DNA of 64,000 nt from Candidatus Iainarchaeum sp. (GTDB taxonomy: Archaea; Iainarchaeota; Iainarchaeia; Iainarchaeales; JAGVWC01), in contig JAGVWC010000010.1 in NCBI GenBank assembly GCA_018304465.1, forward strand, positions 224,670 through 288,669. Reading direction: 5' to 3'. The notes under the pieces are model-generated. The model searched no databases and was not told the DNA's origin. It worked only from the letters and a program-made list of their open reading frames with translations. Below, one piece after another: positions 1 to 64,000 of this stretch. How positions within the stretch are numbered: the stretch's first letter is position 1; every line of letters starts with the position of its first letter. Position numbers and translations under genes: made by a program.

Positions 1-1
1 A

Positions 2-184
2 ACCGCAAGCAAATACACGCGAAAACGACGCCCCGTGCGGTTAATTTACACCGAAAAACACCTCAACCGCTCCGAATGCCAAAAACGCGAATACGCCATA
101 AAACAGCTTTCCAGAGCCGAAAAAGAACAATTAATCGAAAGCAACTCCCGGTTAGAAAACCCAAAAAAGCAGGGTTTAAAATAA
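2..184 (+). CDS. GIY-YIG nuclease (UPF0213/YhbQ-like), 3' part only
   Basis: Frame 2 reads TASKYTRKRRPVRLIYTEKHLNRSECQKREYAIKQLSRAEKEQLI..., the typical C-terminal half of small GIY-YIG proteins (KYT-R-P...RE-IK-L-R-EK); TAA at 182-184; not in ORF track. Confidence 0.85.
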   Translation, partial: TASKYTRKRRPVRLIYTEKHLNRSECQKREYAIKQLSRAEKEQLIESNSRLENPKKQGLK

Positions 185-204
185 GTATAACCAACTTATA
201 GAGT

Positions 205-846
205 ATGGTTGAAAGCTATTCCGTCCAGCGAAAAAAACTCGTTGAAAAAATGAAAAAAGAAAAAACCATTCGCACCCCGGAAGTCGAAAACGCTTTCTTG
301 GCGATTCCGCGGGAACATTTTTTCCCGTCCGTTGACCGCTTGTTTGCCTACCAAGACGACGCGTTCCCCATCGGATACGGCCAAACCATTTCCCAACCCA
401 GCACGATCGCGGAAATGCTCGAACTACTCGAAGTCAAACCCGGAATGCGCGTACTCGAAATCGGAAGCGGAAGCGGCTACGTACTCGGTTTACTGTCTTG
501 TCTCACTAGAGAAAAAAACACGGTGTACGGAATTGAACGCATCACCGCGTTGACCCAAAAATCCCGATTAGCGCTCGAAAAAACCCACTTGGACGACGTC
601 GCGATCCAAGTCGGAAACGGCCGCGACGGCCGGAAAGAAAAAGCGCCGTTTGACCGCATCATCATCAGCGCGGCAAGCGAAAAAGTCCCGCACGCGCTCG
701 TCGAACAACTCGCCGAAAACGGAAAACTCGTCGCGCCGCTTGGCGAAACCCAAATGCGCGAACGCGTGGTATTCACCAAGAAAAACGGAGCACTCGTTCC
801 CGCAGAAAAAAAAGGAACCTACAGTTTCGTGCCGCTGCAAGCGTAA
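205..846 (+). CDS. pcm: Protein-L-isoaspartate O-methyltransferase
   Basis: IGYGQTISQP, VLEIGSGSGY, APFDRIIISAA, QLAENGKLVAP motifs. Confidence 0.95.
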   Translation: MVESYSVQRKKLVEKMKKEKTIRTPEVENAFLAIPREHFFPSVDRLFAYQDDAFPIGYGQTISQPSTIAEMLELLEVKPGMRVLEIGSGSGYVLGLLSCLTREKNTVYGIERITALTQKSRLALEKTHLDDVAIQVGNGRDGRKEKAPFDRIIISAASEKVPHALVEQLAENGKLVAPLGETQMRERVVFTKKNGALVPAEKKGTYSFVPLQA

Positions 847-848
847 AT

Positions 849-1499
849 TCACGCGGATGGGCCCGCGCGCCCATATTTGAAAAAATCGTTGATTGAATGA
901 ATCCCGATATCCCACGCATCCAAACCTTCCGCATACGTCTTTCTCTTGGCACTCATTTTTGACTGGTGTTTTGCAAGTTCATTGACCGACAAAGCACGCA
1001 CAATATCCCAAAATGGATCCGCAAGCCACCAGCGCGAACCATTCCAAAATACAACCTGTGAATGATCCAATATACGCGTAAATTTTGCGGGCACGCCATG
1101 AATACGAAGAACTGTGCACAACACAAGACACTCATCCAAACAACCGGCTATCCCATGTTTTTTGAACGCATCCGCATCCCCTTTCAAAATAGTCTTTGTC
1201 CGGACGATATCATCCGCCGAGCGTTTCGCATACAGCTTCTTCAAAACAGCATCCGATACCTCCACAGCATCAAAAGAATCCAACCGAAGAATAACATCCT
1301 CAACGATTTCCTTTGGCGAACCATGAAATTGAGAGGCAAATTTGATCAAGGCTTTCGTCACACGTGTCTGCCGGCCCGACCGCAACCACTCCCGAAAAAC
1401 CACGGGTTCGATGCGTTTTCTAACGACAGATCCGGGTTTTTTAGACACCAAACCCCGAACAAGCTTTGTTCGCCGAAAACCGTTTCTTATCCGACGCAT
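849..1499 (-). CDS. Transglutaminase-like (Cys-His-Asp) protein with Arg/Lys-rich N-terminus
   Basis: GCLDECLVLCTVLRIHGVPAKF...HSQVVFW...WWLADP matches the transglutaminase-like core; start chosen at MRRIR. Confidence 0.7.
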   Translation of the reverse strand: MRRIRNGFRRTKLVRGLVSKKPGSVVRKRIEPVVFREWLRSGRQTRVTKALIKFASQFHGSPKEIVEDVILRLDSFDAVEVSDAVLKKLYAKRSADDIVRTKTILKGDADAFKKHGIAGCLDECLVLCTVLRIHGVPAKFTRILDHSQVVFWNGSRWWLADPFWDIVRALSVNELAKHQSKMSAKRKTYAEGLDAWDIGIHSINDFFKYGRAGPSA

Positions 1500-1564
1500 A
1501 CCACATAACAACCACGAAAACCATTAAAAAAACCCGCCTGCATTCAATATATGAATCAGTTCGT

Positions 1565-1726
1565 GCAGAGATGGCGGAACCTGGTTAACGCGCCAGCCTT
1601 GAGCGGCCTTTTCACAAAGGCCGGCGAAAACGAAAACCGTTTTTCCCAGGTTTTTGGCATTGGCCAAAAAGCTGTAAGAAAGCTGGTGGGCGCAAGCCCG
1701 TGTGGGTTCAAATCCCACTCTCTGCG
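1565..1726 (+). tRNA. tRNA-Ser(TGA) with 77-nt intron at 37/38 (1604-1680)
   Basis: Acceptor GCAGAGA/TCTCTGC with G73; anticodon stem CCAGC/GCTGG; CT-TGA-G^intron^A; long variable arm GGGCGCAAGCCC; GGTTCAAATCC T-arm; BHB central helix CTTG/TAAG. Confidence 0.92.
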
Positions 1727-1775
1727 AACCCAAAAAACAGCAACAAATAAGAATGCAAAAACCGTTGTTGAATCA

Positions 1776-2447
1776 ATGCTCGATTGGAAAAAAATCATTT
1801 GGAACATTTTTCTCGGAGTCGCCGCGATTTCGCTTCTTTTTCAGGCCCTTGATCCGATTCTTCACGGATTTTCCAAAGAACGCCTCGTGATCGCAAGCGA
1901 AATCCTGCTGTTGCTTTGGCTTGGAACCGTGTGGAAATTCCAAAACACCATCCGCGAAAAAACAAAATTCATTTCTTCCCTGCGAATGCGCTTTATTCTA
2001 ATCGGGTTTTTTTCCACCCTGCTTGCCGAAACCATTTACATTTTTTCAAAACCCCTGCATCAAAACCTCGCATGGGACCTGATCCTAACGGCGCCATGGT
2101 ATTTCCTGTGGATGACCGCATGGTACTGGGTTTTGTCCAAACACCATTTTTCATTCAAAGAAGCGTTTCTTTTAGGCGGGTTCCACGGATTCGTCATTGA
2201 AGGACTCCTCTCCGGCGGACTCGTGTTTAATCCCCTGCTCGCCTTGGCGATCCTGCCGCTCATGACGGTGTTGTACGGATGCTTTTTCCTGGTACCTTAC
2301 ATTATCACCAAGCCCGATTTTCCCAATCAGTCGCCCGCGTCCCTTTCCACCAAAATCAAATATTCCCTTGTTCCGCTGCTGATGTATATTCCCGGATTCC
2401 TCTGGATCGCTGTTTTAACCAATGTTTTTCAATTGGTCTTGCATTAA
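1776..2447 (+). CDS. Multi-pass membrane protein of unknown function
   Basis: About 7 hydrophobic segments; start moved to ATG 1776 because the upstream part of the track ORF is the tRNA. Confidence 0.75.
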   Translation: MLDWKKIIWNIFLGVAAISLLFQALDPILHGFSKERLVIASEILLLLWLGTVWKFQNTIREKTKFISSLRMRFILIGFFSTLLAETIYIFSKPLHQNLAWDLILTAPWYFLWMTAWYWVLSKHHFSFKEAFLLGGFHGFVIEGLLSGGLVFNPLLALAILPLMTVLYGCFFLVPYIITKPDFPNQSPASLSTKIKYSLVPLLMYIPGFLWIAVLTNVFQLVLH

Positions 2448-2457
2448 GAGAAAAAAA

Positions 2458-2892
2458 ATGAACGAAAACAAAAACCCAAAAATCGCGAATACGCGTTCCT
2501 TCAAAGAAATCAAAGGATTTTCATTCGAATACCCCGAATTCGAAGAATGGACCGTGCATCACGTGGAACAAAACGCTCGCCTCACCAACGTGCTTCGATT
2601 CGAGATCAACGTTTTTTTCAATCACCCCACCGAGCTCCAGGTGGAAACCCCGGCCCACATGGGCGTGACACGCGATTATTCCATTCTCAATTATCCGAAC
2701 TTCAACAACATGCAATTAAAACAAAACCCCAAAGGAATCCGCTTCGAACAAAACCCCGTATTAAACAAGGCGATTTTTTACCTCGAAAAAACCGCAGTGA
2801 CCGTGGATATTTCAAGCATTCCAAACAAGCAAGGCTTTTCAAGCAACCGATTCATCGAAGAAATCATCCGAAGCTTTCAAACCAACCGATGA
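2458..2892 (+). CDS. Hypothetical protein
   Basis: ORF with host-like codon usage; GFSFEYP motif; no family recognised. Confidence 0.6.
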   Translation: MNENKNPKIANTRSFKEIKGFSFEYPEFEEWTVHHVEQNARLTNVLRFEINVFFNHPTELQVETPAHMGVTRDYSILNYPNFNNMQLKQNPKGIRFEQNPVLNKAIFYLEKTAVTVDISSIPNKQGFSSNRFIEEIIRSFQTNR

Positions 2893-2953
2893 CAAAAAGC
2901 GAAAAAAACACCGCACGAATAGGATTAAAATAGGCTCTTTCGAAAAAATAAAT

Positions 2954-3490
2954 ATGAAAAACCAATCAGTAATGATTCTATTCATCAGTTTGACGGTACT
3001 GGTCGCCGGATGCACCACGCCGTCCACCAATCCAAATCCCAATGGAGGAACCAATTTGGCTGAAACAGTAGAAGTAGGAGACACCGTTGCCGTCAATTAC
3101 AAAGGAACCCTGACGAACGGACAAGAATTCGATTCATCGCTTCAACCCGGACGCACACCGCTTGAGTTTACGGTCGGAGACGGCAACATGATCGCCGGAT
3201 TTGACGACGCCGTCCGCGGAATGAAACTGAACGAAGAAAAAACCGTTACCTTGCCGCCCGAAAAAGCCTACGGATTCGAACAACCCGATTTGATCGTTCA
3301 AGTTCCGCGCGAAATGCTTTCCGGCGTGCCCGAAGAACAATTGGTCGTCGGAACCGAACTTAGGGGCCCCATGGGACGCGGCGTCATCACCAAAGTGGAC
3401 ACAAACAACGTCACCATCAACTTTAACCACGAACTCGCCGGACAAACCCTCGTGTTCTGGATCAAAGTCGTTGAAATCAAGAAGAAGTAA
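2954..3490 (+). CDS. FKBP-type peptidyl-prolyl isomerase (SlyD-like, with IF domain) and lipoprotein-type signal
   Basis: VAVNYKGTL..G.EFDSS, PLEFTVG, PPEKAYG, NFNHELAGQTL; N-terminal hydrophobic LVAGC lipobox. Confidence 0.92.
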   Translation: MKNQSVMILFISLTVLVAGCTTPSTNPNPNGGTNLAETVEVGDTVAVNYKGTLTNGQEFDSSLQPGRTPLEFTVGDGNMIAGFDDAVRGMKLNEEKTVTLPPEKAYGFEQPDLIVQVPREMLSGVPEEQLVVGTELRGPMGRGVITKVDTNNVTINFNHELAGQTLVFWIKVVEIKKK

Positions 3491-3533
3491 GAAAACCACT
3501 CTTCTTGAATCCTTTTACTTTTCCAACAAAAAA

Positions 3534-4016
3534 TCAGCGGCTTGGACCCTCGAAATCAAACGAATAATCCAAAACGGAGTTGTCGTCTTTGGAAAACACC
3601 ACGGTTCCCGACACCGTTTGTCCCTCGAAAATCAACGGCAGCCACAACGGATCCGCCGGCCACATGGATTCGAACGGCAACCGATCCAATGGAAACCACT
3701 GCGGCACCATTTCTTCGGATTCCGTCGGAGTCCCCGTCCAAGCAAACGCCACGAACACTTCAACACGCGTCGCAAACTCCGGACGATCCTTCGTCAAAAA
3801 CACCACTTCACCCGCGGGAACCAGCGACTCCAAAGCCACCACCAAACTGCTTTCTTCGAACACTTCCCGCACCGCGGCTTTAACGGTTGATTCGCCCGGA
3901 TTCAATTTTCCGCCAAACCCGTTCCACTTTCCCCGGCCAAAACCGCGTTTCTTTAAACCCAACAATACCTGTCGATGATCCACGTCCACGACGAACACCA
4001 AGGTCTTGACTTCCAT
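3534..4016 (-). CDS. NUDIX hydrolase, 8-oxo-dGTPase (MTH1-like)
   Basis: LLGLKKRGFGRGKWNGFGGK...GES..AAVREVFEES; SEEMVPQWF; MWPAD. Confidence 0.9.
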   Translation of the reverse strand: MEVKTLVFVVDVDHRQVLLGLKKRGFGRGKWNGFGGKLNPGESTVKAAVREVFEESSLVVALESLVPAGEVVFLTKDRPEFATRVEVFVAFAWTGTPTESEEMVPQWFPLDRLPFESMWPADPLWLPLIFEGQTVSGTVVFSKDDNSVLDYSFDFEGPSR

Positions 4017-4133
4017 ACCAAACCAGCAGAACCAAGCATTTAAAAACAAATTTCGTTATTTGGCTACAAAAACACCAATTTCAAATGACAATTGACGAAG
4101 TTTTTTAAATCGTGATCGTCATAAATACGTCCT

Positions 4134-4835
4134 ATGGACAAACTCGCCGTCACCATGGCCGGAGAAATCACGTTGTCACGCGACCCCGGCGGCTCCATGA
4201 AAAAATGGCGCGAAATCTTCGGAGTCTCGCAAACCGAACTAGCCGAACACCTAAAGATCTCCAGCTCCACGATTTCCGATTATGAAGGCGGACGCCGAAA
4301 AAGCCCCGGCATCAACGTCATCAACCGATTCGTCGAAGCCTTGCTCACGATCGATTCCAACCGCGGAAGCAAAATTCAAAAACAACTCGAACGCGACTTT
4401 GCGCCAAAACAAGAAATATTCGACACCCACGAATTCTCCAAAGCCATGAAAGGAACCGAATTCCTCGAACTCATCGCGGGCCAATGCGTCACAAGCCCCG
4501 CGCGCTTAAAAGAAACCACCATCTTCGGATACACGGTTATCGATTCCCTCAAAGTCATTCTGGAAGTACCCGTGCACGAATACCTGCAATTGTACGGAAA
4601 AACCCCCGAACGCGTCGTTATTTTTCAACAAGTCGAAAACGGGCGCTCGCCCATGATCGCGATCAAAATCGGCCGCTTTTCCACGGACATGAAACCATCC
4701 ATCGTGGTCTTGCATGGATGCAAAATGGTGGACAAAGTCGCCATCAAAATCGCGGAAACCGAAAAAATCCCGCTCTTAACCACCAACAAACCCATTGAAG
4801 AAATCAAAGCCGCACTCAAAGCGTTCGAAAGCTGA
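4134..4835 (+). CDS. XRE-family HTH transcription regulator with DRTGG-like C-domain (archaeal COG1709 type)
   Basis: MAGEITLS.DPG..MKKWREIFGVSQTELA...ISDYEGGRRKSPG; GRSPMIAIK. Confidence 0.9.
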   Translation: MDKLAVTMAGEITLSRDPGGSMKKWREIFGVSQTELAEHLKISSSTISDYEGGRRKSPGINVINRFVEALLTIDSNRGSKIQKQLERDFAPKQEIFDTHEFSKAMKGTEFLELIAGQCVTSPARLKETTIFGYTVIDSLKVILEVPVHEYLQLYGKTPERVVIFQQVENGRSPMIAIKIGRFSTDMKPSIVVLHGCKMVDKVAIKIAETEKIPLLTTNKPIEEIKAALKAFES

Positions 4836-4836
4836 A

Positions 4837-5283
4837 TCAGGGAACCCGATCGCAATCGTGTTTTTGGTTGAATTTTCCCAAAATAAAATCCTTGGCGGAC
4901 TGCACCGCGCCAAACGTGAACAAGGATTCGTTTTCCATTTCGCTTAACGAAAACCATTTCGCTTCTTTGATTTCTTCCGGCGGAATCCGCAATTCCCCTG
5001 AAACGATTTCGGCTTCAAACACGTACTTGACAATCAAACGGCCGTTTTCAACAAACCGAAACGTTCCCGCCAACCGGCCCAACGATACCACGAAACCCGT
5101 TTCTTCCAATGTTTCGCGCACCGCCGCGTCCTCCAAAGACTCGTTTTTTTCCACGTGTCCCCCCGGATTGTTCCACAACCCCGCAGGAGTACCCACCACG
5201 GCGTTCACGAACAAAAAACGATTGTTTTTCACGACCAATGTCGCCCCCACTTCTTTTGCCTGCAAAAACCCACCGCCTTCCAC
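4837..5283 (-). CDS. NUDIX hydrolase
   Basis: PGGHVEKNESLEDAAVRETLEETG Nudix box. Confidence 0.9.
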   Translation of the reverse strand: MEGGGFLQAKEVGATLVVKNNRFLFVNAVVGTPAGLWNNPGGHVEKNESLEDAAVRETLEETGFVVSLGRLAGTFRFVENGRLIVKYVFEAEIVSGELRIPPEEIKEAKWFSLSEMENESLFTFGAVQSAKDFILGKFNQKHDCDRVP

Positions 5284-6009
5284 TCAACGATTAAACCGTA
5301 ACAAAAACGTAAAATTCTTGCGTGTTCGACCGCTTTTGTCCACGCCCGCCAACGTAAAACTCGTCACGGGTCGAATCCGATATTTTTTCGACAATTCATC
5401 CACAATCGTTTTCGCGGCGCGCTTGGAACCCACGCGCACATCCACGCCGTTCGAAATCAATTCTTTCTTGGCAACTTGCGCCAACGAATCCGTTCGATAC
5501 AATTCATCCAAACGCGATTCGAATTCATCCACGATTTTTTGCCATTCGTTCTTGTCTTTTGATTCGAACCGAAACTGGATTTTGGCTTCGAAATAATCCG
5601 CGCGCACCAAACTGCATTTTCGACACAAGGTTTCACGCGGTTCCAGCGAAACCGACACCGGAACCGAAATTTCTTCGCTTCCAAGCAACCCTTTCACATG
5701 ACCCGACGCCACCGAAGAACCGTCATCTTGGGGTTCAAGCCCCACATCGAATTCGAGATGATCCAATGATTTAGACTTGATGTTTTGCCGCACCAATTCG
5801 AGCAAATGGTCTTCCGACGGAGGCACCCATTTTCCTTGTCGCAACACTTTTGCGCACTCGCGGCAATACATGACTTCGATTTCTTCCGGATACATAAGCA
5901 GCTTGTTTTTCTTCTGAAAACAATCGATGCACACATTTTCAATAAACGGCTTGCTGGTGGCTCCGCAATCGGGACAAAAACGCTTTCGCATAAACACAGT
6001 ACCTTCCAT
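5284..6009 (-). CDS. nmd3: NMD3-family ribosome biogenesis protein
   Basis: FCPDCG..CIDC..CRECA..CRKCS zinc fingers; YFEAKIQFR; GVDVRVGS. Confidence 0.9.
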   Translation of the reverse strand: MEGTVFMRKRFCPDCGATSKPFIENVCIDCFQKKNKLLMYPEEIEVMYCRECAKVLRQGKWVPPSEDHLLELVRQNIKSKSLDHLEFDVGLEPQDDGSSVASGHVKGLLGSEEISVPVSVSLEPRETLCRKCSLVRADYFEAKIQFRFESKDKNEWQKIVDEFESRLDELYRTDSLAQVAKKELISNGVDVRVGSKRAAKTIVDELSKKYRIRPVTSFTLAGVDKSGRTRKNFTFLLRFNR

Positions 6010-6119
6010 TCACTTCTTTATTCTATTTGTTTTTCGGCGTAAAGTGCCTTTTTTTCGCGCCTTATTGGAAGCAGGATACGAAAAACAGTTTTAAAGAAAC
6101 CGGACACACGGAGTACTAG

Positions 6120-6239
6120 GATCAAATACTTGAAGAACTCATTTCCAGCGAGAAAAAACTTTCCGTGACCAAGAAATCTGCCAAAGCGGCACTCGATCTT
6201 CGAACCAAGTTCAAGTCCCAATTTATTAAAATCAACTGA
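6120..6239 (+). pseudogene. C-terminal remnant of an unknown gene
   Basis: Start-less frame DQILEELISSEKKLSVTKKSAKAALDLRTKFKSQFIKIN* directly after an in-frame TAG (6117-6119). Confidence 0.35.
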
Positions 6240-6295
6240 CTAGCGGAATCGTACTGAAACTCTGACAAACCCAAAAGGACCGGATAGAATCCGTG

Positions 6296-7063
6296 TTATT
6301 GTTTCTTCTTGGACGTCGAAACCACCGATTTCGGTGATGCAAACCGAAGGTCTTTTCCGGAACTCGTTTTCCAAAGCGATTTGAAATAGGCCCTATAATT
6401 CTCGGCGACCGCCTTGTTGCGAAGGATGACTGTCGTTATGGGATCCCCCCACATCATAGTCGCTGTGGTATCCCCATATACCCAAATTACGCTGGGGGCA
6501 AAAAGGCTTTTGGGAAGGGGTAACATGTGGGATCGCGTCGGATGTGTTCCCGGATCCTGTCCTTCGGGAAAAATTAAGTATTCGTGAAGATTGTTGCGCT
6601 TGAGGCAAAGAAAATATTTCTGGAGGTGAATCGGTGCGACAGTCTGGAAATCCGTCATGTCACCGAATAAAAAAGCCGTCTCCGGATGCGCCATGTAATC
6701 GTTAAAAGCGTGGCGAACTCCGTCTTTTCCCTTATAAATTTCAATCGCAAAACTGGCGGGTTTTTTTCCAGCGATCTTCTGCAACTGAGGCACCAACCGC
6801 GACAGCTCTTCCTGCTGATCAGACAAGTCCGTTACCAGTTTCTCAGGATCGGATGCCAAGAACTGCTTGACGGACCCTTCGGTGAAAAAGCTGACATAGC
6901 CGCGATCTACCAGCTTGTTAAGCAGCGAATAGCACAGGGTGCGGTCCACTTGGCTTTGCTCGGAAATACGCGAAACAGTCGCAGGGCCCAAGCGCAGCGC
7001 CGACAGATACACTGCAACTTCTTTTGGAGAAAGACCCATCCGTTCCAATATCTGTGTGTCCAC
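6296..7063 (-). CDS. TrmB-family transcriptional regulator
   Basis: LERMGLSPKEVAVYLSALRLG...R..CY..L..L...G.V wHTH; IEIYKGKDGV; WVYGD..A; AENYRAYFKSLW. Confidence 0.9.
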   Translation of the reverse strand: MDTQILERMGLSPKEVAVYLSALRLGPATVSRISEQSQVDRTLCYSLLNKLVDRGYVSFFTEGSVKQFLASDPEKLVTDLSDQQEELSRLVPQLQKIAGKKPASFAIEIYKGKDGVRHAFNDYMAHPETAFLFGDMTDFQTVAPIHLQKYFLCLKRNNLHEYLIFPEGQDPGTHPTRSHMLPLPKSLFAPSVIWVYGDTTATMMWGDPITTVILRNKAVAENYRAYFKSLWKTSSGKDLRFASPKSVVSTSKKKQ

Positions 7064-7161
7064 AGGAACATCTTGAGCCGAATTTTATTTAAATGTTGTT
7101 ATTTTTTCACAACAAATGAATAATACGCCCAGAGACAGTATTCATTATAGCGAGTGAAAAT

Positions 7162-7380
7162 ATGAAACAATATGTCATTACCCCGCACCAGCCATCCGAA
7201 AGAAAAATTCAAGCCCATCCGATCCTCGTAACTCACGACATCGAAGAAGCGATTTATCTCGCGGACCGCAGTATCGTGCTCAAAAACCATCCGATGATCG
7301 TGAGCGCTGTCCTAGCCAATCCTCTTCCAAAACCGCGCACTCCCGAACGGAAAACAAAACAGGAATTCCGAAAACTGTGA
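7162..7380 (+). pseudogene. C-terminal fragment of a nitrate/sulfonate-type ABC ATPase
   Basis: ILVTHDIEEAIYLADRSIVL H-loop region only; no Walker A, Walker B or signature motif. Confidence 0.75.
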
Positions 7381-7436
7381 CAACAGATCACGGAATTGCT
7401 GAACCCAAAAAAAAATGAAAAAATGGAATATTTCAC

Positions 7437-8006
7437 ATGAATGAAAAAAGCAAATGGGAGAACGGCAAACCAAAGATCGCGATCATTCTCGGAAGCCGCA
7501 AAGACGAACCGACAGTCGTCGCATCCAAATTATTTCACATACTCAAAAACGCTGGAATCGGATACGAATACTCCATCATTTCCTCCGATCGAAATCCGGA
7601 AGAGTTACGAACGTATTGCAAAAGCCTGGACACGGAAATAATCGCCGTTATCGCGGTTGCAGGCCTCATTCCCAATCTTCCGATTGTTACAAAGTCCTGG
7701 GCACCCCACATACCGGTTATTTCGGTTCCCCTTACGGGAGACGGATACACCCCGAATGACACCCTGCTTGCAGCCGCGAGTACCCCTGGAGAACGACCCA
7801 TTATTGTCAGTGGAATCGGAAAAAACGGCCTTGAAAAAGCAGGGTACCTCGCCGTGGAAATCGCCGGCGTAAAACACGCCCACATTCGAAAAAAATATGC
7901 TTCTTTGCAGGAAATTAAAAGTGCCGAAATCAAAACAACGCATCCCCGGCCAAAATCAAAAAAAGGAAGTGAAACAAATGGATCCGCGAGACCTCATTTC
8001 AGTTAA
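7437..8006 (+). CDS. Divergent PurE/AIR-carboxylase-family protein
   Basis: IAIILGSRKD, SSDRNP (canonical SAHRTP), IAVAG...LP, PVISVP. Confidence 0.75.
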   Translation: MNEKSKWENGKPKIAIILGSRKDEPTVVASKLFHILKNAGIGYEYSIISSDRNPEELRTYCKSLDTEIIAVIAVAGLIPNLPIVTKSWAPHIPVISVPLTGDGYTPNDTLLAAASTPGERPIIVSGIGKNGLEKAGYLAVEIAGVKHAHIRKKYASLQEIKSAEIKTTHPRPKSKKGSETNGSARPHFS

Positions 8007-9018
8007 CGTAAACGTTTTCGAAGGGGACATTCTTCTGTGCGACTCGTACGTGTCGGATGTAGCGCCAGAATTCGTGAAAAAATTATCGACCCATAAAAAA
8101 ACGTATTCTTTCACTCCAGAACTGACGCATAGCGACATATTGGGATTCAAGCTGTGCACCATCTTTCGACTGGGCCGAATTAGTCGATTGACGGTTTTTA
8201 TCAAATCCGGCTCTCCGCATTCGTTGCAGATTCCGCTGATTGTCCAAGAAGCCGCCGACGATACCGGATTCGATCGATCGAAAATCGAATACTTTGTCTG
8301 GGAAAAAGGCGAAATGATCCCTGTTTCTAACGAAGCAATCCGCAAAGCCCGGCACTTACACGAAATCGAGCGACTGCTTGCCTTTGAACGACTGCAAAAA
8401 ACGGTCGAAATCCTGCGAAAAGAATGCCGCAATGACCAGCAGGAAACCTTCGAAACCATCCTGGAACACTTTGTTGAAGAAACCAACGAGCTAAAAGAAG
8501 GGATCAAAAACAAAGATACGGCCAATACTCAGGAAGAACTCGGCGACATCTTGTTCAATGTTTTCTTATTCGCCAAAATCGCGCAAGAAGAAAACCAATT
8601 CGATATGGAAAAACTGCTGGATACGGTGAATGAAAAAATGGTGAAACGGCACGATCAAATATTTCCAAACAGAAACGTAGTGATATTGGTTTCGCCCATT
8701 CATGGAAAAGGAGTCTTTGCATTGCAGGACATCAAGGCCGGAACGATCGCTGACAAATGGCAGGCGTACGCACAAAACCAAAACCCACGCACAGATAAAA
8801 CCGTTGACCAGTTCGTGAATCATTCGTGCAAACCCAACGCCTACGCCAAAGACTCCGTCGACATCGCACTCCGCGACATTAAAGCAGGCGAAGAAATCAC
8901 CTGTGACTACACCAAAGAAAACGGAATACACCCTAAGTTCAAGTGCAATTGCCAATGCAAAAATTGCAGAGGAGCGATTTACACCAATTTTCAAAGAATC
9001 GGACCCGAAAAGGATTGA
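7978..9018 (+). CDS. Three-domain fusion: ferredoxin-associated-like N-domain, MazG pyrophosphohydrolase, SET/post-SET domain
   Basis: MazG: LRKEC..D..ET...EETNEL...EELGDILF...EKMVKRH; SET: SPIHGKGVFA..DIKAG, FVNHSCKPN, ALRDIKAGEEITCDY, CNCQCKNCRG. Confidence 0.85.
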   Translation: MDPRDLISVNVNVFEGDILLCDSYVSDVAPEFVKKLSTHKKTYSFTPELTHSDILGFKLCTIFRLGRISRLTVFIKSGSPHSLQIPLIVQEAADDTGFDRSKIEYFVWEKGEMIPVSNEAIRKARHLHEIERLLAFERLQKTVEILRKECRNDQQETFETILEHFVEETNELKEGIKNKDTANTQEELGDILFNVFLFAKIAQEENQFDMEKLLDTVNEKMVKRHDQIFPNRNVVILVSPIHGKGVFALQDIKAGTIADKWQAYAQNQNPRTDKTVDQFVNHSCKPNAYAKDSVDIALRDIKAGEEITCDYTKENGIHPKFKCNCQCKNCRGAIYTNFQRIGPEKD

Positions 9019-9067
9019 AGAACTCAAACCGTTGACCAAGACCCAAATCTACGGAACCGTTCGAAAA

Positions 9068-10345
9068 CTAGCCGAATAACTTGTACGTCTTGCCCCGCTC
9101 CGGAATCACGGGTTTGATTCCAAGGCCCTTGATTTGCTCGGCAAACGTATTCATGACATCCGGATCCCCGTGCACCAAAAACGCGCGTTGCGGCGACCAC
9201 TTGTTCAACGCTTTTAACATGTCATCGCGCTGCGCATGCGCCGAAAACTCGTAGCGAACGGTTTCAAACGCGACATCCAACGATTCGTTGTCGATTTCAA
9301 GCTTGTGGGTTTCATAGAGTTTTCGACCCGCGGTGCGCTCGGCCTGAAACCCCGTAAAAAACAGTTTCGAACGGGTTTCAAGACGCAATTTGCGAATATA
9401 AAACAAAATCGGACCGCCTTGCAGCATTCCCGCGGACGCGACAATCACGCACGGTTTTTTCAACGCGTCTTTTCTTTCTTTTCCGCTTCGCACCCAAAAC
9501 ACGCTTTCCAAGGCTTTCTTTAACGCTTTTGGATCCCGCAAATACTGGGGATACTTGAGCATGACATTAGCGGCTTTTTGCCCCATGCCGTCATAATAAA
9601 TATCCGCGGTCACGCCGTGACTACGCAAAATCTCGATGACTTCTTGTCCGCGGCCAATCGCAAACGACGGAATCAACGCCCAGCCTTTTCGATCCACGAC
9701 GTTTTGAACGTCTTCGGCAAACACGGCTTCCAGTTCTTTTCGCGGCGGATGATTCCGATCCCCATACGTTGACTCGGTGATCACGGTGTCAACCGCACCG
9801 ATTTTCAAATCCGCGCCCGTGTGCAAACGCGTATCCGCGGGATTATAATCCCCCGTGTACAACACGTTTTTTCCGTCCACCGACAGCTTCGTCATTGCGG
9901 AACCCAGAATATGCCCCGCGTCAAAAAACTCGAACTGCACATTCGGAGAAATCGATAATTTTCGCTTGTATCCGACTTCAAAACTGAATTTTTTGATCAA
10001 AAACAAATCATCCGGTTCGAAACCCGCGTGCTCGCGGTTATGCTTCGCGATTTTTAAGGAATCTTCCCACAACAAATTCGACAAATCCAAGGTCGGCGAC
10101 GTCAAGTACGTCAACACAGGGGCTTGCGCGAACAGTTTCGGAAGATTACCCGAATGATCCAAATGCGCATGCGACAAAATCACGGCATTCAAATTCGTTT
10201 TCACGGGTAACGGCTGTTCAATCTGATTTTCCGCGCCAAACTTCAAACCCGTATCCAAAACGATTTTGTCCGGCAAATCCAGCAAAAAACTCGACCGCCC
10301 CACTTCCTGAGCGGCACCCAAAAACGAAATTGATTCTTTTCCCAT
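9068..10345 (-). CDS. Metallo-beta-lactamase/beta-CASP ribonuclease (aCPSF family)
   Basis: FLGAAQEVGRS, SHAHLDHSG, AGHILGS, YTGD, ESTYG, GMLQGG, FSAHA, LVHGD. Confidence 0.92.
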   Translation of the reverse strand: MGKESISFLGAAQEVGRSSFLLDLPDKIVLDTGLKFGAENQIEQPLPVKTNLNAVILSHAHLDHSGNLPKLFAQAPVLTYLTSPTLDLSNLLWEDSLKIAKHNREHAGFEPDDLFLIKKFSFEVGYKRKLSISPNVQFEFFDAGHILGSAMTKLSVDGKNVLYTGDYNPADTRLHTGADLKIGAVDTVITESTYGDRNHPPRKELEAVFAEDVQNVVDRKGWALIPSFAIGRGQEVIEILRSHGVTADIYYDGMGQKAANVMLKYPQYLRDPKALKKALESVFWVRSGKERKDALKKPCVIVASAGMLQGGPILFYIRKLRLETRSKLFFTGFQAERTAGRKLYETHKLEIDNESLDVAFETVRYEFSAHAQRDDMLKALNKWSPQRAFLVHGDPDVMNTFAEQIKGLGIKPVIPERGKTYKLFG

Positions 10346-10417
10346 GCAACCTTCACTTCCACATAAAAATACGAAGAAAACATATTTATTTAGAAACTGC
10401 ACTTTAAATACGTTTGG

Positions 10418-10939
10418 ATGAACCGAATCCACCAGCCACCAGGCCCCCGCCGCACAAAACGGATACTCAAAAGTGCAAAACGACAACAAAAACAATTCCA
10501 CGCCCGACAAATAACCGGGTTTTCACGCGCAAAAATTTCGACCCGGTATCTGGGCAACAAAACCCCCGACGACAAAAAAATCATCCAACGCCTATGGCAA
10601 AAAAACCTCAATTCCAAAAATTCCGCGCTGGCTCTGAAAAAAAGACATTTGATCGAATACGAACGACTAAGAGAAGTGTTTTTCGCTCAAGGCGAATGGA
10701 AACAGATTTACACTACTGATACGCCTCTCCGCCAAATCATGGAATACGTCCGAACCCACTATCAAAACCACGGCACCATTCCCGCCCAGCCCAAAATCGC
10801 CACCCACACCGGCTTGTCCCTTCAGGTGGTCCGCCAACGCATTCGCCGGCAATACCAACGCGCGTTTGTCCGCGTACGACGAAAAACATCCCACGGAAAA
10901 CGGAAAACAAAACCGATTTCCGACAAACGCCGCGAATGA
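10418..10939 (+). CDS. Basic hypothetical protein with C-terminal HTH-like segment
   Basis: Arg/Lys-rich; AQPKIATHTGLSLQVVRQRI resembles an HTH. Confidence 0.6.
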   Translation: MNRIHQPPGPRRTKRILKSAKRQQKQFHARQITGFSRAKISTRYLGNKTPDDKKIIQRLWQKNLNSKNSALALKKRHLIEYERLREVFFAQGEWKQIYTTDTPLRQIMEYVRTHYQNHGTIPAQPKIATHTGLSLQVVRQRIRRQYQRAFVRVRRKTSHGKRKTKPISDKRRE

Positions 10940-10984
10940 ATCCATCCAAAACCATTTTAAATTTCAAAAAACAATGAAACTAAC

Positions 10985-11602
10985 ATGCCCACGGTTCTCC
11001 CAGTCGCCCAATCCTTGTCTTTGCTGCACCAATACAAGATTCCCACGTGCGAATTCTACGTATGCCGCGAACCCTTTGAACTCTCCGAAGTCCCCTTCAA
11101 GTTCCCCTGGGCCATGAAACTATCATCGGACCGCATCGTTCACAAAACCGAACAAAAAGCCGTGTACACGAATATTCAAAACCGAACCGACGCCAACACC
11201 ACGTTTTCGGAACTCCAAAAACGCGATCCACGTGCCCCGATTCTCGTGCAACCACACTTGGATGGCACCGAACTCTTCATCGGAAGCAACCAAGACATTC
11301 AATTCGGACCCACCATATTGGTGGGCTTGGGCGGCGTATTCGTCGAACTCCTAAAAGACACCAGCATCCGCGTGCTCCCCGTTTCGATCGACGACTGCCG
11401 CCAAATGATCCGCGATCTAAAACACCAAGCCGTACTCGCGGGGTTTCGCGGAAAACCCAAAGTCGACACCGATCAACTCGCCAAAATTCTGCTTCAAACC
11501 AGCAAAATGATCCAAGAAAACCAATTCCTCGAACTGGACATCAACCCCCTGATCGCCACCAAAAAAGGCATCTACGCGGTCGACGCCCGCATCGTGAAAT
11601 AA
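10985..11602 (+). CDS. Acetate-CoA ligase (ADP-forming) beta subunit, ATP-grasp
   Basis: FPWAMK..S..IVHKTE, QFGPTILVGLGGVFVELLKD, ELDINPL, AVDARI. Confidence 0.9.
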   Translation: MPTVLPVAQSLSLLHQYKIPTCEFYVCREPFELSEVPFKFPWAMKLSSDRIVHKTEQKAVYTNIQNRTDANTTFSELQKRDPRAPILVQPHLDGTELFIGSNQDIQFGPTILVGLGGVFVELLKDTSIRVLPVSIDDCRQMIRDLKHQAVLAGFRGKPKVDTDQLAKILLQTSKMIQENQFLELDINPLIATKKGIYAVDARIVK

Positions 11603-11649
11603 AAACCACAACCAAAGCTTTTTCTATTTCCGATCCCTATCCATTTCAT

Positions 11650-12249
11650 ATGGGATTAAAACGCGTTGGAAAAAAACCCTTGTCCCGGGTCCGTGAAGGA
11701 ATATTCCAAACCGTGGACATCGGAAGCGGTTTTGGCGAATACATTTCAAGACAAGCCGAACGATTTCCGCATCGACGATACGCCGTGGTGGATCCGCGGT
11801 ACGCGCGAACCAGCGGATTCGGACAAATTCACCTCGAATCCGAATTCAAACGACTTGGAATTCACATGCATCCCGGCACCGGCGCATCGTTTTTCGAAGA
11901 AATGGCACGACGCGGATGGAAAACCCACGCCATCAATTTCGATATGCCGTTAGGATCGGAAGCCGAATTGTCCCGCATACTGGACCTGGCACCCCACACC
12001 TTGTTTCCCAACGGAAAAATATTCGTCGCCACCGAACGGTTAACCGCACTGGATCACTTCATCAAAATCGCGCGCGAAAAAGGTTTTTCGGTCACCGAAC
12101 GAAAATCCATGCCTCCCGCCCAGGCTCGACAACGCACCGCGTATTCACACCGCCATTCCAACAACCCCCAACGACCGATTCGACGCCTCGAAATCACGTT
12201 TGGATTAAAGAAAGCGTTTCCGGACAAAAAACAAAGGCAAAAAAGATAA
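11650..12249 (+). CDS. Class I SAM methyltransferase (tRNA m7G TrmB-like) with basic N-terminus
   Basis: VDIGSGFG, YAVVD, INFDMP, LFPNGKIFVATE. Confidence 0.6.
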   Translation: MGLKRVGKKPLSRVREGIFQTVDIGSGFGEYISRQAERFPHRRYAVVDPRYARTSGFGQIHLESEFKRLGIHMHPGTGASFFEEMARRGWKTHAINFDMPLGSEAELSRILDLAPHTLFPNGKIFVATERLTALDHFIKIAREKGFSVTERKSMPPAQARQRTAYSHRHSNNPQRPIRRLEITFGLKKAFPDKKQRQKR

Positions 12250-12315
12250 ACGAAAACCACTGTCCCCAAGCATTAAAAAACTCTTCTGGCATCAAACAAT
12301 GTAGGAAAAACCCCT

Positions 12316-13350
12316 ATGAAACAAACCCCTGAAGAACGGCTACGACTTGTAACGCGAAACACCGCGGAAATCATCACCCGCGAAGAACTCAACCAATTGC
12401 TTAAAACCAAGGAGCGCCCAGTCATTTATTTAGGCGTCTCCATCACGGGTCGACCCCACGTAGGTTACTTTGTCTGGGCCACCAAAGTCGCGGATTTTTT
12501 AAAAGCGGGTTTCAAAGTCAAAATATTGCTGGCCGACGTTCACGGCGCCATGGATAACTGTCCCTGGGAAGTCCTTGAAAAACGATTCGAATACTACAAC
12601 ATCGTCATCAAAGGAATGCTTAAAAGCGCCGGCGCCGACCTCACGCAACTCGAAATCATCAAAGGCTCAAGTTTTCAACTCGAAAAAAACTATGTATTGG
12701 ATTTGCTCAAATTCTCCACCCAAACCACGGTGCACGACGCATTAAAAGCCGCCAGCGAAGTCGTCAAAATGGGCGACAACCCCAAAGTATCCGGACTCAT
12801 TTACCCGATGCTCCAAGCCCTCGACGAACAATACCTCGATGTGGACATTCAATTCGGCGGAACCGACCAGCGCAAAATCATGGTGTTTGCCCGCGAAAAC
12901 CTACCGATCCTCGGATACCGCCCCCGCATCGAACTCATGCTGCCCTTGATTCCAGGTTTAACACAAACCGGAAAAATGTCGTCCAGCGAACCCAACTCCA
13001 AAATCGATTTATTGGAAACCACGACCGACATCAAAACCAAACTCAACAAAGCGTATTGCCCTGAAAAACAAATCGAAGGAAACGGCGTCATGGCGTTATG
13101 CCAATTCGTGATCATGCCCAAAAAAGAAGACGAAAAAAAAACCTTGATCATTAAACGCCCCGAAAAATTCGGAGGCGACGCGTCGTATTCCACGTACGCC
13201 GAACTCGAAAAAGCGTTCGTTTCCGGGGCCTTGCACCCCATGGACCTCAAAACCGCGGTCGCAAGCGAAATCGACCAATTGGTGGCCCCCATTCGAAAAG
13301 ACTTCGAAGGAAAAGAAAAGCTCATCCAACAAGCATATCCAACCAAATAA
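12316..13350 (+). CDS. tyrS: Tyrosyl-tRNA synthetase (archaeal type)
   Basis: TGRPHVGY (HIGH), LLADVH, YPMLQALD, FGGTDQRK, KMSSS, LHPMDLK. Confidence 0.97.
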   Translation: MKQTPEERLRLVTRNTAEIITREELNQLLKTKERPVIYLGVSITGRPHVGYFVWATKVADFLKAGFKVKILLADVHGAMDNCPWEVLEKRFEYYNIVIKGMLKSAGADLTQLEIIKGSSFQLEKNYVLDLLKFSTQTTVHDALKAASEVVKMGDNPKVSGLIYPMLQALDEQYLDVDIQFGGTDQRKIMVFARENLPILGYRPRIELMLPLIPGLTQTGKMSSSEPNSKIDLLETTTDIKTKLNKAYCPEKQIEGNGVMALCQFVIMPKKEDEKKTLIIKRPEKFGGDASYSTYAELEKAFVSGALHPMDLKTAVASEIDQLVAPIRKDFEGKEKLIQQAYPTK

Positions 13351-13423
13351 AAATCCCGATCAAAACCCGAACCCATAAAAAACCCACGGACCTCATAATA
13401 CTTAGAAAGGAAAACGACCCCGT

Positions 13424-13774
13424 ATGGACGACGAATATTTCGAAGACGAGCCCCAGCCCAAAAAACGGCAACTGCCCATTCAAACCAACCCCTTGTTTTA
13501 CCTCGCCATCGGACTCGCCTTGGGATTCACCTTATCCGTGTTCGTTTCCCCCGAATTCTTGGAAAGCTTTTCAAACCCCCAAAAATTCGACGGACAAATC
13601 ACGGACATCAACAAATGGGTCTCCGACGACTTGCGCGTCAACCTCGTGATATTACGCATCAATGACTCGAACGTCGCGACCTGCATCGACGGCGACGCGT
13701 GCCTCGGATACCAACCCGGCGACACCGTTCACGTCACTTGTTTTGGCATCGAATGCCGCGCGACGAAACGCTAA
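13424..13774 (+). CDS. Single-pass membrane protein with small OB-like Cys-containing domain
   Basis: One TM segment; GYQPGDTVHVTC. Confidence 0.6.
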   Translation: MDDEYFEDEPQPKKRQLPIQTNPLFYLAIGLALGFTLSVFVSPEFLESFSNPQKFDGQITDINKWVSDDLRVNLVILRINDSNVATCIDGDACLGYQPGDTVHVTCFGIECRATKR

Positions 13775-13818
13775 ACCCAATCCGAAAACTTAATATGGGC
13801 CTGGTTCTAAACCATACT

Positions 13819-14901
13819 ATGCCGCGACGCATTTCTCCCCGCGTTCAACGACTATTCCAACAATACGCGGCCGCCCGACACCAAAGCGGAGGACGCAAAA
13901 TCGGAATTGGTCAATTTCAACTCATTGTAACGGCACCCAAAAACGAATCCCTTAGAGCCATCGGAAAACGCGCGCACACCACGCGCGCCACCGCGCGAAA
14001 CGTACTGGTTACCACCCGTCTGCGAAACAAAGACCGGATCCAAGGCATCGGAATCGCCGCCAACACGCGTCTACGAAGCGTGGAAACCATGGCCAACGGC
14101 ACCGTCCTGCAATTCATCCAAGACCAACTGGCCCACACGGACAAAACCATGCGCCAAATCGCGATCAAAGCCGGCGTCAATCCGTCCACCGTCAAAAAAA
14201 TAAACAAAAAAGAAAAAATCCGAAAAAACCCCCGAAGCGTCGGAGGAAAAATAGCCGCGAAACAACGCTTGGAACCCAAATGGGACGCCATCCGCGCTTT
14301 GCTCCAACAAAAAACACCCGAAGGAAACTTCCGATTCACCCAAAACGAAGTCATTTCCCGGTTAGCCCGACAAGGAATCCGAACAAATCACGTGGTCGTC
14401 GGAAGAATCGCCCGCCACGTTCGAAGCGAACAAGAACGAAATGAAATGCGCGGACACGCGGTTTCTCCATCCAACCGCCGGAGGGCATTCCTCGAAAAAG
14501 CCCTGCGATTCACCCGTTCTCCCATCGCACGCATCACGCAACGTGCCATTACCCGCGAAACCCGACAAGGCCGTCCCGCCACCCAAACCGCCATCCGAAA
14601 CGCGATCGTGAACGTAAAACGGGAACGCGGATTAAAAGGAATGCGATTCCAAGAAAGCAAAACCGCCACCCAAAAAGTGGTTCGGTACCTCATGCCCACT
14701 GGAACCCCCCGATTACCCATTCCCTGGGAAGAAACCGCCAAAAAACTCGAAGTTCCGATTTATTTCCTGCAAAAAACAATCGTCAACCAACTGCTTTTAC
14801 GAAAACCCCTGCACGACATCGTTCTCGCAGAACGAACGGGACTACGCCGCGAAAAAATCCGTCAAATCCGCCTCGAACTCGCCAACGAAAACAACCGATA
14901 A
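13819..14901 (+). CDS. Very basic multi-HTH protein
   Basis: MPRRISPR start; HTH-like units SLRAIGKRAHTTRATARNVL, TMRQIAIKAGVNPSTVKKI, PWEETAKKLEVP, VLAERTGLRREKIRQIR. Confidence 0.65.
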   Translation: MPRRISPRVQRLFQQYAAARHQSGGRKIGIGQFQLIVTAPKNESLRAIGKRAHTTRATARNVLVTTRLRNKDRIQGIGIAANTRLRSVETMANGTVLQFIQDQLAHTDKTMRQIAIKAGVNPSTVKKINKKEKIRKNPRSVGGKIAAKQRLEPKWDAIRALLQQKTPEGNFRFTQNEVISRLARQGIRTNHVVVGRIARHVRSEQERNEMRGHAVSPSNRRRAFLEKALRFTRSPIARITQRAITRETRQGRPATQTAIRNAIVNVKRERGLKGMRFQESKTATQKVVRYLMPTGTPRLPIPWEETAKKLEVPIYFLQKTIVNQLLLRKPLHDIVLAERTGLRREKIRQIRLELANENNR

Positions 14902-14902
14902 C

Positions 14903-15664
14903 TCAATTCTTTTTTCCCGTCAACACGAAAAACGCGCCGCGCTTTTCTAAAAACCATTTGATCTGCATCCACGACAAATGATTTTCAAGCGCCGGACGAC
15001 TGTGGGTTACAACCAAGCGCTCTTCCGAAAACCAGTGCAACACTTCTTCGACCAAATGATACGATTCATAAGGCTGGCCAAACTTGTCCGCCAAATACAC
15101 CTCGCCTTTTGGAGGAACCCGTCCTCCGTAAAACAATTTTTTCGCGGTTTCCATTCGTTTTTTCACATCGGATCCGGCCAGCAATCCCACTAACCAACGC
15201 TTCCAACGCAGACGAAGACGACCCACGGCATTATACAATCCGACGCAAACGAAACCACCGGCTTTGACATGCGAGACCGCGACTCCAAACCCTTTCCGCG
15301 GATTCTTCGTATGATGCAACACCCCAAGCGACAACACGACATCGAATTTTTCTTTCGGATCAAACAAAAACAAATCGCCTTGCACAAACGAAACCGAATC
15401 CAACCCATATTTTTTCTTCAAACCCAACCCTTTTTCAATCGACGAAAACGACAAATCAACCGCAATAACCCGCGCGCCAAACAACCCCAATCCCGCCGCG
15501 ACTTCACCGGTTCCACACCCAAGCTCCAACACCGTTTTACCCAAAAACCAATCCCGCGGTTTTCCCATGGCATTGGCCGCCCACAACCCAAAGCCCTCCA
15601 AATCCGATTTGGATTGAACCACACGCGACGGATACGGAAACCACTCATACATCATCGACGACAT
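14903..15664 (-). CDS. Class I SAM-dependent methyltransferase
   Basis: VLELGCGTGE, VDLS, FDVVLSLGVLHH, VKAGG. Confidence 0.88.
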   Translation of the reverse strand: MSSMMYEWFPYPSRVVQSKSDLEGFGLWAANAMGKPRDWFLGKTVLELGCGTGEVAAGLGLFGARVIAVDLSFSSIEKGLGLKKKYGLDSVSFVQGDLFLFDPKEKFDVVLSLGVLHHTKNPRKGFGVAVSHVKAGGFVCVGLYNAVGRLRLRWKRWLVGLLAGSDVKKRMETAKKLFYGGRVPPKGEVYLADKFGQPYESYHLVEEVLHWFSEERLVVTHSRPALENHLSWMQIKWFLEKRGAFFVLTGKKN

Positions 15665-15786
15665 CTGAATTAAGAATAAAGCCAAATGCTTAATACATTC
15701 GGTTGTAGAGCTTCTCCAAGCCGTAGAAGAAGCCTAAGACGACGATGTGTCCAAACTGACGTCAAATGCCGTCCAGAGCAGACATA

Positions 15787-15806
15787 ACAACTCTTTTTGG
15801 AGTTGT
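15787..15806. promoter_or_regulatory. Perfect 7-bp inverted repeat in AT-rich divergent intergenic region
   Basis: ACAACTC-TTTTTG-GAGTTGT. Confidence 0.35.
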
Positions 15807-15953
15807 AGCAAAAAAAAGCACAATTTTATGGAATTAATCGGCAATTAACGATATTTTTTATTTTCCGCCCCACGATTATTATGTTAAAAAAGATATTAAT
15901 CAAAAAAGATATACTTATTAATATTTTCATACATAATAAAATAGAGGAGCGAA

Positions 15954-17243
15954 ATGTCAGAATCAAAGAACATTTGGAACGGATATGGCTTGCGCGGAAA
16001 TCCGTTCAATCCAGATCCCCTGCAAGTGTACGGCGGAGCGCTCCCGATCGAAGAATCATTCATTGGACGCGAAGAAGAGTTTAAACAGATCACCAAGCAC
16101 ATTCATTCAAACAATACCTCGCGAATCCTCATTTACGGAAACATAGGCATTGGGAAAACCACCTTCGCCAATTACGTTCGCTTCGAATCACAAAACGATT
16201 ATTTCACCCCGCTTGGCGAACTCGGAGTCCAGTACGATTGGACACCCCAAGACTTCATGTTCAATACTGTACAATATGTCTACTCAACCATCGAACGGAA
16301 CGAAAGCATCAGGGAAAAATTCAACCCAGATATCCTTCAAGAGCTAAAAGTCCTGTTTGGATCCGAGCGCGGAATTCAAACTGGGATCGGAGCAAACGCA
16401 TTTGGATTCGGAATCACATCCACCAAAGGAAAACAATTTGCCCCACAACCCACCAACCCACATGCACTCAAACTGCTTTTCCAAGAAGTATTGGATGAAA
16501 TCCAACATATAGGATACAAAGGAACCATTATTCACTATAATAACCTAGAACTCATCCAAGACAAAGGCGAGAATCAACTCATCAGCATCATGAATGGCAT
16601 ACGCGACTTCTTGCAAGTCGAAGGCGCTCACTTCCTGTTCGTGAGTGAAACCAGTTTCTTCGAACTTTTTCACCAGATACCGCGGATAGAAGGAATCTTC
16701 AAAACTCCCATCCTGTTGACGGCATTCACACCCCAAGAGATTAAAAAGATACTTGAAAAACGTGTCAGTCTTCTTCGGATAAGCTCCGACATTACCCCCA
16801 TTAACCCCGTAGACGACGAAACGCTCGAGATTTTGTACGACTTATATGAAGGAAATCTCCGAGGAATACTTCGAAGCCTCGACTGCGCAATCAACAACAT
16901 CGAAAGCGCTACCCCCACACAAATCAACCCGATGATTCTCAAATACACGCTTTATCATTTCTCAAACAATCGTTTCGTAACCAACCTAAATGCCACTGAA
17001 AAAAAAGTATTGAACAAAATACTCGAAAAAAAAGAAACTACCAACAAAAACCTCTGTGAGGCCTTTGGGATGCTCCCTCAAAATGTCGCGCCCATATTGA
17101 CGAACCTTCGCGATATTGGTGCCATCCGTCTCGCACGGACCGAAGCCCAAAAACGGTTCTATTCCCCAAGTCAAGAAGCCCTCTGGCTCAAACTTAATCC
17201 CACACTGAACACGCCACTCAATCCATTTTTCAAAAAGAAGTAG
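15954..17243 (+). CDS. P-loop (AAA+/STAND-like) ATPase with C-terminal winged HTH
   Basis: FIGREEE, LIYGNIGIGKTT Walker A, IIHYNNLE atypical Walker B, GNLRGIL, C-terminal wHTH. Confidence 0.85.
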   Translation: MSESKNIWNGYGLRGNPFNPDPLQVYGGALPIEESFIGREEEFKQITKHIHSNNTSRILIYGNIGIGKTTFANYVRFESQNDYFTPLGELGVQYDWTPQDFMFNTVQYVYSTIERNESIREKFNPDILQELKVLFGSERGIQTGIGANAFGFGITSTKGKQFAPQPTNPHALKLLFQEVLDEIQHIGYKGTIIHYNNLELIQDKGENQLISIMNGIRDFLQVEGAHFLFVSETSFFELFHQIPRIEGIFKTPILLTAFTPQEIKKILEKRVSLLRISSDITPINPVDDETLEILYDLYEGNLRGILRSLDCAINNIESATPTQINPMILKYTLYHFSNNRFVTNLNATEKKVLNKILEKKETTNKNLCEAFGMLPQNVAPILTNLRDIGAIRLARTEAQKRFYSPSQEALWLKLNPTLNTPLNPFFKKK

Positions 17244-17353
17244 CCGCCATTTTCCCAAAAGAATAAAAATCAACTTTTTGGTTGAACAAAAATCAACCGC
17301 ACATATATTACTTCGCGGCGCGGCAATATGTATAACGGATAGGCCTATCCAAC

Positions 17354-17689
17354 GTGAAAAAACCCTTTCTTCTCTCGAAGAAAGTACATTCAGGAGGAAT
17401 AGCCATCCGACTCAACGAACTCGCAGCACTCAAAATCATGCACCAAAAAATCGCACCAAATACCTTTTCCATGGAACACTACAGCAAAGTATTCAACGTG
17501 CTCACCTTAGGCGACTGCACCATCCACGAAATCAGCCAATTCGCCGAACTCAACGAAAAAACCGTCGAATACCTCATCCAAAACCTGGCGCAAAACCACA
17601 TCGTCAACCGAAACGACCACATCGTACACCTGAATTGTTCTCCCCAATGGTTGCTTTCGCAACTCCAAAAAAACGGAGGACACCGATGA
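17354..17689 (+). CDS. Small winged-helix protein
   Basis: CTIHEISQFAELNEKTVEYLIQNL HTH; GTG start; stop overlaps next ATG (ATGA). Confidence 0.6.
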   Translation: MKKPFLLSKKVHSGGIAIRLNELAALKIMHQKIAPNTFSMEHYSKVFNVLTLGDCTIHEISQFAELNEKTVEYLIQNLAQNHIVNRNDHIVHLNCSPQWLLSQLQKNGGHR

Positions 17690-17976
17690 AACCATCGGAA
17701 AACACCTGGAACCTCTGCACGTACTGCCACAAACTCGAACTGGGAAACGAAACCCGCTTCAAACAAAAACACGCCCCCTGCAAAATAGATCCCAACCCCA
17801 CGCTTGCCAACCGGTTTCTAACACTCAAACACTACATCGAAGAACAACTCGAACTACAACCCGGACAAATCGAAATCAACCGCACGAAAAACCACATCAA
17901 AATGAGTTTTTTATTTGAAAATCCACCAAAAAAACAAACCGCCCCTTCGGCAGTTGACGAAAAAAACATCCGATAA
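17686..17976 (+). CDS. Hypothetical protein (CxxC-containing)
   Basis: MKPSENTWNLCTYCH..., translationally coupled to upstream gene. Confidence 0.55.
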   Translation: MKPSENTWNLCTYCHKLELGNETRFKQKHAPCKIDPNPTLANRFLTLKHYIEEQLELQPGQIEINRTKNHIKMSFLFENPPKKQTAPSAVDEKNIR

Positions 17977-18004
17977 ACCACGCGTATTCCCCCAAAGAAT
18001 ACAT

Positions 18005-19843
18005 ATGAAAAATGCGCTCGAATGGACTCTGATCATCGGACTAATCGCAGTAAGCGGAACCATTCTGTTATTTCCATCCGCTAATTCCGAAGCAACGATT
18101 TCACCCACCCTGTTTCAACTGAACACTACCACCGATCAAAACACCCTAACCACACTGGACACTTTCGGCACCAATATACGATTTGACATGTTGGTGACCG
18201 ACCAATTTTTTTCGCCACTGTCCGGAGTACTCATTGGAATCATTCCCAGCTACAACCCCACCAAAATCGGATCCGTAATATCTACTCCCCAAGGAAACGC
18301 ATCCTACACCGACACCCATGTTCCGCCCGGAGTTCACAAATACCGTTTGATTGGATCCAAAGTCGGATATCAGAACGGCTACATGGAAAAAAACATAGTG
18401 ATTCCATCAGGACATCTAGTGAATGTAGAAGTTTTTGATTCAGCGGGGAATCCAGTTCCGGATGCTTTTTTAGTGGTGAATGGAGAAGAAAAAAAGCGAA
18501 CCAATCCAAATGGAAAAGTTAACTTGAATTTTTTTTCGGGAACGTATGTGTTGCAAGCAAAAACAAATAACGGATATATCTGTGAATCCAAAACAATCAC
18601 AATTACAACCCCACAATCCGTCCGGTTCTCTTGTCCGGTGGGAAACCTGGTTGTTCGAGTGTTTTCCCCCGATTACGCTCCAATCGCAAATGCATATATT
18701 CAACTTGATCAACAACCATCCCAACTCACCAATGCCAGCGGAGCCCATTTTTTTAAAAACCAAGCATTTGGAAACCACCTCGTCACTATTTTTTTAAAAA
18801 TCAAAGAAACTCCCGAAACCCAACCCAAAGAATTTTTTACCCAAACAACAGTAAACCTTTCAGAGGATCTTGTGCTAAAAGAATTCCAACTCGCCCCCAA
18901 TTCAATTCAAGTTTTGGATACTTCAACCGAAATGTTGGTTCTATCCGTTGATTCGAATCAATCAAAAAGACTACCCAACGACATCTCCACTGAAAATGCA
19001 ATAGTCATCAAAGGAAAAATGAACATCAACCAATCCCAAGAAACCCCCATAACAGATCCTCTGCACTCCGACACCTGCTACAAAAAGTATCTATTAACCG
19101 GAGAATGGCCCACCACTGAATGCTCCGCTACCAACACAATTTGGATCGGAACCGATTCGATAACTCAAACCATCAACACAAACCCCTTCGCCTACACCTG
19201 CGGAGACCAAAAATGCAGTCAAAATTTGGGAGTTATTCTTACACAGTATATTGTTCCTCCACTAAAAGAATTTTTTACTGGTACAGATGGAGGAAGGTAT
19301 TTTCGCATTTCCTATACTGAAAAAGGAAAGGGTCAAGATCTTGAAGCCTGTTTAAACAAATTGGGAATAGCGAAAGACGAAATTATTCAGCACATCAACA
19401 ACAAGATTCTTATCCCCCATACCCCGATAGAGAAATACAATCAGCATATTGGGCAATATAGAGAGAATGGGTTAGATTGCAGTGTCTTCTATGAATCGGT
19501 TGCATTTAAAGAAAGCGGCGGTACAAAAGGTTGTGAAAAAAGTTGCGAACCGCCAGAAAAGTATATCCGAAATCCCCCAATAAGTTATCCGTCTTTTATT
19601 CCAACAGAGCATTTAGACGATTGGGTTGAAAGAATAATTAGACATAACAACGTCGAAAATGGGTGGCCTACATTAGATAGGTTTAAACCTTTTTCAGACA
19701 TTGGAATAATTATCGTGGAAGGAGCAGGGGTAGCTGCGGGAGCACTAATACTATGGGAAGCTACAAAACCTGTTCGATGCTTACTTGCCGCTTTTTTAGC
19801 TCCTGAAACAATTGGAGGAAGTGTAGTATTATGCGTAAGTTGA
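18005..19843 (+). CDS. Putative polymorphic toxin A: N-terminal TM/signal, shared N-module, 2 carboxypeptidase-regulatory/Ig-like repeats, Cys-rich variable C-region
   Basis: Hydrophobic N-terminus; 18176-18403 is 40/76 aa identical to the N-module of 32084..34177; VEVFDSAGNPVPDA...TNPNG and VRVF...PIANA...TNASG repeats; hydrophobic C-terminus. Confidence 0.65.
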   Translation: MKNALEWTLIIGLIAVSGTILLFPSANSEATISPTLFQLNTTTDQNTLTTLDTFGTNIRFDMLVTDQFFSPLSGVLIGIIPSYNPTKIGSVISTPQGNASYTDTHVPPGVHKYRLIGSKVGYQNGYMEKNIVIPSGHLVNVEVFDSAGNPVPDAFLVVNGEEKKRTNPNGKVNLNFFSGTYVLQAKTNNGYICESKTITITTPQSVRFSCPVGNLVVRVFSPDYAPIANAYIQLDQQPSQLTNASGAHFFKNQAFGNHLVTIFLKIKETPETQPKEFFTQTTVNLSEDLVLKEFQLAPNSIQVLDTSTEMLVLSVDSNQSKRLPNDISTENAIVIKGKMNINQSQETPITDPLHSDTCYKKYLLTGEWPTTECSATNTIWIGTDSITQTINTNPFAYTCGDQKCSQNLGVILTQYIVPPLKEFFTGTDGGRYFRISYTEKGKGQDLEACLNKLGIAKDEIIQHINNKILIPHTPIEKYNQHIGQYRENGLDCSVFYESVAFKESGGTKGCEKSCEPPEKYIRNPPISYPSFIPTEHLDDWVERIIRHNNVENGWPTLDRFKPFSDIGIIIVEGAGVAAGALILWEATKPVRCLLAAFLAPETIGGSVVLCVS

Positions 19844-19848
19844 CAAAC

Positions 19849-20373
19849 ATGGAAAAAAAGTTCGATGTCAGCTTAGTTCTGGCTAACACTAAAAATGCCA
19901 ATAACCTAAAACTTCTGTATGAAATATTGTGTTTCTGTAAAGAAATCGGTGCAGTAACCCTTGAAATAGAGTTTGTGAACCCAGATATCTTTACGGGAAA
20001 AGATTTTGTTAATCCAGTTTTTTTCGATCGCCTAAAGGTGTGCGTTAGCCTGCCAGGAGAACGGGTTCGATACGAAAAACCAAAAAGAAAAGAGGAAATA
20101 GGCCATGAAAAATTGCATTATCTTAAAGCTAATTTTGACTCTCTTTTTATTGAGTGGTATAAAGAAAATAGCCTAATGACTTTTAACGTATTTAATTTGC
20201 AATTATTTGACAAAAACGGATCCGTTGTTGCAGACTTTACCGACGATCAGCTTAGTATTCACATATATTCTTTGAGTAAACAAGAGTTAGAAAAAGTAAG
20301 AAAAATTGCGAAAAAATATTCCGTAGATAGTACTACTGACACGGCTAAAACCTTAATAAAAAAATGGCACTAG
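19849..20373 (+). CDS. Putative immunity protein for toxin A
   Basis: Starts 5 nt after toxin A stop (alternative overlapping ATG 19831); AT-rich, soluble, aromatic-rich, about 174 aa. Confidence 0.5.
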   Translation: MEKKFDVSLVLANTKNANNLKLLYEILCFCKEIGAVTLEIEFVNPDIFTGKDFVNPVFFDRLKVCVSLPGERVRYEKPKRKEEIGHEKLHYLKANFDSLFIEWYKENSLMTFNVFNLQLFDKNGSVVADFTDDQLSIHIYSLSKQELEKVRKIAKKYSVDSTTDTAKTLIKKWH

Positions 20374-20502
20374 GGACTTCGCCCATATGACCCTAAGTAA
20401 GCGTGTGTTCCACCAAACCCGAATGCTCCAAATGCGTATCCGTATAATGCATTTCATCGCAATTACCACAAGCATAATAAGGCTGACATTGGGGATCACA
20501 AG

Positions 20503-21081
20503 ATGCAAAAAGGGATCGAATACGAATATTTTGCCGACGAAAATGAAGGCAGCATACGGTTTTTGTTTCAGGGCACAGGCAGACTTGACGCACTTGAAGT
20601 CGTGAAACGTATCGTAGGAAAAAAAAGTGCAGAAATTCCCGCAAACCAATACCTCGGAAAAGAATTCATATATGAAGGACAACGACTGGTGCTGTCGTTT
20701 GCAAAAAACGGTGTGAACATAAACATCAAAAGAGTTGGTGGCCAAGTATTTGGTGAAATGGATGGCCTCCTGCTAAAAGACAATACCGTCGTAATACTAG
20801 AATCAAAAACAGGCACCGTGGCCAAAATAGTGGAAGACTTGAGCACGCAGCTACCAAGAAACATTAATGCCATCAACAACCTTTCTCAAAAAACAACAAC
20901 AGAAGCGCTTATCGCGATCCCAAAAGGCACAACCGAAGAAATAAAAGCGCTTGCAATAAACAATTCCAATCTCAACGCGCTCATCAACCAAGGAAAAATA
21001 CATTTCATTGAAATAACGCAGACAAGCGATGAACTGCTTGCAACTGCGAATACGGTAAAAGACCTTATAGGTGGCGGGTAG
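20503..21081 (+). CDS. Orphan toxin C-terminal cassette, PD-(D/E)xK nuclease
   Basis: FGEMDGLLLKDNTVVILESKTG (D...ExK); frame is open from 20401; no signal peptide or N-module. Confidence 0.6.
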   Translation: MQKGIEYEYFADENEGSIRFLFQGTGRLDALEVVKRIVGKKSAEIPANQYLGKEFIYEGQRLVLSFAKNGVNINIKRVGGQVFGEMDGLLLKDNTVVILESKTGTVAKIVEDLSTQLPRNINAINNLSQKTTTEALIAIPKGTTEEIKALAINNSNLNALINQGKIHFIEITQTSDELLATANTVKDLIGGG

Positions 21082-21786
21082 ATGAAGGACGATACGATTA
21101 GAGAAGAATACCTAAAACTAAATAAAGACCATGAATCGTTAAAAGAGCAAAAAAGGCCCGGAAATGCGCATTTGGGGGGATTTTATGTACGATTAGATCC
21201 GAATCGAGGAACCTCTTTATCTGGCTCAGTAAGCGAGTTCGGTGTTTGCGATTTTAGTTATGAGGAAAGAAAATTTTTTTCAGAAGAAGATCGGCAAAAA
21301 AAAGTATCCAAATTAATTGAAACCTTCGGATACGCAATCAGTCTTATTTTTCTGAGTTTTGGAGAGAGTGATATCGTTATTTGGCTACAACTCCCACTTG
21401 GCAGAAAAGAAATCCAAGAAATCCTGGATTTTCTACCTTCGACAGGGACATTCAAAAAATACGAAACCCCAATCATACACACCTTGGCAAATGACGAGCA
21501 AGTACAAAAAGCACGCAACGATTTTTATCAAAAACTTTCTGAATGTGTCGACGGCCAGCAGACCGAACATTGGCGTTTTTCGAAAGACATCGAACAAGAA
21601 AAAAAAACCGCGTTTCAAATAACCATAAACGAAGTAAAAAACATTCAAATAGGCAAAACAACAGGACACAACATTACGCTGGAATTTATGAAAAACTGCT
21701 CTACTTTTAAAAAATACATTTTCCCCCTTGAAGAAAAAAGTTTCAAAAAAACAATTGAAAGGATTCGAAATGCGCAGGTAAAATAA
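21082..21786 (+). CDS. Putative immunity protein for the orphan nuclease
   Basis: TAG-ATG abutting the nuclease ORF; soluble; no family recognised. Confidence 0.5.
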   Translation: MKDDTIREEYLKLNKDHESLKEQKRPGNAHLGGFYVRLDPNRGTSLSGSVSEFGVCDFSYEERKFFSEEDRQKKVSKLIETFGYAISLIFLSFGESDIVIWLQLPLGRKEIQEILDFLPSTGTFKKYETPIIHTLANDEQVQKARNDFYQKLSECVDGQQTEHWRFSKDIEQEKKTAFQITINEVKNIQIGKTTGHNITLEFMKNCSTFKKYIFPLEEKSFKKTIERIRNAQVK

Positions 21787-21865
21787 CGGGTAAATTCATC
21801 AGGATACACAAAATATAAAATTTGAGTATTTAGAGATAAAAACCGCAACTAGTGGAGGGGGATAC

Positions 21866-22129
21866 ATGAGTTGGATCACAGTATTATTCGGCATCGGGGG
21901 AATCGCATTGGTAGGATATGGAGTTTATGTACTTTACCGGGTCCCAAAGCAGCTGCGCGAAGGAAAAACGCGTCTTACTGGAAAACTCATTACTATGGGT
22001 ACCCCAGATATTGAAAAGGAAAAAAATCGGACAACTTTTTGGGAAGTTACGCTGTGGAATATTATTCGAGGGATTCTCTCGATTATATTTGGGGCGTTTC
22101 TCGTTCTCAGTATGCTTTCAAATCTTTGA
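21866..22129 (+). CDS. Small two-TM membrane protein
   Basis: GGAGG RBS; two hydrophobic segments. Confidence 0.7.
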   Translation: MSWITVLFGIGGIALVGYGVYVLYRVPKQLREGKTRLTGKLITMGTPDIEKEKNRTTFWEVTLWNIIRGILSIIFGAFLVLSMLSNL

Positions 22130-22164
22130 AATAATAGTTAACCTCAAAGTATGAGGGCCTTGGA

Positions 22165-23019
22165 TCACGGAAAAGAATTTGCATGAACTGACTTTGGAAA
22201 TAAGTTGATTCCTTCGGTTCGCAGTTGTTCCGCCAAAATAGGATTCCGTGTAATAACCATTTTGATCGAGACGTTTTCCATGTAAAGCGAATAGACTTTT
22301 GCCATGTCGAACTGTTCCATTGATTTTGTTTTTTCAAACAACGCATTTAATCGTTGTTTAAACTCCGTTGGATAAAAAATTTGAGCCACATAATCCCCTT
22401 CAATCACCAAATCACCGTCCGCCGGATAAGTGACCTGATGAATGGATTGCTTGCCCATCTTTTGGGTAAACGTATTCCCAAACTGGTCCAACACCCCAGC
22501 ACCATGATACAACCCATAATAGGGAACTTGAAAAATTTTTTTCACTTGCTCCAAATCGCTTGGATCCAAACCCACCGGAAGCCAAGGATGACCCAACAGG
22601 CAAACACGAGATTTTTTATCCGGATTAGGAAATTGATCATTAAAGACCCAAATAACAAAACGAATTAACTCAACCATACTATGGAATTCCAAATTCAGCA
22701 CCTCTTTTTGCAACCAATCGGAAGGCAAAGAATAATTGGAATAGGATTGTAGACGCGCACTAAACGCCTTTACATTTAATATCCACTCAGCACTTAACGA
22801 AAATTTCGACCCGTTTTTGACAACGACCCGCTCACCCTCCAAACTATGAAGCATTTTATGAACCGCTTGGTAGGAAGCTGAAATGGCATATTCTTTTTTG
22901 ATATCCGAAAATATTTCCTTCAAACTCAAAGGATGCCGAACGCTAAGTAAACTAATAATCGCGTCTTTTGTTGAAAGTGTTTTTTTCCCAAAACCTGGCA
23001 GAACAATCGAAAGAGCCAT
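22165..23019 (-). CDS. Winged-helix regulator, paralog 1
   Basis: STKDAIISLL...PLSLKEI...SYQAVHKML..L; HPWLP; RNPILAEQL. Confidence 0.8.
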   Translation of the reverse strand: MALSIVLPGFGKKTLSTKDAIISLLSVRHPLSLKEIFSDIKKEYAISASYQAVHKMLHSLEGERVVVKNGSKFSLSAEWILNVKAFSARLQSYSNYSLPSDWLQKEVLNLEFHSMVELIRFVIWVFNDQFPNPDKKSRVCLLGHPWLPVGLDPSDLEQVKKIFQVPYYGLYHGAGVLDQFGNTFTQKMGKQSIHQVTYPADGDLVIEGDYVAQIFYPTEFKQRLNALFEKTKSMEQFDMAKVYSLYMENVSIKMVITRNPILAEQLRTEGINLFPKSVHANSFP

Positions 23020-23113
23020 CCAAATCACTACGTATAGAACATACAAAACATCGATAACCGGATTTATAAACATAACCAAGTAAAAAGTAGATAAAACTCA
23101 GATTCTGATTTAC

Positions 23114-24121
23114 GTGGCCAAAAAAACCGTAAAAGATGCCTATGAAAGCATCTTCAAAAAAAGCGTCAAAGCCAGCGGAATATCCGTCAAAGGACTTGAT
23201 TTTAACCAAGAAGTCACCTTGGAAAAACTGATTAACGCGCTTGGAACCAGCGGATTCCAAGCCACGCATTTAAGCCGCGCCATCGAAATCGTCAAAAAAA
23301 TGCGCAAAGACAAAGTAACGATTTTCTTAGGATATACCTCCAACCAAGTATCCAGCGGAAACCGCGACATCATCCGCTATCTGGTTCAACACAAACTCGT
23401 GGACTGCTTGGTCAGCACCGCCGGCGGAATCGAAGAAGACTTCATCAAAACCCACGCTCCGTTTTTCATTTCCGATTTTCGACTCGACGGCGCGAAACTA
23501 CGCGAAAAAGGAATCAACCGCATCGGAAACCTGCTCGCACCCAACGAGCGCTACATCTGGTTCGAAAAATTCTTCCAACCGATCCTCCAAGAACTGCTTG
23601 ACGAACAACTCAACACCGGACACATTTTTTCCCCCAGCGAAATCATCGACAAAATGGGAGAAAAAATCAACCACGAAGAATCAATTTATTACTGGGCCCA
23701 CCAAAACAAAATCCCGGTTTTCTCTCCAGCATTCATGGACGGAGCCATCGGCGACAACTGCTACTTTTTCAACTACAACAAACAAAAAAAATTATTCATC
23801 GACCAAATCGCAGACCATCACCGCCTGATCGAAAAAACACTCGACTCCAAAGAAACCGGACTCATCATACTAGGCGCCGGCCTCGTCAAACACACCCTGC
23901 TAAACGCCAACATGTACCGCGAAGGCGCCAAATACACCGTCTACATGAACACCTCCAGCGAATACGACGGAAGCGACAGCGGCGCCGAACCCGAAGAAGC
24001 CAAAAGCTGGGGCAAAATCGCAGCAGACGCCAACACGGTAAAAGTAGTTGGGGACACGACAGTGTTGTTTCCCTTAGTGGTAACAGTTGCATTAAGGCAC
24101 TTTCAAAAAGCAAAAAAATAG
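23114..24121 (+). CDS. dys: Deoxyhypusine synthase
   Basis: GFQAT, FLGYTSN, TAGGIEED, NRIGN, DGSDSGA, EAKSWGKI. Confidence 0.97.
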   Translation: MAKKTVKDAYESIFKKSVKASGISVKGLDFNQEVTLEKLINALGTSGFQATHLSRAIEIVKKMRKDKVTIFLGYTSNQVSSGNRDIIRYLVQHKLVDCLVSTAGGIEEDFIKTHAPFFISDFRLDGAKLREKGINRIGNLLAPNERYIWFEKFFQPILQELLDEQLNTGHIFSPSEIIDKMGEKINHEESIYYWAHQNKIPVFSPAFMDGAIGDNCYFFNYNKQKKLFIDQIADHHRLIEKTLDSKETGLIILGAGLVKHTLLNANMYREGAKYTVYMNTSSEYDGSDSGAEPEEAKSWGKIAADANTVKVVGDTTVLFPLVVTVALRHFQKAKK

Positions 24122-24135
24122 TGTAGGATAGTTAT

Positions 24136-24828
24136 TCAAAAATCCAGTAAACCACGTATATCAGTTTTATTTTTGACTATTGGCCATTTTCTTTGTTCAG
24201 CAATTTCAGAAAGTTTTTTGTCGGGGTTCACAGTAACTGGATGTCCCACATGTTCTAAAACAGGAAGATCTTGTGAGGTATCTCCAAACCCAAACGAAGA
24301 TTCTATGTCAATATTATACTTTTTTATCAAAGCATAGAACAAAGTTTCTTTATTTTCACGAATTACTAGATTCGTTTTGACATTCCCCGAATAAACACCA
24401 TCAACAATCTCGCATTCTGTCCCATATAAATCATCAAAGCCCAAGTATTTCAATTGTTTTATTACTTCGATAGGGGAACCGCTCATTGCAAGGACCAAAT
24501 AACCTTTTTGTTTCATTAGTTTTACAAGTTGTTTTGAGTGTTCAAAAATATTTTTTTTGTATATAGCCATGAATGCTGCCCCCAATTTTTCAACTTTTTG
24601 GTGATCGCATCCTTTTAACCCTCTCGCAAACACTTGCGGGAGTTCGGTTGCAACTTCAGCAGCACTTTTTGTTCCTTTAATATATTCTGATAAAAGAAGT
24701 TGTATTTTTTTATTGGATTCGGAGCCTATGCACCCTTGTTGGTCCAAATACTTTGGAAATTCACAAATGATAAAACCTTTAACAAGTACACCATCAATGT
24801 CAAATATTGCTGCTTTTTGCGCATGCAT
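24136..24828 (-). CDS. HAD-IB family phosphatase
   Basis: FDIDGVL, MSGSP, K, FGDTSQDLP, VNPD..L. Confidence 0.9.
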   Translation of the reverse strand: MHAQKAAIFDIDGVLVKGFIICEFPKYLDQQGCIGSESNKKIQLLLSEYIKGTKSAAEVATELPQVFARGLKGCDHQKVEKLGAAFMAIYKKNIFEHSKQLVKLMKQKGYLVLAMSGSPIEVIKQLKYLGFDDLYGTECEIVDGVYSGNVKTNLVIRENKETLFYALIKKYNIDIESSFGFGDTSQDLPVLEHVGHPVTVNPDKKLSEIAEQRKWPIVKNKTDIRGLLDF

Positions 24829-24853
24829 ACAAAAGTTCTCCTGTAAAATAATG

Positions 24854-25633
24854 TTAAAATATCTTGCCAGGATATTTATTTGCCAGAGAAACCATTTTTT
24901 TCAAGGTTTCAATACCTTTTGGTTCTTCAATGAGTTTACCAACATGAATAGCGTCAGCCTTATGTTTAAACATAAGATCAGCATCTTCAGGCGTTAAAAT
25001 GCCACTAGTTGGAATAATAAATAAATTCGTCTTTCTTGCCAATAATTCAACATGTGTTGCTGGCGGCCCAAGTTCGCTACCGGATCCACCAGCCATGATA
25101 TATATTCGCATACCTAAATATTGGGCTGCTAAAGCGACAGATAAACTAATTTCGGGTTTTTCTCTTGGAATTGGAACGGCGCGTGCCAGCCAGTTAGCTG
25201 TTCGCATTGACCCCCGATCATCAAATACATACGCAGTAGGAATTGGTTCAAGAGTATTAGGCGTAACAGCAACTGAGTTCATTACCAACACATCACGCAA
25301 GAAAAATGGATTTTCTGAGTTCAAAACAGACATCCAATAAATTGCGGTTTTCCCTTCGTGGCCATTTAAAAAACACACTGCACTATTAGTCGGATAGGTT
25401 ACTGTAGAAAAGTTATAATCCTTTACAGCCATATCTTGCACTATTTGTAATTTTTGTGGAGTGATAATGCTTCCGCCAAGCGCAATATGTTGAATACCCA
25501 AATCAGAGATCGCTTGAAAAATTTTTGAAATTACTTCTACAGGAAGTTTGTCAGGATCTATTTGTGGGATCACTAGCGGGTGATCCTCTCGAAGAGAATA
25601 GATTTTTTTTTCTACTTTTCCAAGGCGTTCCAT
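24854..25633 (-). CDS. Divergent geranylgeranylglyceryl-phosphate synthase (GGGPS/PcrB family)
   Basis: IDPDK, LGGS, SVLNSENPFF, IPTAY, LAAQYLGM, GSGS; YLEAGSG is replaced by YIMAGGSG. Confidence 0.8.
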   Translation of the reverse strand: MERLGKVEKKIYSLREDHPLVIPQIDPDKLPVEVISKIFQAISDLGIQHIALGGSIITPQKLQIVQDMAVKDYNFSTVTYPTNSAVCFLNGHEGKTAIYWMSVLNSENPFFLRDVLVMNSVAVTPNTLEPIPTAYVFDDRGSMRTANWLARAVPIPREKPEISLSVALAAQYLGMRIYIMAGGSGSELGPPATHVELLARKTNLFIIPTSGILTPEDADLMFKHKADAIHVGKLIEEPKGIETLKKMVSLANKYPGKIF

Positions 25634-25636
25634 TGT

Positions 25637-26785
25637 TTACTCAGCCCCTTCAAATAATAGCGCAAGATGACCTTTGGATACATCGACTTTAGGCTTTTTT
25701 AAGATAATCTCTTTCCCATACACTCTAGAACATAGACCAGATAAAAATCCGCCGATCATTAAGAAGTCAATTTCTTTATAAAATTTAGTCCAAGGAAAAT
25801 AATTAATGATAACTTTTAATTTTTCTCCGCTTGAAAGAACTAAAACTTCGCCCCAGCCCAAAGCCGAAAGTAACTCCATTACTTCAAGCAATCTTCTTTT
25901 ATCAATTTCAGGAAATAACTCTTGACCTATCCGAAACGCACAATCAAAAAGGATTTTTTTCATTTTTTCATTTTTCATTCCTTTTTCTAGCAGGTACATC
26001 CCGCTGACTTCCATTAAGAAAAAACGCTCCTTTTGTTTGTATACAATGATGCCTTCAGAATATGAAAACAATTTGGCGTTAAGATATGATTCAAAGGATT
26101 TTTTATATTGAATGTCCACTTCAGTATTAAAACTTCGATAAGTTGAAGCGTCCTCTAATAGATCATCTACTTGAGTTTCACTATATACTTGTTCTTTGAA
26201 TTGCTTTGAAAGAACATCGACAGGAGCACAGGTCACCTTACAAAACTGATCAGACCCTTTGAACAAACTATCATACATATGACCTTCAATTTTTATGTCT
26301 TGCAGTATCCACGCGATAATTCCTGCTGCACCGGCAGTAGCAAGAAAAAAATCATACCCTAACTTTCTACACACAACAAAATTTTTCAGTTCATATTTCA
26401 CAGTCTTATTTTTTACATCAGTCTCTTGCGAGATATTGCTCGCATAGGTGCCTTCGACAAATTTACTCGCAATCATCACCCAATCTTTTACTGCCTCGCC
26501 AGGGTGATCTTTAATATTTTCAAACCGCCCATTCAATGCAAAGCTATACCCAAACCGTTTGCCGATGGAATATAATGTTTGCTCACCTTCAGCCCCAAAC
26601 TCAGTAACTAATTGCTTTTCAAGAGCAACAAAAAAACTTTCAGGGAGCAGAAGTTGTCGCAAGTTTACAGTGGTTTTTCCAGAGATTTTAAAATCTACAA
26701 AGCCAGGCCTATCAAAAATCAATGCCCGGGGGATTACAAAGCGTTTAACGTACAATCTAACAACGCTATCTTTTACATCCACCAT
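25637..26785 (-). CDS. Tandem V4R-like sensor domain protein
   Basis: TLYSIGKRFG...AGAAGIIAWI...C; ILFDCAFRIG...LSALGWGEV...GGFLSGLCS. Confidence 0.7.
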   Translation of the reverse strand: MVDVKDSVVRLYVKRFVIPRALIFDRPGFVDFKISGKTTVNLRQLLLPESFFVALEKQLVTEFGAEGEQTLYSIGKRFGYSFALNGRFENIKDHPGEAVKDWVMIASKFVEGTYASNISQETDVKNKTVKYELKNFVVCRKLGYDFFLATAGAAGIIAWILQDIKIEGHMYDSLFKGSDQFCKVTCAPVDVLSKQFKEQVYSETQVDDLLEDASTYRSFNTEVDIQYKKSFESYLNAKLFSYSEGIIVYKQKERFFLMEVSGMYLLEKGMKNEKMKKILFDCAFRIGQELFPEIDKRRLLEVMELLSALGWGEVLVLSSGEKLKVIINYFPWTKFYKEIDFLMIGGFLSGLCSRVYGKEIILKKPKVDVSKGHLALLFEGAE

Positions 26786-26787
26786 GT

Positions 26788-27534
26788 TTATCCGCCTGCT
26801 TCGATAACAATGCCTTTTGCAGTAATATTATATGTTCGTGGACCGCCACGAATATCAGTTTTTCGCATTTTTCGAACTTCCAAGTTTCTATTCAAACTAT
26901 CCCCAATCGAAACATGTTTGAGTAAAACTACACCGTCACATAAAAATTCACTAATTGTGTCCCGGCTCAAAAAATTTGTGGATTCAGGTAACTCAGAAAT
27001 GATTATTGATGTTGCTTTTTGATTTTTTAGTGCTTCAAGCATATCCACTATTGCTTTTCGAGTAGCAACTTCAGGCCCAAGCTGGAAAGAGAATTGGCTT
27101 TTTTGCATTCCCATTTTTTCTAAGATCTCAATATATGCAATCGTTTCTGCATAAATCCCATATGTCGAAATAGAATCCAAGACAATTCTATCCGGTTTAA
27201 ACTCTTGGATTAATGCCTTAATTTCTTGTAATACCGCAGAGAAAATCATTTTGTTTGGAGTGTAAGTTACAACTTTCAATTTTTTTTCTTTTTCAAGTTT
27301 AAGCAAATCCCACCCCAATTCGTTTGATTGATCAATAATATCTTCTCTAATCTGTTCAAAACTAATCAAAAGCCCACGTTCATTATACTGCTTCACTCCA
27401 TTTACAAGGTATTGAGTAGCGAAGATGGTCTTTCCAGATCCTGTTAACCCTGACAGCAATACCAGATTCCCTTTTGGAAATCCCCCATTAATGAGTTCAT
27501 CAAAACCAGATATCCCTGTTTTAACTCGTAACAT
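26788..27534 (-). CDS. KaiC/RAD55-like RecA-superfamily ATPase
   Basis: TGISGFDEL, GLTGSGKT, SFEQ, IVLDSIS, SEFLCDGV, VRKMR. Confidence 0.92.
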   Translation of the reverse strand: MLRVKTGISGFDELINGGFPKGNLVLLSGLTGSGKTIFATQYLVNGVKQYNERGLLISFEQIREDIIDQSNELGWDLLKLEKEKKLKVVTYTPNKMIFSAVLQEIKALIQEFKPDRIVLDSISTYGIYAETIAYIEILEKMGMQKSQFSFQLGPEVATRKAIVDMLEALKNQKATSIIISELPESTNFLSRDTISEFLCDGVVLLKHVSIGDSLNRNLEVRKMRKTDIRGGPRTYNITAKGIVIEAGG

Positions 27535-27626
27535 TCAACATCAGACTCGGCCGCGCTTTAAGATGTATTTAATGGCTTTAAACACCTATTTAAACAATGC
27601 TGTTAATCAAAAATCAGTTTATCACG

Positions 27627-28385
27627 TTAGAGCGCCAAATCATCTATCTTAATTGTAATTCCTTTTGGCGACATCTCGTACCGTAGCGAGCCTTTTTCGT
27701 GATCAGTGTACCGCATTTTTCGGATTCGAACACTGCGAAACACCGAAGAACCGACACCCAAATAACTTAACACAATCACGCCATCCGCAATAAACTCGGA
27801 CACGCCATCCGCACTGAGTCGCGCGGCTTCTTCAAACAATTCCGACGTCAACATCGTGGTAACTCCGTAGGCTCGAAGCGACGACAACAACCGATACAAA
27901 ATCTGTTTCGCGATCAATTGTTCGGTTCGCGGAATCGGAGAAACCGTTTCGGCAATCTGAACCATTGAAAACGCATCGTGTTCCGCCAAACCCCCGACAA
28001 TCATGGCATCCGTCAAGGTAGACATGGAATCCACCACAATGCGTTTGGGTTTGAATTCTTTTAGAATCAGATCAAGACGTTTGAGAAAATTATCCCCGCC
28101 GGTAATATCATAAAAAACAACCTTGATCAAGCCCCGCTTGATCAAACTTTCCAAATCCCAACCAAAACCGAGACCTTGCTTGATCAATTCGGATTCTGTT
28201 TGCTCCGTAGAAATGTATACTCCGCGCTCATTGTTTTGCGCGCCGTGGACCAAAAATTGCATGCAAAAAGTCGATTTTCCGGTTCCGGCGCCGCCTGAAA
28301 TCAAAACCATGTTGCCTTCGGGAAGACCCCCTTGCAACGCTTTATCCAATCCTTCGATTCCAGTTTTGGTTCGTGAAACAGCCAC
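27627..28385 (-). CDS. KaiC/RAD55-like RecA-superfamily ATPase
   Basis: TGIEGLD, GGAGTGKS, STEQ, IVVDSMS, SEFIADGV, IRKMR; GTG start after AGGTG RBS. Confidence 0.92.
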   Translation of the reverse strand: MAVSRTKTGIEGLDKALQGGLPEGNMVLISGGAGTGKSTFCMQFLVHGAQNNERGVYISTEQTESELIKQGLGFGWDLESLIKRGLIKVVFYDITGGDNFLKRLDLILKEFKPKRIVVDSMSTLTDAMIVGGLAEHDAFSMVQIAETVSPIPRTEQLIAKQILYRLLSSLRAYGVTTMLTSELFEEAARLSADGVSEFIADGVIVLSYLGVGSSVFRSVRIRKMRYTDHEKGSLRYEMSPKGITIKIDDLAL

Positions 28386-28488
28386 GAAAACACACCTAAT
28401 AGCCCATTGGCTGACAAGATAACACCTTCGAGGTTTAAAAACCTTATTGGTAGGCGGATTTGAAGAAAAAGAAAGAATTACTAGCATG

Positions 28489-29334
28489 TCAGGAATGGGC
28501 GTAAAGAGAATTTATCTGGTCAAACGCCATCTTTGCCATTTGCGGATTTCGATAAACCCGGACTTTAATGGAGACACTAAGTGGCTTTTTAGCTAAAAAT
28601 CGGGCGTAATGCAAAAAAACATCCAACAAGTTATTCGTCTTATCATATAGTGATTCTAGCCAGCGTCTGGAGTCCGAAGAAAAATCCACTTCCCAGTAAT
28701 ATGAACCAATTACTCCGAAATCTTTTTCAAAATTTCCGGAAGGATTGATCCGCACGGAAAAACCTGCATCAGAATACATTTTTTGCGCCCAACGATTAAA
28801 GTTAGTGTCTCGCGTAATCACCACGCAAATCTGTCCAGGAGTTGCATCAGACATTTTTTTTAACAAAGAAAAATCAGAAAAACGAAACGACAAAGGAAAC
28901 CACGCATTTCGAATCAACGCCATTGTCTTGTCGCCTTTTCGAACTGATTTTCCAAGTGTGACGAAAATTTTTGCCATTCCAACGCAAAACTCACTTATAT
29001 CAGAGAATTCAAGAATCGTATCAGAGCCAAAAGAGATGGGAACACGCCTTGATTTAGAGCGTCGGAACTCCGAGTCTAACTCGCGTGAAAAATTTTTCAA
29101 GCTCAAAACCCACTGGGGATTCAACTCGAATTTTTTTTGTTTTGAAACCAGAACATCTTCCGCTTCAAGAGAAACCAACATTTTGTGCACGGCTTGGTAC
29201 GACACGCGATCTACTAGCGTCCAATCCATTTTTTCAAAAACGCCTTTTGCAGAAAGCGGGCCCTGCTGGCCAAGAATCAAAATAATTTGATCACGTGTGG
29301 AAGACTTTCCTAAAAGAATTGGCAATACCCCCAT
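28489..29334 (-). CDS. Winged-helix regulator, paralog 2
   Basis: STRDQIILIL...PLSAK...SYQAVHKML; NAWFPL; RNPQMA. Confidence 0.8.
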   Translation of the reverse strand: MGVLPILLGKSSTRDQIILILGQQGPLSAKGVFEKMDWTLVDRVSYQAVHKMLVSLEAEDVLVSKQKKFELNPQWVLSLKNFSRELDSEFRRSKSRRVPISFGSDTILEFSDISEFCVGMAKIFVTLGKSVRKGDKTMALIRNAWFPLSFRFSDFSLLKKMSDATPGQICVVITRDTNFNRWAQKMYSDAGFSVRINPSGNFEKDFGVIGSYYWEVDFSSDSRRWLESLYDKTNNLLDVFLHYARFLAKKPLSVSIKVRVYRNPQMAKMAFDQINSLYAHS

Positions 29335-29387
29335 AGATAACCCACTACATAACAAGTATTTTAGAACTAACGGATAAAAGAGTACCT

Positions 29388-30239
29388 ATGCAAGAATTCT
29401 GGTCCATTCCGGCGGCTCACGGCAACACCACTGTCAAAGACTGGACCATCCGGATTCTCACCCAAGAATGGCCGCTGTCGTTAAAACAAATTACGGAGCG
29501 CGTCCAACAGCAATCCGGAAAAACCGTTTCTCAACAAGCCGTGTTCAAAACGCTTCAAGATTTGGTTCGACAAAAAGTCGTTGAAAAACACGACAAGAGT
29601 TACGCATTAAACAAAGAATGGATCACGCACCTCGCGAAATCCGTTCAAGATCTCCAGACCACGTATGAAAACCACGCTGGCCAATTGCCCGCACTCGGAA
29701 AACTTGACACCAAAACCGTAATCGAATTTCATGATCCAAGCGCCGTCGCGGTCACCGTCGCCCAGATTCTGGCCTCGCGCGTACTCACCCAAGGAAAACC
29801 GGAACCGTTTTATGGAATCAAACGACACGGCTTGTGGCCGCTTCGATTCAGCTTTTCCGACTTCGAACTCTTAAAAGAAATGACCAAATCCATTCCGTGT
29901 TATTGCGCCGTAATCGGAAATGACCCCTTTGACCGATGGGTGGTTGAACAATACCTTAAAGGCGGATTCAAAAAATCCAAAACCGGCGCCAAAGCCGAAT
30001 TCAAAGAATGGGACATCATGGCCCACGGAGAATACGTACTGACCATTCAATACGCCAAAGAAACCGAACAAGCCATCGAATACCTGTTCAAACAAATCAA
30101 CAACCTAAGCGAACTATTCGAAAAATTCAGCCAAGAAGAACTGTCCAAATTCAAATTCCAAGCAACGTTAACAATCGAACGAAACCCGGACCTCGCACGG
30201 CTCATCAAAGAAAAATGCATGAAAATATTGGAAGAGTAA
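29388..30239 (+). CDS. Winged-helix regulator, paralog 3 (divergent from paralog 2)
   Basis: TVKDWTIRIL..EWPLSLKQI...SQQAVFKTL; HGLWPL; RNPDLA. Confidence 0.8.
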   Translation: MQEFWSIPAAHGNTTVKDWTIRILTQEWPLSLKQITERVQQQSGKTVSQQAVFKTLQDLVRQKVVEKHDKSYALNKEWITHLAKSVQDLQTTYENHAGQLPALGKLDTKTVIEFHDPSAVAVTVAQILASRVLTQGKPEPFYGIKRHGLWPLRFSFSDFELLKEMTKSIPCYCAVIGNDPFDRWVVEQYLKGGFKKSKTGAKAEFKEWDIMAHGEYVLTIQYAKETEQAIEYLFKQINNLSELFEKFSQEELSKFKFQATLTIERNPDLARLIKEKCMKILEE

Positions 30240-30306
30240 AAACGAATACTGAAAGAAGAAGTACATACAAGTTCACAAAACAAAGAGATTAGCTAGTAGT
30301 TACCCG

Positions 30307-31464
30307 CTATTGGTTTTGGTATAGGTCTTTGCAGGATTGGACTGCTTCTTGGGTACTGAGTTCGTCACAGAGCGCAGTGTTTTGAGCGTTGATAATGATT
30401 GCGATGATGCATAAATCAGGATTTTCGAGTTGTTTGCATATGGCGGGGTCCATCCGGGTAATCGCAATTTTTTTCATGCAACGTTCTTTTTCGGTTGTGG
30501 CTTTGCATGCTTCCAGGTCGTCTTTGGCGACTGCAACGTCCGAGAAACAAGTCTCTTCTTGATTGAGGCCTTTGCATAAGTTGGCGTCTTTTTTTGCGAC
30601 GGCTACGCGCGAGATGCAAATATCACGAAACATTGCGAGTTCGGGATTTTTCGGGAGGGTTTCGCATATTTTTTCATCTTTTGCTTGTTCTGCTTGTGCA
30701 GTCGTGGTTTGTATGGTGGACCACAGGCTGTCCAACGTTGTTTGGTATCCTTTTTGGGCGGTATCCAAGCACACTTGTTTTTGAGTCGGGGTCGTAAAAT
30801 TTTCGCATATCGTGGCGTCTTTTGTTTTTTCGACTACCGCAAACATGCAATTGATGCGAAAGCCGTCTAGCCGAGCCTTGCATAGGTCGTCTTGGCAGGC
30901 GGTCGGATGTTTTTCCAAAGTGACTTCTTTGCATCCTTCGAGTGTTCCAGTCTGACCGCTGACGATCGCAATGCATTGAAGTTTATAGACTTCTGATATG
31001 ATTTTGTTGCAGATTTCGATATTTTGCGTTCTGTTCGCATCTTCCAATAACGCATCGGTAACCCCGCTGCTACAATACGAACCAGACCCAAGTTTTTCGC
31101 AGACGCTATAATCCCGAAGGGTAACTGCCACTCCTTGAATGCAAGTTTGTATACCGCTTTGAGAGGTTAAGGCATTACACATCTTCAAATCGCCTCGTTT
31201 CCCTCCGATCTCAGCCAAACACTGGTCTTTTCGAATCGAAACAAAAAAAGAATCCGTGAGCAAATCGCAGATTTGCATGTTGTCTGCTTCTACGGCAACG
31301 TTTGTAATGCAAATGGACCGATTAAGCTCTTGATCAATTGTATTGCACTCCGCCAAAGCGGATTCAACATCTGAATTTAACGCGGTGTTGCTCTGCCCTA
31401 GTGGCGGGCTAGTACATCCAACGAATAAGAGGGCGATGATCAGGAGTAACAACATACGATTCAT
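30307..31464 (-). CDS. Cysteine-repeat lipoprotein
   Basis: LLFVGC lipobox; about 11 repeats of C-x(3-4)-A-x(4-6)-(I/L/M)C; ATGA overlap with upstream gene. Confidence 0.8.
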   Translation of the reverse strand: MNRMLLLLIIALLFVGCTSPPLGQSNTALNSDVESALAECNTIDQELNRSICITNVAVEADNMQICDLLTDSFFVSIRKDQCLAEIGGKRGDLKMCNALTSQSGIQTCIQGVAVTLRDYSVCEKLGSGSYCSSGVTDALLEDANRTQNIEICNKIISEVYKLQCIAIVSGQTGTLEGCKEVTLEKHPTACQDDLCKARLDGFRINCMFAVVEKTKDATICENFTTPTQKQVCLDTAQKGYQTTLDSLWSTIQTTTAQAEQAKDEKICETLPKNPELAMFRDICISRVAVAKKDANLCKGLNQEETCFSDVAVAKDDLEACKATTEKERCMKKIAITRMDPAICKQLENPDLCIIAIIINAQNTALCDELSTQEAVQSCKDLYQNQ

Positions 31465-32084
31465 TTTTCCACATCCTTTTCAGGTAGTTCTTTTCCTACT
31501 GCTTGCGCGATTTTTTCTTGATCTATTGGATTCTCGGGCTGAAACATATCCCGATAATTTGGCTGAAACATATTCTTGTACAACTGAAGCAGAATCCCTT
31601 TATGGAATGGGACTATGCTATAAACACCTGCTTGTTTGACTTTATCCACATTTATTTTCTTTTTTTCTTTTTCTCCGAAATAAATGATCGGGTGAATATA
31701 ATCGTAAGGCCGCCACTTATCGAGTTCGAGTTCATGATCTCCGATTCCCCACTCCGGATTTGCTTCTTCAATCACGGTTTTGATTATTTCTAAAAAATAC
31801 TTGAAGGTTTCTTCCGGATTATCTAGAACTATGCCCGTTTTTTGAGTAAAAACACTGATGCTTGTGCTTCGCTTACCGGAACGTACATTAAACTGTGTTT
31901 CTTTTTTATTAATCTTCAAAGTATATCCGACGTACCCGTACTGGCGTTCATAAAGGCCGGGAAGCGGTTCTTCAAGAGTCACTGTAAAATTTTTCAACCG
32001 CAATGCTTGCTCAATTTTTTTTAGGATTGGTTCTTTTTCGATGGTGGTCGGAACAAAAGTCATAAAGTCATAGGTATATCCCAT
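31461..32084 (-). CDS. Putative immunity protein for toxin B
   Basis: TAATG overlap with toxin B stop; soluble, about 207 aa. Confidence 0.6.
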   Translation of the reverse strand: MGYTYDFMTFVPTTIEKEPILKKIEQALRLKNFTVTLEEPLPGLYERQYGYVGYTLKINKKETQFNVRSGKRSTSISVFTQKTGIVLDNPEETFKYFLEIIKTVIEEANPEWGIGDHELELDKWRPYDYIHPIIYFGEKEKKKINVDKVKQAGVYSIVPFHKGILLQLYKNMFQPNYRDMFQPENPIDQEKIAQAVGKELPEKDVEK

Positions 32085-34177
32085 TAGATGTCCCCCCATA
32101 GTCTTACTTTTACGCCAATATTCTCAAACTCGATTAATAATTTGGAATCGATAGGTTGTTTGGTTATAAGCCACGCCTCGTCTGCTATGCTTGGATTGTT
32201 TGCTACGTAGGAAACTAATTCTTGTAATTGTGCTTTTACCTCATCTATTTCAGGCGTTTTCATCGCAATGAAGTTTTCGTTTTTTACTTCGGCTAGAACT
32301 TTTTTGTTTGTCGTTGTTTCAAGATAAATGTCTGCTTTTTTGTTTGCGTACTCGAATTCTTTGATTGTGTTTCCGTTTGTTTTTAGTTTTTCAGCGGCTT
32401 CGAGTTGGGCTTTGTATCCTTTAACACTATCTTGAGATATACTAGACCCAATATCTCCTGCCACAGTATCAATTCCTTTGGTATTTTTAAAAGTATCAAT
32501 TCGAATTAGCGTATCTGATGCTAAACTTTCTTTTTGCCCTATCTCTGCGATCCCGGTTATTCCTCGATCACTCCATTCGAGTGTGCTTGTTCCGGCGATT
32601 CGGCCGACTTTTTCTCCGATTTCTTCGCTGTAATTTGCGATTACAGTTTGGTATCCTCTTTTGTTCAGTAATTTTGAAAGGATGGTGTCAGAGGCAGCTC
32701 CTAATCGTGTAGCGATTCCTTCGACTTTTTCGCTGAAAACGATGCGTAAGGGTTCGGGAATGCTCTCGAAGAATTGTGTGAGTTTTTCGGCATCGTTTCC
32801 GAGCGCTTTGGTGATGCGCCCCAATCCAGTGGCTGCTTTTTCGCCTGCCTCAATAATGGGTTTAGTCCATTCGAGTCTTTGAAGAAGGGTAGCGGTTTGG
32901 TAGCCAAATTTGTTTCCAATAATTCGGATCAGGTCGGTAAATTTGTCGATTTTTTGAACGATTTTAAGGGCTTTGATGGCGTCTGCAATTTTTCCAACCA
33001 AAACCGCTTGTTCGATAACATAACCGCCAATGAATCCTTGGACGTACCCAACTTGAAATGCCCGATATTCGAGTCTCTGAGTGACTGGGTTGGCAGGGTT
33101 TCTGGTTGTTCCGACTTTGTAAATGTCTATGACCGCATTGCCGAGTGCGTCGCCGATATGTTCCAACGCTTGGGGGAAGATGCGAACAATGTCAATGACG
33201 CCGCTTGCAATTTGAGTAACTTGGTCTTGGCGGTAGATAAAGCTTAGGGCGCCGTTTAATACTTGTTGGGCAAAGTCCAAATCGTCTTTGGCGCCTTTGA
33301 AAGTGCCGTCCACGAATCCTAAAAACAAGCCCGTACAATTGGAGGCAATGGAGTAAATGCGTAAGGTTTCTTTGTTGGAATCGTATAAAAGTATGACGAC
33401 TTGAGTTCCTTTGGAAAAAGATTCGAGTTCGCTATTGTTTTCGAACACTTGTTTTAACGGAATCGATTCCGATTGAATTTGAACATCCAATGGTACAAAA
33501 CTCGTGAGCAATTCTTGGGAATTCAGACTGTTGGCAGAGATCGGATTAGACAGCAATTCGAGTTGTTCGGAGTTGAGTTGTTCAAGATTATCTTGAATTT
33601 GTTGCTTTTCGAGCGGATTCACGCCCCCCAATAACCAGGTCATTGGATTTCCGCACGAAGTGTAAAAATCGTCAAAGACCATGGTAGCCGGATTATCATA
33701 ATAGTTACCCGGATCCGTTCCAAACAACAACTCTTTTTCGTAAACAAATCCATCACAATCCGCATCATCCAAACACCCTCCGATCACAACGGTTTTTTCC
33801 AAATAACCGTTTTTGTACCCCACTTTGGACGCAATGAACCGATACGAATGAGCGCCGACCGGAGGCGCCACATCAGAATACAACGCGGTTCCATCACTAC
33901 CCGTCACCACAGAACCAAACCGATTGGGGTCGTAACTTGGAATCACCCCCACTAAGACATCCGAAAGCGGAATACCCACCGTATTCGTTGTTTGGATCGA
34001 AAAACGAATCGTTGGATCCCGGGAAGCACCATCGAATTCAAGCGCATAATCCACGGTAAACGGCACTGCTTCGGCGTTAAATTTTTCCTCTGAAAAAGAT
34101 TGAAAAACAACGAAACTGACGGCTATCAACAAAAAAAGAAAACTCGCCACAAATGCTTTTTTCAAGACGCTGTCCAC
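32084..34177 (-). CDS. Putative polymorphic toxin B: TM anchor, shared N-module, TSP3-like Ca motif, helical linker, C-terminal PD-(D/E)xK nuclease
   Basis: N-terminal TM; shared module 33782-34009; DDADCDG...E...GTDP; GYVQGFIGG hydrophobic stretch; GYKAQ...ADIYL....VLAEVKN. Confidence 0.75.
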   Translation of the reverse strand: MDSVLKKAFVASFLFLLIAVSFVVFQSFSEEKFNAEAVPFTVDYALEFDGASRDPTIRFSIQTTNTVGIPLSDVLVGVIPSYDPNRFGSVVTGSDGTALYSDVAPPVGAHSYRFIASKVGYKNGYLEKTVVIGGCLDDADCDGFVYEKELLFGTDPGNYYDNPATMVFDDFYTSCGNPMTWLLGGVNPLEKQQIQDNLEQLNSEQLELLSNPISANSLNSQELLTSFVPLDVQIQSESIPLKQVFENNSELESFSKGTQVVILLYDSNKETLRIYSIASNCTGLFLGFVDGTFKGAKDDLDFAQQVLNGALSFIYRQDQVTQIASGVIDIVRIFPQALEHIGDALGNAVIDIYKVGTTRNPANPVTQRLEYRAFQVGYVQGFIGGYVIEQAVLVGKIADAIKALKIVQKIDKFTDLIRIIGNKFGYQTATLLQRLEWTKPIIEAGEKAATGLGRITKALGNDAEKLTQFFESIPEPLRIVFSEKVEGIATRLGAASDTILSKLLNKRGYQTVIANYSEEIGEKVGRIAGTSTLEWSDRGITGIAEIGQKESLASDTLIRIDTFKNTKGIDTVAGDIGSSISQDSVKGYKAQLEAAEKLKTNGNTIKEFEYANKKADIYLETTTNKKVLAEVKNENFIAMKTPEIDEVKAQLQELVSYVANNPSIADEAWLITKQPIDSKLLIEFENIGVKVRLWGDI

Positions 34178-34250
34178 AACAATACGGCCCTAAGATGAGG
34201 CCTTTAGGCGATTGTTTTTACGGCAAAAAACGAAGTCGCCAAAAAAAAGG

Positions 34251-34808
34251 TTATTTGAGTTCCAATTGGTCTTTGGGTTCTTCTTTGGAAAAATCGAATT
34301 CGTGCACGGGTTTGACGATGAACTCGCAGGTTTTTTGATTCAAGGCAATGCACTGGTGTTCCACGCAATCCAAGTCGTTTCGAAACAACGCCGAAAACAC
34401 GCCCGCAAACACGCCCCGCAACACGTGATCCACGGGTTTTTTCGCCTTGTTCACCAAACTACCCGCAATCGGATTATGATCCACCACCAAAATCGCGCGC
34501 TTGTTTTCCACGTCCAAATGCACGATCGAAACCCCGCCGATTCCGCACGCCGAAAAAAACTCGGCCAAAAACCGGGCGTTTAATTCCACGGAATTCGAAA
34601 GCGAAAAACCCGACACCAACGACCCTGCCACTTGTTTTTTAACCGCAGCGTACACCGCCCGATTAGTGGCCGGATCCGAGATCTCGGCCAGCCCCACCAA
34701 AATATCCACGGGAAGAATCGCAAACGGCGTGTTCATCAAAAAAAACTGGTTATTGGAAAACCGAATACCATTCGTGAAAATAAACCGGTCAAAAAACGGA
34801 TTTAACAT
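34251..34808 (-). CDS. V4R domain protein
   Basis: FFSACGIG, DHVLRGVFAGVFS, CVEHQCIALNQKTCEFIV. Confidence 0.85.
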   Translation of the reverse strand: MLNPFFDRFIFTNGIRFSNNQFFLMNTPFAILPVDILVGLAEISDPATNRAVYAAVKKQVAGSLVSGFSLSNSVELNARFLAEFFSACGIGGVSIVHLDVENKRAILVVDHNPIAGSLVNKAKKPVDHVLRGVFAGVFSALFRNDLDCVEHQCIALNQKTCEFIVKPVHEFDFSKEEPKDQLELK

Positions 34809-34896
34809 ACTTACACCAAAGGAGGTTCCCCCATAAAAAAATACCGAAAGACCCAAAAGAAAGGCTTTTTTAAGGAAAAACAACCACCAATCTATC

Positions 34897-35853
34897 ATGA
34901 CGACCACGTTCACGATGGATTTGCATTCGCATGTCATCGAAAAAAAAGTCAAAGCCAAGGATTACTGGAAAAACGTCGAACAAAAAAAAATCGACGTCAT
35001 GGCCATCACCGAACACGCCCACTTCGATATCCGAAAAGCCTTTGAACGCGTCGCCAAAGAAAAACCCCGCGACAAAATACTGGTTCCCGGCGTCGAACTC
35101 AACACCGACATCGGACACGTCTTGTGCTACGGGCCCGACGAACGCGTATACGACCACAAAGAATTATTCGAATTCGAAGTACCCATCGAAACCTGCGTCG
35201 AACACGCCAAACAAGACAACTTAGTCTTAAGCTGCGCGCACCCCTGGGGATACACCCAAGACAGCGCCGCGTTTTTAATCGGACCCAAAAAACTCATGAA
35301 ACTCATTCGAAAATACCCGATCGGAATCGAAGCCTACAACGGCATGGTCGGACACCTCTCCGACATCATGTACGAAAGCGGCTGGATCCGCCGACCCAAC
35401 AACTTTTTGGGTTTTCTTCAAAAAAACCGGGTCACGCGAAAAATCGGAATCGGCTCCGTCGGAGAAAAACTCCAAAAATCCCTCGACCGCCTCGTGTACA
35501 GCTACCTAAACCGCATCACGGCCAGCGTCGAACTCGGCGAAAGCGCTTCGTTTATCACCGCCGGAAGCGACGGCCACTCCGCGGACCGCCTCGGCGAAGG
35601 CATGCTCAAAATCAAAAGCCAAACCGAACTCAACACCCCCGAAGACATACTCGACTTAGTGGTGCATCACAAACAAGACGTGGTCTGGTGCGGCGTTGGC
35701 GTCCGCGAAGTCCGACCCGGCGTACTCGAAAAAATTTCGCCCCAAAAAATCAAACGCATGGAACTCGTCGACGGCCTCAAATACCTGGCCATGCGAAAAA
35801 TCCGCGAACGCGTGATCGCCGACCGAAAAAAACGCGAACAACCCCACCCCTAA
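34897..35853 (+). CDS. PHP-domain metal-dependent phosphoesterase
   Basis: DLHSH, AITEH, PGVE...GHVL, AHP, IEAYNG, AGSDGH. Confidence 0.88.
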   Translation: MTTTFTMDLHSHVIEKKVKAKDYWKNVEQKKIDVMAITEHAHFDIRKAFERVAKEKPRDKILVPGVELNTDIGHVLCYGPDERVYDHKELFEFEVPIETCVEHAKQDNLVLSCAHPWGYTQDSAAFLIGPKKLMKLIRKYPIGIEAYNGMVGHLSDIMYESGWIRRPNNFLGFLQKNRVTRKIGIGSVGEKLQKSLDRLVYSYLNRITASVELGESASFITAGSDGHSADRLGEGMLKIKSQTELNTPEDILDLVVHHKQDVVWCGVGVREVRPGVLEKISPQKIKRMELVDGLKYLAMRKIRERVIADRKKREQPHP

Positions 35854-35913
35854 AAAAAAATTTCACTAGTATTACCAAAAAAAAAACCTCTGTTTCGGAG
35901 CACGAAAAAAACC

Positions 35914-36321
35914 ATGAAAATCTGCATCTGGCCCAATACTTCGTTACGACAAATACCGCTCGACACCATGGAGATTCATTTGGCACGCCCGATTTCCCGA
36001 AAAAAAATCACGGAAATCATCAACAAACGCCCCATTCACACTGTGACCCTCTCCAAATCCACGTTTGTGCGCATCAACGAAAAAACCCTTGATTTTCTGG
36101 AAAAACGAAAGATCAAAACCTTCATCCACAATAACCCCGGAAAACCCCTTCAGATCCCCTTAGAACAGATAATCGACGTCATTGAACGCGTCAAAGACCA
36201 TCAAAGCCTGCGAAAAATCGAACACATCACCGGAATCCCCAAAAGCACCGTGCATTATCTTGTCAAATACGCCAAACGCACCAAAGCCAAAAAAGGCAAT
36301 AAACCCATTCATTTACGCTAA
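35914..36321 (+). CDS. Hypothetical protein with C-terminal HTH
   Basis: SLRKIEHITGIPKSTVHYL. Confidence 0.7.
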   Translation: MKICIWPNTSLRQIPLDTMEIHLARPISRKKITEIINKRPIHTVTLSKSTFVRINEKTLDFLEKRKIKTFIHNNPGKPLQIPLEQIIDVIERVKDHQSLRKIEHITGIPKSTVHYLVKYAKRTKAKKGNKPIHLR

Positions 36322-36450
36322 AAAACGGATTTAAAATGGTTTTGGCGCATAATACCTATGTCAAGAAAACCTCTTTTTACCACATGATTTTTATATCACA
36401 AAACGCCTAATGTTCTTGTCACACGAAATACCCTGGGGAGCCAAGAGTCC

Positions 36451-36756
36451 ATGAAGAAAAAAAGAACCGCCAAAACAGTCAAAAAAACCATCGCCGCAAA
36501 AACCGGCATTTCCAAAGCCGCCGCCAAACGAAAAAGCTCGTTTGAAGAACGATTACTCTCGCTTGCCGACGACGACGATTTCATCTTGCCCTTAATGAAC
36601 GAAAACATGCGCGAAAAACTCTTAAAAGAAGAATTCAAACTCCGCAAAAAACAACCCACGGCCTGGACCAAAACCAAATACCGAAAATACGCGATGATCA
36701 ACCGCCCCAAAAAAGAAAAAGCCCGGGCCTCCATCGAAGAAGAAAACGACGAATAA
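36451..36756 (+). CDS. Small Lys/Ala-rich basic protein
   Basis: MKKKRTAKTVKKTIAAKTGISKAAAKRK; host-like codons. Confidence 0.6.
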   Translation: MKKKRTAKTVKKTIAAKTGISKAAAKRKSSFEERLLSLADDDDFILPLMNENMREKLLKEEFKLRKKQPTAWTKTKYRKYAMINRPKKEKARASIEEENDE

Positions 36757-36980
36757 AAGTACTCGAGTTCTCAATCCGCTGTGAAATTCGAAAAAGATCT
36801 ACTTTTTAGTTGAATATTGTTCAACCAAATATATATTAACCCAAAATATGTAATTATATATAGTGAATAAGGTAACTGCACACAACCCCATTAACTTAAA
36901 GGGAACAGCAGCCGATCTGGCAAAATCGCAAGTCAAGAAAAGTGATGGTAGAACAAATGAAGCAGGGGAAATGACACTGT

Positions 36981-37838
36981 ATGGAGAATATTGTTTCCAC
37001 AAGCTATGGGTTTTCACAACCACCCGTTTTTCAACAAAATAAAAAAGGATTCAAAAATCAAAGTTTTTTTGTTTCTTCGGGTTCCAAGCGGTATGTTTTT
37101 GTGCCTATTGCTAACCCCTATTTTCTCAAAGCCTTGAAAATACTGCGCCAAAGAGGATTCAAAACCCCCGAACTTATTCAAACCACAGACAAAAAAGAAT
37201 ATGTTGAAGTCGGCGGAAAAAAATGGTGCTTACTATCTTACCTTCCCGGGAAACCAGTTCAAAGAAACAAAATTTCGCGCGCACAGGTTTTTCAAATTGC
37301 AAGGACTGTCGCACTATTTCATAAGACCTTTGAAGAGAAAGTCCGACCTTCACAAGCTTTTTTTGCGCCACGTTTTCCTGAGAATTGCCCGGAAGAAATC
37401 CAAAAAGAGGTTGGTGCACTGGTTGCAAATTTTAAGCGCCAAGCAACCGGCATGAAGTCCACTCTAATCCACGGCGACTTGGTTTTGGAAAATATTCTAT
37501 TTAGCAAAGGAAACTTGTCTGGCCTGATTGACTTTGAACATCTTAGATACGGCCCCGCTATTTACGATCTAGCGGCAGTTCTAACTGAAATTCCCCCGAG
37601 CTTACATGCTGATTTTATAGAGCAATATACGCGTCTCAATCCGTTATCCTCGACAGACATAGGTTTAATCAAACCAATGACTCGTTATTACACTTTGTTG
37701 TATGCATTGTTCGGAATGGAAGCTTTGCCTAAAGTTACCCGTGGGCAAAAAAAGCGATTATTAGAAAAATTAAAAAGTAAAGGACTTGAAAAAAGGGGGC
37801 TTCTTAGGAATGCACAAAAACGAAGACGATCTCGTTAG
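36981..37838 (+). CDS. APH/homoserine-kinase-II-like phosphotransferase
   Basis: LIHGDLVLENILF, LIDFE, YDLA. Confidence 0.85.
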   Translation: MENIVSTSYGFSQPPVFQQNKKGFKNQSFFVSSGSKRYVFVPIANPYFLKALKILRQRGFKTPELIQTTDKKEYVEVGGKKWCLLSYLPGKPVQRNKISRAQVFQIARTVALFHKTFEEKVRPSQAFFAPRFPENCPEEIQKEVGALVANFKRQATGMKSTLIHGDLVLENILFSKGNLSGLIDFEHLRYGPAIYDLAAVLTEIPPSLHADFIEQYTRLNPLSSTDIGLIKPMTRYYTLLYALFGMEALPKVTRGQKKRLLEKLKSKGLEKRGLLRNAQKRRRSR

Positions 37839-40395
37839 TTTTTACGTACCAACATTTAATTCTGAAAAGACCATCCGGCGCTGTTTGGTTTCTATTCAAA
37901 ACCAAAACATTACCCCGAAAGAAATACTTGTAGTCGACGCCGGATCCACGGACAATACCGTAAAAATTGCACAAGAACTTGGAGTAAAAACAATCGTAAA
38001 AGATTCAACATTAGGGCTGGCAGCTGCGCGAAACATTGGAATACAAAACACAACTGGCGAATATGTGGCCTCTGTAGATTCCGATGTTGAACTATCTCCT
38101 GAATGGTTAAAAATAGTTCTCAACGCCATCAAAAAAGAAGGCGTTGGGGGCGTAGGCGGTCGATTAATCGAAACAAGCAGTATTTACACAATTCAACAAT
38201 GGCGTTTCTTTCATATGCAACAAAACTGGGGCGAAAAAGAAATAACCCCCAAATTCTTGTTTGGTGCCGACAACATATATCGCAGAGAAGCTCTGCTAAA
38301 CGCGGGTCTGTATGACGAATCGTTCACTACAAATCACGAAGATGTTGATATCTGCGAAAAGCTGACAAAGAAAGGTTATAGACTTTTATACCTGCCTGAG
38401 GCGACTTGTTTTCACCTCAGGGAAGACACTGTCAAATCCAACCTTGACAATTATTGGAACTGGTTTAAAGACGAAAACTGCGAAAAAAATCGATACGCAG
38501 ATATTCCTCAAAAGCTTGTGTGGGATATCGACGAGTCATTTAAATTGCTGGAAATGGACGTTAAAGAAAAAAAGTTCCACTTTGTTTATCCGAGTTTTCT
38601 GCTAAGCATTCACCACATACTGAGCGATCTAAATTTCTATTATTGCATTGGCCAAAGAGAGAATCAGCAATATTTCTCCGAAATTTTTAAACGGATTAAA
38701 GAAAACTTGATTCAAGAAATTGTTCCGTCTATACTTGAAAAAGAATTAATCATAAATGCAATTTTACGAGACTTAGAGTACATTACACCAGGAAAATTGG
38801 ACCGTAAACGCTATGACAAATATCTAAAAAAAATAGAACTTTCCATAAAACCAAACCCAAACAATCTCGTTAGCAAGCTTGTTTCTTACTTTAAAAAAAG
38901 TATCAAAAAAAAGGTTCCTGACCAAGAGCTATTCTGGAAAATGATTTGCGTTTCAATTCAACGCATTGAATACGAAAACAAAGAATATGCTGGATTAAAG
39001 CATAACTATCGTGTTGCATTGTTAAACTTGCCATGGACCAAAGGAGATCGAAAAGGCGTCCGAGCTGGATCAAGATTCCCATTCACACTCGAATCTGAAA
39101 CCGCTATCCCCTGCTATGTGCCGTTCCCTTTTTTCTTGGCATATACGCATTCCATGCTAAAGAACGCGGAAATAGGAGTCGTAACTACCGATTGTATTGG
39201 GGAAGGAATAGACGAAACTGAATTACGACTTCGAATTGTCACATATAACCCAGATCTCATTGTAGTAGAAACCGCAACTCCTTCATTCCAAAACGATATT
39301 CAAATAGTTGAACGATTAAAAAAAACAAACAAAGGCTCAAAGATTTGCTTAACGGGGGCCCACGTTTCAACATTTCCGGCTAAAGTACTATTTGATCATG
39401 ATTCTGTCGACTTTGTTATTACTGGGCAATTCGAAAATAAAGTAGTCGAATTGAGCAAAGCCTTGAAGGGAAAAACAGATTTAAGCTCGATTAAGGGCCT
39501 CTTTTGGAGAGACGGCGAGGAAATAAAGATGAGCGAAGCAAAAAGTTCAGGCCCATTATTTAGTGAATTTCCATGGCCAGAACGATTAACTTTGCCTTTG
39601 TACGCTTACAATGACAAATTTAGTAACCAAATAGTCGAAATGCCAGAACCCAACGCGCAAATGCTCGCAAGCCGAGGTTGTCCTTACAAATGTAGTTTTT
39701 GCCTTTATCCCCAGGTCATTTACGAAGGAAAGTGCTACCAGTCCCGAGAGTCGGTTGATATCGTAGACGAAATGGAAGAACTAGTCAAACGATATGGGAT
39801 TCGCGCCATACAATTTGACGATGATACCTTCAACATTAACGATTCTCGAATGAAAGAACTCGGAAATTTAATTCTGAACCGAAAACTGAACACAAAATGG
39901 ACATTTATGGGTAGAGCCGACTTGTGCGTTGAAGAAACAATGCGGTTATTTAAAAAGGCAGGATTAATTGCTTTAAAGTTTGGCGTAGAATCCGCAAACC
40001 AAGAAATCGTAAACCGTTGTGGTAAAAACCTGCAAATCAAATCTGTAGAGAAAACAGTCCAAATGTGTAAAATACTCGGAATAAAAGTCCATCTGACATT
40101 CACTTTTGGCTTACCTGGCGAAACTAAAGAAACAATCCAAGAAACCATTGACTTTGTCAAGCGGGTCAATCCAGACTCAACTCAGTTTTCAATCACTACC
40201 CCGTTTCCGGGAACAAACTTATATAATGATCTAACCAAAGGTCAGAAGACAGACAACCTAGATTGGAATTTATTTGACGGAAATCGAACCGCCGTAATGC
40301 AATTGGACAATTTGAGCGCCGCTGATTTGGAAAACGCCTTAATTCGAGCTGAAAAAGAATGGAAAACCTACATAGGACAGAGGCAAAAAAAATGA
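37810..40395 (+). CDS. Fusion of GT2 glycosyltransferase and cobalamin-binding radical SAM enzyme (HpnJ-like)
   Basis: VPTFNSE..VVDAGSTD..ARNIG..VDSD..EDVD; RAGSRFP..PFPFFLAY; SRGCPYKCSFC; FDDDTF; FGVES; GLPGET; PFPGT. Confidence 0.9.
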   Translation: MHKNEDDLVSFYVPTFNSEKTIRRCLVSIQNQNITPKEILVVDAGSTDNTVKIAQELGVKTIVKDSTLGLAAARNIGIQNTTGEYVASVDSDVELSPEWLKIVLNAIKKEGVGGVGGRLIETSSIYTIQQWRFFHMQQNWGEKEITPKFLFGADNIYRREALLNAGLYDESFTTNHEDVDICEKLTKKGYRLLYLPEATCFHLREDTVKSNLDNYWNWFKDENCEKNRYADIPQKLVWDIDESFKLLEMDVKEKKFHFVYPSFLLSIHHILSDLNFYYCIGQRENQQYFSEIFKRIKENLIQEIVPSILEKELIINAILRDLEYITPGKLDRKRYDKYLKKIELSIKPNPNNLVSKLVSYFKKSIKKKVPDQELFWKMICVSIQRIEYENKEYAGLKHNYRVALLNLPWTKGDRKGVRAGSRFPFTLESETAIPCYVPFPFFLAYTHSMLKNAEIGVVTTDCIGEGIDETELRLRIVTYNPDLIVVETATPSFQNDIQIVERLKKTNKGSKICLTGAHVSTFPAKVLFDHDSVDFVITGQFENKVVELSKALKGKTDLSSIKGLFWRDGEEIKMSEAKSSGPLFSEFPWPERLTLPLYAYNDKFSNQIVEMPEPNAQMLASRGCPYKCSFCLYPQVIYEGKCYQSRESVDIVDEMEELVKRYGIRAIQFDDDTFNINDSRMKELGNLILNRKLNTKWTFMGRADLCVEETMRLFKKAGLIALKFGVESANQEIVNRCGKNLQIKSVEKTVQMCKILGIKVHLTFTFGLPGETKETIQETIDFVKRVNPDSTQFSITTPFPGTNLYNDLTKGQKTDNLDWNLFDGNRTAVMQLDNLSAADLENALIRAEKEWKTYIGQRQKK

Positions 40396-41858
40396 CTGCG
40401 GAAAATAAGTATCGGGTTTCAAGCTACGTGGCTGAATACAAGAAAAAAGACCTCTTTGCGTATTACAATAATAAGAATCTTCAAGTCATTTATGGAAAAA
40501 AGCCTCTCAAAAAAATAATCGATGACCTTAAACAACCCCAAGAATTAGAAAACTATATTAAAAAGTTTCCAACTAAACGCGACGAGTTGAGACCCATATT
40601 ACACACGCTCGTGAGTGAAGGATATTTAGTTACTGGGACAGAGGATCCGATCTTGAACAGTTCAGAAATTGAAGAACGTAACCGAATCAACCCGAACTTA
40701 TTGCGATTTTTGCTTACGTTTGATTGCAATCTGGAATGCAAGTACTGCCAAATCAAAACCAATCTTTTTAGTGAATATAACAAGCCAATTACAAGAGAAG
40801 AAATCGACAAATCATTTGAATTGTTCAAGAAAAATACAAATGAATACCACACCATTTCGATGTCTGGCGGAGAACCAACGCTAAACTTCGAGTTAGTAAA
40901 ATACATTGTCGAAAAAACAAAAAAAGAACTAAAGCCAGGAAAATATCGTATCGTTTTGTCTTCCAATGGAACAATGATTACTGACGGCATTGCCGACTAC
41001 ATCGTCAAAGAAAATTTATTGCCAATCATTTCTTTGGACGGACGCGAAGAAGACAACAAAATGCGCGTTTACCGAAATGGTCTTGAATCATACAAAATCG
41101 TGTTAGCTGGGTTAGAAAAACTAAAAAAGCATAATTGTAAAAAAATCGCAATATCAATGACTATCGGAACCCACAACATAAAAAATATCAAAAAAATAAT
41201 GAAAAACATTATCAATGAAATCGAACCAGTAAGCGTTGGCTATAATTTCGTTCACTACCCTTACTTTGACAATCAACATTACTCTCTTCCAAACATCGAC
41301 GATTACTCAAAAGCAGTCATTCACATTTTCACCGAACTCCGAAAGCACAAAATTTACGACGATCAGTTTTTTCGAAGACTCCAACCCTTTGTAGAGAGAA
41401 AAGTTCGGATAAAAGAATGCTCTGCACTTGGTGGGGCTCTTAATCTTGTGCCCGGTGGACTCATTGGACCCTGCAAAACACTCCTGACAAGCAGACATTT
41501 TTCACAACCAATCAATATAACCGAAAAAATAGCGGATTCTAAAATCTTTACTGAATTTTCAAACCGAAACACATTATCACTAGAAGAATGTCAAAATTGC
41601 GTAGCCAGAACCATTTGCGGCGGGGGCTGTACTTTTGATTCATTTGTGACCTATCGTGACATTTCCCATGTAGACAAACGAAACTGCGATTACATAAAAA
41701 AAGTTCTGGAATTCATGATCTGGGACTTGTATCGGCTAGCCCAAAAGAAAAAGACAGAACTGTTAATTCCAACGCAAGTGGACCGTCAAAAAATGTACGG
41801 TGGTATTGCTCTTTCCAGTACAACTCTTGCGGAATCCGTTGGTCACAAAATTTATTAA
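40392..41858 (+). CDS. Radical SAM/SPASM-domain enzyme
   Basis: CNLECKYC, GGEPTLN, ISLDG, ECSA...GPC, CQNC....CGGGC. Confidence 0.9.
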   Translation: MTAENKYRVSSYVAEYKKKDLFAYYNNKNLQVIYGKKPLKKIIDDLKQPQELENYIKKFPTKRDELRPILHTLVSEGYLVTGTEDPILNSSEIEERNRINPNLLRFLLTFDCNLECKYCQIKTNLFSEYNKPITREEIDKSFELFKKNTNEYHTISMSGGEPTLNFELVKYIVEKTKKELKPGKYRIVLSSNGTMITDGIADYIVKENLLPIISLDGREEDNKMRVYRNGLESYKIVLAGLEKLKKHNCKKIAISMTIGTHNIKNIKKIMKNIINEIEPVSVGYNFVHYPYFDNQHYSLPNIDDYSKAVIHIFTELRKHKIYDDQFFRRLQPFVERKVRIKECSALGGALNLVPGGLIGPCKTLLTSRHFSQPINITEKIADSKIFTEFSNRNTLSLEECQNCVARTICGGGCTFDSFVTYRDISHVDKRNCDYIKKVLEFMIWDLYRLAQKKKTELLIPTQVDRQKMYGGIALSSTTLAESVGHKIY

Positions 41859-42877
41859 ACCAAAAAATAGTCAAAGAACTGCTTGCAAGCGCGGTATTGA
41901 GGGACCGACAAGTTTTTTCCTGTTTTAGTCAAAAAGACCGATGGTTCGGTTAAAACCCACGTTGAGCTATTTCGAATTGCATCAAAAAATCTATCCTTTG
42001 CCCTAAACGATAACATGAGGCTTTTAGCGATACCAAAAAAGGAAAGATTGTGCAGCATATCCGAATCGAAAAGGACTTTCGCTTCAATGGTGGATGGTTT
42101 GGGAATGAATCCGGGCGGTTTTCCTCTTTGTTTTGCGAGTTTTTGAAATCCTTCCAAAGAACCTGAATGTTGAAGAACACAAAGCGCCACGCGGTTTGCA
42201 AATTCATTATTGAAGCTGTTTTCAAAAAGTTTTCTTCTTGCAATTTTACGACCGATATAGTGGTGGTTTAAGTCATTTCCAAATCCCTTTCCAATATCAT
42301 GTAGCAGCGCGGCTGCGTCTACTACCAATTCATTCGCGTTTTCTGCAATTGCTACTTTTTTTGCAATGGATCGAACTTCTTGGACATGAAAATAATTGTA
42401 ATCGGAACTGTTCTTCTTTACAAAATATTCCACGGGCCGCATATGCTGCTCGTAAAAAGCCAATATTTTTTGTCGCTTATTTTTATTTCCTAAGAAAGAG
42501 TACGCCGCAAATTCCTCTTCAAACGACACTAGGGGAATATTCAGACCCTCGTGCTTAATGAAAATAATTTTTTCTGGATTAAATAATCGGATCTTTCCTC
42601 GCTTTGTCTTTTTGACCGGATCTCGAATCAAATGAACCGTTGGAGAAAAATTGAAGAAAGCCTGCTTACCCGTTGCTGTTTGTTTGGTCGAAATCACTCG
42701 ATCTTTAAATTGATGCGTAAACAGCTTAAAAGACTTATAATCACAAATGACATCAAGGTCATCCCCCGTAACTTTGAGGCCTTGTACGCCCAATGCGAAG
42801 CTTCCGCAAAAAGCCCAGTTTCGGTTCTTTTTCAAGCAATTATTAATTATTTTCACGGTTTGGAACGTACAAAACAC
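41855..42877 (-). CDS. Nucleotidyltransferase-like + HD phosphohydrolase fusion
   Basis: GSFAL..QG....DDLDV (Pol-beta-type NTase); H...V...AALLHDIGK...HH..G; EAKVLFDSD. Confidence 0.8.
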   Translation of the reverse strand: MFCTFQTVKIINNCLKKNRNWAFCGSFALGVQGLKVTGDDLDVICDYKSFKLFTHQFKDRVISTKQTATGKQAFFNFSPTVHLIRDPVKKTKRGKIRLFNPEKIIFIKHEGLNIPLVSFEEEFAAYSFLGNKNKRQKILAFYEQHMRPVEYFVKKNSSDYNYFHVQEVRSIAKKVAIAENANELVVDAAALLHDIGKGFGNDLNHHYIGRKIARRKLFENSFNNEFANRVALCVLQHSGSLEGFQKLAKQRGKPPGFIPKPSTIEAKVLFDSDMLHNLSFFGIAKSLMLSFRAKDRFFDAIRNSSTWVLTEPSVFLTKTGKNLSVPQYRACKQFFDYFLV

Positions 42878-42912
42878 CCAATAAATACCTAATGTTTTAC
42901 TGTAAGAACGGT

Positions 42913-43596
42913 ATGGATAAAGTGTTTTTAATTGGTGGCAGTAAAAGCTGGAGCAAACGAATTGACGAATTTGTTACAAAAGACATTCCGCGCTCAGCTC
43001 AAATCGCTGTAGTCGCAACCGCCGCTGTAAACGATCCTAATCCTAAATATGACCAATATACCTATTTTGAAGTCTTAAAGAAACAGTATCAAAAATTGGG
43101 GTTTGCAAAATTTGACCTTGTGAACATCGAAAAGAAAAGCGATTCGAATAAACCTTCAATCATCAAACAACTAAATCGTGCGGATGTAATCTATCTTGGG
43201 GGCGGAGACACACGGTTTCTCCTTAACTGCTTGGTAAAAACCAGAGCCGCGTCAACGATCAAGGAACAGGTTCGAAAAGGGAAATTGATTATTGGAAATA
43301 GCGCAGGGGCGATGGTCTTAGGCGAAAAAGTCCCTATAGAAATAGAACGCAGTAAGAAAAAAGAGTTTGAACTCTGGCCTGGATTAAATGTTTTATCTAA
43401 ACTGTTCATACTGGCCCATGTAAATCGTTGGAACAGACAGCGTCAATTCAGAAGATTAGCAGATTCAAACCCAATACTCGTTGGACTTGGGTTACCTGAA
43501 TATTCGATTGCAAAAATATCGGACAAGAGGATTACTATTTATTGCCTTAAAAGCACAAGGTTGAAAAAGACATTCTCCAAGAAACATATCCGATAG
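42913..43596 (+). CDS. Peptidase S51 (cyanophycinase/PepE-like)
   Basis: LIGG, VATA, IYLGGGDT, GNSAGAM, ILAH. Confidence 0.85.
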   Translation: MDKVFLIGGSKSWSKRIDEFVTKDIPRSAQIAVVATAAVNDPNPKYDQYTYFEVLKKQYQKLGFAKFDLVNIEKKSDSNKPSIIKQLNRADVIYLGGGDTRFLLNCLVKTRAASTIKEQVRKGKLIIGNSAGAMVLGEKVPIEIERSKKKEFELWPGLNVLSKLFILAHVNRWNRQRQFRRLADSNPILVGLGLPEYSIAKISDKRITIYCLKSTRLKKTFSKKHIR

Positions 43597-43606
43597 GAAG
43601 AAATCT

Positions 43607-44569
43607 ATGGCGCGAGTTCTTGTTACTGGCGGGTGCGGATTTATAGGATCCGAAGTGGTCAAACAATTATTGCAAAAGGGATACGATGTTAGAATTGCGG
43701 ATGATTTAAGCAAGCCGAAAAGCAAAACAGACGTACAAGCTGAATTTTTACGAATCGATTTAACGAATAAAACCAATACCCTGCGTGCGTTCAAAGGAAT
43801 AGATTATTGCATCAATCTTGCTGCTAAGATCGGGGGGATTGGATACTTCCACAAAATTCCTGCAACAATTCTAAGCGAAAACAATAAGATTTACTCCTCT
43901 ACTTTTGAAGCCGCGGTTGAAAAAAATATTGAACGAATGGTATATATATCGAGTTCAATGGTTTTCGAGAGCACAACTAGCTTTCCAAGCAAAGAAACTG
44001 ATTTGAAAAAAGTAGCTCCTCCAATCACGGCATACGGTTTTAGCAAGCTTTCTGGTGAAAAATACTGTCACGCATTCCATGACCAATTCAACCTCGATTA
44101 CACCATAATCCGGCCATTTAATGCATATGGCATTAACGAGTTCCCTGGTCAAGAAATCGGGTACGCACATGTAATTCCTGATTTGACTAAAAAAATATTG
44201 GCGGGACAGTATCCTGTCGAAATTCTTGGAAATGGAAAACAAAGCCGATGCTTTACTCACGTAAGCGATGTCGCAAGCGGAATCATAAAAGCAATGGACT
44301 CCAAAAAAGCGATTAATGAGGACTTTAACATCAGCACTTCAGAAGAAACGAAAATTATCGAATTGGCAAAAAATATTTTCACTCTGTGCAGTTCGAGGAA
44401 AAAATTCAAAACAAAATTTTTACCCAGTTTTAAAGATGATGTCCAAAGGCGTATTCCTGACGTATCCAAAGCCAAGAACTTGTTGCATTGGCAAGCGAAA
44501 ATTCCTCTAAACGAAGGATTAAAAGAGGTGGTGGACTGGCTAAAATACAAATTAAAAAAGACGATCTAA
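43607..44569 (+). CDS. NAD-dependent epimerase/dehydratase
   Basis: VTGGCGFIGS, SSS, YGFSK, RPFNAYG, RCFTHVSD. Confidence 0.92.
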   Translation: MARVLVTGGCGFIGSEVVKQLLQKGYDVRIADDLSKPKSKTDVQAEFLRIDLTNKTNTLRAFKGIDYCINLAAKIGGIGYFHKIPATILSENNKIYSSTFEAAVEKNIERMVYISSSMVFESTTSFPSKETDLKKVAPPITAYGFSKLSGEKYCHAFHDQFNLDYTIIRPFNAYGINEFPGQEIGYAHVIPDLTKKILAGQYPVEILGNGKQSRCFTHVSDVASGIIKAMDSKKAINEDFNISTSEETKIIELAKNIFTLCSSRKKFKTKFLPSFKDDVQRRIPDVSKAKNLLHWQAKIPLNEGLKEVVDWLKYKLKKTI

Positions 44570-44833
44570 TTGAACAAAATTGTTTTTGTTTTGGGAATTG
44601 GCCGCGTGGGATTACCCATATCATTAGCCCTTTGTGAGGCGGGGTACACGGGGTATGGAATTGACGTCAGACCAGAACACATTGAAACACTCCTCGCAAA
44701 GAAATTTCCGTTCATAGAAAAAGGCGCAAAAAAACTTTTAATAAAAACAGACAATTTTTTGGCGAAAAAAAAATCAGATGATTTCGCGGACTTCGACGCT
44801 TTTCTTTTTTTGTTTCAACTCAAACACCAATAA
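44570..44833 (+). pseudogene. Truncated UDP-glucose/GDP-mannose dehydrogenase (N-terminal about 60 aa)
   Basis: VLGIGRVGLP...GIDV...PFIEKG; similarity ends near 44750 and the frame runs into the antisense DHH gene. Confidence 0.8.
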
Positions 44834-45781
44834 TTCCAAGGCCCGATGCAACACGTCTTCGGTGTTCGAATGAAACGAATTAAAACCCGCAGCCGCGACA
44901 TGACCATTGCCATGACCGCCAAACGCCGGCACCAATCCCTGCATGACCGCAACCAAACTCACTTTCGAATCCTTGACAAAACCACTCGACGAACGAGCGC
45001 TTACAACCAACGCGTTCGAACCATGATCGATTCCCGCCACCAACGCCACGTCACAACCCAACGCCACCAGCGAAGCCGCGGCTTCGGACTCGAAAAAATT
45101 CACGGTGGACAACGCCACCAAAAAACCGTCGACTTCAAACAACCGCATGCGGCTCGCCGAACGCAGTTTCGCGATGCGCTCCGAAACCGGTTCTTGGATA
45201 ACCACCAATCGCTTGATGGATTCCACGTCCGACCTGGATTCTTTCAAACAAAACGACAAATCATCCAAGACATGCGTATCCAACACGGATAGCATCGCCG
45301 TATCCGACAAAATACCCGCGGCCAACGCCTGCAAGGCTTTTTTCGAAAGTTTCAATTTCGCTTTTCGAATTTCGGACAACACGACTTGCGACGCGGATAA
45401 CCTGTTCGAATCAATTTCGACAAAAGCTTTTTTGGGCCGATCCGCTTCCGGCAAATGATGATCCAAAATCAACACCGGGCCATTAAACGAAGAAATGCTT
45501 TTCGAAAGTTTTCCCGCGTGACTAGGCGAATTAAAATCAAGCAACGCCAAAGCGTCAAACCGATCCAACACCGGGTCTTTCACGGCTTTAATGCCAAACC
45601 GGTCCGCGAGTTGTAACGCATGCAACCCCATGTGATCGGGAAACCCCACGGTACAATTACAGGAAAGGGTTTCTTTGAGCGCAATCGCGCTCGCCAACGA
45701 ATCCACGTCGGTTCCGGCGTGACACAACAAAAGCAGACGGGTGGATTTGGAAAGTTTTTTGACAAACGATTCCAAAGCCAT
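44774..45781 (-). CDS. DHH/DHHA1 phosphoesterase
   Basis: H..TDVDS, LDHH, GILSDT, VSAR, GGHGNGHVAAAG. Confidence 0.9.
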   Translation of the reverse strand: MALESFVKKLSKSTRLLLLCHAGTDVDSLASAIALKETLSCNCTVGFPDHMGLHALQLADRFGIKAVKDPVLDRFDALALLDFNSPSHAGKLSKSISSFNGPVLILDHHLPEADRPKKAFVEIDSNRLSASQVVLSEIRKAKLKLSKKALQALAAGILSDTAMLSVLDTHVLDDLSFCLKESRSDVESIKRLVVIQEPVSERIAKLRSASRMRLFEVDGFLVALSTVNFFESEAAASLVALGCDVALVAGIDHGSNALVVSARSSSGFVKDSKVSLVAVMQGLVPAFGGHGNGHVAAAGFNSFHSNTEDVLHRALELLVFELKQKKKSVEVREII

Positions 45782-45827
45782 CGAACGAATCCCGATTCCT
45801 TTTTTTTATTTTTTAAATTGTTTTTCT

Positions 45828-46199
45828 TTATTTTTTCGATTTGGACGCGGGTTTTTGGGTTTCGTCGCTTTGCCCTTGCCCTTCAATATCGGATTTAAGC
45901 TTGTTTAATTTCTGGATCGTCGCGTCTTCCTGTTTTTGCAGGGTCTTGATGCGCAAATCCACGGTTTCTTTCTGATCCGCCAGTTCTTTCTTGGCGTCAT
46001 CCGTGGTCACGGACACCAGAATGTTTCCAACGGCTTTGAAAACCTTTTTTTCGGAAGTTTTTTCCAATTCATCCAGCGACATCTTCAACGTGGCGGACTG
46101 CATGAGGTACTGTTGTTTTTGCGAAGAAATACTGATCAATTGATCGCGGTTACGCGAAAAATCAGCGATCGCCTGTTGTTTGGATTGTTCGTCTGCCAA
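45828..46199 (-). CDS. pfdB: Prefoldin beta subunit
   Basis: ELEK...VFKAVGNILV hairpin between coiled coils; position in superoperon. Confidence 0.92.
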   Translation of the reverse strand: MADEQSKQQAIADFSRNRDQLISISSQKQQYLMQSATLKMSLDELEKTSEKKVFKAVGNILVSVTTDDAKKELADQKETVDLRIKTLQKQEDATIQKLNKLKSDIEGQGQSDETQKPASKSKK

Positions 46200-46201
46200 A
46201 A

Positions 46202-46450
46202 TTATAACCTCCGGGTTTGGTGAACTATTTTTTGTAGAAACGAAATGTTTTTAATCGCGAAATGAAGACTCGCATTGAGGGCTTTTTCGTCCTCGGCTTC
46301 CACGTGAACCAAAAAACCGGATTCGGATTTCGAATACGTGGTCGTGGCCCGTTTTTCAAACGACGAATCCGACCAATCCGGCGAAAGCGATTCGAAAATC
46401 ACGTCGCGGGACAGCGGTTCGCACCAAAAATGAAAACGGGCAAAAAGCAA
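46202..46450 (-). CDS. pcc1: KEOPS subunit Pcc1-like
   Basis: IFESLSPD...LVHVEAEDEKALNASL; lies between rpoP and pfdB. Confidence 0.7.
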   Translation of the reverse strand: MLFARFHFWCEPLSRDVIFESLSPDWSDSSFEKRATTTYSKSESGFLVHVEAEDEKALNASLHFAIKNISFLQKIVHQTRRL

Positions 46451-46465
46451 TGGAATCCCTTTTTT

Positions 46466-46594
46466 TTATCGCGCCATGACTTCTTTGACCACGGAGCTGC
46501 GTTGTTTGTATAAAATCTTGTAGGCGCAATTCGGGCACCGCACTTCGTACGCGATGCTTTCGATCATGGTTCCGCATTTTCCGCACTTGTACAT
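46466..46594 (-). CDS. rpoP: RNA polymerase subunit P (Rpo12)
   Basis: Hand translation MYKCGKCGTMIESIAYEVRCPNCAYKILYKQRSSVVKEVMAR; GAGGT RBS; below ORF-track cutoff. Confidence 0.93.
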   Translation of the reverse strand: MYKCGKCGTMIESIAYEVRCPNCAYKILYKQRSSVVKEVMAR

Positions 46595-46609
46595 TTTTTT
46601 ACCTCAAAT

Positions 46610-46966
46610 TCACTTTTTTTTGTTTTCGGATTCAGAAGACGGGGATTCTTCGTTTTCCCCGGTTTCCGTTACTTGGGTTGACAACAATTCACCCAAATTG
46701 GGCAAAAAGCTTTTCTGGGACACCATTTTGGCCACAATGCGACCCGTTAAGGTCTGTGGAAAATACGCGCCGCCGGTAAAACGGCCACCGCATTTTTTGC
46801 AGTCAAAAATTCCCGCGGCTTCGCGGCGAATCTTTTTGTATCCGCAACTGGGGCACTCCGAGTCTTCGTGCTGGCGTTGCTCGACTTTGAGCAAGCGTTT
46901 TCGGATTCCGACGCCGTAACGCGATCCGAACCGACCCGCGCTTTTGACTTTTTTGGTGCTACTCAT
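46610..46966 (-). CDS. rpl37ae: Ribosomal protein L37Ae (eL43)
   Basis: AGRFGSRYG..IRK, CPSC, GIFDCKKCG..FTGGAY. Confidence 0.96.
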   Translation of the reverse strand: MSSTKKVKSAGRFGSRYGVGIRKRLLKVEQRQHEDSECPSCGYKKIRREAAGIFDCKKCGGRFTGGAYFPQTLTGRIVAKMVSQKSFLPNLGELLSTQVTETGENEESPSSESENKKK

Positions 46967-47011
46967 GTGTAGTTCTCCTTACTATCGTATCTTGACGAAT
47001 TTTTTATAAAA

Positions 47012-47797
47012 CTATTTGAACGCGATTTTTCGCATTTCCTTGGTCTTTTTCAAGGCCGTTTCGATGCATTGGTGAATTTCGGCCGCTGAAAAACTGCCGG
47101 CACCGCCTTTTTGGAAAGCCGACAAATACTCGTCATCCGTCACCGCGACCGTAAAACGGGCGTTGGAAGCCTCTTCTTCGGCCACCGTCGGATCGAGAAT
47201 AATCTTGTCCGCGACCTTGTAAAACGTGATTTCCAAGGGCAATCGCGCCAATTCCAGCTTTTTGCCGTATTCGCCTTTGACGAGTTGGAATTTGTCATCC
47301 AGTTTAGGCAAACGCGTTTCCGACAAGGCTTTCAAGGCCGCCAAAGAACACGCGTCAAAAAAGTTTCCGGAGTCGTTAATCGTATACAGATCGATAAAAA
47401 TGCTCCAGACTTTTTCGCCGTCCTTGATGCTTAACTTGGAAAAATCCAAGGCATGCGATTCGCGGATTCCGCGGTCGACCACCCGCGCCATTTCAATGGA
47501 TCGCGGCTGCGGCGGACCGGTTTCGAATTCCGGCGACGCGATCGGCAACATTTCCAATCCAACGCTGATGCTTCCTTCGTTCGGCGTATCCGGATACGGT
47601 TCCACCGGCAAACACTTGGTTCCGCACACGACTTCGGTTTCTCCGATTTTCACGCGGCAAGATCCATCCGCGTTCTTGGAAATATCGGTTTCCACCGAAA
47701 TTTTGCGGTACTCGTCAAACTTTCGTCCATCAAGACGCTTTCCTTCCCGAATCGCCTTGGCGGCGGCATCGGCTTGTAATTCCATCAGAATACTCAT
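47012..47797 (-). CDS. rrp42: Exosome complex component Rrp42
   Basis: RLDGR..DEYR, ADGS, PYPDTPNEG, EMARVVDRGIRES. Confidence 0.96.
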   Translation of the reverse strand: MSILMELQADAAAKAIREGKRLDGRKFDEYRKISVETDISKNADGSCRVKIGETEVVCGTKCLPVEPYPDTPNEGSISVGLEMLPIASPEFETGPPQPRSIEMARVVDRGIRESHALDFSKLSIKDGEKVWSIFIDLYTINDSGNFFDACSLAALKALSETRLPKLDDKFQLVKGEYGKKLELARLPLEITFYKVADKIILDPTVAEEEASNARFTVAVTDDEYLSAFQKGGAGSFSAAEIHQCIETALKKTKEMRKIAFK

Positions 47798-48696
47798 TGT
47801 TCCACCTCTTCTTCGAGTGCTTCTTCCATTTCCTGGTTTTCTTCGTCCAGGGTTTCGCTGGCATCCGCCGAAAGCATTGGACCCGCGGCGACCACGGGAT
47901 TCACTCGCGGCTTTTGCGGCAACGCTTGTTCGGAAACGCGCTCGGCTTCCACGGATTCGAGGAATTCCTTGGTTTCAAAACGCTTCTTTAACGCGGCTTC
48001 CTGCAGTTTCGCGATTTTTTTGCATCCTTCCAAACCCAAAGGCAACGCTTTTTCCCATTCGGCTTTGGTGAACAATCCGTCCATTTGCAGCAAGACGATT
48101 TCTTCGGTCGACGGAATAATCGCGATCGGAATATCCACGGCGTCCGGCGCGTCTTCTTCTTCCTTGGTGACGTCCAGCATGATTTGTCCGCCGGCGCGAC
48201 CGACCGTACAACCCGCAACGACGCCGCGCATCGGAATACCGGCATCCGCCAACGCCACCGCGGCTGCGGTCAAACCCGCAATTCGGGTTCCGGCGTTCGC
48301 ATCGAGAATTTCAACGTGCACGTCAATCGCGGTGTTCGGGAATTGTTCCAAAAAAATCGCTTTTTGAAGCGCTTCGCTGCACACTTTCGAGATTTCGGTT
48401 TCGCGTCGACCGGGTTTCGGATTTTTCCGGTCGGGAACGCTAAACGTCGCCATTCGATAATAGAAATTCACGCGGCCTTTCAGCGGATCCGCCGTGTGCT
48501 TTGGCAAGCATTCCTTGGGTCCGTACACGGCAGCCACGACTTTGTTCTGGCCCCATTCCAAATACGCGCTTCCGTCCGCGCGGGGCACCACGCCGACTTC
48601 GATCTTGATCGGGCGCAAGTCGGTTAAGCCCCGTCCATCCAGGCGCTTTCCTTTCTTGTCCACGTATGTCAATTCTTCTTCTTTTTTCTTGGCCAT
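47794..48696 (-). CDS. rrp41: Exosome complex exonuclease Rrp41
   Basis: RLDGR...LRP, ADGSAY, YRMATFS, RRETEIS, NAGTR, LLQMDG; acidic tail. Confidence 0.96.
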   Translation of the reverse strand: MAKKKEEELTYVDKKGKRLDGRGLTDLRPIKIEVGVVPRADGSAYLEWGQNKVVAAVYGPKECLPKHTADPLKGRVNFYYRMATFSVPDRKNPKPGRRETEISKVCSEALQKAIFLEQFPNTAIDVHVEILDANAGTRIAGLTAAAVALADAGIPMRGVVAGCTVGRAGGQIMLDVTKEEEDAPDAVDIPIAIIPSTEEIVLLQMDGLFTKAEWEKALPLGLEGCKKIAKLQEAALKKRFETKEFLESVEAERVSEQALPQKPRVNPVVAAGPMLSADASETLDEENQEMEEALEEEVEQ

Positions 48697-48701
48697 TTTC
48701 T

Positions 48702-49340
48702 TCACTCCTGCTTTCCGGACGCCGGCACGGGGGCGTCTTTTTTCAAATAATCCGACATTTTGTTCGTCAGATTCGACAAATGCGCTTCGTCATCGATTTT
48801 TTGCAAACCGACTTTTAGCAATTCCATGTCGCCGCCTTTGACCCAAACAAAACCGTTTCGTCCGATCATGACGTTACAACCGGTTCCGCGTTTTAACACT
48901 TCGAGCATGGACCCGTTTTTTCCGATCATGCGCGGCACTTTAACCGGCATCACGGGAATCACGGTTCCGCCGTAAAACACGCGAACAAACCCGAGTTCCA
49001 CGTCATGGGTTTCGTTGACACTCATGACTTTCGCGGACACCACGGTTCCAACCTGCAAAGGATCCCGCAATTCTTTCTTGGACACAAACGCGTAATTCAC
49101 GCCGTTGACGTCCACCAAATAACCCGGATACACTTCTTGCGCGACGATTCCAACGATCAAATCGTTCATCTGCGGAACGTATTTTCCGCGCAACGGAACC
49201 ACGGACGCGAAATTTCCTTCGACCCGGCTGATTCCCAACGTATCCGAAAAAATCTTTCCGTCCCGGATATAGACGTGCTCGCCCAGACGCTTTCGCTCTT
49301 CCGTAACAAGCTCTCCTGGTACCACGATTTTCTTCGTCAT
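48702..49340 (-). CDS. rrp4: Exosome complex RNA-binding protein Rrp4
   Basis: IVVPGE, VPLRGKYVP..NDLIVG, KVPRMIGKNGSM, GRNGFVW. Confidence 0.95.
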   Translation of the reverse strand: MTKKIVVPGELVTEERKRLGEHVYIRDGKIFSDTLGISRVEGNFASVVPLRGKYVPQMNDLIVGIVAQEVYPGYLVDVNGVNYAFVSKKELRDPLQVGTVVSAKVMSVNETHDVELGFVRVFYGGTVIPVMPVKVPRMIGKNGSMLEVLKRGTGCNVMIGRNGFVWVKGGDMELLKVGLQKIDDEAHLSNLTNKMSDYLKKDAPVPASGKQE

Positions 49341-49355
49341 TTTTTTCTCTCCCAA

Positions 49356-50048
49356 TTACTTCAACATTTTGCTTTCAATCGACCCTTTGGCCAAATGATT
49401 CAATTCCGCCACGACGGCTTGCTGCAACCCGACCGGCATTTCCAAAATCGCGATCAAGCTTCCGTCCGACTGCCATTCCTGGCGCTTCACTTCATGCCGA
49501 AACAACGCGGCACTGGCTCGCGCCGCATACTCCGACGGAATCTTCACGGCCATGGAAACGTTTTCCATGGAAATCGGCAAAATCTTTCGGATTTCCTTTA
49601 ACGCTTCCTGGGCCTGCTGATTCGTCGACTTGAACAAATCCGGCGTAAACCGGATTTCATTCAACGCGTTTTCAATGCGCTGCGGCGGATGCGGCGTTTT
49701 GTGCTGCGGATCAATGCAATTCTGCGCCAAAAACGTAACAATTTCCTTGCGGCGTTCCTCGATCAAATGACGACGCTGATCCGTCGTCAAATGAACCTCG
49801 CCATCCAACACGATTCTTTTCGCGATATCCTCGAAATTCGTGGTCTGGAACACCGATTTGATGTTGCCATCCGACTGCGCTTCGCCTTTCTTGGCGTCCT
49901 TAAACACCGCGTCAATCGCCACCAAATCATTGATGGAAACCGGTTTTCCTTTTTTTAAGGCCAACGCCAAATCCGGGTCTACCAGCAATTCAAACTTCAA
50001 ACCCGCATGTTCAAGACGAGCCACTACTGCATCTTCCACTCGGACCAT
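49356..50048 (-). CDS. Ribosome maturation factor SBDS/Sdo1
   Basis: AVVARL...G.KFELLVDP, LTTDQRR, PHPPQRIE. Confidence 0.95.
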   Translation of the reverse strand: MVRVEDAVVARLEHAGLKFELLVDPDLALALKKGKPVSINDLVAIDAVFKDAKKGEAQSDGNIKSVFQTTNFEDIAKRIVLDGEVHLTTDQRRHLIEERRKEIVTFLAQNCIDPQHKTPHPPQRIENALNEIRFTPDLFKSTNQQAQEALKEIRKILPISMENVSMAVKIPSEYAARASAALFRHEVKRQEWQSDGSLIAILEMPVGLQQAVVAELNHLAKGSIESKMLK

Positions 50049-50104
50049 GTGTTTTTTTCCCCTTACGTGGAAAAAAACAAGCCGACCAAAACACAACGAT
50101 TACG

Positions 50105-50842
50105 TCATGCATTCTTGGATTTCGCCCACAACGATTTCAATTCGTCCGCCGAAACCCGAGTCAACGGCTTGTTTCGTTCAATAAACGCAAAATCCAGCCG
50201 GTTTGCATCCAGCTTTTCTTTTTCCGACAATCCTTTCTTGATCACCGACAACAAAATACCCACAGCGTCTTCCTTGGACATGTTTTCCTTGTAATCCTTT
50301 TCAAACAATTCCATGGCTTCTTTTTTCCCTTTTCCGATCGCGATCGCCTTGTATTCCGCCAACGCGCCGCTGGGTTCGGTTTCAAACAACTTAAAACCGG
50401 TTTCGTCAAAACCACCAAAAATAAACGAGACACCAAACGGTCGCACACCGCCATACTGGGTAAAATACTGCATGATTCCGGACACTTTCTTGGCCAACGC
50501 CTTGACTTGGATCGGTTCGTCGTAATAAATCATGTTTTCCTGGGATTCTTGACGCGCAAACTCAACCAATCGACGCGCGTCCCCGACCAATCCGCTTGAA
50601 ACCGCGGCCACATGATCGTCAATCAAAAAAATCTTTTCAATACTCGTCGGAAGAATCAACCGCGTGGAAATCTTCTTGTCCGCGGCAAACATAACCCCGT
50701 TATTGTAAATAACCGCAGCACCCAGGGTGCCTTGTTCCACGATTTTGGAGGCGTATTCGACTTGGTATAAACGGCCATCCGGCGAAAACATCGTCGCGGC
50801 GCGGTCATACGCTTGAGACTTTGGCGAAGCGGAATACATCAA
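50105..50842 (-). CDS. psmA: Proteasome subunit alpha
   Basis: YDRAATMFSPDGRLYQVEYA, SGLVGDAR, RPFGVS, TEPSG. Confidence 0.97.
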   Translation of the reverse strand: MMYSASPKSQAYDRAATMFSPDGRLYQVEYASKIVEQGTLGAAVIYNNGVMFAADKKISTRLILPTSIEKIFLIDDHVAAVSSGLVGDARRLVEFARQESQENMIYYDEPIQVKALAKKVSGIMQYFTQYGGVRPFGVSFIFGGFDETGFKLFETEPSGALAEYKAIAIGKGKKEAMELFEKDYKENMSKEDAVGILLSVIKKGLSEKEKLDANRLDFAFIERNKPLTRVSADELKSLWAKSKNA

Positions 50843-51011
50843 AAAACCTCCCTAAAACAGTGTACAGCGATCTCTCTCAAATTTAAATAAAGATAGACGA
50901 ATAACCATAAAAACCCTTTGGAGGCTCAAAACCCAAAAAAAAGCCAAAAAACCCGTTTTTGGACGGTTGGACAGACAAACGCTTAAAAAAAAGAAAACAG
51001 GAACCCGAAAA

Positions 51012-51380
51012 TCAGTTTTTTGAAAGCGCTTTTAACGAACCCGAGACCTTTTTGATTTCCGGAACCACGGGTTTGGATCCGATGTGGGTTAACAACAACA
51101 AACCCGCTTTGACGTTTTGCAATTCGGATAATTCGCTTTTGATGATCGCAATCCCCAACTTGGGATCAAACCGCACCACGCCGATTTTTTGCTTGGACAA
51201 ACCCACGGACCCGAATAATTCGCGTTGCTTGGCCAACACCGCGGACACCACGTCCCGCTGGGAAAACAATTCATTCGAATGCAACAACAACGCCACATAC
51301 CGTTTTTTTCCGCGATACGATTTGGGCAACGGATTCGATTTTTTCTTTTTGGCCAACTGTTTCACGACGCCACCCATCAC
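51012..51380 (-). CDS. RNase P protein Pop5/Rpp14
   Basis: LPKSYRGKKRY...LFGSVG...VSGSLKA. Confidence 0.85.
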   Translation of the reverse strand: MMGGVVKQLAKKKKSNPLPKSYRGKKRYVALLLHSNELFSQRDVVSAVLAKQRELFGSVGLSKQKIGVVRFDPKLGIAIIKSELSELQNVKAGLLLLTHIGSKPVVPEIKKVSGSLKALSKN

Positions 51381-51961
51381 GGATTGTTTGATTCTCCGGA
51401 ATCAAAATCCGATTCCGAATAATCGGGCAACGCCGGCGGCACATACTTTACCGACGAAACACCAAGGTCTGACGCGGCCGCCAAAAACGCCTGGTACGCC
51501 TTGTCCGAATGCAACACCAAAAACACGTGTTTTAGGTACTGCGGCGAAAAAGCATTCACTTGTTTTACAATCAATCGCGCGCCGTCTTCAATCGCAAAAC
51601 CGCCGACACCGCAACCCAACGCGGGAACACCCAAGGTATCGCATTCAAGCGAATCCGCGAGTTCCAACGCGTTCTGCAAGGCTTTTTCAATGATCTCCGC
51701 GGACGCGGCCTGACCTGGTTTAATCACCGCGGCATGAATCACGAACTTCGCGTTCAATTTTCCGGCGGTCGTCGCGATCGCTTGACCCAATTCCACGGGA
51801 CCCAATTCCAACGCTTCTTCTTCAACGTCTTTTCCGCCGCCTTTTCGCAACGCCAAAGCGACGCCTCCGCCCATTCGAAGCGTAATATCCGCGGCATTCA
51901 CCAACGCGTCCGCTTCCAAACGCGCCAAATCCCCTTTGTCAATACTGAGCTGCATAAACAT
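51377..51961 (-). CDS. Macro domain (ADP-ribose binding/hydrolase) protein
   Basis: GDL....DALVNAA...MGGGVA, TTAGKL..KFVIHA, PALGCGVGG. Confidence 0.92.
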   Translation of the reverse strand: MFMQLSIDKGDLARLEADALVNAADITLRMGGGVALALRKGGGKDVEEEALELGPVELGQAIATTAGKLNAKFVIHAAVIKPGQAASAEIIEKALQNALELADSLECDTLGVPALGCGVGGFAIEDGARLIVKQVNAFSPQYLKHVFLVLHSDKAYQAFLAAASDLGVSSVKYVPPALPDYSESDFDSGESNNP

Positions 51962-52012
51962 TTCCTCTGTCTACCAACATACGGTGCAAGACATTAAAAT
52001 ACTTAATTGCGG

Positions 52013-52564
52013 CTATGCCGACAACCAATCGCGGAAAAAAATCAAATCCGATTCGCTTCGGACAAACAAAGGCTTCGACGCCCCCGACACGACTTGAAAA
52101 AACACCTTTGTTTTTTTGGCCAACCGACTCCACGCCGAAACCGATTTATGCAATTCGATCGCGTCCACGGACGCCAAACGCAACAACGACTCCGCCAAAA
52201 ACAAAAAACCCACATTGCTTTGGCGCGCGGTTTCAAACAACTGAACATCCAGCATCGGTTTTTCACCCAGCACCGGCAACAACACAAAATCCACGGATCG
52301 CGACGACACCGCCAGATTCAACGCGCTTGCGGAATCCGGCCACACGGCCACCCAAAACTTTTGCTGTATCGCGCGCGACAACCACAACGAATCCGGGCGA
52401 TTCAAAACAAAACAACCCGGCAAACCGGTTTTTTCGCACAACGATTTCAAAGCCGCAGCATCGGAATCGGATTTTATTTTTCGAGCCAGAACGAAACCAT
52501 TCTTCGGAAACAATTTTTTCGCTTCCGCGACATCCGCTTCGGTTGACAAAAAAACCAAGTCCAT
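52013..52564 (-). CDS. Divergent RNase P protein Rpp30-like
   Basis: NLAVSSRSVDFV, LD....A.QSNV, VVSGASKPLFVRS; syntenic position after rpl15e. Confidence 0.6.
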   Translation of the reverse strand: MDLVFLSTEADVAEAKKLFPKNGFVLARKIKSDSDAAALKSLCEKTGLPGCFVLNRPDSLWLSRAIQQKFWVAVWPDSASALNLAVSSRSVDFVLLPVLGEKPMLDVQLFETARQSNVGFLFLAESLLRLASVDAIELHKSVSAWSRLAKKTKVFFQVVSGASKPLFVRSESDLIFFRDWLSA

Positions 52565-52639
52565 GAAAAACCAACCACCAAAAAGGAGAACAGAAACAGT
52601 TAAAGAGCTTTTTCCCGGGCTTTTCGCGAAAAGGTTGAG

Positions 52640-53248
52640 TTACTTGGTTTTTCCGCTGTTGGCGCGAACGCTTGGACGCACTTTTTCGGTTCCGCGTCCT
52701 TTCTTTCGCAATCCACGCGACTTCTTGGCGGCGCTCGTTAATCCGCGCGCGACACGATTGCGGTTCACGGGATCCGTAATCCAGGACAAATTCTTGTCGG
52801 ATTCGATTTCGGGTGTTTGCGGATCCACCATAATGACTTCAAAATACTTGTCTTTGCCGTCTTCGCCGACCCAGTACGAATTCAATACTTCGCAGTTGAC
52901 GAACCCCGCTTGGGCGCGTTGTTCCGCGATCGACTGAATGTTTTTTCCGCGCGTCAGTTTTCTGACACCCATGCGTTTGGGTTTGCGGCCATTATACGGT
53001 CGGCGATGCAGTCCTGATCCTTTTCGGATGCGGACACGCACGACAAAAATGCCTTTTTTGGCTTTAAATCCAAGGCTTCGCGCGCGACCGGGGTTTGACG
53101 GATGCGCGAGCCGCACCACGCTTTCGGTGGGTTTTCGGTATTCCATCAATCGTTCGCGGTACAACTGGCCAAAATCGTAATCGTTAGTCTTTTCGCCTTT
53201 ATAGAGCGCTTGCAAGGTACTGGCCAAATGCTGCTTTGCTGAAACCAT
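52640..53248 (-). CDS. rpl15e: Ribosomal protein L15e
   Basis: ARSLGFKAKKG, GRKPKRMG, IAEQRA, EVLNSYWVGEDG, RGLTSA. Confidence 0.97.
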   Translation of the reverse strand: MVSAKQHLASTLQALYKGEKTNDYDFGQLYRERLMEYRKPTESVVRLAHPSNPGRARSLGFKAKKGIFVVRVRIRKGSGLHRRPYNGRKPKRMGVRKLTRGKNIQSIAEQRAQAGFVNCEVLNSYWVGEDGKDKYFEVIMVDPQTPEIESDKNLSWITDPVNRNRVARGLTSAAKKSRGLRKKGRGTEKVRPSVRANSGKTK

Positions 53249-53356
53249 AAATAACACTCGAAAAAAACGTTCTGATGAACAGAATCGGATAGATTAATTA
53301 CCCCTGGCAAGGTTTTTAAGGTTTTGTTTAAAACCCTTTTTTCCGGGTATTTTCGT

Positions 53357-54373
53357 ATGGAAACCAAAACCTGCGAACGATGCCAAAAAACCGCGAAAGT
53401 CCACGTTCCATACGGACCCCACTGGTTTTGCGCCGAACACTTCAACCATTTCTTTGAAAACCGGTTTCGTGAAACCATTCGAAAACACAACCTGGTGCGA
53501 TACGGCGAAAAAATACTCATCGCCTTATCCGGCGGCAAAGACTCCATGGTATTGTTGCACCAACTGCATAAACACTTCGGAAAACAAAACGAACTCCACT
53601 GTTTGATCATCGACGAAGGAATCCCGGGGTACCGCGACAAAGCGATCCGGCTGGCCACCGATTACTGTAAACAACTCGGAGTACCCTTCACTGTGGTTTC
53701 CCACGAAAAAGAATTCGGCGTCACCAATGCCCAAGTCGCGTCCACTTTGGAAAACACCACCGAGCGACTCGGAAAAAGCGTGTGCAGTTACTGCGGCACG
53801 TTTCGCAAAACACTCATGAACAAATACGCCAAACAACTCGGCGCCCAAAAACTCGCCACCGGACACAACCTTGATGACGAAAGCCAAAGCGTGCTCATGA
53901 ACGTGTTTGACAACGACGTGCAAAAACTATTGTCGCTTTCCCCCAAAGCGGATCATTTATCCGACGACTTGGTGGTACCGCGCATCAAACCCCTCTACGA
54001 AACCCCTGAAAAAGACATCATCACGTTTGCCAGCCTAAACGAAATCCCGCATTATTCCGACGAATGCTGCCCGTATTCCTACAAAGCCAAACGAAACGAT
54101 TTTCGACAACTCCTCAATTCCTTCGAACACAAATACCCTGGCACCAAACACTCGGTCCTGCGATTCTTGCAGGACATCCAACACGCGGTTCCCGCACCGG
54201 GAAAAAAAAGCCAATTAAAACCCTGTCCGGAATGCAGCGAACCCGCAACCGGCGTGCTTTGCCAAGCCTGCCAAAAGAAAAAAATCATTCGCCAATACGT
54301 CGGAATGAAAAAAAACAAAATTAAGGTCAAACCGATCGATGCCCTGACCTGCAATGAAACAAAAGGCATGTAA
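53357..54373 (+). CDS. tRNA 2-thiolation protein (TtcA/NcsA/Ctu1 family)
   Basis: CxxC..FC..HF, ALSGGKDS, CSYCG, ATGHNLDDE, PRIKPL, CPY, C-terminal Zn finger. Confidence 0.92.
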   Translation: METKTCERCQKTAKVHVPYGPHWFCAEHFNHFFENRFRETIRKHNLVRYGEKILIALSGGKDSMVLLHQLHKHFGKQNELHCLIIDEGIPGYRDKAIRLATDYCKQLGVPFTVVSHEKEFGVTNAQVASTLENTTERLGKSVCSYCGTFRKTLMNKYAKQLGAQKLATGHNLDDESQSVLMNVFDNDVQKLLSLSPKADHLSDDLVVPRIKPLYETPEKDIITFASLNEIPHYSDECCPYSYKAKRNDFRQLLNSFEHKYPGTKHSVLRFLQDIQHAVPAPGKKSQLKPCPECSEPATGVLCQACQKKKIIRQYVGMKKNKIKVKPIDALTCNETKGM

Positions 54374-54394
54374 CCCCGAATCACCGGCAATGCA

Positions 54395-55486
54395 GTGCCT
54401 CCAAAGGAACTAATCTATCAAAATGCTTTTTCTGAAGTGAAAGAAAAACGAATCTATTTACCGAAAGAAGTTCAGAAAAAATTCTTCTTAGATGTTAAGC
54501 GTTCACTTGGAAACAATTCTTGGCCAGCACTTGCCAATCGCTTCGGAATAAACTACTGGAAATTTAAGAATTACAAAAAAGGAGATTTAACGGTTCCAAA
54601 TTCATGTTTTGAAGAATTCGTACGGGTATTGAATAAAGAAAAAACAGAAGAATACCGCGCACAAACCCATATGTTTGACGGAAATTGGGGCGCGGTGAAA
54701 GGTGGAAAACGGGCAATCCAAGTTCTTCGAGAAAAATATGGCCAAGAGTATTTAGATTCTCGACGTTTGAAAGGACAAAGAAACAGCCCCGTGATTGGCG
54801 CATCCGTCTGCAAGAAAATTGTAATACCAAAAGAAATTAATTCAGAAATTGCCGAACTCGTTGGCGTGTATCTGGGCGACGGAACACTCACAGACTATTT
54901 AATTCGCATTTCCTCCGACAAGCGGTTTGATCTGCGATACATGCAGTATTTGGCACACGTTGTGCAGAAGAACTTTGGTTTTATCTCGTTTATTCGCTTC
55001 GACAAAAAAACCAATTCGGGTTATTTAGAAATTCCTTCCAAAAAGTTCGTGGACTATTTCAAAGAAACTTTCGGTTTTTCGACAGGAGACAAAATTAGAA
55101 ACAAAGCCCGTATTCCCGACGTCATCTTGCAGAATTCAGATTGGACAAAAGCGTGCCTGAGAGGATTGATGGATACAGACGGGTCGTTTTCCCGGCGGGA
55201 TAATTATCTGTGCATGGAATTTACTTCATTTAATCCGACGCTCTTAAGCCAAGTGCAGGAAATTGGTTATAAAGAAGAGTTCTTTTCTTTCCATAGCACA
55301 CGACATACAGGATCAAACTCATGGCCCCGAATTCAGAAGTACTTCCGCGAAGTCGGAAGCTCAAACTTGCGGCATATCATCCGTTTTGACCAACGATTGC
55401 AAAATAATCGCTGTTTGTACGTAAAAGAAACATTAAAATATTTTCCCCAATATGAAAATGTTACCATACCCTATTTTTCGGGCTAG
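54395..55486 (+). mobile_element. Free-standing LAGLIDADG homing endonuclease gene (two motifs, N-terminal HTH)
   Basis: IAELVGVYLGDG and CLRGLMDTDG; appears more AT-rich than its flanks; stop codon lies inside the tRNA-Val acceptor stem. Confidence 0.85.
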
Positions 55487-55551
55487 TAGTCGATTGGTAA
55501 GACGTCCGCTTGACGTGCGGAAGACAGGGGGTCCGATTCCTCCCTGGCCCA
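55480..55551 (+). tRNA. tRNA-Val(GAC)
   Basis: GGGCTAG/CTGGCCC with A73; TCCGC-TT GAC GT-GCGGA; T-arm GGGGG-TCCGATT-CCTCC. Confidence 0.9.
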
Positions 55552-55579
55552 ACTATTTTTCAAAAAAAAGCCGCAACGC

Positions 55580-56689
55580 CTACATTCGTTTTCGGCCCAT
55601 TTCCAAATCATTCAACCGGTTTTTGATGTCTTCGAATTCGCGGCGAAGCGAAGCCGCGTCGATTTCGCGCGAAATCCGGTCGACTTCTTCGAGTTTTTGG
55701 TTTGCGTCCGACGAAAGCTCGTTTATTTTTTCAATCGTCAAACGGTCAATGCGGTTATTCGCGTCCTTGACCCAACTGTTAATGATCGCGTGCTCCAATT
55801 CAAGGGTTTTCGTGGCGCGGTCCTCAATGGCCAACATTTTTTTCCGCGCGTCTTCCAACGTCAACACCAGTTCGGACTTGTACTTGACGGTGTCCGCATT
55901 CAACTGAACCAGGGACTTGTCGCGCAGTTCTTTCGAATGCGCAAGTTCCTCCGACAATTGTTTGAACAATTCGGACGCGACTTTTCGCTCGGTCTTTATG
56001 GATTCCTGCTCTTGCCGCAACTCGTCGCGGTTTTTTTTCAGTTCCGCAATCCGCTGATCCAGGGTTTCGACGATTTCACCTGATTTTTTTTCCAATTCCG
56101 AATTCATTTTCGAAATCATCAATTTTTGGGTGTTGTCCTGCAACGCCGCCATTTTCACGGATTCCTTGTCCAATGCTTTTTGGATACGGCTCTCCAATGT
56201 CTTGTCCAGGTCATCCCGGATTTTTTTGATTTCCAAAAGCGAATCCGTCACGGTGTTAAGAATTCCTTTTTCCCAAAGCGAAGACACCGTTTGATCCGGG
56301 AGAGTCAACGCGGTTTTTTGGGAACCCGATGCCGTTTCGTCTTCAAACGAAGACACTGATTTTGTTTTTTGCGATTTGGAAGGAGGCGCTTCAATGGAAA
56401 CGGTTTGGACAACCGGTTTCTTGGAATCCGGTTTTTTCTTTGATGTCACCGGCAAATCATTGATTACCGGCGGCGCAAAGGCTTCCTCGATTTGCGCGCG
56501 GGTTTCTTCAAGCGTTTCCTGCGGGTTTTCAAGTTCCACGGGCGCGTCGGTATCCCCCGCCAAAAGCGAGCGAATATAGTTTTCGGAAATTCCGAATTCT
56601 TTCAAATAAGAAACGATTTCGTCTTCCGAAACATTCAGGCGCCTAAGCTTCGCAATCGAGTCGAGCAAAACTTTTTTTTTGTCAGGCAT
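55580..56689 (-). CDS. Long coiled-coil protein with small N-terminal helical domain and disordered linker
   Basis: Heptad-like E/K/L-rich region of more than 200 aa; TATA-like TTTATATA about 27 bp upstream. Confidence 0.8.
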   Translation of the reverse strand: MPDKKKVLLDSIAKLRRLNVSEDEIVSYLKEFGISENYIRSLLAGDTDAPVELENPQETLEETRAQIEEAFAPPVINDLPVTSKKKPDSKKPVVQTVSIEAPPSKSQKTKSVSSFEDETASGSQKTALTLPDQTVSSLWEKGILNTVTDSLLEIKKIRDDLDKTLESRIQKALDKESVKMAALQDNTQKLMISKMNSELEKKSGEIVETLDQRIAELKKNRDELRQEQESIKTERKVASELFKQLSEELAHSKELRDKSLVQLNADTVKYKSELVLTLEDARKKMLAIEDRATKTLELEHAIINSWVKDANNRIDRLTIEKINELSSDANQKLEEVDRISREIDAASLRREFEDIKNRLNDLEMGRKRM

Positions 56690-56735
56690 GATCGCTAAAG
56701 AAAAAGCAAAACAAGTATATAAACAAAACGACAGG

Positions 56736-56817
56736 GGCGTTACTTAAACGCGGATTGGACCACTGCCGGATCGAATCCCTGGGCGATTTTGGTCCGGGTC
56801 GGTAACGGTACAACGCC
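56736..56817. ncRNA. Candidate small structured RNA (possibly SRP domain IV-like)
   Basis: GC-rich island in A-rich spacer with nested helices GGCGTT/AACGCC, GGACCA/TGGTCC, GGAT/ATCC. Confidence 0.4.
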
Positions 56818-56898
56818 GCGATAAAAAAAAAAAAACGGACTCGCACTGACAAAAGTAGAGATTCTTTTTCCCAGGTTTTTCTTTTAAAGAAAAAGCTG

Positions 56899-56969
56899 TG
56901 GACCAACCGGGAGTCGAACCCGGACCCCGTCCACGCCAAGGACGAATACTACCATTATACTATCGGCCC
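56899..56969 (-). tRNA. tRNA-Ala(GGC)
   Basis: GGGCCGA/TTGGTCC with G3:U70 and A73; CGTCC-TT GGC GT-GGACG; GGTTCGACTCC. Confidence 0.95.
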
Positions 56970-57026
56970 AAAAAAATCGATTGGCTACTAATTGTTTTGA
57001 AAGAAAGAAATAAAAAGAAAAAGGGA

Positions 57027-57051
57027 CTTTCAGGCGTTTTTCGCCTGAAAG
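57027..57051 (-). terminator. Hairpin plus U-rich tract downstream of ftsZ
   Basis: CTTTCAGGCG-N5-CGCCTGAAAG followed on the - strand by a T-rich run. Confidence 0.6.
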
Positions 57052-57060
57052 ACCGTTGAT

Positions 57061-58134
57061 TTAGATGTAATCCAAACCGGTGTCGTTTCGGGCCTGGCTC
57101 TGCACTTGGCGAGTCTGGGCTTTTTTATGGGAACCCGAAATATACGGCGAGTGGACTCCGGTGAAAATCGCGATGATTTGGATGCGGTTTTCAAACGTCG
57201 GATCGACACGTGCACCCCAGATGACGGTTGCTTTCGGATCGATTTTTTCCGTCAACAGTTCACCCGCAGTGTTTGCTTCTCCCAACGTCAATTCCGGTCC
57301 TCCGGTAATGTGGATCAAGGCTCCGGTGGCACCGGCGATGTCAACATCGAGCAGTGTGTTGTTCAATGTGTCTTCAACGGCTTCTTCGACCTTGTTGACC
57401 GATTTGTTTTCTCCGACCGCGATCATGGATAATCCGTGATTGGTCATAATGGATCGCACGTCCGCAAAGTCAAGGTTGATCAATGACGGTTGCGTGATGG
57501 TTTCGGTGATTCCGGAAACCGCGCGTGCAATGACTTCGTCCGCTACGCGGAAAGCGTCTTGAATCGGCAGGTTTGGAACCAACTGGACCAAGCGGTTGTT
57601 GTCCAATACGACAACGGTGTCCGCGATTTCGGCCAACAGGTTAAGTCCTTCTTCGGCTTTTTCGATTCGGGCGCGTTCCAAAATGAATGGATACGTGACC
57701 ATCGCAATCACGATGGCGCCTTGTTCCTTGGCGAGCTTGGCAATGATGGGCGCCGAACCGGTTCCGGTTCCTCCGCCCATTCCCGCGGAAACAAACACCA
57801 TGTCGGCGTTCTTCAATACTTGAAGCAACGCGTCTTTGCTTGCTTCGGCTGCCTTGGCTCCGATTTCGGGGTATCCGCCGGCACCAAGACCGCGCGTAAC
57901 CGATTTTCCGATCAATACTTTGGTAATTTCATCGCTGATAATCGACAAGTGTTGCTTGTCGGTGTTCACAGCAACCAATTGGGCACCGCGGATTCCCATG
58001 GTGGCAATTCGGTTCACACAGTTACATCCGGCGCCGCCTGCTCCGATCACAACGATCTTTGGCGTACCGAATTCTTCGACATTATCCTGGACTTGCGGTC
58101 GCGTAGATACCGCCGAGTCAATCATTGACTTCAT
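57061..58134 (-). CDS. ftsZ: Cell division protein FtsZ
   Basis: GAGGAG, NTD, GLGAGG, GMGGGTGTG, INLDFADV, IWGA. Confidence 0.98.
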   Translation of the reverse strand: MKSMIDSAVSTRPQVQDNVEEFGTPKIVVIGAGGAGCNCVNRIATMGIRGAQLVAVNTDKQHLSIISDEITKVLIGKSVTRGLGAGGYPEIGAKAAEASKDALLQVLKNADMVFVSAGMGGGTGTGSAPIIAKLAKEQGAIVIAMVTYPFILERARIEKAEEGLNLLAEIADTVVVLDNNRLVQLVPNLPIQDAFRVADEVIARAVSGITETITQPSLINLDFADVRSIMTNHGLSMIAVGENKSVNKVEEAVEDTLNNTLLDVDIAGATGALIHITGGPELTLGEANTAGELLTEKIDPKATVIWGARVDPTFENRIQIIAIFTGVHSPYISGSHKKAQTRQVQSQARNDTGLDYI

Positions 58135-58547
58135 GTTGATTCAACCCCTCATTGGCAAAACATTTATCGCATGGTCCTGACAAAAAAAGCAAATACATTC
58201 TTTCTTTTCGCACCTTTTTTGCAGTACAATCGCCTCATACGGTGATCATGCTACTGCTATATATGCTGCCTTTGTAGAATAAAAACGTATCTCGCAAAAA
58301 CAATTGGAAAAACACGAGTATACATAATGGTTTTTTCGTCCAAAAATGATCTTGGCCCAACTCACAACCAAATGGAACCTGCTACATAACTCAGGGTTGT
58401 GTTAAAATCCAACCCCCTAAAACAACCGGTTACGACTCCGCGTTCTTAACCCCCCAACAAGCGCGGTTTCAGAGCGGTGGAAAGATACTTTCACGAAATT
58501 CGTCGATGGAACACGGTGAAAAGAAAAGAAAAAGAAGAATAAATTCT

Positions 58548-58781
58548 TTACGGGTTGATCAACAACACGTTGTCGCCGCGCAGAACCAGTTTTCCGTACT
58601 TGGTTTTGGTGCGCCCTTCTTCCAGTTCTTCCGCTTCCGAAAGCACCAGGTTCATATGAACGTCGAAAGCCCGCAACGTGCCGTGAAACGAAACGTTTCC
58701 CTTTAACACGACGAGCACCGGTTTTCCGATCGATTCGTTAAGCAAATCGAACGGACGATTAACAGCTGATTCATGCGCCAT
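58548..58781 (-). CDS. Sm/Lsm-like RNA-binding protein
   Basis: RPFDLL..SIGKPV...GTLRAFDVHMNLVL...LRGDNV. Confidence 0.95.
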   Translation of the reverse strand: MAHESAVNRPFDLLNESIGKPVLVVLKGNVSFHGTLRAFDVHMNLVLSEAEELEEGRTKTKYGKLVLRGDNVLLINP

Positions 58782-58805
58782 AATGGAAATCCCCCATAAA
58801 ACTAA

Positions 58806-61001
58806 TTACTTTCGTCTAAATAAGGATAAGAGCGAATTAAAAAACCCACTGAGACCACCGGTTTTTTTGGTTTCTTCCACGATCTTGGTTCCCACCAACC
58901 GCGCGGCCACGCCTTTAATGGCTTTGGATGCCGGAGAATTCGGAACGCGCAAAACAACGGGCGACACTTTTTCCTGCATAAACGACTTTCGCACTTCCGG
59001 ATCAAACGGAATCACGCCAAAACTCGGAAGCTCCAGCACTTTTTGAATGTCCTGCGACTGAATCTCGCCTTTTTGACCATACACGAAATTAATCACGACT
59101 CCGATCGGTTTTACGCCCAAACGCTCGGACATGGTTTTGGTTTTCACCGCGTCCGCAATCGAAGGCGACTCCGGCATCGTCACCAGCAACACTTCTTCGC
59201 TTGCCGACAACGCCGCCAACACGTTTTTTTCGATTCCTGCAGGCGCGTCCAGCAACACGAAATCAAACCGCGACTTGATCGAACGAATCACGCTTTCAAG
59301 GCGCTCGGAATCCACGCGCCGATAACTTTCAAGGCTTAAACCGCTTGGAATAAACTTAACTCCCGCCGGACCGTCATACAACGCGTCTTCCACCGACGCT
59401 TCGCCAAGCAACACGTCTTGTAACGTAATCGGAGACGACTGCATCCCCAGCAACAAAGACAAATTCGCCATGGCAATATCGGCGTCCACCAAGCACACGG
59501 AGTAACCCATTTGCGCCAAAGCGATTCCCAGATTCGCAGTGATCGTGGTGTTTGAAACCACGATTCCCGAAGCAAGAACAAAATGACCACCGAGTTCGCT
59601 CACTTGGAAATCGTACACATACGGCCAATCGTATTGCTTTCGTTCCACCGATTCCACGCGACGAAAACCCATGGGACCTGAAATCAGGGTCTCTAACCAG
59701 AAAATCGAGGCATGGACGATTCCAAGGGATTCATAGACATCCAAATACCGTCGAATCGTTTCACGCGAAAGCGCATAGTACTCCCATTCGTATTCGTAAA
59801 CCATTTGCTTTGAACAACCCAATCGTTTTCCAAGTTCGACCGCGGTCAGTTTCGCGTCGGTTCGGATTTTTTTCACTATTTTTCCAACGGGAAAGACATC
59901 CACGTTCGTATTGAACGGCTTTCCATCCAGAATGCGGTTTTTTAACCGATTCTGTTTATCGGGATGACCAAAACCGATTTTTTCGGCAAAACGACAACAG
60001 TTCTTTCCGCGGATGCTCAATTGCCAGTAAGACGCTTTTTCGGTTTTTTTTCCGTTGGTTGCCCGCTTGAAGGTTTCCCGAACATCCGAAAAAACGCCAA
60101 AACGAGTTCGTAGCAAGGAAGCCACCTGCAATACCAATCGCTTAGACTTCGAATCAAACTGAATTTCCCGTTCCCGATTGCTAACGGTTCCATCCGTATC
60201 AAACAACGCGGAAATAAACGCGGCCACGGATTCATTATCGGAATAAAAAATCGCCAACGGAACCTCTTTTCCGGCCGCGGTCGAAACTTTCACGCCGTAC
60301 TTTTCATACAATGCTTTCACTTGCGCTTGCCTGAAAAAAGAAATCCGATGCAAATTCCGGTTAACCAATTCGGAATATTTTCCGAAAACAGAAACAAAAG
60401 AAGAACGAACCAAAGGCAAAAAACTTCCGGGAGCGCAAAACACGTGGACCTTATAATCCTCCATGTAGCCATCGCCCATTACGAAACCCAGCCATTGCGC
60501 GATGTTTTTTGGAACTCCATTCGAAGCCGTTACGTTGCGTTCTTTTCCAAAAACCAAAAGAAAATCCGTTTTCGGAACCATCTGATCCGCGCGCACTTTC
60601 CGAAGCTGGCCATTGCGCATGACAATAAACTCGTGCTCTGGCGTTACCGAAATCGAACCGGAAGAAGAAAAAACTTCAAGCAATTCGTTCGGAGCCGGTT
60701 TTCGCATCAAACACACCGGTTTTTTTTCCGTGTGACACAGCTTTTGACTCGCCGCTTCAAAAACAAAAGAATCCAACACCAGATCAGCGGGAGTTTCGAT
60801 CACTTCAAAGGATTCTTCTTTTCCTTCAACCGTTTTGACGATGATTTTTTTTACGGCCGCGGAATTCGTTTCAATCAAATCATCAATAAAAGGCCCGATC
60901 TGAATTATTTGTCCATCCGCAAGGCTCACGTATTCGTCAAACGCCAGGCTTTTTCCAACGCCGCCTTTTCCCGAAGCAATCGTAATCGCGCGCATGTTCA
61001 T
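58806..61001 (-). CDS. minD: MinD-family ATPase interrupted by an intein
   Basis: ASGKGGVGK|TT.TANLG, VDADIAMANL, LLDAPAG, VTMPE..SIADA, IPFDPEVR. Confidence 0.92.
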   Translation of the reverse strand: MNMRAITIASGKGGVGKSLAFDEYVSLADGQIIQIGPFIDDLIETNSAAVKKIIVKTVEGKEESFEVIETPADLVLDSFVFEAASQKLCHTEKKPVCLMRKPAPNELLEVFSSSGSISVTPEHEFIVMRNGQLRKVRADQMVPKTDFLLVFGKERNVTASNGVPKNIAQWLGFVMGDGYMEDYKVHVFCAPGSFLPLVRSSFVSVFGKYSELVNRNLHRISFFRQAQVKALYEKYGVKVSTAAGKEVPLAIFYSDNESVAAFISALFDTDGTVSNREREIQFDSKSKRLVLQVASLLRTRFGVFSDVRETFKRATNGKKTEKASYWQLSIRGKNCCRFAEKIGFGHPDKQNRLKNRILDGKPFNTNVDVFPVGKIVKKIRTDAKLTAVELGKRLGCSKQMVYEYEWEYYALSRETIRRYLDVYESLGIVHASIFWLETLISGPMGFRRVESVERKQYDWPYVYDFQVSELGGHFVLASGIVVSNTTITANLGIALAQMGYSVCLVDADIAMANLSLLLGMQSSPITLQDVLLGEASVEDALYDGPAGVKFIPSGLSLESYRRVDSERLESVIRSIKSRFDFVLLDAPAGIEKNVLAALSASEEVLLVTMPESPSIADAVKTKTMSERLGVKPIGVVINFVYGQKGEIQSQDIQKVLELPSFGVIPFDPEVRKSFMQEKVSPVVLRVPNSPASKAIKGVAARLVGTKIVEETKKTGGLSGFFNSLLSLFRRK
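59550..60950 (-). mobile_element. Intein (467 aa) with LAGLIDADG homing endonuclease
   Basis: Starts at Ser (SLAFDE); block B VTPEHEF; LGFVMGDG and FISALFDTDG; block F YVYDFQV; ends VVSN before Thr. Confidence 0.95.
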
Positions 61002-61498
61002 CCCTTGGCCGGGGCATCCGCTTCTTTTTTGGCCCGGATCAAAAATTCTTCCACTTCGTTTGAAATCGCCCGCAATTCAATCGTCGTCAAATGCATCGGC
61101 GCCTTGATAATAAAAATTTTCGAATTATATTTGAACAGCATGTTCCAACTCGGGGACGCCTTGATCAGCACCACTTCGCTTTTCGGAATCTCCGACTGGA
61201 CATAATTGAACAACGCGCTTGCCGTGATGACTTCACTGGCACCGTTTCCCGTCGAACTGGCCAATAACGATCCGTTGGTTTGTGAAATCGAAATCGAATC
61301 TACGATGTGTTTTCGGCGCAACCCTTCCACGAGTTCTTTCAAGTCGCTTGGCGCCTGATTGAATGCCTGCCGCGCAAGCAAATCCTGCAACGCCACCAAA
61401 TGCTCTTGCGGCACGCGGGTGTCATCCATGTCCAACACGGTTTGGGCGAATCCGCGCAACGCATTTCCAATGAATTGTCGAACACCCATGACGATCAC
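60998..61498 (-). CDS. Roadblock/longin-like domain protein, coupled to minD
   Basis: LRRKHIVDSISISQTNGSLLASS; ATGA overlap with minD. Confidence 0.55.
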   Translation of the reverse strand: MIVMGVRQFIGNALRGFAQTVLDMDDTRVPQEHLVALQDLLARQAFNQAPSDLKELVEGLRRKHIVDSISISQTNGSLLASSTGNGASEVITASALFNYVQSEIPKSEVVLIKASPSWNMLFKYNSKIFIIKAPMHLTTIELRAISNEVEEFLIRAKKEADAPAKG

Positions 61499-61667
61499 TC
61501 AATTTACCTAATAGAGTTTTTGAATAAGAACAATAAAGACATTGAAGGTATTTAAAGCTTGGTTTTCCGTTCAAGAAAACGGAAAAAACACCCCGTCACG
61601 AAGAGGATTCCGACCACCCAATCCAATCGCCGGTTTTAGGCCATTTGGACAAAAAAAGACCCGGGTC

Positions 61668-62168
61668 CTATTTGAACAGTTCACCCAGCTCGATTTTTTT
61701 CAACACTTCGAACTTTCTGGAATCCGCGGCCGCCGGACGGGATTCCTTGGGAATCAGCTTTTGAACCAGCTCCGCCGAATACCTCTTGGCCACCAAGGAA
61801 CGCAACCCCGAACCCGGATCCTCCACCCCGATTTTTTCTTCCAACGCCAAAATCAATTCGACTTGCTGGCGCGACAAACCATACACATCCACGATTCCGT
61901 TTGGCGCCGCCAGCGCGTTGAAAAACAACTGTAACCCCGTCTGTGCATACGAAATAATGTCAAACGCGTCCAGCGAATACGCGCACGCGACCACTTTGCC
62001 TTCGAGCAAAAACAACAATCCTTCCTCAACCCCGCTGGCACCTTCAATGGTTGCAACCAAATAACCCGAAAACTTCTGTTTTTGCAATTCGAACACGCGC
62101 TCCGCGTCAAACTGGGACAACGGCGCCAAATGAACGACTGCATCCCCCACCGGAAAATTCAATACCAT
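61668..62168 (-). CDS. DUF2226-like protein
   Basis: FSGYL..TIEG.SG.EEG.L...G......IVDVY.LS..QVEL. Confidence 0.65.
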   Translation of the reverse strand: MVLNFPVGDAVVHLAPLSQFDAERVFELQKQKFSGYLVATIEGASGVEEGLLFLLEGKVVACAYSLDAFDIISYAQTGLQLFFNALAAPNGIVDVYGLSRQQVELILALEEKIGVEDPGSGLRSLVAKRYSAELVQKLIPKESRPAAADSRKFEVLKKIELGELFK

Positions 62169-62172
62169 GACA

Positions 62173-62646
62173 TCACTTGGTTTTCTTCAAAATCACGACG
62201 AAATCCGACGTGTTCTTTAGCGACGCGGCACTTGCTTCGTCCGCCAAACACACCACTGTGTCTTTTCCATACCGCTTGGCTTTCACGATCGCGGGCCAAA
62301 AATCCGCGTCCCGTGACACGAACGCGATCACGCCGATATTGGGATTAAAAATCGCTTCCACGGCCTCGACCGCCATGGCCACGTCAATATCTCCCACCGT
62401 AATGATCGATTCGAAACCCTGGTTCACCACGGCTTCCACGAGCTTTTCGGACGCAAACTGGTTCAAAAAAACTTTTCCGATCTTGATCTGCCCAAACGGC
62501 GCCAACGCCGCTTTCACGTCTTTAAGATCGATTCCAAGCTCTTTTCGCAAAATATTCGGACCGTCCACGAACACCGCAATGTTCTTGGCGGCTTTTTTCT
62601 TTTCTTTTTCCTTTCCGCCAACCCGTTGGCGCAATCCTTCCAGCAT
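62173..62646 (-). CDS. NYN-domain (PIN-fold) protein, TIGR00288-like
   Basis: FVDGPNILRKE, GDIDVAMA, SRDADF, SLKNTSD. Confidence 0.9.
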   Translation of the reverse strand: MLEGLRQRVGGKEKEKKKAAKNIAVFVDGPNILRKELGIDLKDVKAALAPFGQIKIGKVFLNQFASEKLVEAVVNQGFESIITVGDIDVAMAVEAVEAIFNPNIGVIAFVSRDADFWPAIVKAKRYGKDTVVCLADEASAASLKNTSDFVVILKKTK

Positions 62647-62791
62647 CGCAAAACCCCACTAATAAACGCTGTTTTAGATTTTAAAGCTGCTGTCGAAGCC
62701 GCCCAAAAAGGTATTTAAACCCGATTACGGAGAAATAGGTAAACGCTTACTTAAAAAAAAAAACCAATTCTGTTTAGAGGACTGATCGTTC

Positions 62792-63187
62792 ATGGAAAAA
62801 AAATTCGTCAAAGTCGGACAACTCAAAGAAGGCGGATACCTATTGATTGAAGGAATCGCCTGTCAAATCAAAAGCATTGAAAAATCAAAACCCGGAAAAC
62901 ACGGCGCCGCCAAAGCGCGTATCACCGCGGTCGGATTATTCAACAACCAGAAAAAAACCGCTTTAATGGGAACCACCGACGAAGGCGAAGTCCCCATTGT
63001 ATTACGCGGAAACGCACAAGTCAACGCCGTCATGGGCGACCTCTTGAATCTCATGGACATGGAATCGTTCGAAATCTTTGACGCGTCAAAACCCAAAGAC
63101 GTCACCGGCATCAAACAAGGCGACGAAGTCGAATACATGAAACTGGACGACCAGGTACGCGTATTGCGACGAAAAGGCGCGGAATAA
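62792..63187 (+). CDS. eif5a: Translation factor aIF5A
   Basis: SKPGKHGAAK hypusine loop; GAGG RBS. Confidence 0.97.
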   Translation: MEKKFVKVGQLKEGGYLLIEGIACQIKSIEKSKPGKHGAAKARITAVGLFNNQKKTALMGTTDEGEVPIVLRGNAQVNAVMGDLLNLMDMESFEIFDASKPKDVTGIKQGDEVEYMKLDDQVRVLRRKGAE

Positions 63188-63292
63188 ATCAATTCAATCC
63201 AGGACCCGGTGAAAGAATCCCGGGGCCTTTGAAACCTTTTTTTAAATACCCTAATCATTAAATCCGCCAACGCATATCAAAATACATACCCT

Positions 63293-63979
63293 ATGCCGCA
63301 CCCCAAAAAAAGACAGCAACAAATCCACTCTCGACAGCAACGCCGACAAAAACGCGGACAATGGCTGAAGCTTTCCGCCAAAGAACGCGAAGAGGTTAGA
63401 TTCCAACGCGAATATTATCCCAAGATTTCCGATTACCTTCAACCCGACCAACGGTCAATATTTGGCGTAAGCGATTTGCACGAACACGATTTTTTGGAGG
63501 CCGTTGTAAGTCAACGCCAAAAAAAACCCAACGAACCCATCCACGTGCTAAACGAAGGCGCGGGAAGAAGCACTTTTTCCGCAGAACTCAAACAGTTGGC
63601 GAACCTGTTCCAGATCCCGGTCCAAGTAACCGAAACGGACCTGCGACCGCTTTTTCGCGCGACCAAAAACGTGTCCCCCGAAGAAATCGTTTCCAAATTC
63701 GGAAAAAAAAAATTCCAGGTGATCGTTTCCACTTTCGGAGGATTCAATTATACCCGCGCGAACCGCCGACACGCCCTCGTGAACTTCATCCAAGCGCTTT
63801 CGCCAGGGGGACTTGCCAGCATCGTTTTTATGCACCAGCACTTGGCCGCGGTGTCCGCGGAAGTCCGACAAGTCCAAAAACGGTTTCCAGAAATTTCCTT
63901 TGAAATAAAACAAAACCGCCGGATCCATGCCGCGTACATCCTAACGATGCGAAAACCCGCCAGTTCACCCAACATCTAA
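63293..63979 (+). CDS. Class I SAM methyltransferase-like protein with basic N-terminus
   Basis: VLNEGAGRS, TDL, FQVIVS, LSPGG; MPHPKKRQ...RQQRRQKR leader. Confidence 0.65.
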   Translation: MPHPKKRQQQIHSRQQRRQKRGQWLKLSAKEREEVRFQREYYPKISDYLQPDQRSIFGVSDLHEHDFLEAVVSQRQKKPNEPIHVLNEGAGRSTFSAELKQLANLFQIPVQVTETDLRPLFRATKNVSPEEIVSKFGKKKFQVIVSTFGGFNYTRANRRHALVNFIQALSPGGLASIVFMHQHLAAVSAEVRQVQKRFPEISFEIKQNRRIHAAYILTMRKPASSPNI

Positions 63980-64000
63980 GAACTCTAAATACGCGCGAAA

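Follow-up and report, generated by a model that had tools for sequence, protein, structure and literature searches.

Putative stalked, polymorphic-toxin-like surface proteins with interchangeable C-terminal cassettes in a Candidatus Iainarchaeum genome

Stalked Sec-dependent polymorphic toxin systems have reportedly been predicted for archaea (by Makarova et al. in 2019), and the protein family described here may already be among those predictions. In the published accounts drawn on here, polymorphic toxins combine an N-terminal secretion part, a central stalk and a C-terminal toxin with an adjacent immunity gene and extra cassettes, and the most frequent toxins are nucleases with a restriction-endonuclease fold (Zhang et al. 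2012, PMC3482391; Makarova et al. 2021, PMC8416519). The SPEARE proteins of Nanohaloarchaeota, for which a role in the interaction with another cell was proposed, are described as being 3,300–8,500 aa long and as containing laminin-G, serine protease and BC-toxin-like parts, the nuclease part being the most conserved; relatives have been reported from Woesearchaeota, Aenigmarchaeota and Micrarchaeota (Hamm et al. 2019, PMC6642349). The VARTIG loci of Thermococcales archaea begin with the gene for a large, secreted Ig-domain protein whose C-terminal region is shuffled, and the genes that follow it vary; these modules were explicitly likened to polymorphic toxin systems. The passages describing them place the hypervariable part in an Ig domain and report that neither a nuclease nor any other toxin domain was found (Makarova et al. 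2021, PMC8416519).

The window, that is the whole analysed stretch of 64,000 nucleotides, belongs to the 1.25-Mb genome (92% complete) of a groundwater archaeon and carries two loci, each led by a large protein. Protein A (18005..19843, + strand, 612 aa) has an N-terminal hydrophobic helix, a beta-sandwich stalk and, at the C-terminus, a Cys-rich cassette that ends in a hydrophobic tail, and protein B (32084..34177, - strand, 697 aa) has an N-terminal hydrophobic helix, a module shared with A, a core of about 410 aa and a predicted PD-(D/E)xK end. Both open reading frames and their helices (A 5–23 and B 8–26, Kyte-Doolittle 2.0 and 2.5) were as the initial annotation had described them, and so was the shared 76-aa module, which BLASTP of A versus B returned as a single ungapped HSP (A 58–133 with B 57–132, 40/76 identical, E 8e-23). 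Outside the module BLASTP of A versus B gave nothing significant (second-best HSP E 0.016), in agreement with the divergence noted earlier, and did not align the leader peptides. The positions 18005–34177 had also been taken as one system; they in fact hold two loci about 12 kb apart, with housekeeping genes in between (deoxyhypusine synthase, HAD hydrolase, PcrB and two KaiC-like ATPases).

The best explanation, which we hold with moderate confidence, is that A and B are stalked polymorphic-toxin-like, Sec-exported surface proteins with swappable cassettes and cognate partners. They would be N-terminally short members of a family of cell-surface stalk proteins that start with a signal or anchor helix, followed in most relatives by a Cys-rich N-terminal extension of 450–600 aa. 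The stalk would consist of CarboxypepD_reg/Big_1-like beta-sandwiches, the 76-aa module being one among them, and would be joined by a linker (in some members a transmembrane helix with a Cys-rich segment, in others, such as B, a TSP3-plus-400-aa core) to an interchangeable C-terminal cassette, which in B would end in a PD-(D/E)xK nuclease. P0004 would be the tightly coupled cytoplasmic cognate partner of B, most likely its immunity protein; the cassette of A would be a Cys-rich domain with a hydrophobic tail and P0003 its conserved partner, and P0005/P0006, just downstream of A, would represent an orphan cassette with its own partner. The end-piece would face outward, and the cassettes would be toxic and delivered to another cell, a competitor or a host, while the partners would neutralise them. 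Comparison gives good support to the broader proposal of a polymorphic toxin-immunity-like system, which rests on the variable cassettes, the PD-(D/E)xK end predicted for B, the cognate downstream partners and the orphan cassette at A; what did not hold in the original proposal is the module as the N-terminal domain that defines the system. Points against this explanation are the lack of known toxin or immunity families, the weak Foldseek matches of the B end, a transmembrane helix in about half of the relatives, the anchor-like character of the A cassette, inconsistent P0005-type partners, 5' regions of A and B that are not near-identical, rarity and a missing RDD protein (see below).

Compared with stalked Sec-dependent polymorphic toxins as published, the family is alike in its signal peptide, repeat/Ig-like stalk, variable C-terminal cassettes and immunity-type gene directly downstream, and in the additional cassettes and arrays of immunity-type genes that lie beyond it. 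It differs in having no Rhs/YD, filamentous haemagglutinin, HINT, PrsW, LXG, PAAR or MafB-N part (Rhs, LXG, PAAR and HINT gave no Pfam match at E <= 1, confirming the earlier observation) and no known Tox- or Imm- family. Pfam, NCBIfam and PADLOC recognised no toxin or immunity family in A, B, P0003, P0004 or P0006, and Tox-REase-7 (PF15649) had no match anywhere in the genome. Further differences are the CarboxypepD_reg/Big_1 sandwiches of the stalk, the two kinds of linker, an RDD membrane protein as frequent neighbour, and the two copies without near-identical 5' regions. In contrast to VARTIG, at least one cassette here is predicted to adopt a nuclease fold, and the genes downstream encode soluble partners instead of membrane proteins.

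The C-terminal variation is evident from the wider family. B 53–545 matches P0010 601–1117 (38%, E 6e-115) whereas the last ~150 aa differ, and A 54–309 matches P0008 472–727 (35%) with divergence afterwards. The last 220 aa of 15 full-length stalk-sharing proteins fell into six unrelated clusters (sizes 4, 3, 3, 2, 2 and 1). The end type of P0010 is also found on the transmembrane-type bodies P0013, P0017 and P0029, and the B-type cassette of 560 aa, comprising core and nuclease, likewise forms the end of a 2892-aa protein of genome G007 that lacks the module and has an entirely different Ig-repeat stalk, with Big_13/Big_7/CARDB repeats as its body. As judged by their sequences, both A and B resemble proteins of 1000–1560 aa that have been shortened at the N-terminus. 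The family is rare and sporadic in one order of small-genome (0.5–1.5 Mb) archaea: among 214 genomes besides that of the window, the A-type end was found in two strong and three weak cases and the B-type end in two credible ones. The RDD membrane protein accompanies six of seven foreign loci and was not found in the present genome at its 92% completeness.

With regard to topology, 8/15 relatives have a strong transmembrane helix (KD 1.96–2.58) between stalk and cassette, followed by 313–385 aa. A simple stop-transfer reading would place the cassette of these proteins in the cytoplasm, as published for SPEARE (PMC6642349). In a rather unlikely alternative, A and B would be SPEARE-like proteins for host interaction or nutrient acquisition: a membrane-anchored extracellular adhesion stalk would carry a nuclease for nucleotide salvage that degrades host or imported nucleic acid, in the cytoplasm (transmembrane-type relatives) or on the surface (B), with the small partners serving as inhibitors or chaperones that guard the producer's own DNA rather than as immunity against kin. 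A large extracytoplasmic adhesion part, a transmembrane helix towards the C-terminus and a restriction-endonuclease-like end in small, DPANN-type archaea do fit the published SPEARE description (PMC6642349), as does the nuclease fold predicted for the B end, and a small genome is expected of a dependent lifestyle. However, the intracellular nuclease part is described as the most conserved region of SPEARE (PMC6642349) whereas the end is the most variable region here, with six types in 15 proteins; orphan cassettes and tandem partner arrays are unexpected for a salvage enzyme; and neither A nor B has a transmembrane helix before its cassette. The present proteins are also shorter (600–1,560 aa, one of 2,892) and have cognate partner genes, and it is by the published description of SPEARE, not by sequence, that we set this family apart.

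In protein A, the module is followed by a second stalk domain (18422..18625, +, residues 140–207) that matches CarboxypepD_reg (PF13620, E 3.4e-8; 34.2 bits versus a cut-off of 32.3). The A-type cassette (18932..19843, +, residues 310–612) contains conserved Cys pairs, His motifs and two terminal hydrophobic segments. A is colinear over residues 58–611 with a 1085-aa protein of G068 and a 1008-aa protein of G114 (37–38.5% identity), the identity of the cassette to their ends being 48% and 42%, respectively. Pfam and Atlas gave no lead for this cassette, part of which recurs, together with the hydrophobic tail, in a 668-aa protein of G031 that is unrelated in the rest of its sequence. The cassette is more suggestive of a membrane-proximal domain with an anchor than of a toxin. 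As had been proposed for both loci, the leading gene is followed in the same orientation by an overlapping gene for a soluble protein. At A this is P0003 (19831..20373, +, 180 aa), a candidate immunity protein whose gene shares 13 nt with the end of A and is preceded by GGAGGA. In all three A-type loci (the other two being G068, with three tandem paralogues, and G114), the A-type gene is directly followed by P0003-like sequence (E 4e-16, 3e-10 and 7e-5).

The anchor-like tail of A would also suit ordinary surface or S-layer-associated adhesins with shuffled membrane-proximal domains and no toxin, whose small neighbours would be unrelated passengers or assembly factors. Consistent with this, the stalk domains are generic (CarboxypepD_reg, Big_1, MG4), A 109–212 has a weak NCBIfam match, scoring far under the cut-off, to the S-layer protein SlaB (E 1.6e-6), and the distant matches of the module are multi-repeat surface proteins. 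We nevertheless regard adhesins as distinctly unlikely in view of the conserved D..ExK nuclease fold at the tip of B-type proteins, the end-pieces that also exist free-standing, and the cassette-specific partners, which are present in 3/3 A-type plus 3/3 B-type loci and spread over different families of the order.

The core of protein B (32543..33781, -, residues 133–545) begins with a Cys/Asp-rich, TSP3-like calcium-binding motif, for which TSP3_bac matches occur at the equivalent position in G128 and G007, and continues as a conserved region (38% identity to P0010 601–1117 and 27% to G128 990–1564). Hydropathy revealed no strong hydrophobic segment in this core, which is a candidate pre-toxin or translocation region. 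The B-type C-terminal domain (32084..32542, -, residues 546–697) is predicted to be a PD-(D/E)xK nuclease, as initially annotated. When the ends of B, G128 and G007 were aligned, an invariant D, KK..AE.K (AExK) and Q were seen, giving the motif D..ExK, and the AF2 model (pLDDT 78.1, pTM 0.74) has the order alpha-beta-beta-beta-alpha-beta. VIA-align against 48,161 chains gave the best scores for 2okf (XisH-like, Z 10.1), 1y88 (AF1548, Z 9.8) and NucS (Z 9.1). Foldseek top rows were mostly nucleases of the same fold, although the best E was 4.6e-3 and no PDB match reached E <= 0.001. The model also superposes on toxin domains (CdiA-CT 4g6v Z 7.6, 9oz0 Z 7.4, TseT 7dym Z 7.2 and 4zqu Z 6.5), which thus rank below the non-toxin XisH-like, AF1548 and NucS structures (Z 9–10). 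The B-type end resembles the CdiA-CT/CdiI and T6SS TseT/TsiT PD-(D/E)xK pairs in its adjacent small gene; it differs in showing no sequence similarity to CdiA-CT or TseT, no T5SS/T6SS context and an archaeal origin.

The adjacent gene is P0004 (31461..32099, -, 212 aa), a soluble B-type partner and candidate immunity protein, whose in-frame ATG lies within a TAATG that overlaps the stop of B. A gene of ~210 aa lies immediately downstream of the B-type end in 3/3 loci (including G007 and G128). The partners of G007 and G128 match each other with E 7e-9, and P0004 was the top match of a leave-one-out partner profile among 445 ORFs (E 2.8e-4, next ORF E 0.3). Start/stop overlaps with G-rich SD-like runs at the partner genes indicate translational coupling, and hydropathy showed no hydrophobic segments in the partner proteins. 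In the same orientation, and overlapping the end of P0004, is the gene for a lipobox-bearing, Cys-rich-repeat secreted protein (30307..31464, -, 385 aa), which had no family matches and no homologue at the foreign loci examined; its membership of the system is uncertain.

The pair of orphan nuclease and partner claimed for locus A exists, although 'nuclease' is weakly supported. P0005 (20503..21081, +, 192 aa) matches with residues 53–185 the last ~125 residues of two full-length stalk proteins, of 1104 aa (G069, E 3e-12) and 1456 aa (G135, E 4e-9). We consider it an orphan cassette because this free-standing gene corresponds to the C-terminal piece of full-length relatives. It is possibly of the PD-(D/E)xK type, as judged by weak matches to CARF_PDDEXK-type models of PADLOC (E 0.002–0.012); its fold model is unreliable (pLDDT 52.8). 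P0006 (21082..21786, +, 234 aa), whose ATG directly follows the TAG stop of P0005, is coupled to it as candidate cognate partner and has no family match in Pfam, NCBIfam or PADLOC; a search of 215 genomes gave no homologue of it at E < 0.003. The partners of P0005-type cassettes are inconsistent: the present genome has P0006 in this place, G069 has a K/E-rich protein of 391 aa, and G135 has another copy of the cassette (48% to G135's own end), which is located downstream and fused to a P0004-like domain. G069 also has a 341-aa ORF made up of a stalk-domain fragment and another end, followed by a 211-aa gene with a homologue (42%) that stands alone in G068.

The weak PADLOC matches of P0005, and structural neighbours of the B end that include the defence nucleases Card1, Can2, Cdn1, Avs4 nuclease and Hachiman HamA, would agree with a membrane-anchored, abortive-infection-like defence module in which the stalk senses contact with a virus or foreign cell, the nuclease is the effector and the partner keeps it inactive; the transmembrane-type relatives could place such a nuclease in the cytoplasm. 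We find this very improbable: PADLOC matched none of A, B, P0003, P0004, P0006, P0008, P0010 and P0012, no sensor or signalling domain was recognised, and the PD-(D/E)xK fold does not discriminate, being common to toxins and defence enzymes.

The module itself (18176..18403, +, in A and 33782..34009, -, in B) is, judging from its homologues, an ordinary beta-sandwich stalk domain of CarboxypepD_reg-like type rather than a new targeting signal. It had no Pfam match on its own but coincides with weak CarboxypepD_reg matches in relatives, the best such stretch overlapping it in four of eight scanned homologues (P0009, P0010, P0012 and P0013). The initial suggestion of a new N-terminal domain for trafficking or anchoring that defines a new class of polymorphic toxin, which its place ~30 residues after the helix in A and B and its being their only common part would favour, is extremely improbable, given that it is internal in all three close relatives (475–553 of 1089, 601–685 of 1268) and preceded by 450–830 residues in others, that the same cassettes occur on a module-free stalk, and that only four proteins among 1.84 billion representatives match it at E <= 1e-10. 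Its DNA is 125/228 identical between A and B (55%), with 22/76 identical third codon positions (29%), so that there was no recent recombination; with the leaders unaligned as well, the 5' regions of A and B are not near-identical, and the pattern typical of a recent displacement of cassettes is therefore missing. Within its own genome, the module was found only in A and B (E 1.4e-22) and, weakly, at a third place on contig C11 (E 0.005).

The two proteins A (18005-19843, + strand, 612 aa) and B (32084-34177, - strand, 697 aa) were said in the initial annotation to share an ungapped 76-aa module behind an N-terminal helix, to diverge wholly after it and each to be coupled to a downstream gene, and all three statements were borne out. 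BLASTP returned a single significant HSP, without gaps, between A 58-133 and B 57-132 (40/76 identical, E 8e-23); outside the module, neither the leaders nor anything beyond residue ~133 could be aligned. As judged by hydropathy only, a hydrophobic helix is present at the N-terminus of A (5-23), of B (8-26) and of 11 of the 12 relatives profiled, the exception being the database relative P0012, which has none at the threshold. The end of A is overlapped by the gene for P0003 (19831-20373, +) and that of B by the gene for P0004 (31461-32099, -), both candidate immunity proteins, and P0006 (21082-21786, +) follows directly after the orphan C-terminal cassette P0005 (20503-21081, +); the last codons of the upstream genes carry G-rich Shine-Dalgarno-like runs. 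When the cassettes and partners of the window were compared among themselves by BLAST, no similarity was found. The two loci lie 12 kb apart and are separated by genes for deoxyhypusine synthase, a HAD hydrolase, PcrB and two KaiC-like proteins, which also mark the organism as archaeal. A search with the module through the assembly that contains the window (1.25 Mb in 15 contigs, 92% complete) found A and B (E 1.4e-22) and, beyond them, only a weak third place (E 0.005).

To characterise the module, a profile of its A and B copies was run on 1.84 billion representative proteins and retrieved 26 at E ≤ 0.001, only four of which, A being one, reached E ≤ 1e-10; B had no row of its own. In close relatives the module lies internally (residues 475-553 of 1089 in P0008, 601-685 of 1268 in P0010 and 241-325 of the 420-aa fragment P0009), and in the distant matches, proteins of 480-1880 aa, it is one among several repeated stretches. 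Besides A there were 25 matches, and in four of the eight scanned with Pfam the best CarboxypepD_reg stretch coincides with the module: below the cut-off in P0009 (258-313), P0010 (618-673) and P0012 (595-670), and just above it in P0013 (PF13620, 547-621; 32.5 bits, cut-off 32.3). In A itself CarboxypepD_reg was found above threshold straight after the module, at residues 140-207; the module of A or B alone gave no Pfam match at E ≤ 10. Judging from its internal place in the relatives and its overlap with the CarboxypepD_reg matches, we conclude that the module is, in all probability, a divergent, ordinary beta-sandwich stalk domain, and the earlier view of it as a novel N-terminal trafficking or anchoring domain is abandoned. 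The modules of A and B are identical at 125 of 228 DNA positions (55%), but at only 22 of 76 third codon positions, indicating that their similarity is old and has been kept by protein-level selection rather than produced by recent recombination. At the protein level they are 53% identical to each other, against 25-31% to the modules of A's full-length relatives. The module alignment (A6) found no relatives in species-representative genomes, and in metagenomes it returned the P0008 locus (L037), one unrelated locus (L038) and nothing else; the family-wide alignment (A5) was too divergent for a locus scan.

Sequence alignments show A and B to be short forms within a larger family of mosaic build. 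The colinearity of B 53-545 with P0010 601-1117 (38%, E 6e-115) breaks off before the final ~150 residues, which are unrelated. A 1564-aa protein from genome G128 matches B 135-697, end included, over its residues 990-1564 (27%, E 2e-42). B 310-697 is matched by the C-terminal end of a 2892-aa protein from G007, the body of which is an Ig-repeat stalk of Big_13, Big_7, Glucodextran_B and CARDB repeats without the module. Likewise, A 54-309 is colinear with P0008 472-727 (35%) and divergent thereafter, and A 58-611, including the end, aligns with proteins of 1085 aa from G068 (38.5%) and 1008 aa from G114 (37%). Stalk-type matches in the family are to CarboxypepD_reg, Big_1, MG4 and SdrD_B. The relatives, which in the genome collection come from genomes of 0.5-1.5 Mb, a size that fits the DPANN affiliation assumed in the initial annotation, have an N-terminal extension of 450-830 aa, rich in Cys motifs, that is missing from A and B; tblastn with nine full-length relatives detected no remnants of it in the window, nor were any detected elsewhere in the genome. 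The ~760 bp upstream of A (17244-18004) hold a sole ORF (17278-17976, 232 aa), which is rich in R, K, P and H, has no matches and is therefore probably not a gene; this stretch may hold the A promoter or a degraded remnant, and it has no similarity to the N-terminal extension.

Clustering of the C-terminal ends was based on the last 220 residues of 15 proteins, all of them full-length and similar to A or B in the stalk; the fragment P0009 and 17 distant repeat proteins without a stalk HSP to A or B were left out. Six unrelated types were obtained: one in P0010, P0013, P0017 and P0029, one in P0012, P0016 and P0031, one in P0008, the A-type in A, G068 and G114, the B-type in B and G128 (and, on another stalk, in G007), and the P0005-type in G069 and G135. 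Since P0010 has the B-type core and the end of proteins with the other linker, cassettes, linkers and stalks evidently combine freely. The last ~35 residues of P0009 (420 aa) match ribosomal protein L2 (E 1.7e-7), which makes it likely that this ORF is chimeric or was mis-called where a contig ends.

The proposed combination of a conserved part with variable C-termini and adjacent genes is supported by the six end types, and also by partner genes that track the type in 3/3 B-type and 3/3 A-type loci. In the B-type loci (B, G007 and G128), the start of a ~210-aa gene lies no more than a few bases from the stop codon. Over 84 residues the G007 and G128 partners share 34.5% identity (E 7e-9), P0004 matching weakly (E 0.08); when a profile was built from the three other partner members, without P0004, and run on 445 ORFs, P0004 came out on top (E 2.8e-4) and the runner-up reached E 0.3. 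In the A-type loci, including our own, P0003 homologues lie directly downstream (189 aa in G068, E 7e-5; 159 aa in G114, E 3e-10), and G068 contains two further P0003 paralogues (397 aa, E 4e-16, and 171 aa), three in all. The partners of P0005-type ends are inconsistent, namely P0006 here, a 391-aa protein in G069 and a different ORF in G135, and P0006 has no relatives among 215 genomes. None of the window's four small proteins reaches the usual transmembrane score (1.6), P0006 having one borderline stretch (1.5).

In G069, a 341-aa ORF starts with a stalk-domain fragment (52% to G068 610-703) and is followed by a 211-aa gene, a homologue of which stands alone in G068. As read from the sequences, P0005/P0006, the G135 and G069 loci and the G068 extras form a pattern of orphan cassettes and stray putative immunity genes. 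The 401-aa ORF of G135 (L036 7425-8630) carries the P0005-type cassette for a second time, at 48% identity to the end of the main gene, together with a complete P0004-like domain, which over 75 residues is 42.7% identical to its G128 counterpart (E 2e-14). A fusion of toxin and immunity gene, the loss of a stop codon or faulty assembly could account for this arrangement. Several ends terminate in Gly-Gly(-Gly), as in P0005, G069, G135, P0010 and P0012, and the B-type has G-[DEY]-I at its terminus. In the DNA inspected (the loci of P0005, G069 and G135), the next ATG begins 0-3 nt past the stop and is preceded by a G-rich, Shine-Dalgarno-like run made up of the Gly codons, so that the diglycine tail is probably a by-product of translational coupling (Gly-tail and coupling sites: 21070-21084 and 32084-32099 in the window, L035 ~4775-4795 and L036 ~7335-7350).

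The end of B had been described as a PD-(D/E)xK nuclease, and both motif and fold agree with this. Across the B-type ends (alignment A3; B, G128 and G007) one Asp is invariant and is joined by a KK..AE.K motif and, further on, a Gln, with D and AExK present in 3/3. An AlphaFold2 model of B 546-697 from this three-row alignment (pLDDT 78.1, pTM 0.74) consists of a helix, three strands, a helix and a strand, which is the alpha-beta-beta-beta-alpha-beta core order of the superfamily, where D belongs to strand 2 and (D/E)xK to strand 3. Compared with 48,161 chains by VIA-align, the model gave Z 10.1 for XisH-like 2okf (108 residues, rmsd 2.5), 9.8 for AF1548 and 9.1 for NucS, these best three superpositions covering 102-108 residues at rmsd 2.5-3.0; next came Cdn1, Card1 and Can2, and the toxins CdiA-CT 4g6v (7.6), PA3907 (7.4) and TseT (7.2). 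In the Foldseek comparison proposed for the C-terminal domains, no PDB match for the B end reached E ≤ 0.001; the top rows were nearly all PD-(D/E)xK-fold nucleases (SfsA, EcoO109I, Can2, HindIII, Avs4 and NucS). Fold and motif support the assignment of B residues 546-697 as a predicted PD-(D/E)xK nuclease. A word-indexed protein search with this segment found only itself, and PDB sequence searches with the B end, P0005, P0010 and P0012 gave no meaningful match. Matches of 168-170 aa to the B end in G177 and G178 were coiled-coil and low-complexity by eye and were dropped. Co-prediction of the B end (A3) with P0004 (A2) scored 0.00 in both runs, which is no verdict either way.

Locus A had also been credited with an orphan nuclease-partner pair. 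P0005 53-185 has its matches at the extreme C-termini of two proteins, that of G069 (980-1101 of 1104, E 3e-12) and that of G135 (1326-1456 of 1456, E 4e-9), and because these are the ends of full-length proteins, P0005 is best seen as a free-standing copy of the cassette. The orphan cassette and the directly following P0006 therefore stand, but the nuclease label is weaker: the P0005-type ends have an E..D...ExK-like motif that is not invariant, and P0005 has weak PADLOC matches to the nuclease parts of CARF_PDDEXK/Csx1 (E 0.002-0.012), which weakly suggests that it is nuclease-like. Its AF2 model (pLDDT 52.8) was uninformative in a fold search (best Z 4.7), profile-profile alignment by hhalign of the P0005-type (A4) against the B-type ends (A3) gave a probability of 4.7%, and the four P0005-type sequences had no relevant match in Pfam. 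The ESM Atlas gave a Tox-REase-7 lead for P0005 at 0.85; Tox-REase-7 (PF15649) had no match genome-wide at E ≤ 10, and its signature, listed in the accessible part of PMC3482391 as GxxxE, IxD, ExK and Q, resembles A3 by eye only. The A-type end (residues 310-612) is marked by conserved pairs of Cys, by two motifs with His and, at the terminus, by one or two hydrophobic segments, and no similar known domain was found in Pfam or the ESM Atlas (scores ≤ 0.82, TM ≤ 0.32). Its last third and tail recur in a 668-aa protein of G031, which speaks for an anchor module close to the membrane and less for a toxin.

The placement of the cassettes relative to the membrane may be approached from the linkers. 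In 8 of the 15 relatives, but in neither A nor B, the stalk gives way directly to a strongly hydrophobic helix (KD 1.96-2.58) and then to a Cys-rich stretch. Beyond the helix 313-385 residues remain, and six of the eight have another hydrophobic segment 60-80 residues further on, weaker (KD 1.2-1.5) and rich in Gly and Ala. The proteins with the B core (B, P0010 and G128) have weak segments only (KD ≤ 1.6). A single stop-transfer helix would leave the cassette in the cytoplasm, as in the topology of the SPEARE proteins, whereas a hairpin would place it outside.

Moreover, an RDD-family (PF06271) membrane protein is encoded a few genes downstream in six of the seven foreign loci, those of G068, G114, G128, G069, G135 and P0008 (L022 2184-3719, L023 3857-4780, L013 4063-5463, L035 7552-8544, L036 8833-9270 and L037 4497-5000), but not in G007. 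No such gene is found in the window's own 92%-complete genome. The role of RDD proteins is given as unknown in the accessible part of PMC12419801; possibly, this one assists in export or anchoring and is dispensable for the short forms A and B. In G135 only, the locus continues with a large subtilase (>900 aa) with Ig/PKD domains (L036 9275-12001); the part of PMC3482391 available lists subtilisin-type processing proteases for Sec-dependent polymorphic toxins.

Compared with the polymorphic toxin template, as laid out in the accessible parts of Zhang et al. 2012 (PMC3482391) and PMC8416519, the family shares a secretion signal, a stalk, a variable C-terminal cassette, an adjacent gene tracking the end type (by gene order, for the A-type and B-type) and extra cassettes; template cassettes are often restriction-endonuclease-fold nucleases (PMC3482391). 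In contrast, A and B lack the near-identical N-terminal or 5' regions with an abrupt break that follow recent cassette displacement, and none of the template's named delivery, processing, toxin and immunity families was recognised here. Pfam gave no HINT, caspase, PrsW or PT families in A or B at E ≤ 1, and Pfam and NCBIfam none of the CDI/Rhs/MafB/LXG delivery domains (TPS, FHA repeats, YD repeats, DUF1020, LXG, PAAR), in line with the remark that Rhs, LXG, PAAR and HINT motifs are absent.

Taken together, the comparative evidence favours the system-level idea well and inclines us, without great assurance, towards a putative polymorphic-toxin-like system with cognate partners. Of the archaeal toxin-immunity system originally proposed, the variable ends, the adjacent partners of the A-type and B-type ends and the orphan cassette hold, but the supposed role of the module does not. 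A fuller reading is doubtful, though worth stating: a polymorphic system of nuclease toxins native to DPANN-like groundwater archaea that would be Sec-exported on a beta-sandwich stalk, be delivered by a new self-translocating linker (a TM hairpin, or TSP3 plus a 400-aa core) with RDD help, target the host cell or rival episymbionts, and include at least two new immunity families (P0003-like and P0004-like). Polymorphic toxins have reportedly been predicted for many archaea by Makarova et al. in 2019 (mBio). The parts available of earlier and later papers term them rare in archaea (2012, PMC3482391) and, as of 2021, predicted and experimentally uncharacterised there (PMC8416519). The accessible part of PMC6393860, on DPANN and polymorphic toxins, describes no such family; supplementary tables from 2019 and 2021 may list these proteins.

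A SPEARE-like role is distinctly less probable. According to the accessible part of PMC6642349, the SPEARE proteins of Nanohaloarchaeota exceed 3000 aa and have laminin-G and protease domains, a TM near the C-terminus and a cytoplasmic, restriction-enzyme-like end proposed to degrade imported DNA. The likeness, compared by topology only, is the TM before the end in 8 of 15 relatives, which A and B lack, and the occurrence of the same end type after both kinds of linker would agree with a hairpin and a cassette outside. What probability remains falls to plain adhesins or defence. If the toxin reading is true, these small-genome, host-dependent archaea would have a contact weapon or host-manipulation tool with new toxin, immunity and delivery modules, of which B's 150-aa end and the 210-aa P0004 form a compact, directly testable pair. 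The family also raises the question for the published SPEARE model of whether the nuclease end lies inside or outside the cell.

The contig DNA is present in 13 sequencing runs of groundwater and soil metagenomes, with no RNA run among those listed, and contigs from four of these runs yielded identical low-depth fragments only. Downstream of P0004, and overlapping its end by 4 nt, a 385-aa protein (30307-31464, -) has a lipobox-like N-terminus (..LFVGC) and many Cys-containing repeats; no family match was found for it, and no relatives in the other loci. Both loci are flanked by a trio of paralogues of ~285-305 aa (22165-23079, -; 28489-29355, -; 29388-30239, +; 25-29% identity, E 1e-14 to 4e-31), and in G114 the A-type gene is immediately preceded by a fragment of this family (L023 28-249, E 3e-5). 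The N-terminal parts look winged-helix-like by eye, and the trio may be regulators of the loci. The KaiC-like genes between the loci encode two tandem single-domain ATPases (26788-27534, -, E 5e-56; 27627-28487, -, E 2e-54), adjoined by an unannotated 382-aa ORF (25637-26785). Further on, an 869-aa fusion of a family-2 glycosyltransferase and a B12-binding radical SAM domain (37786-40395, +) is followed by a second radical SAM protein (40359-41858).
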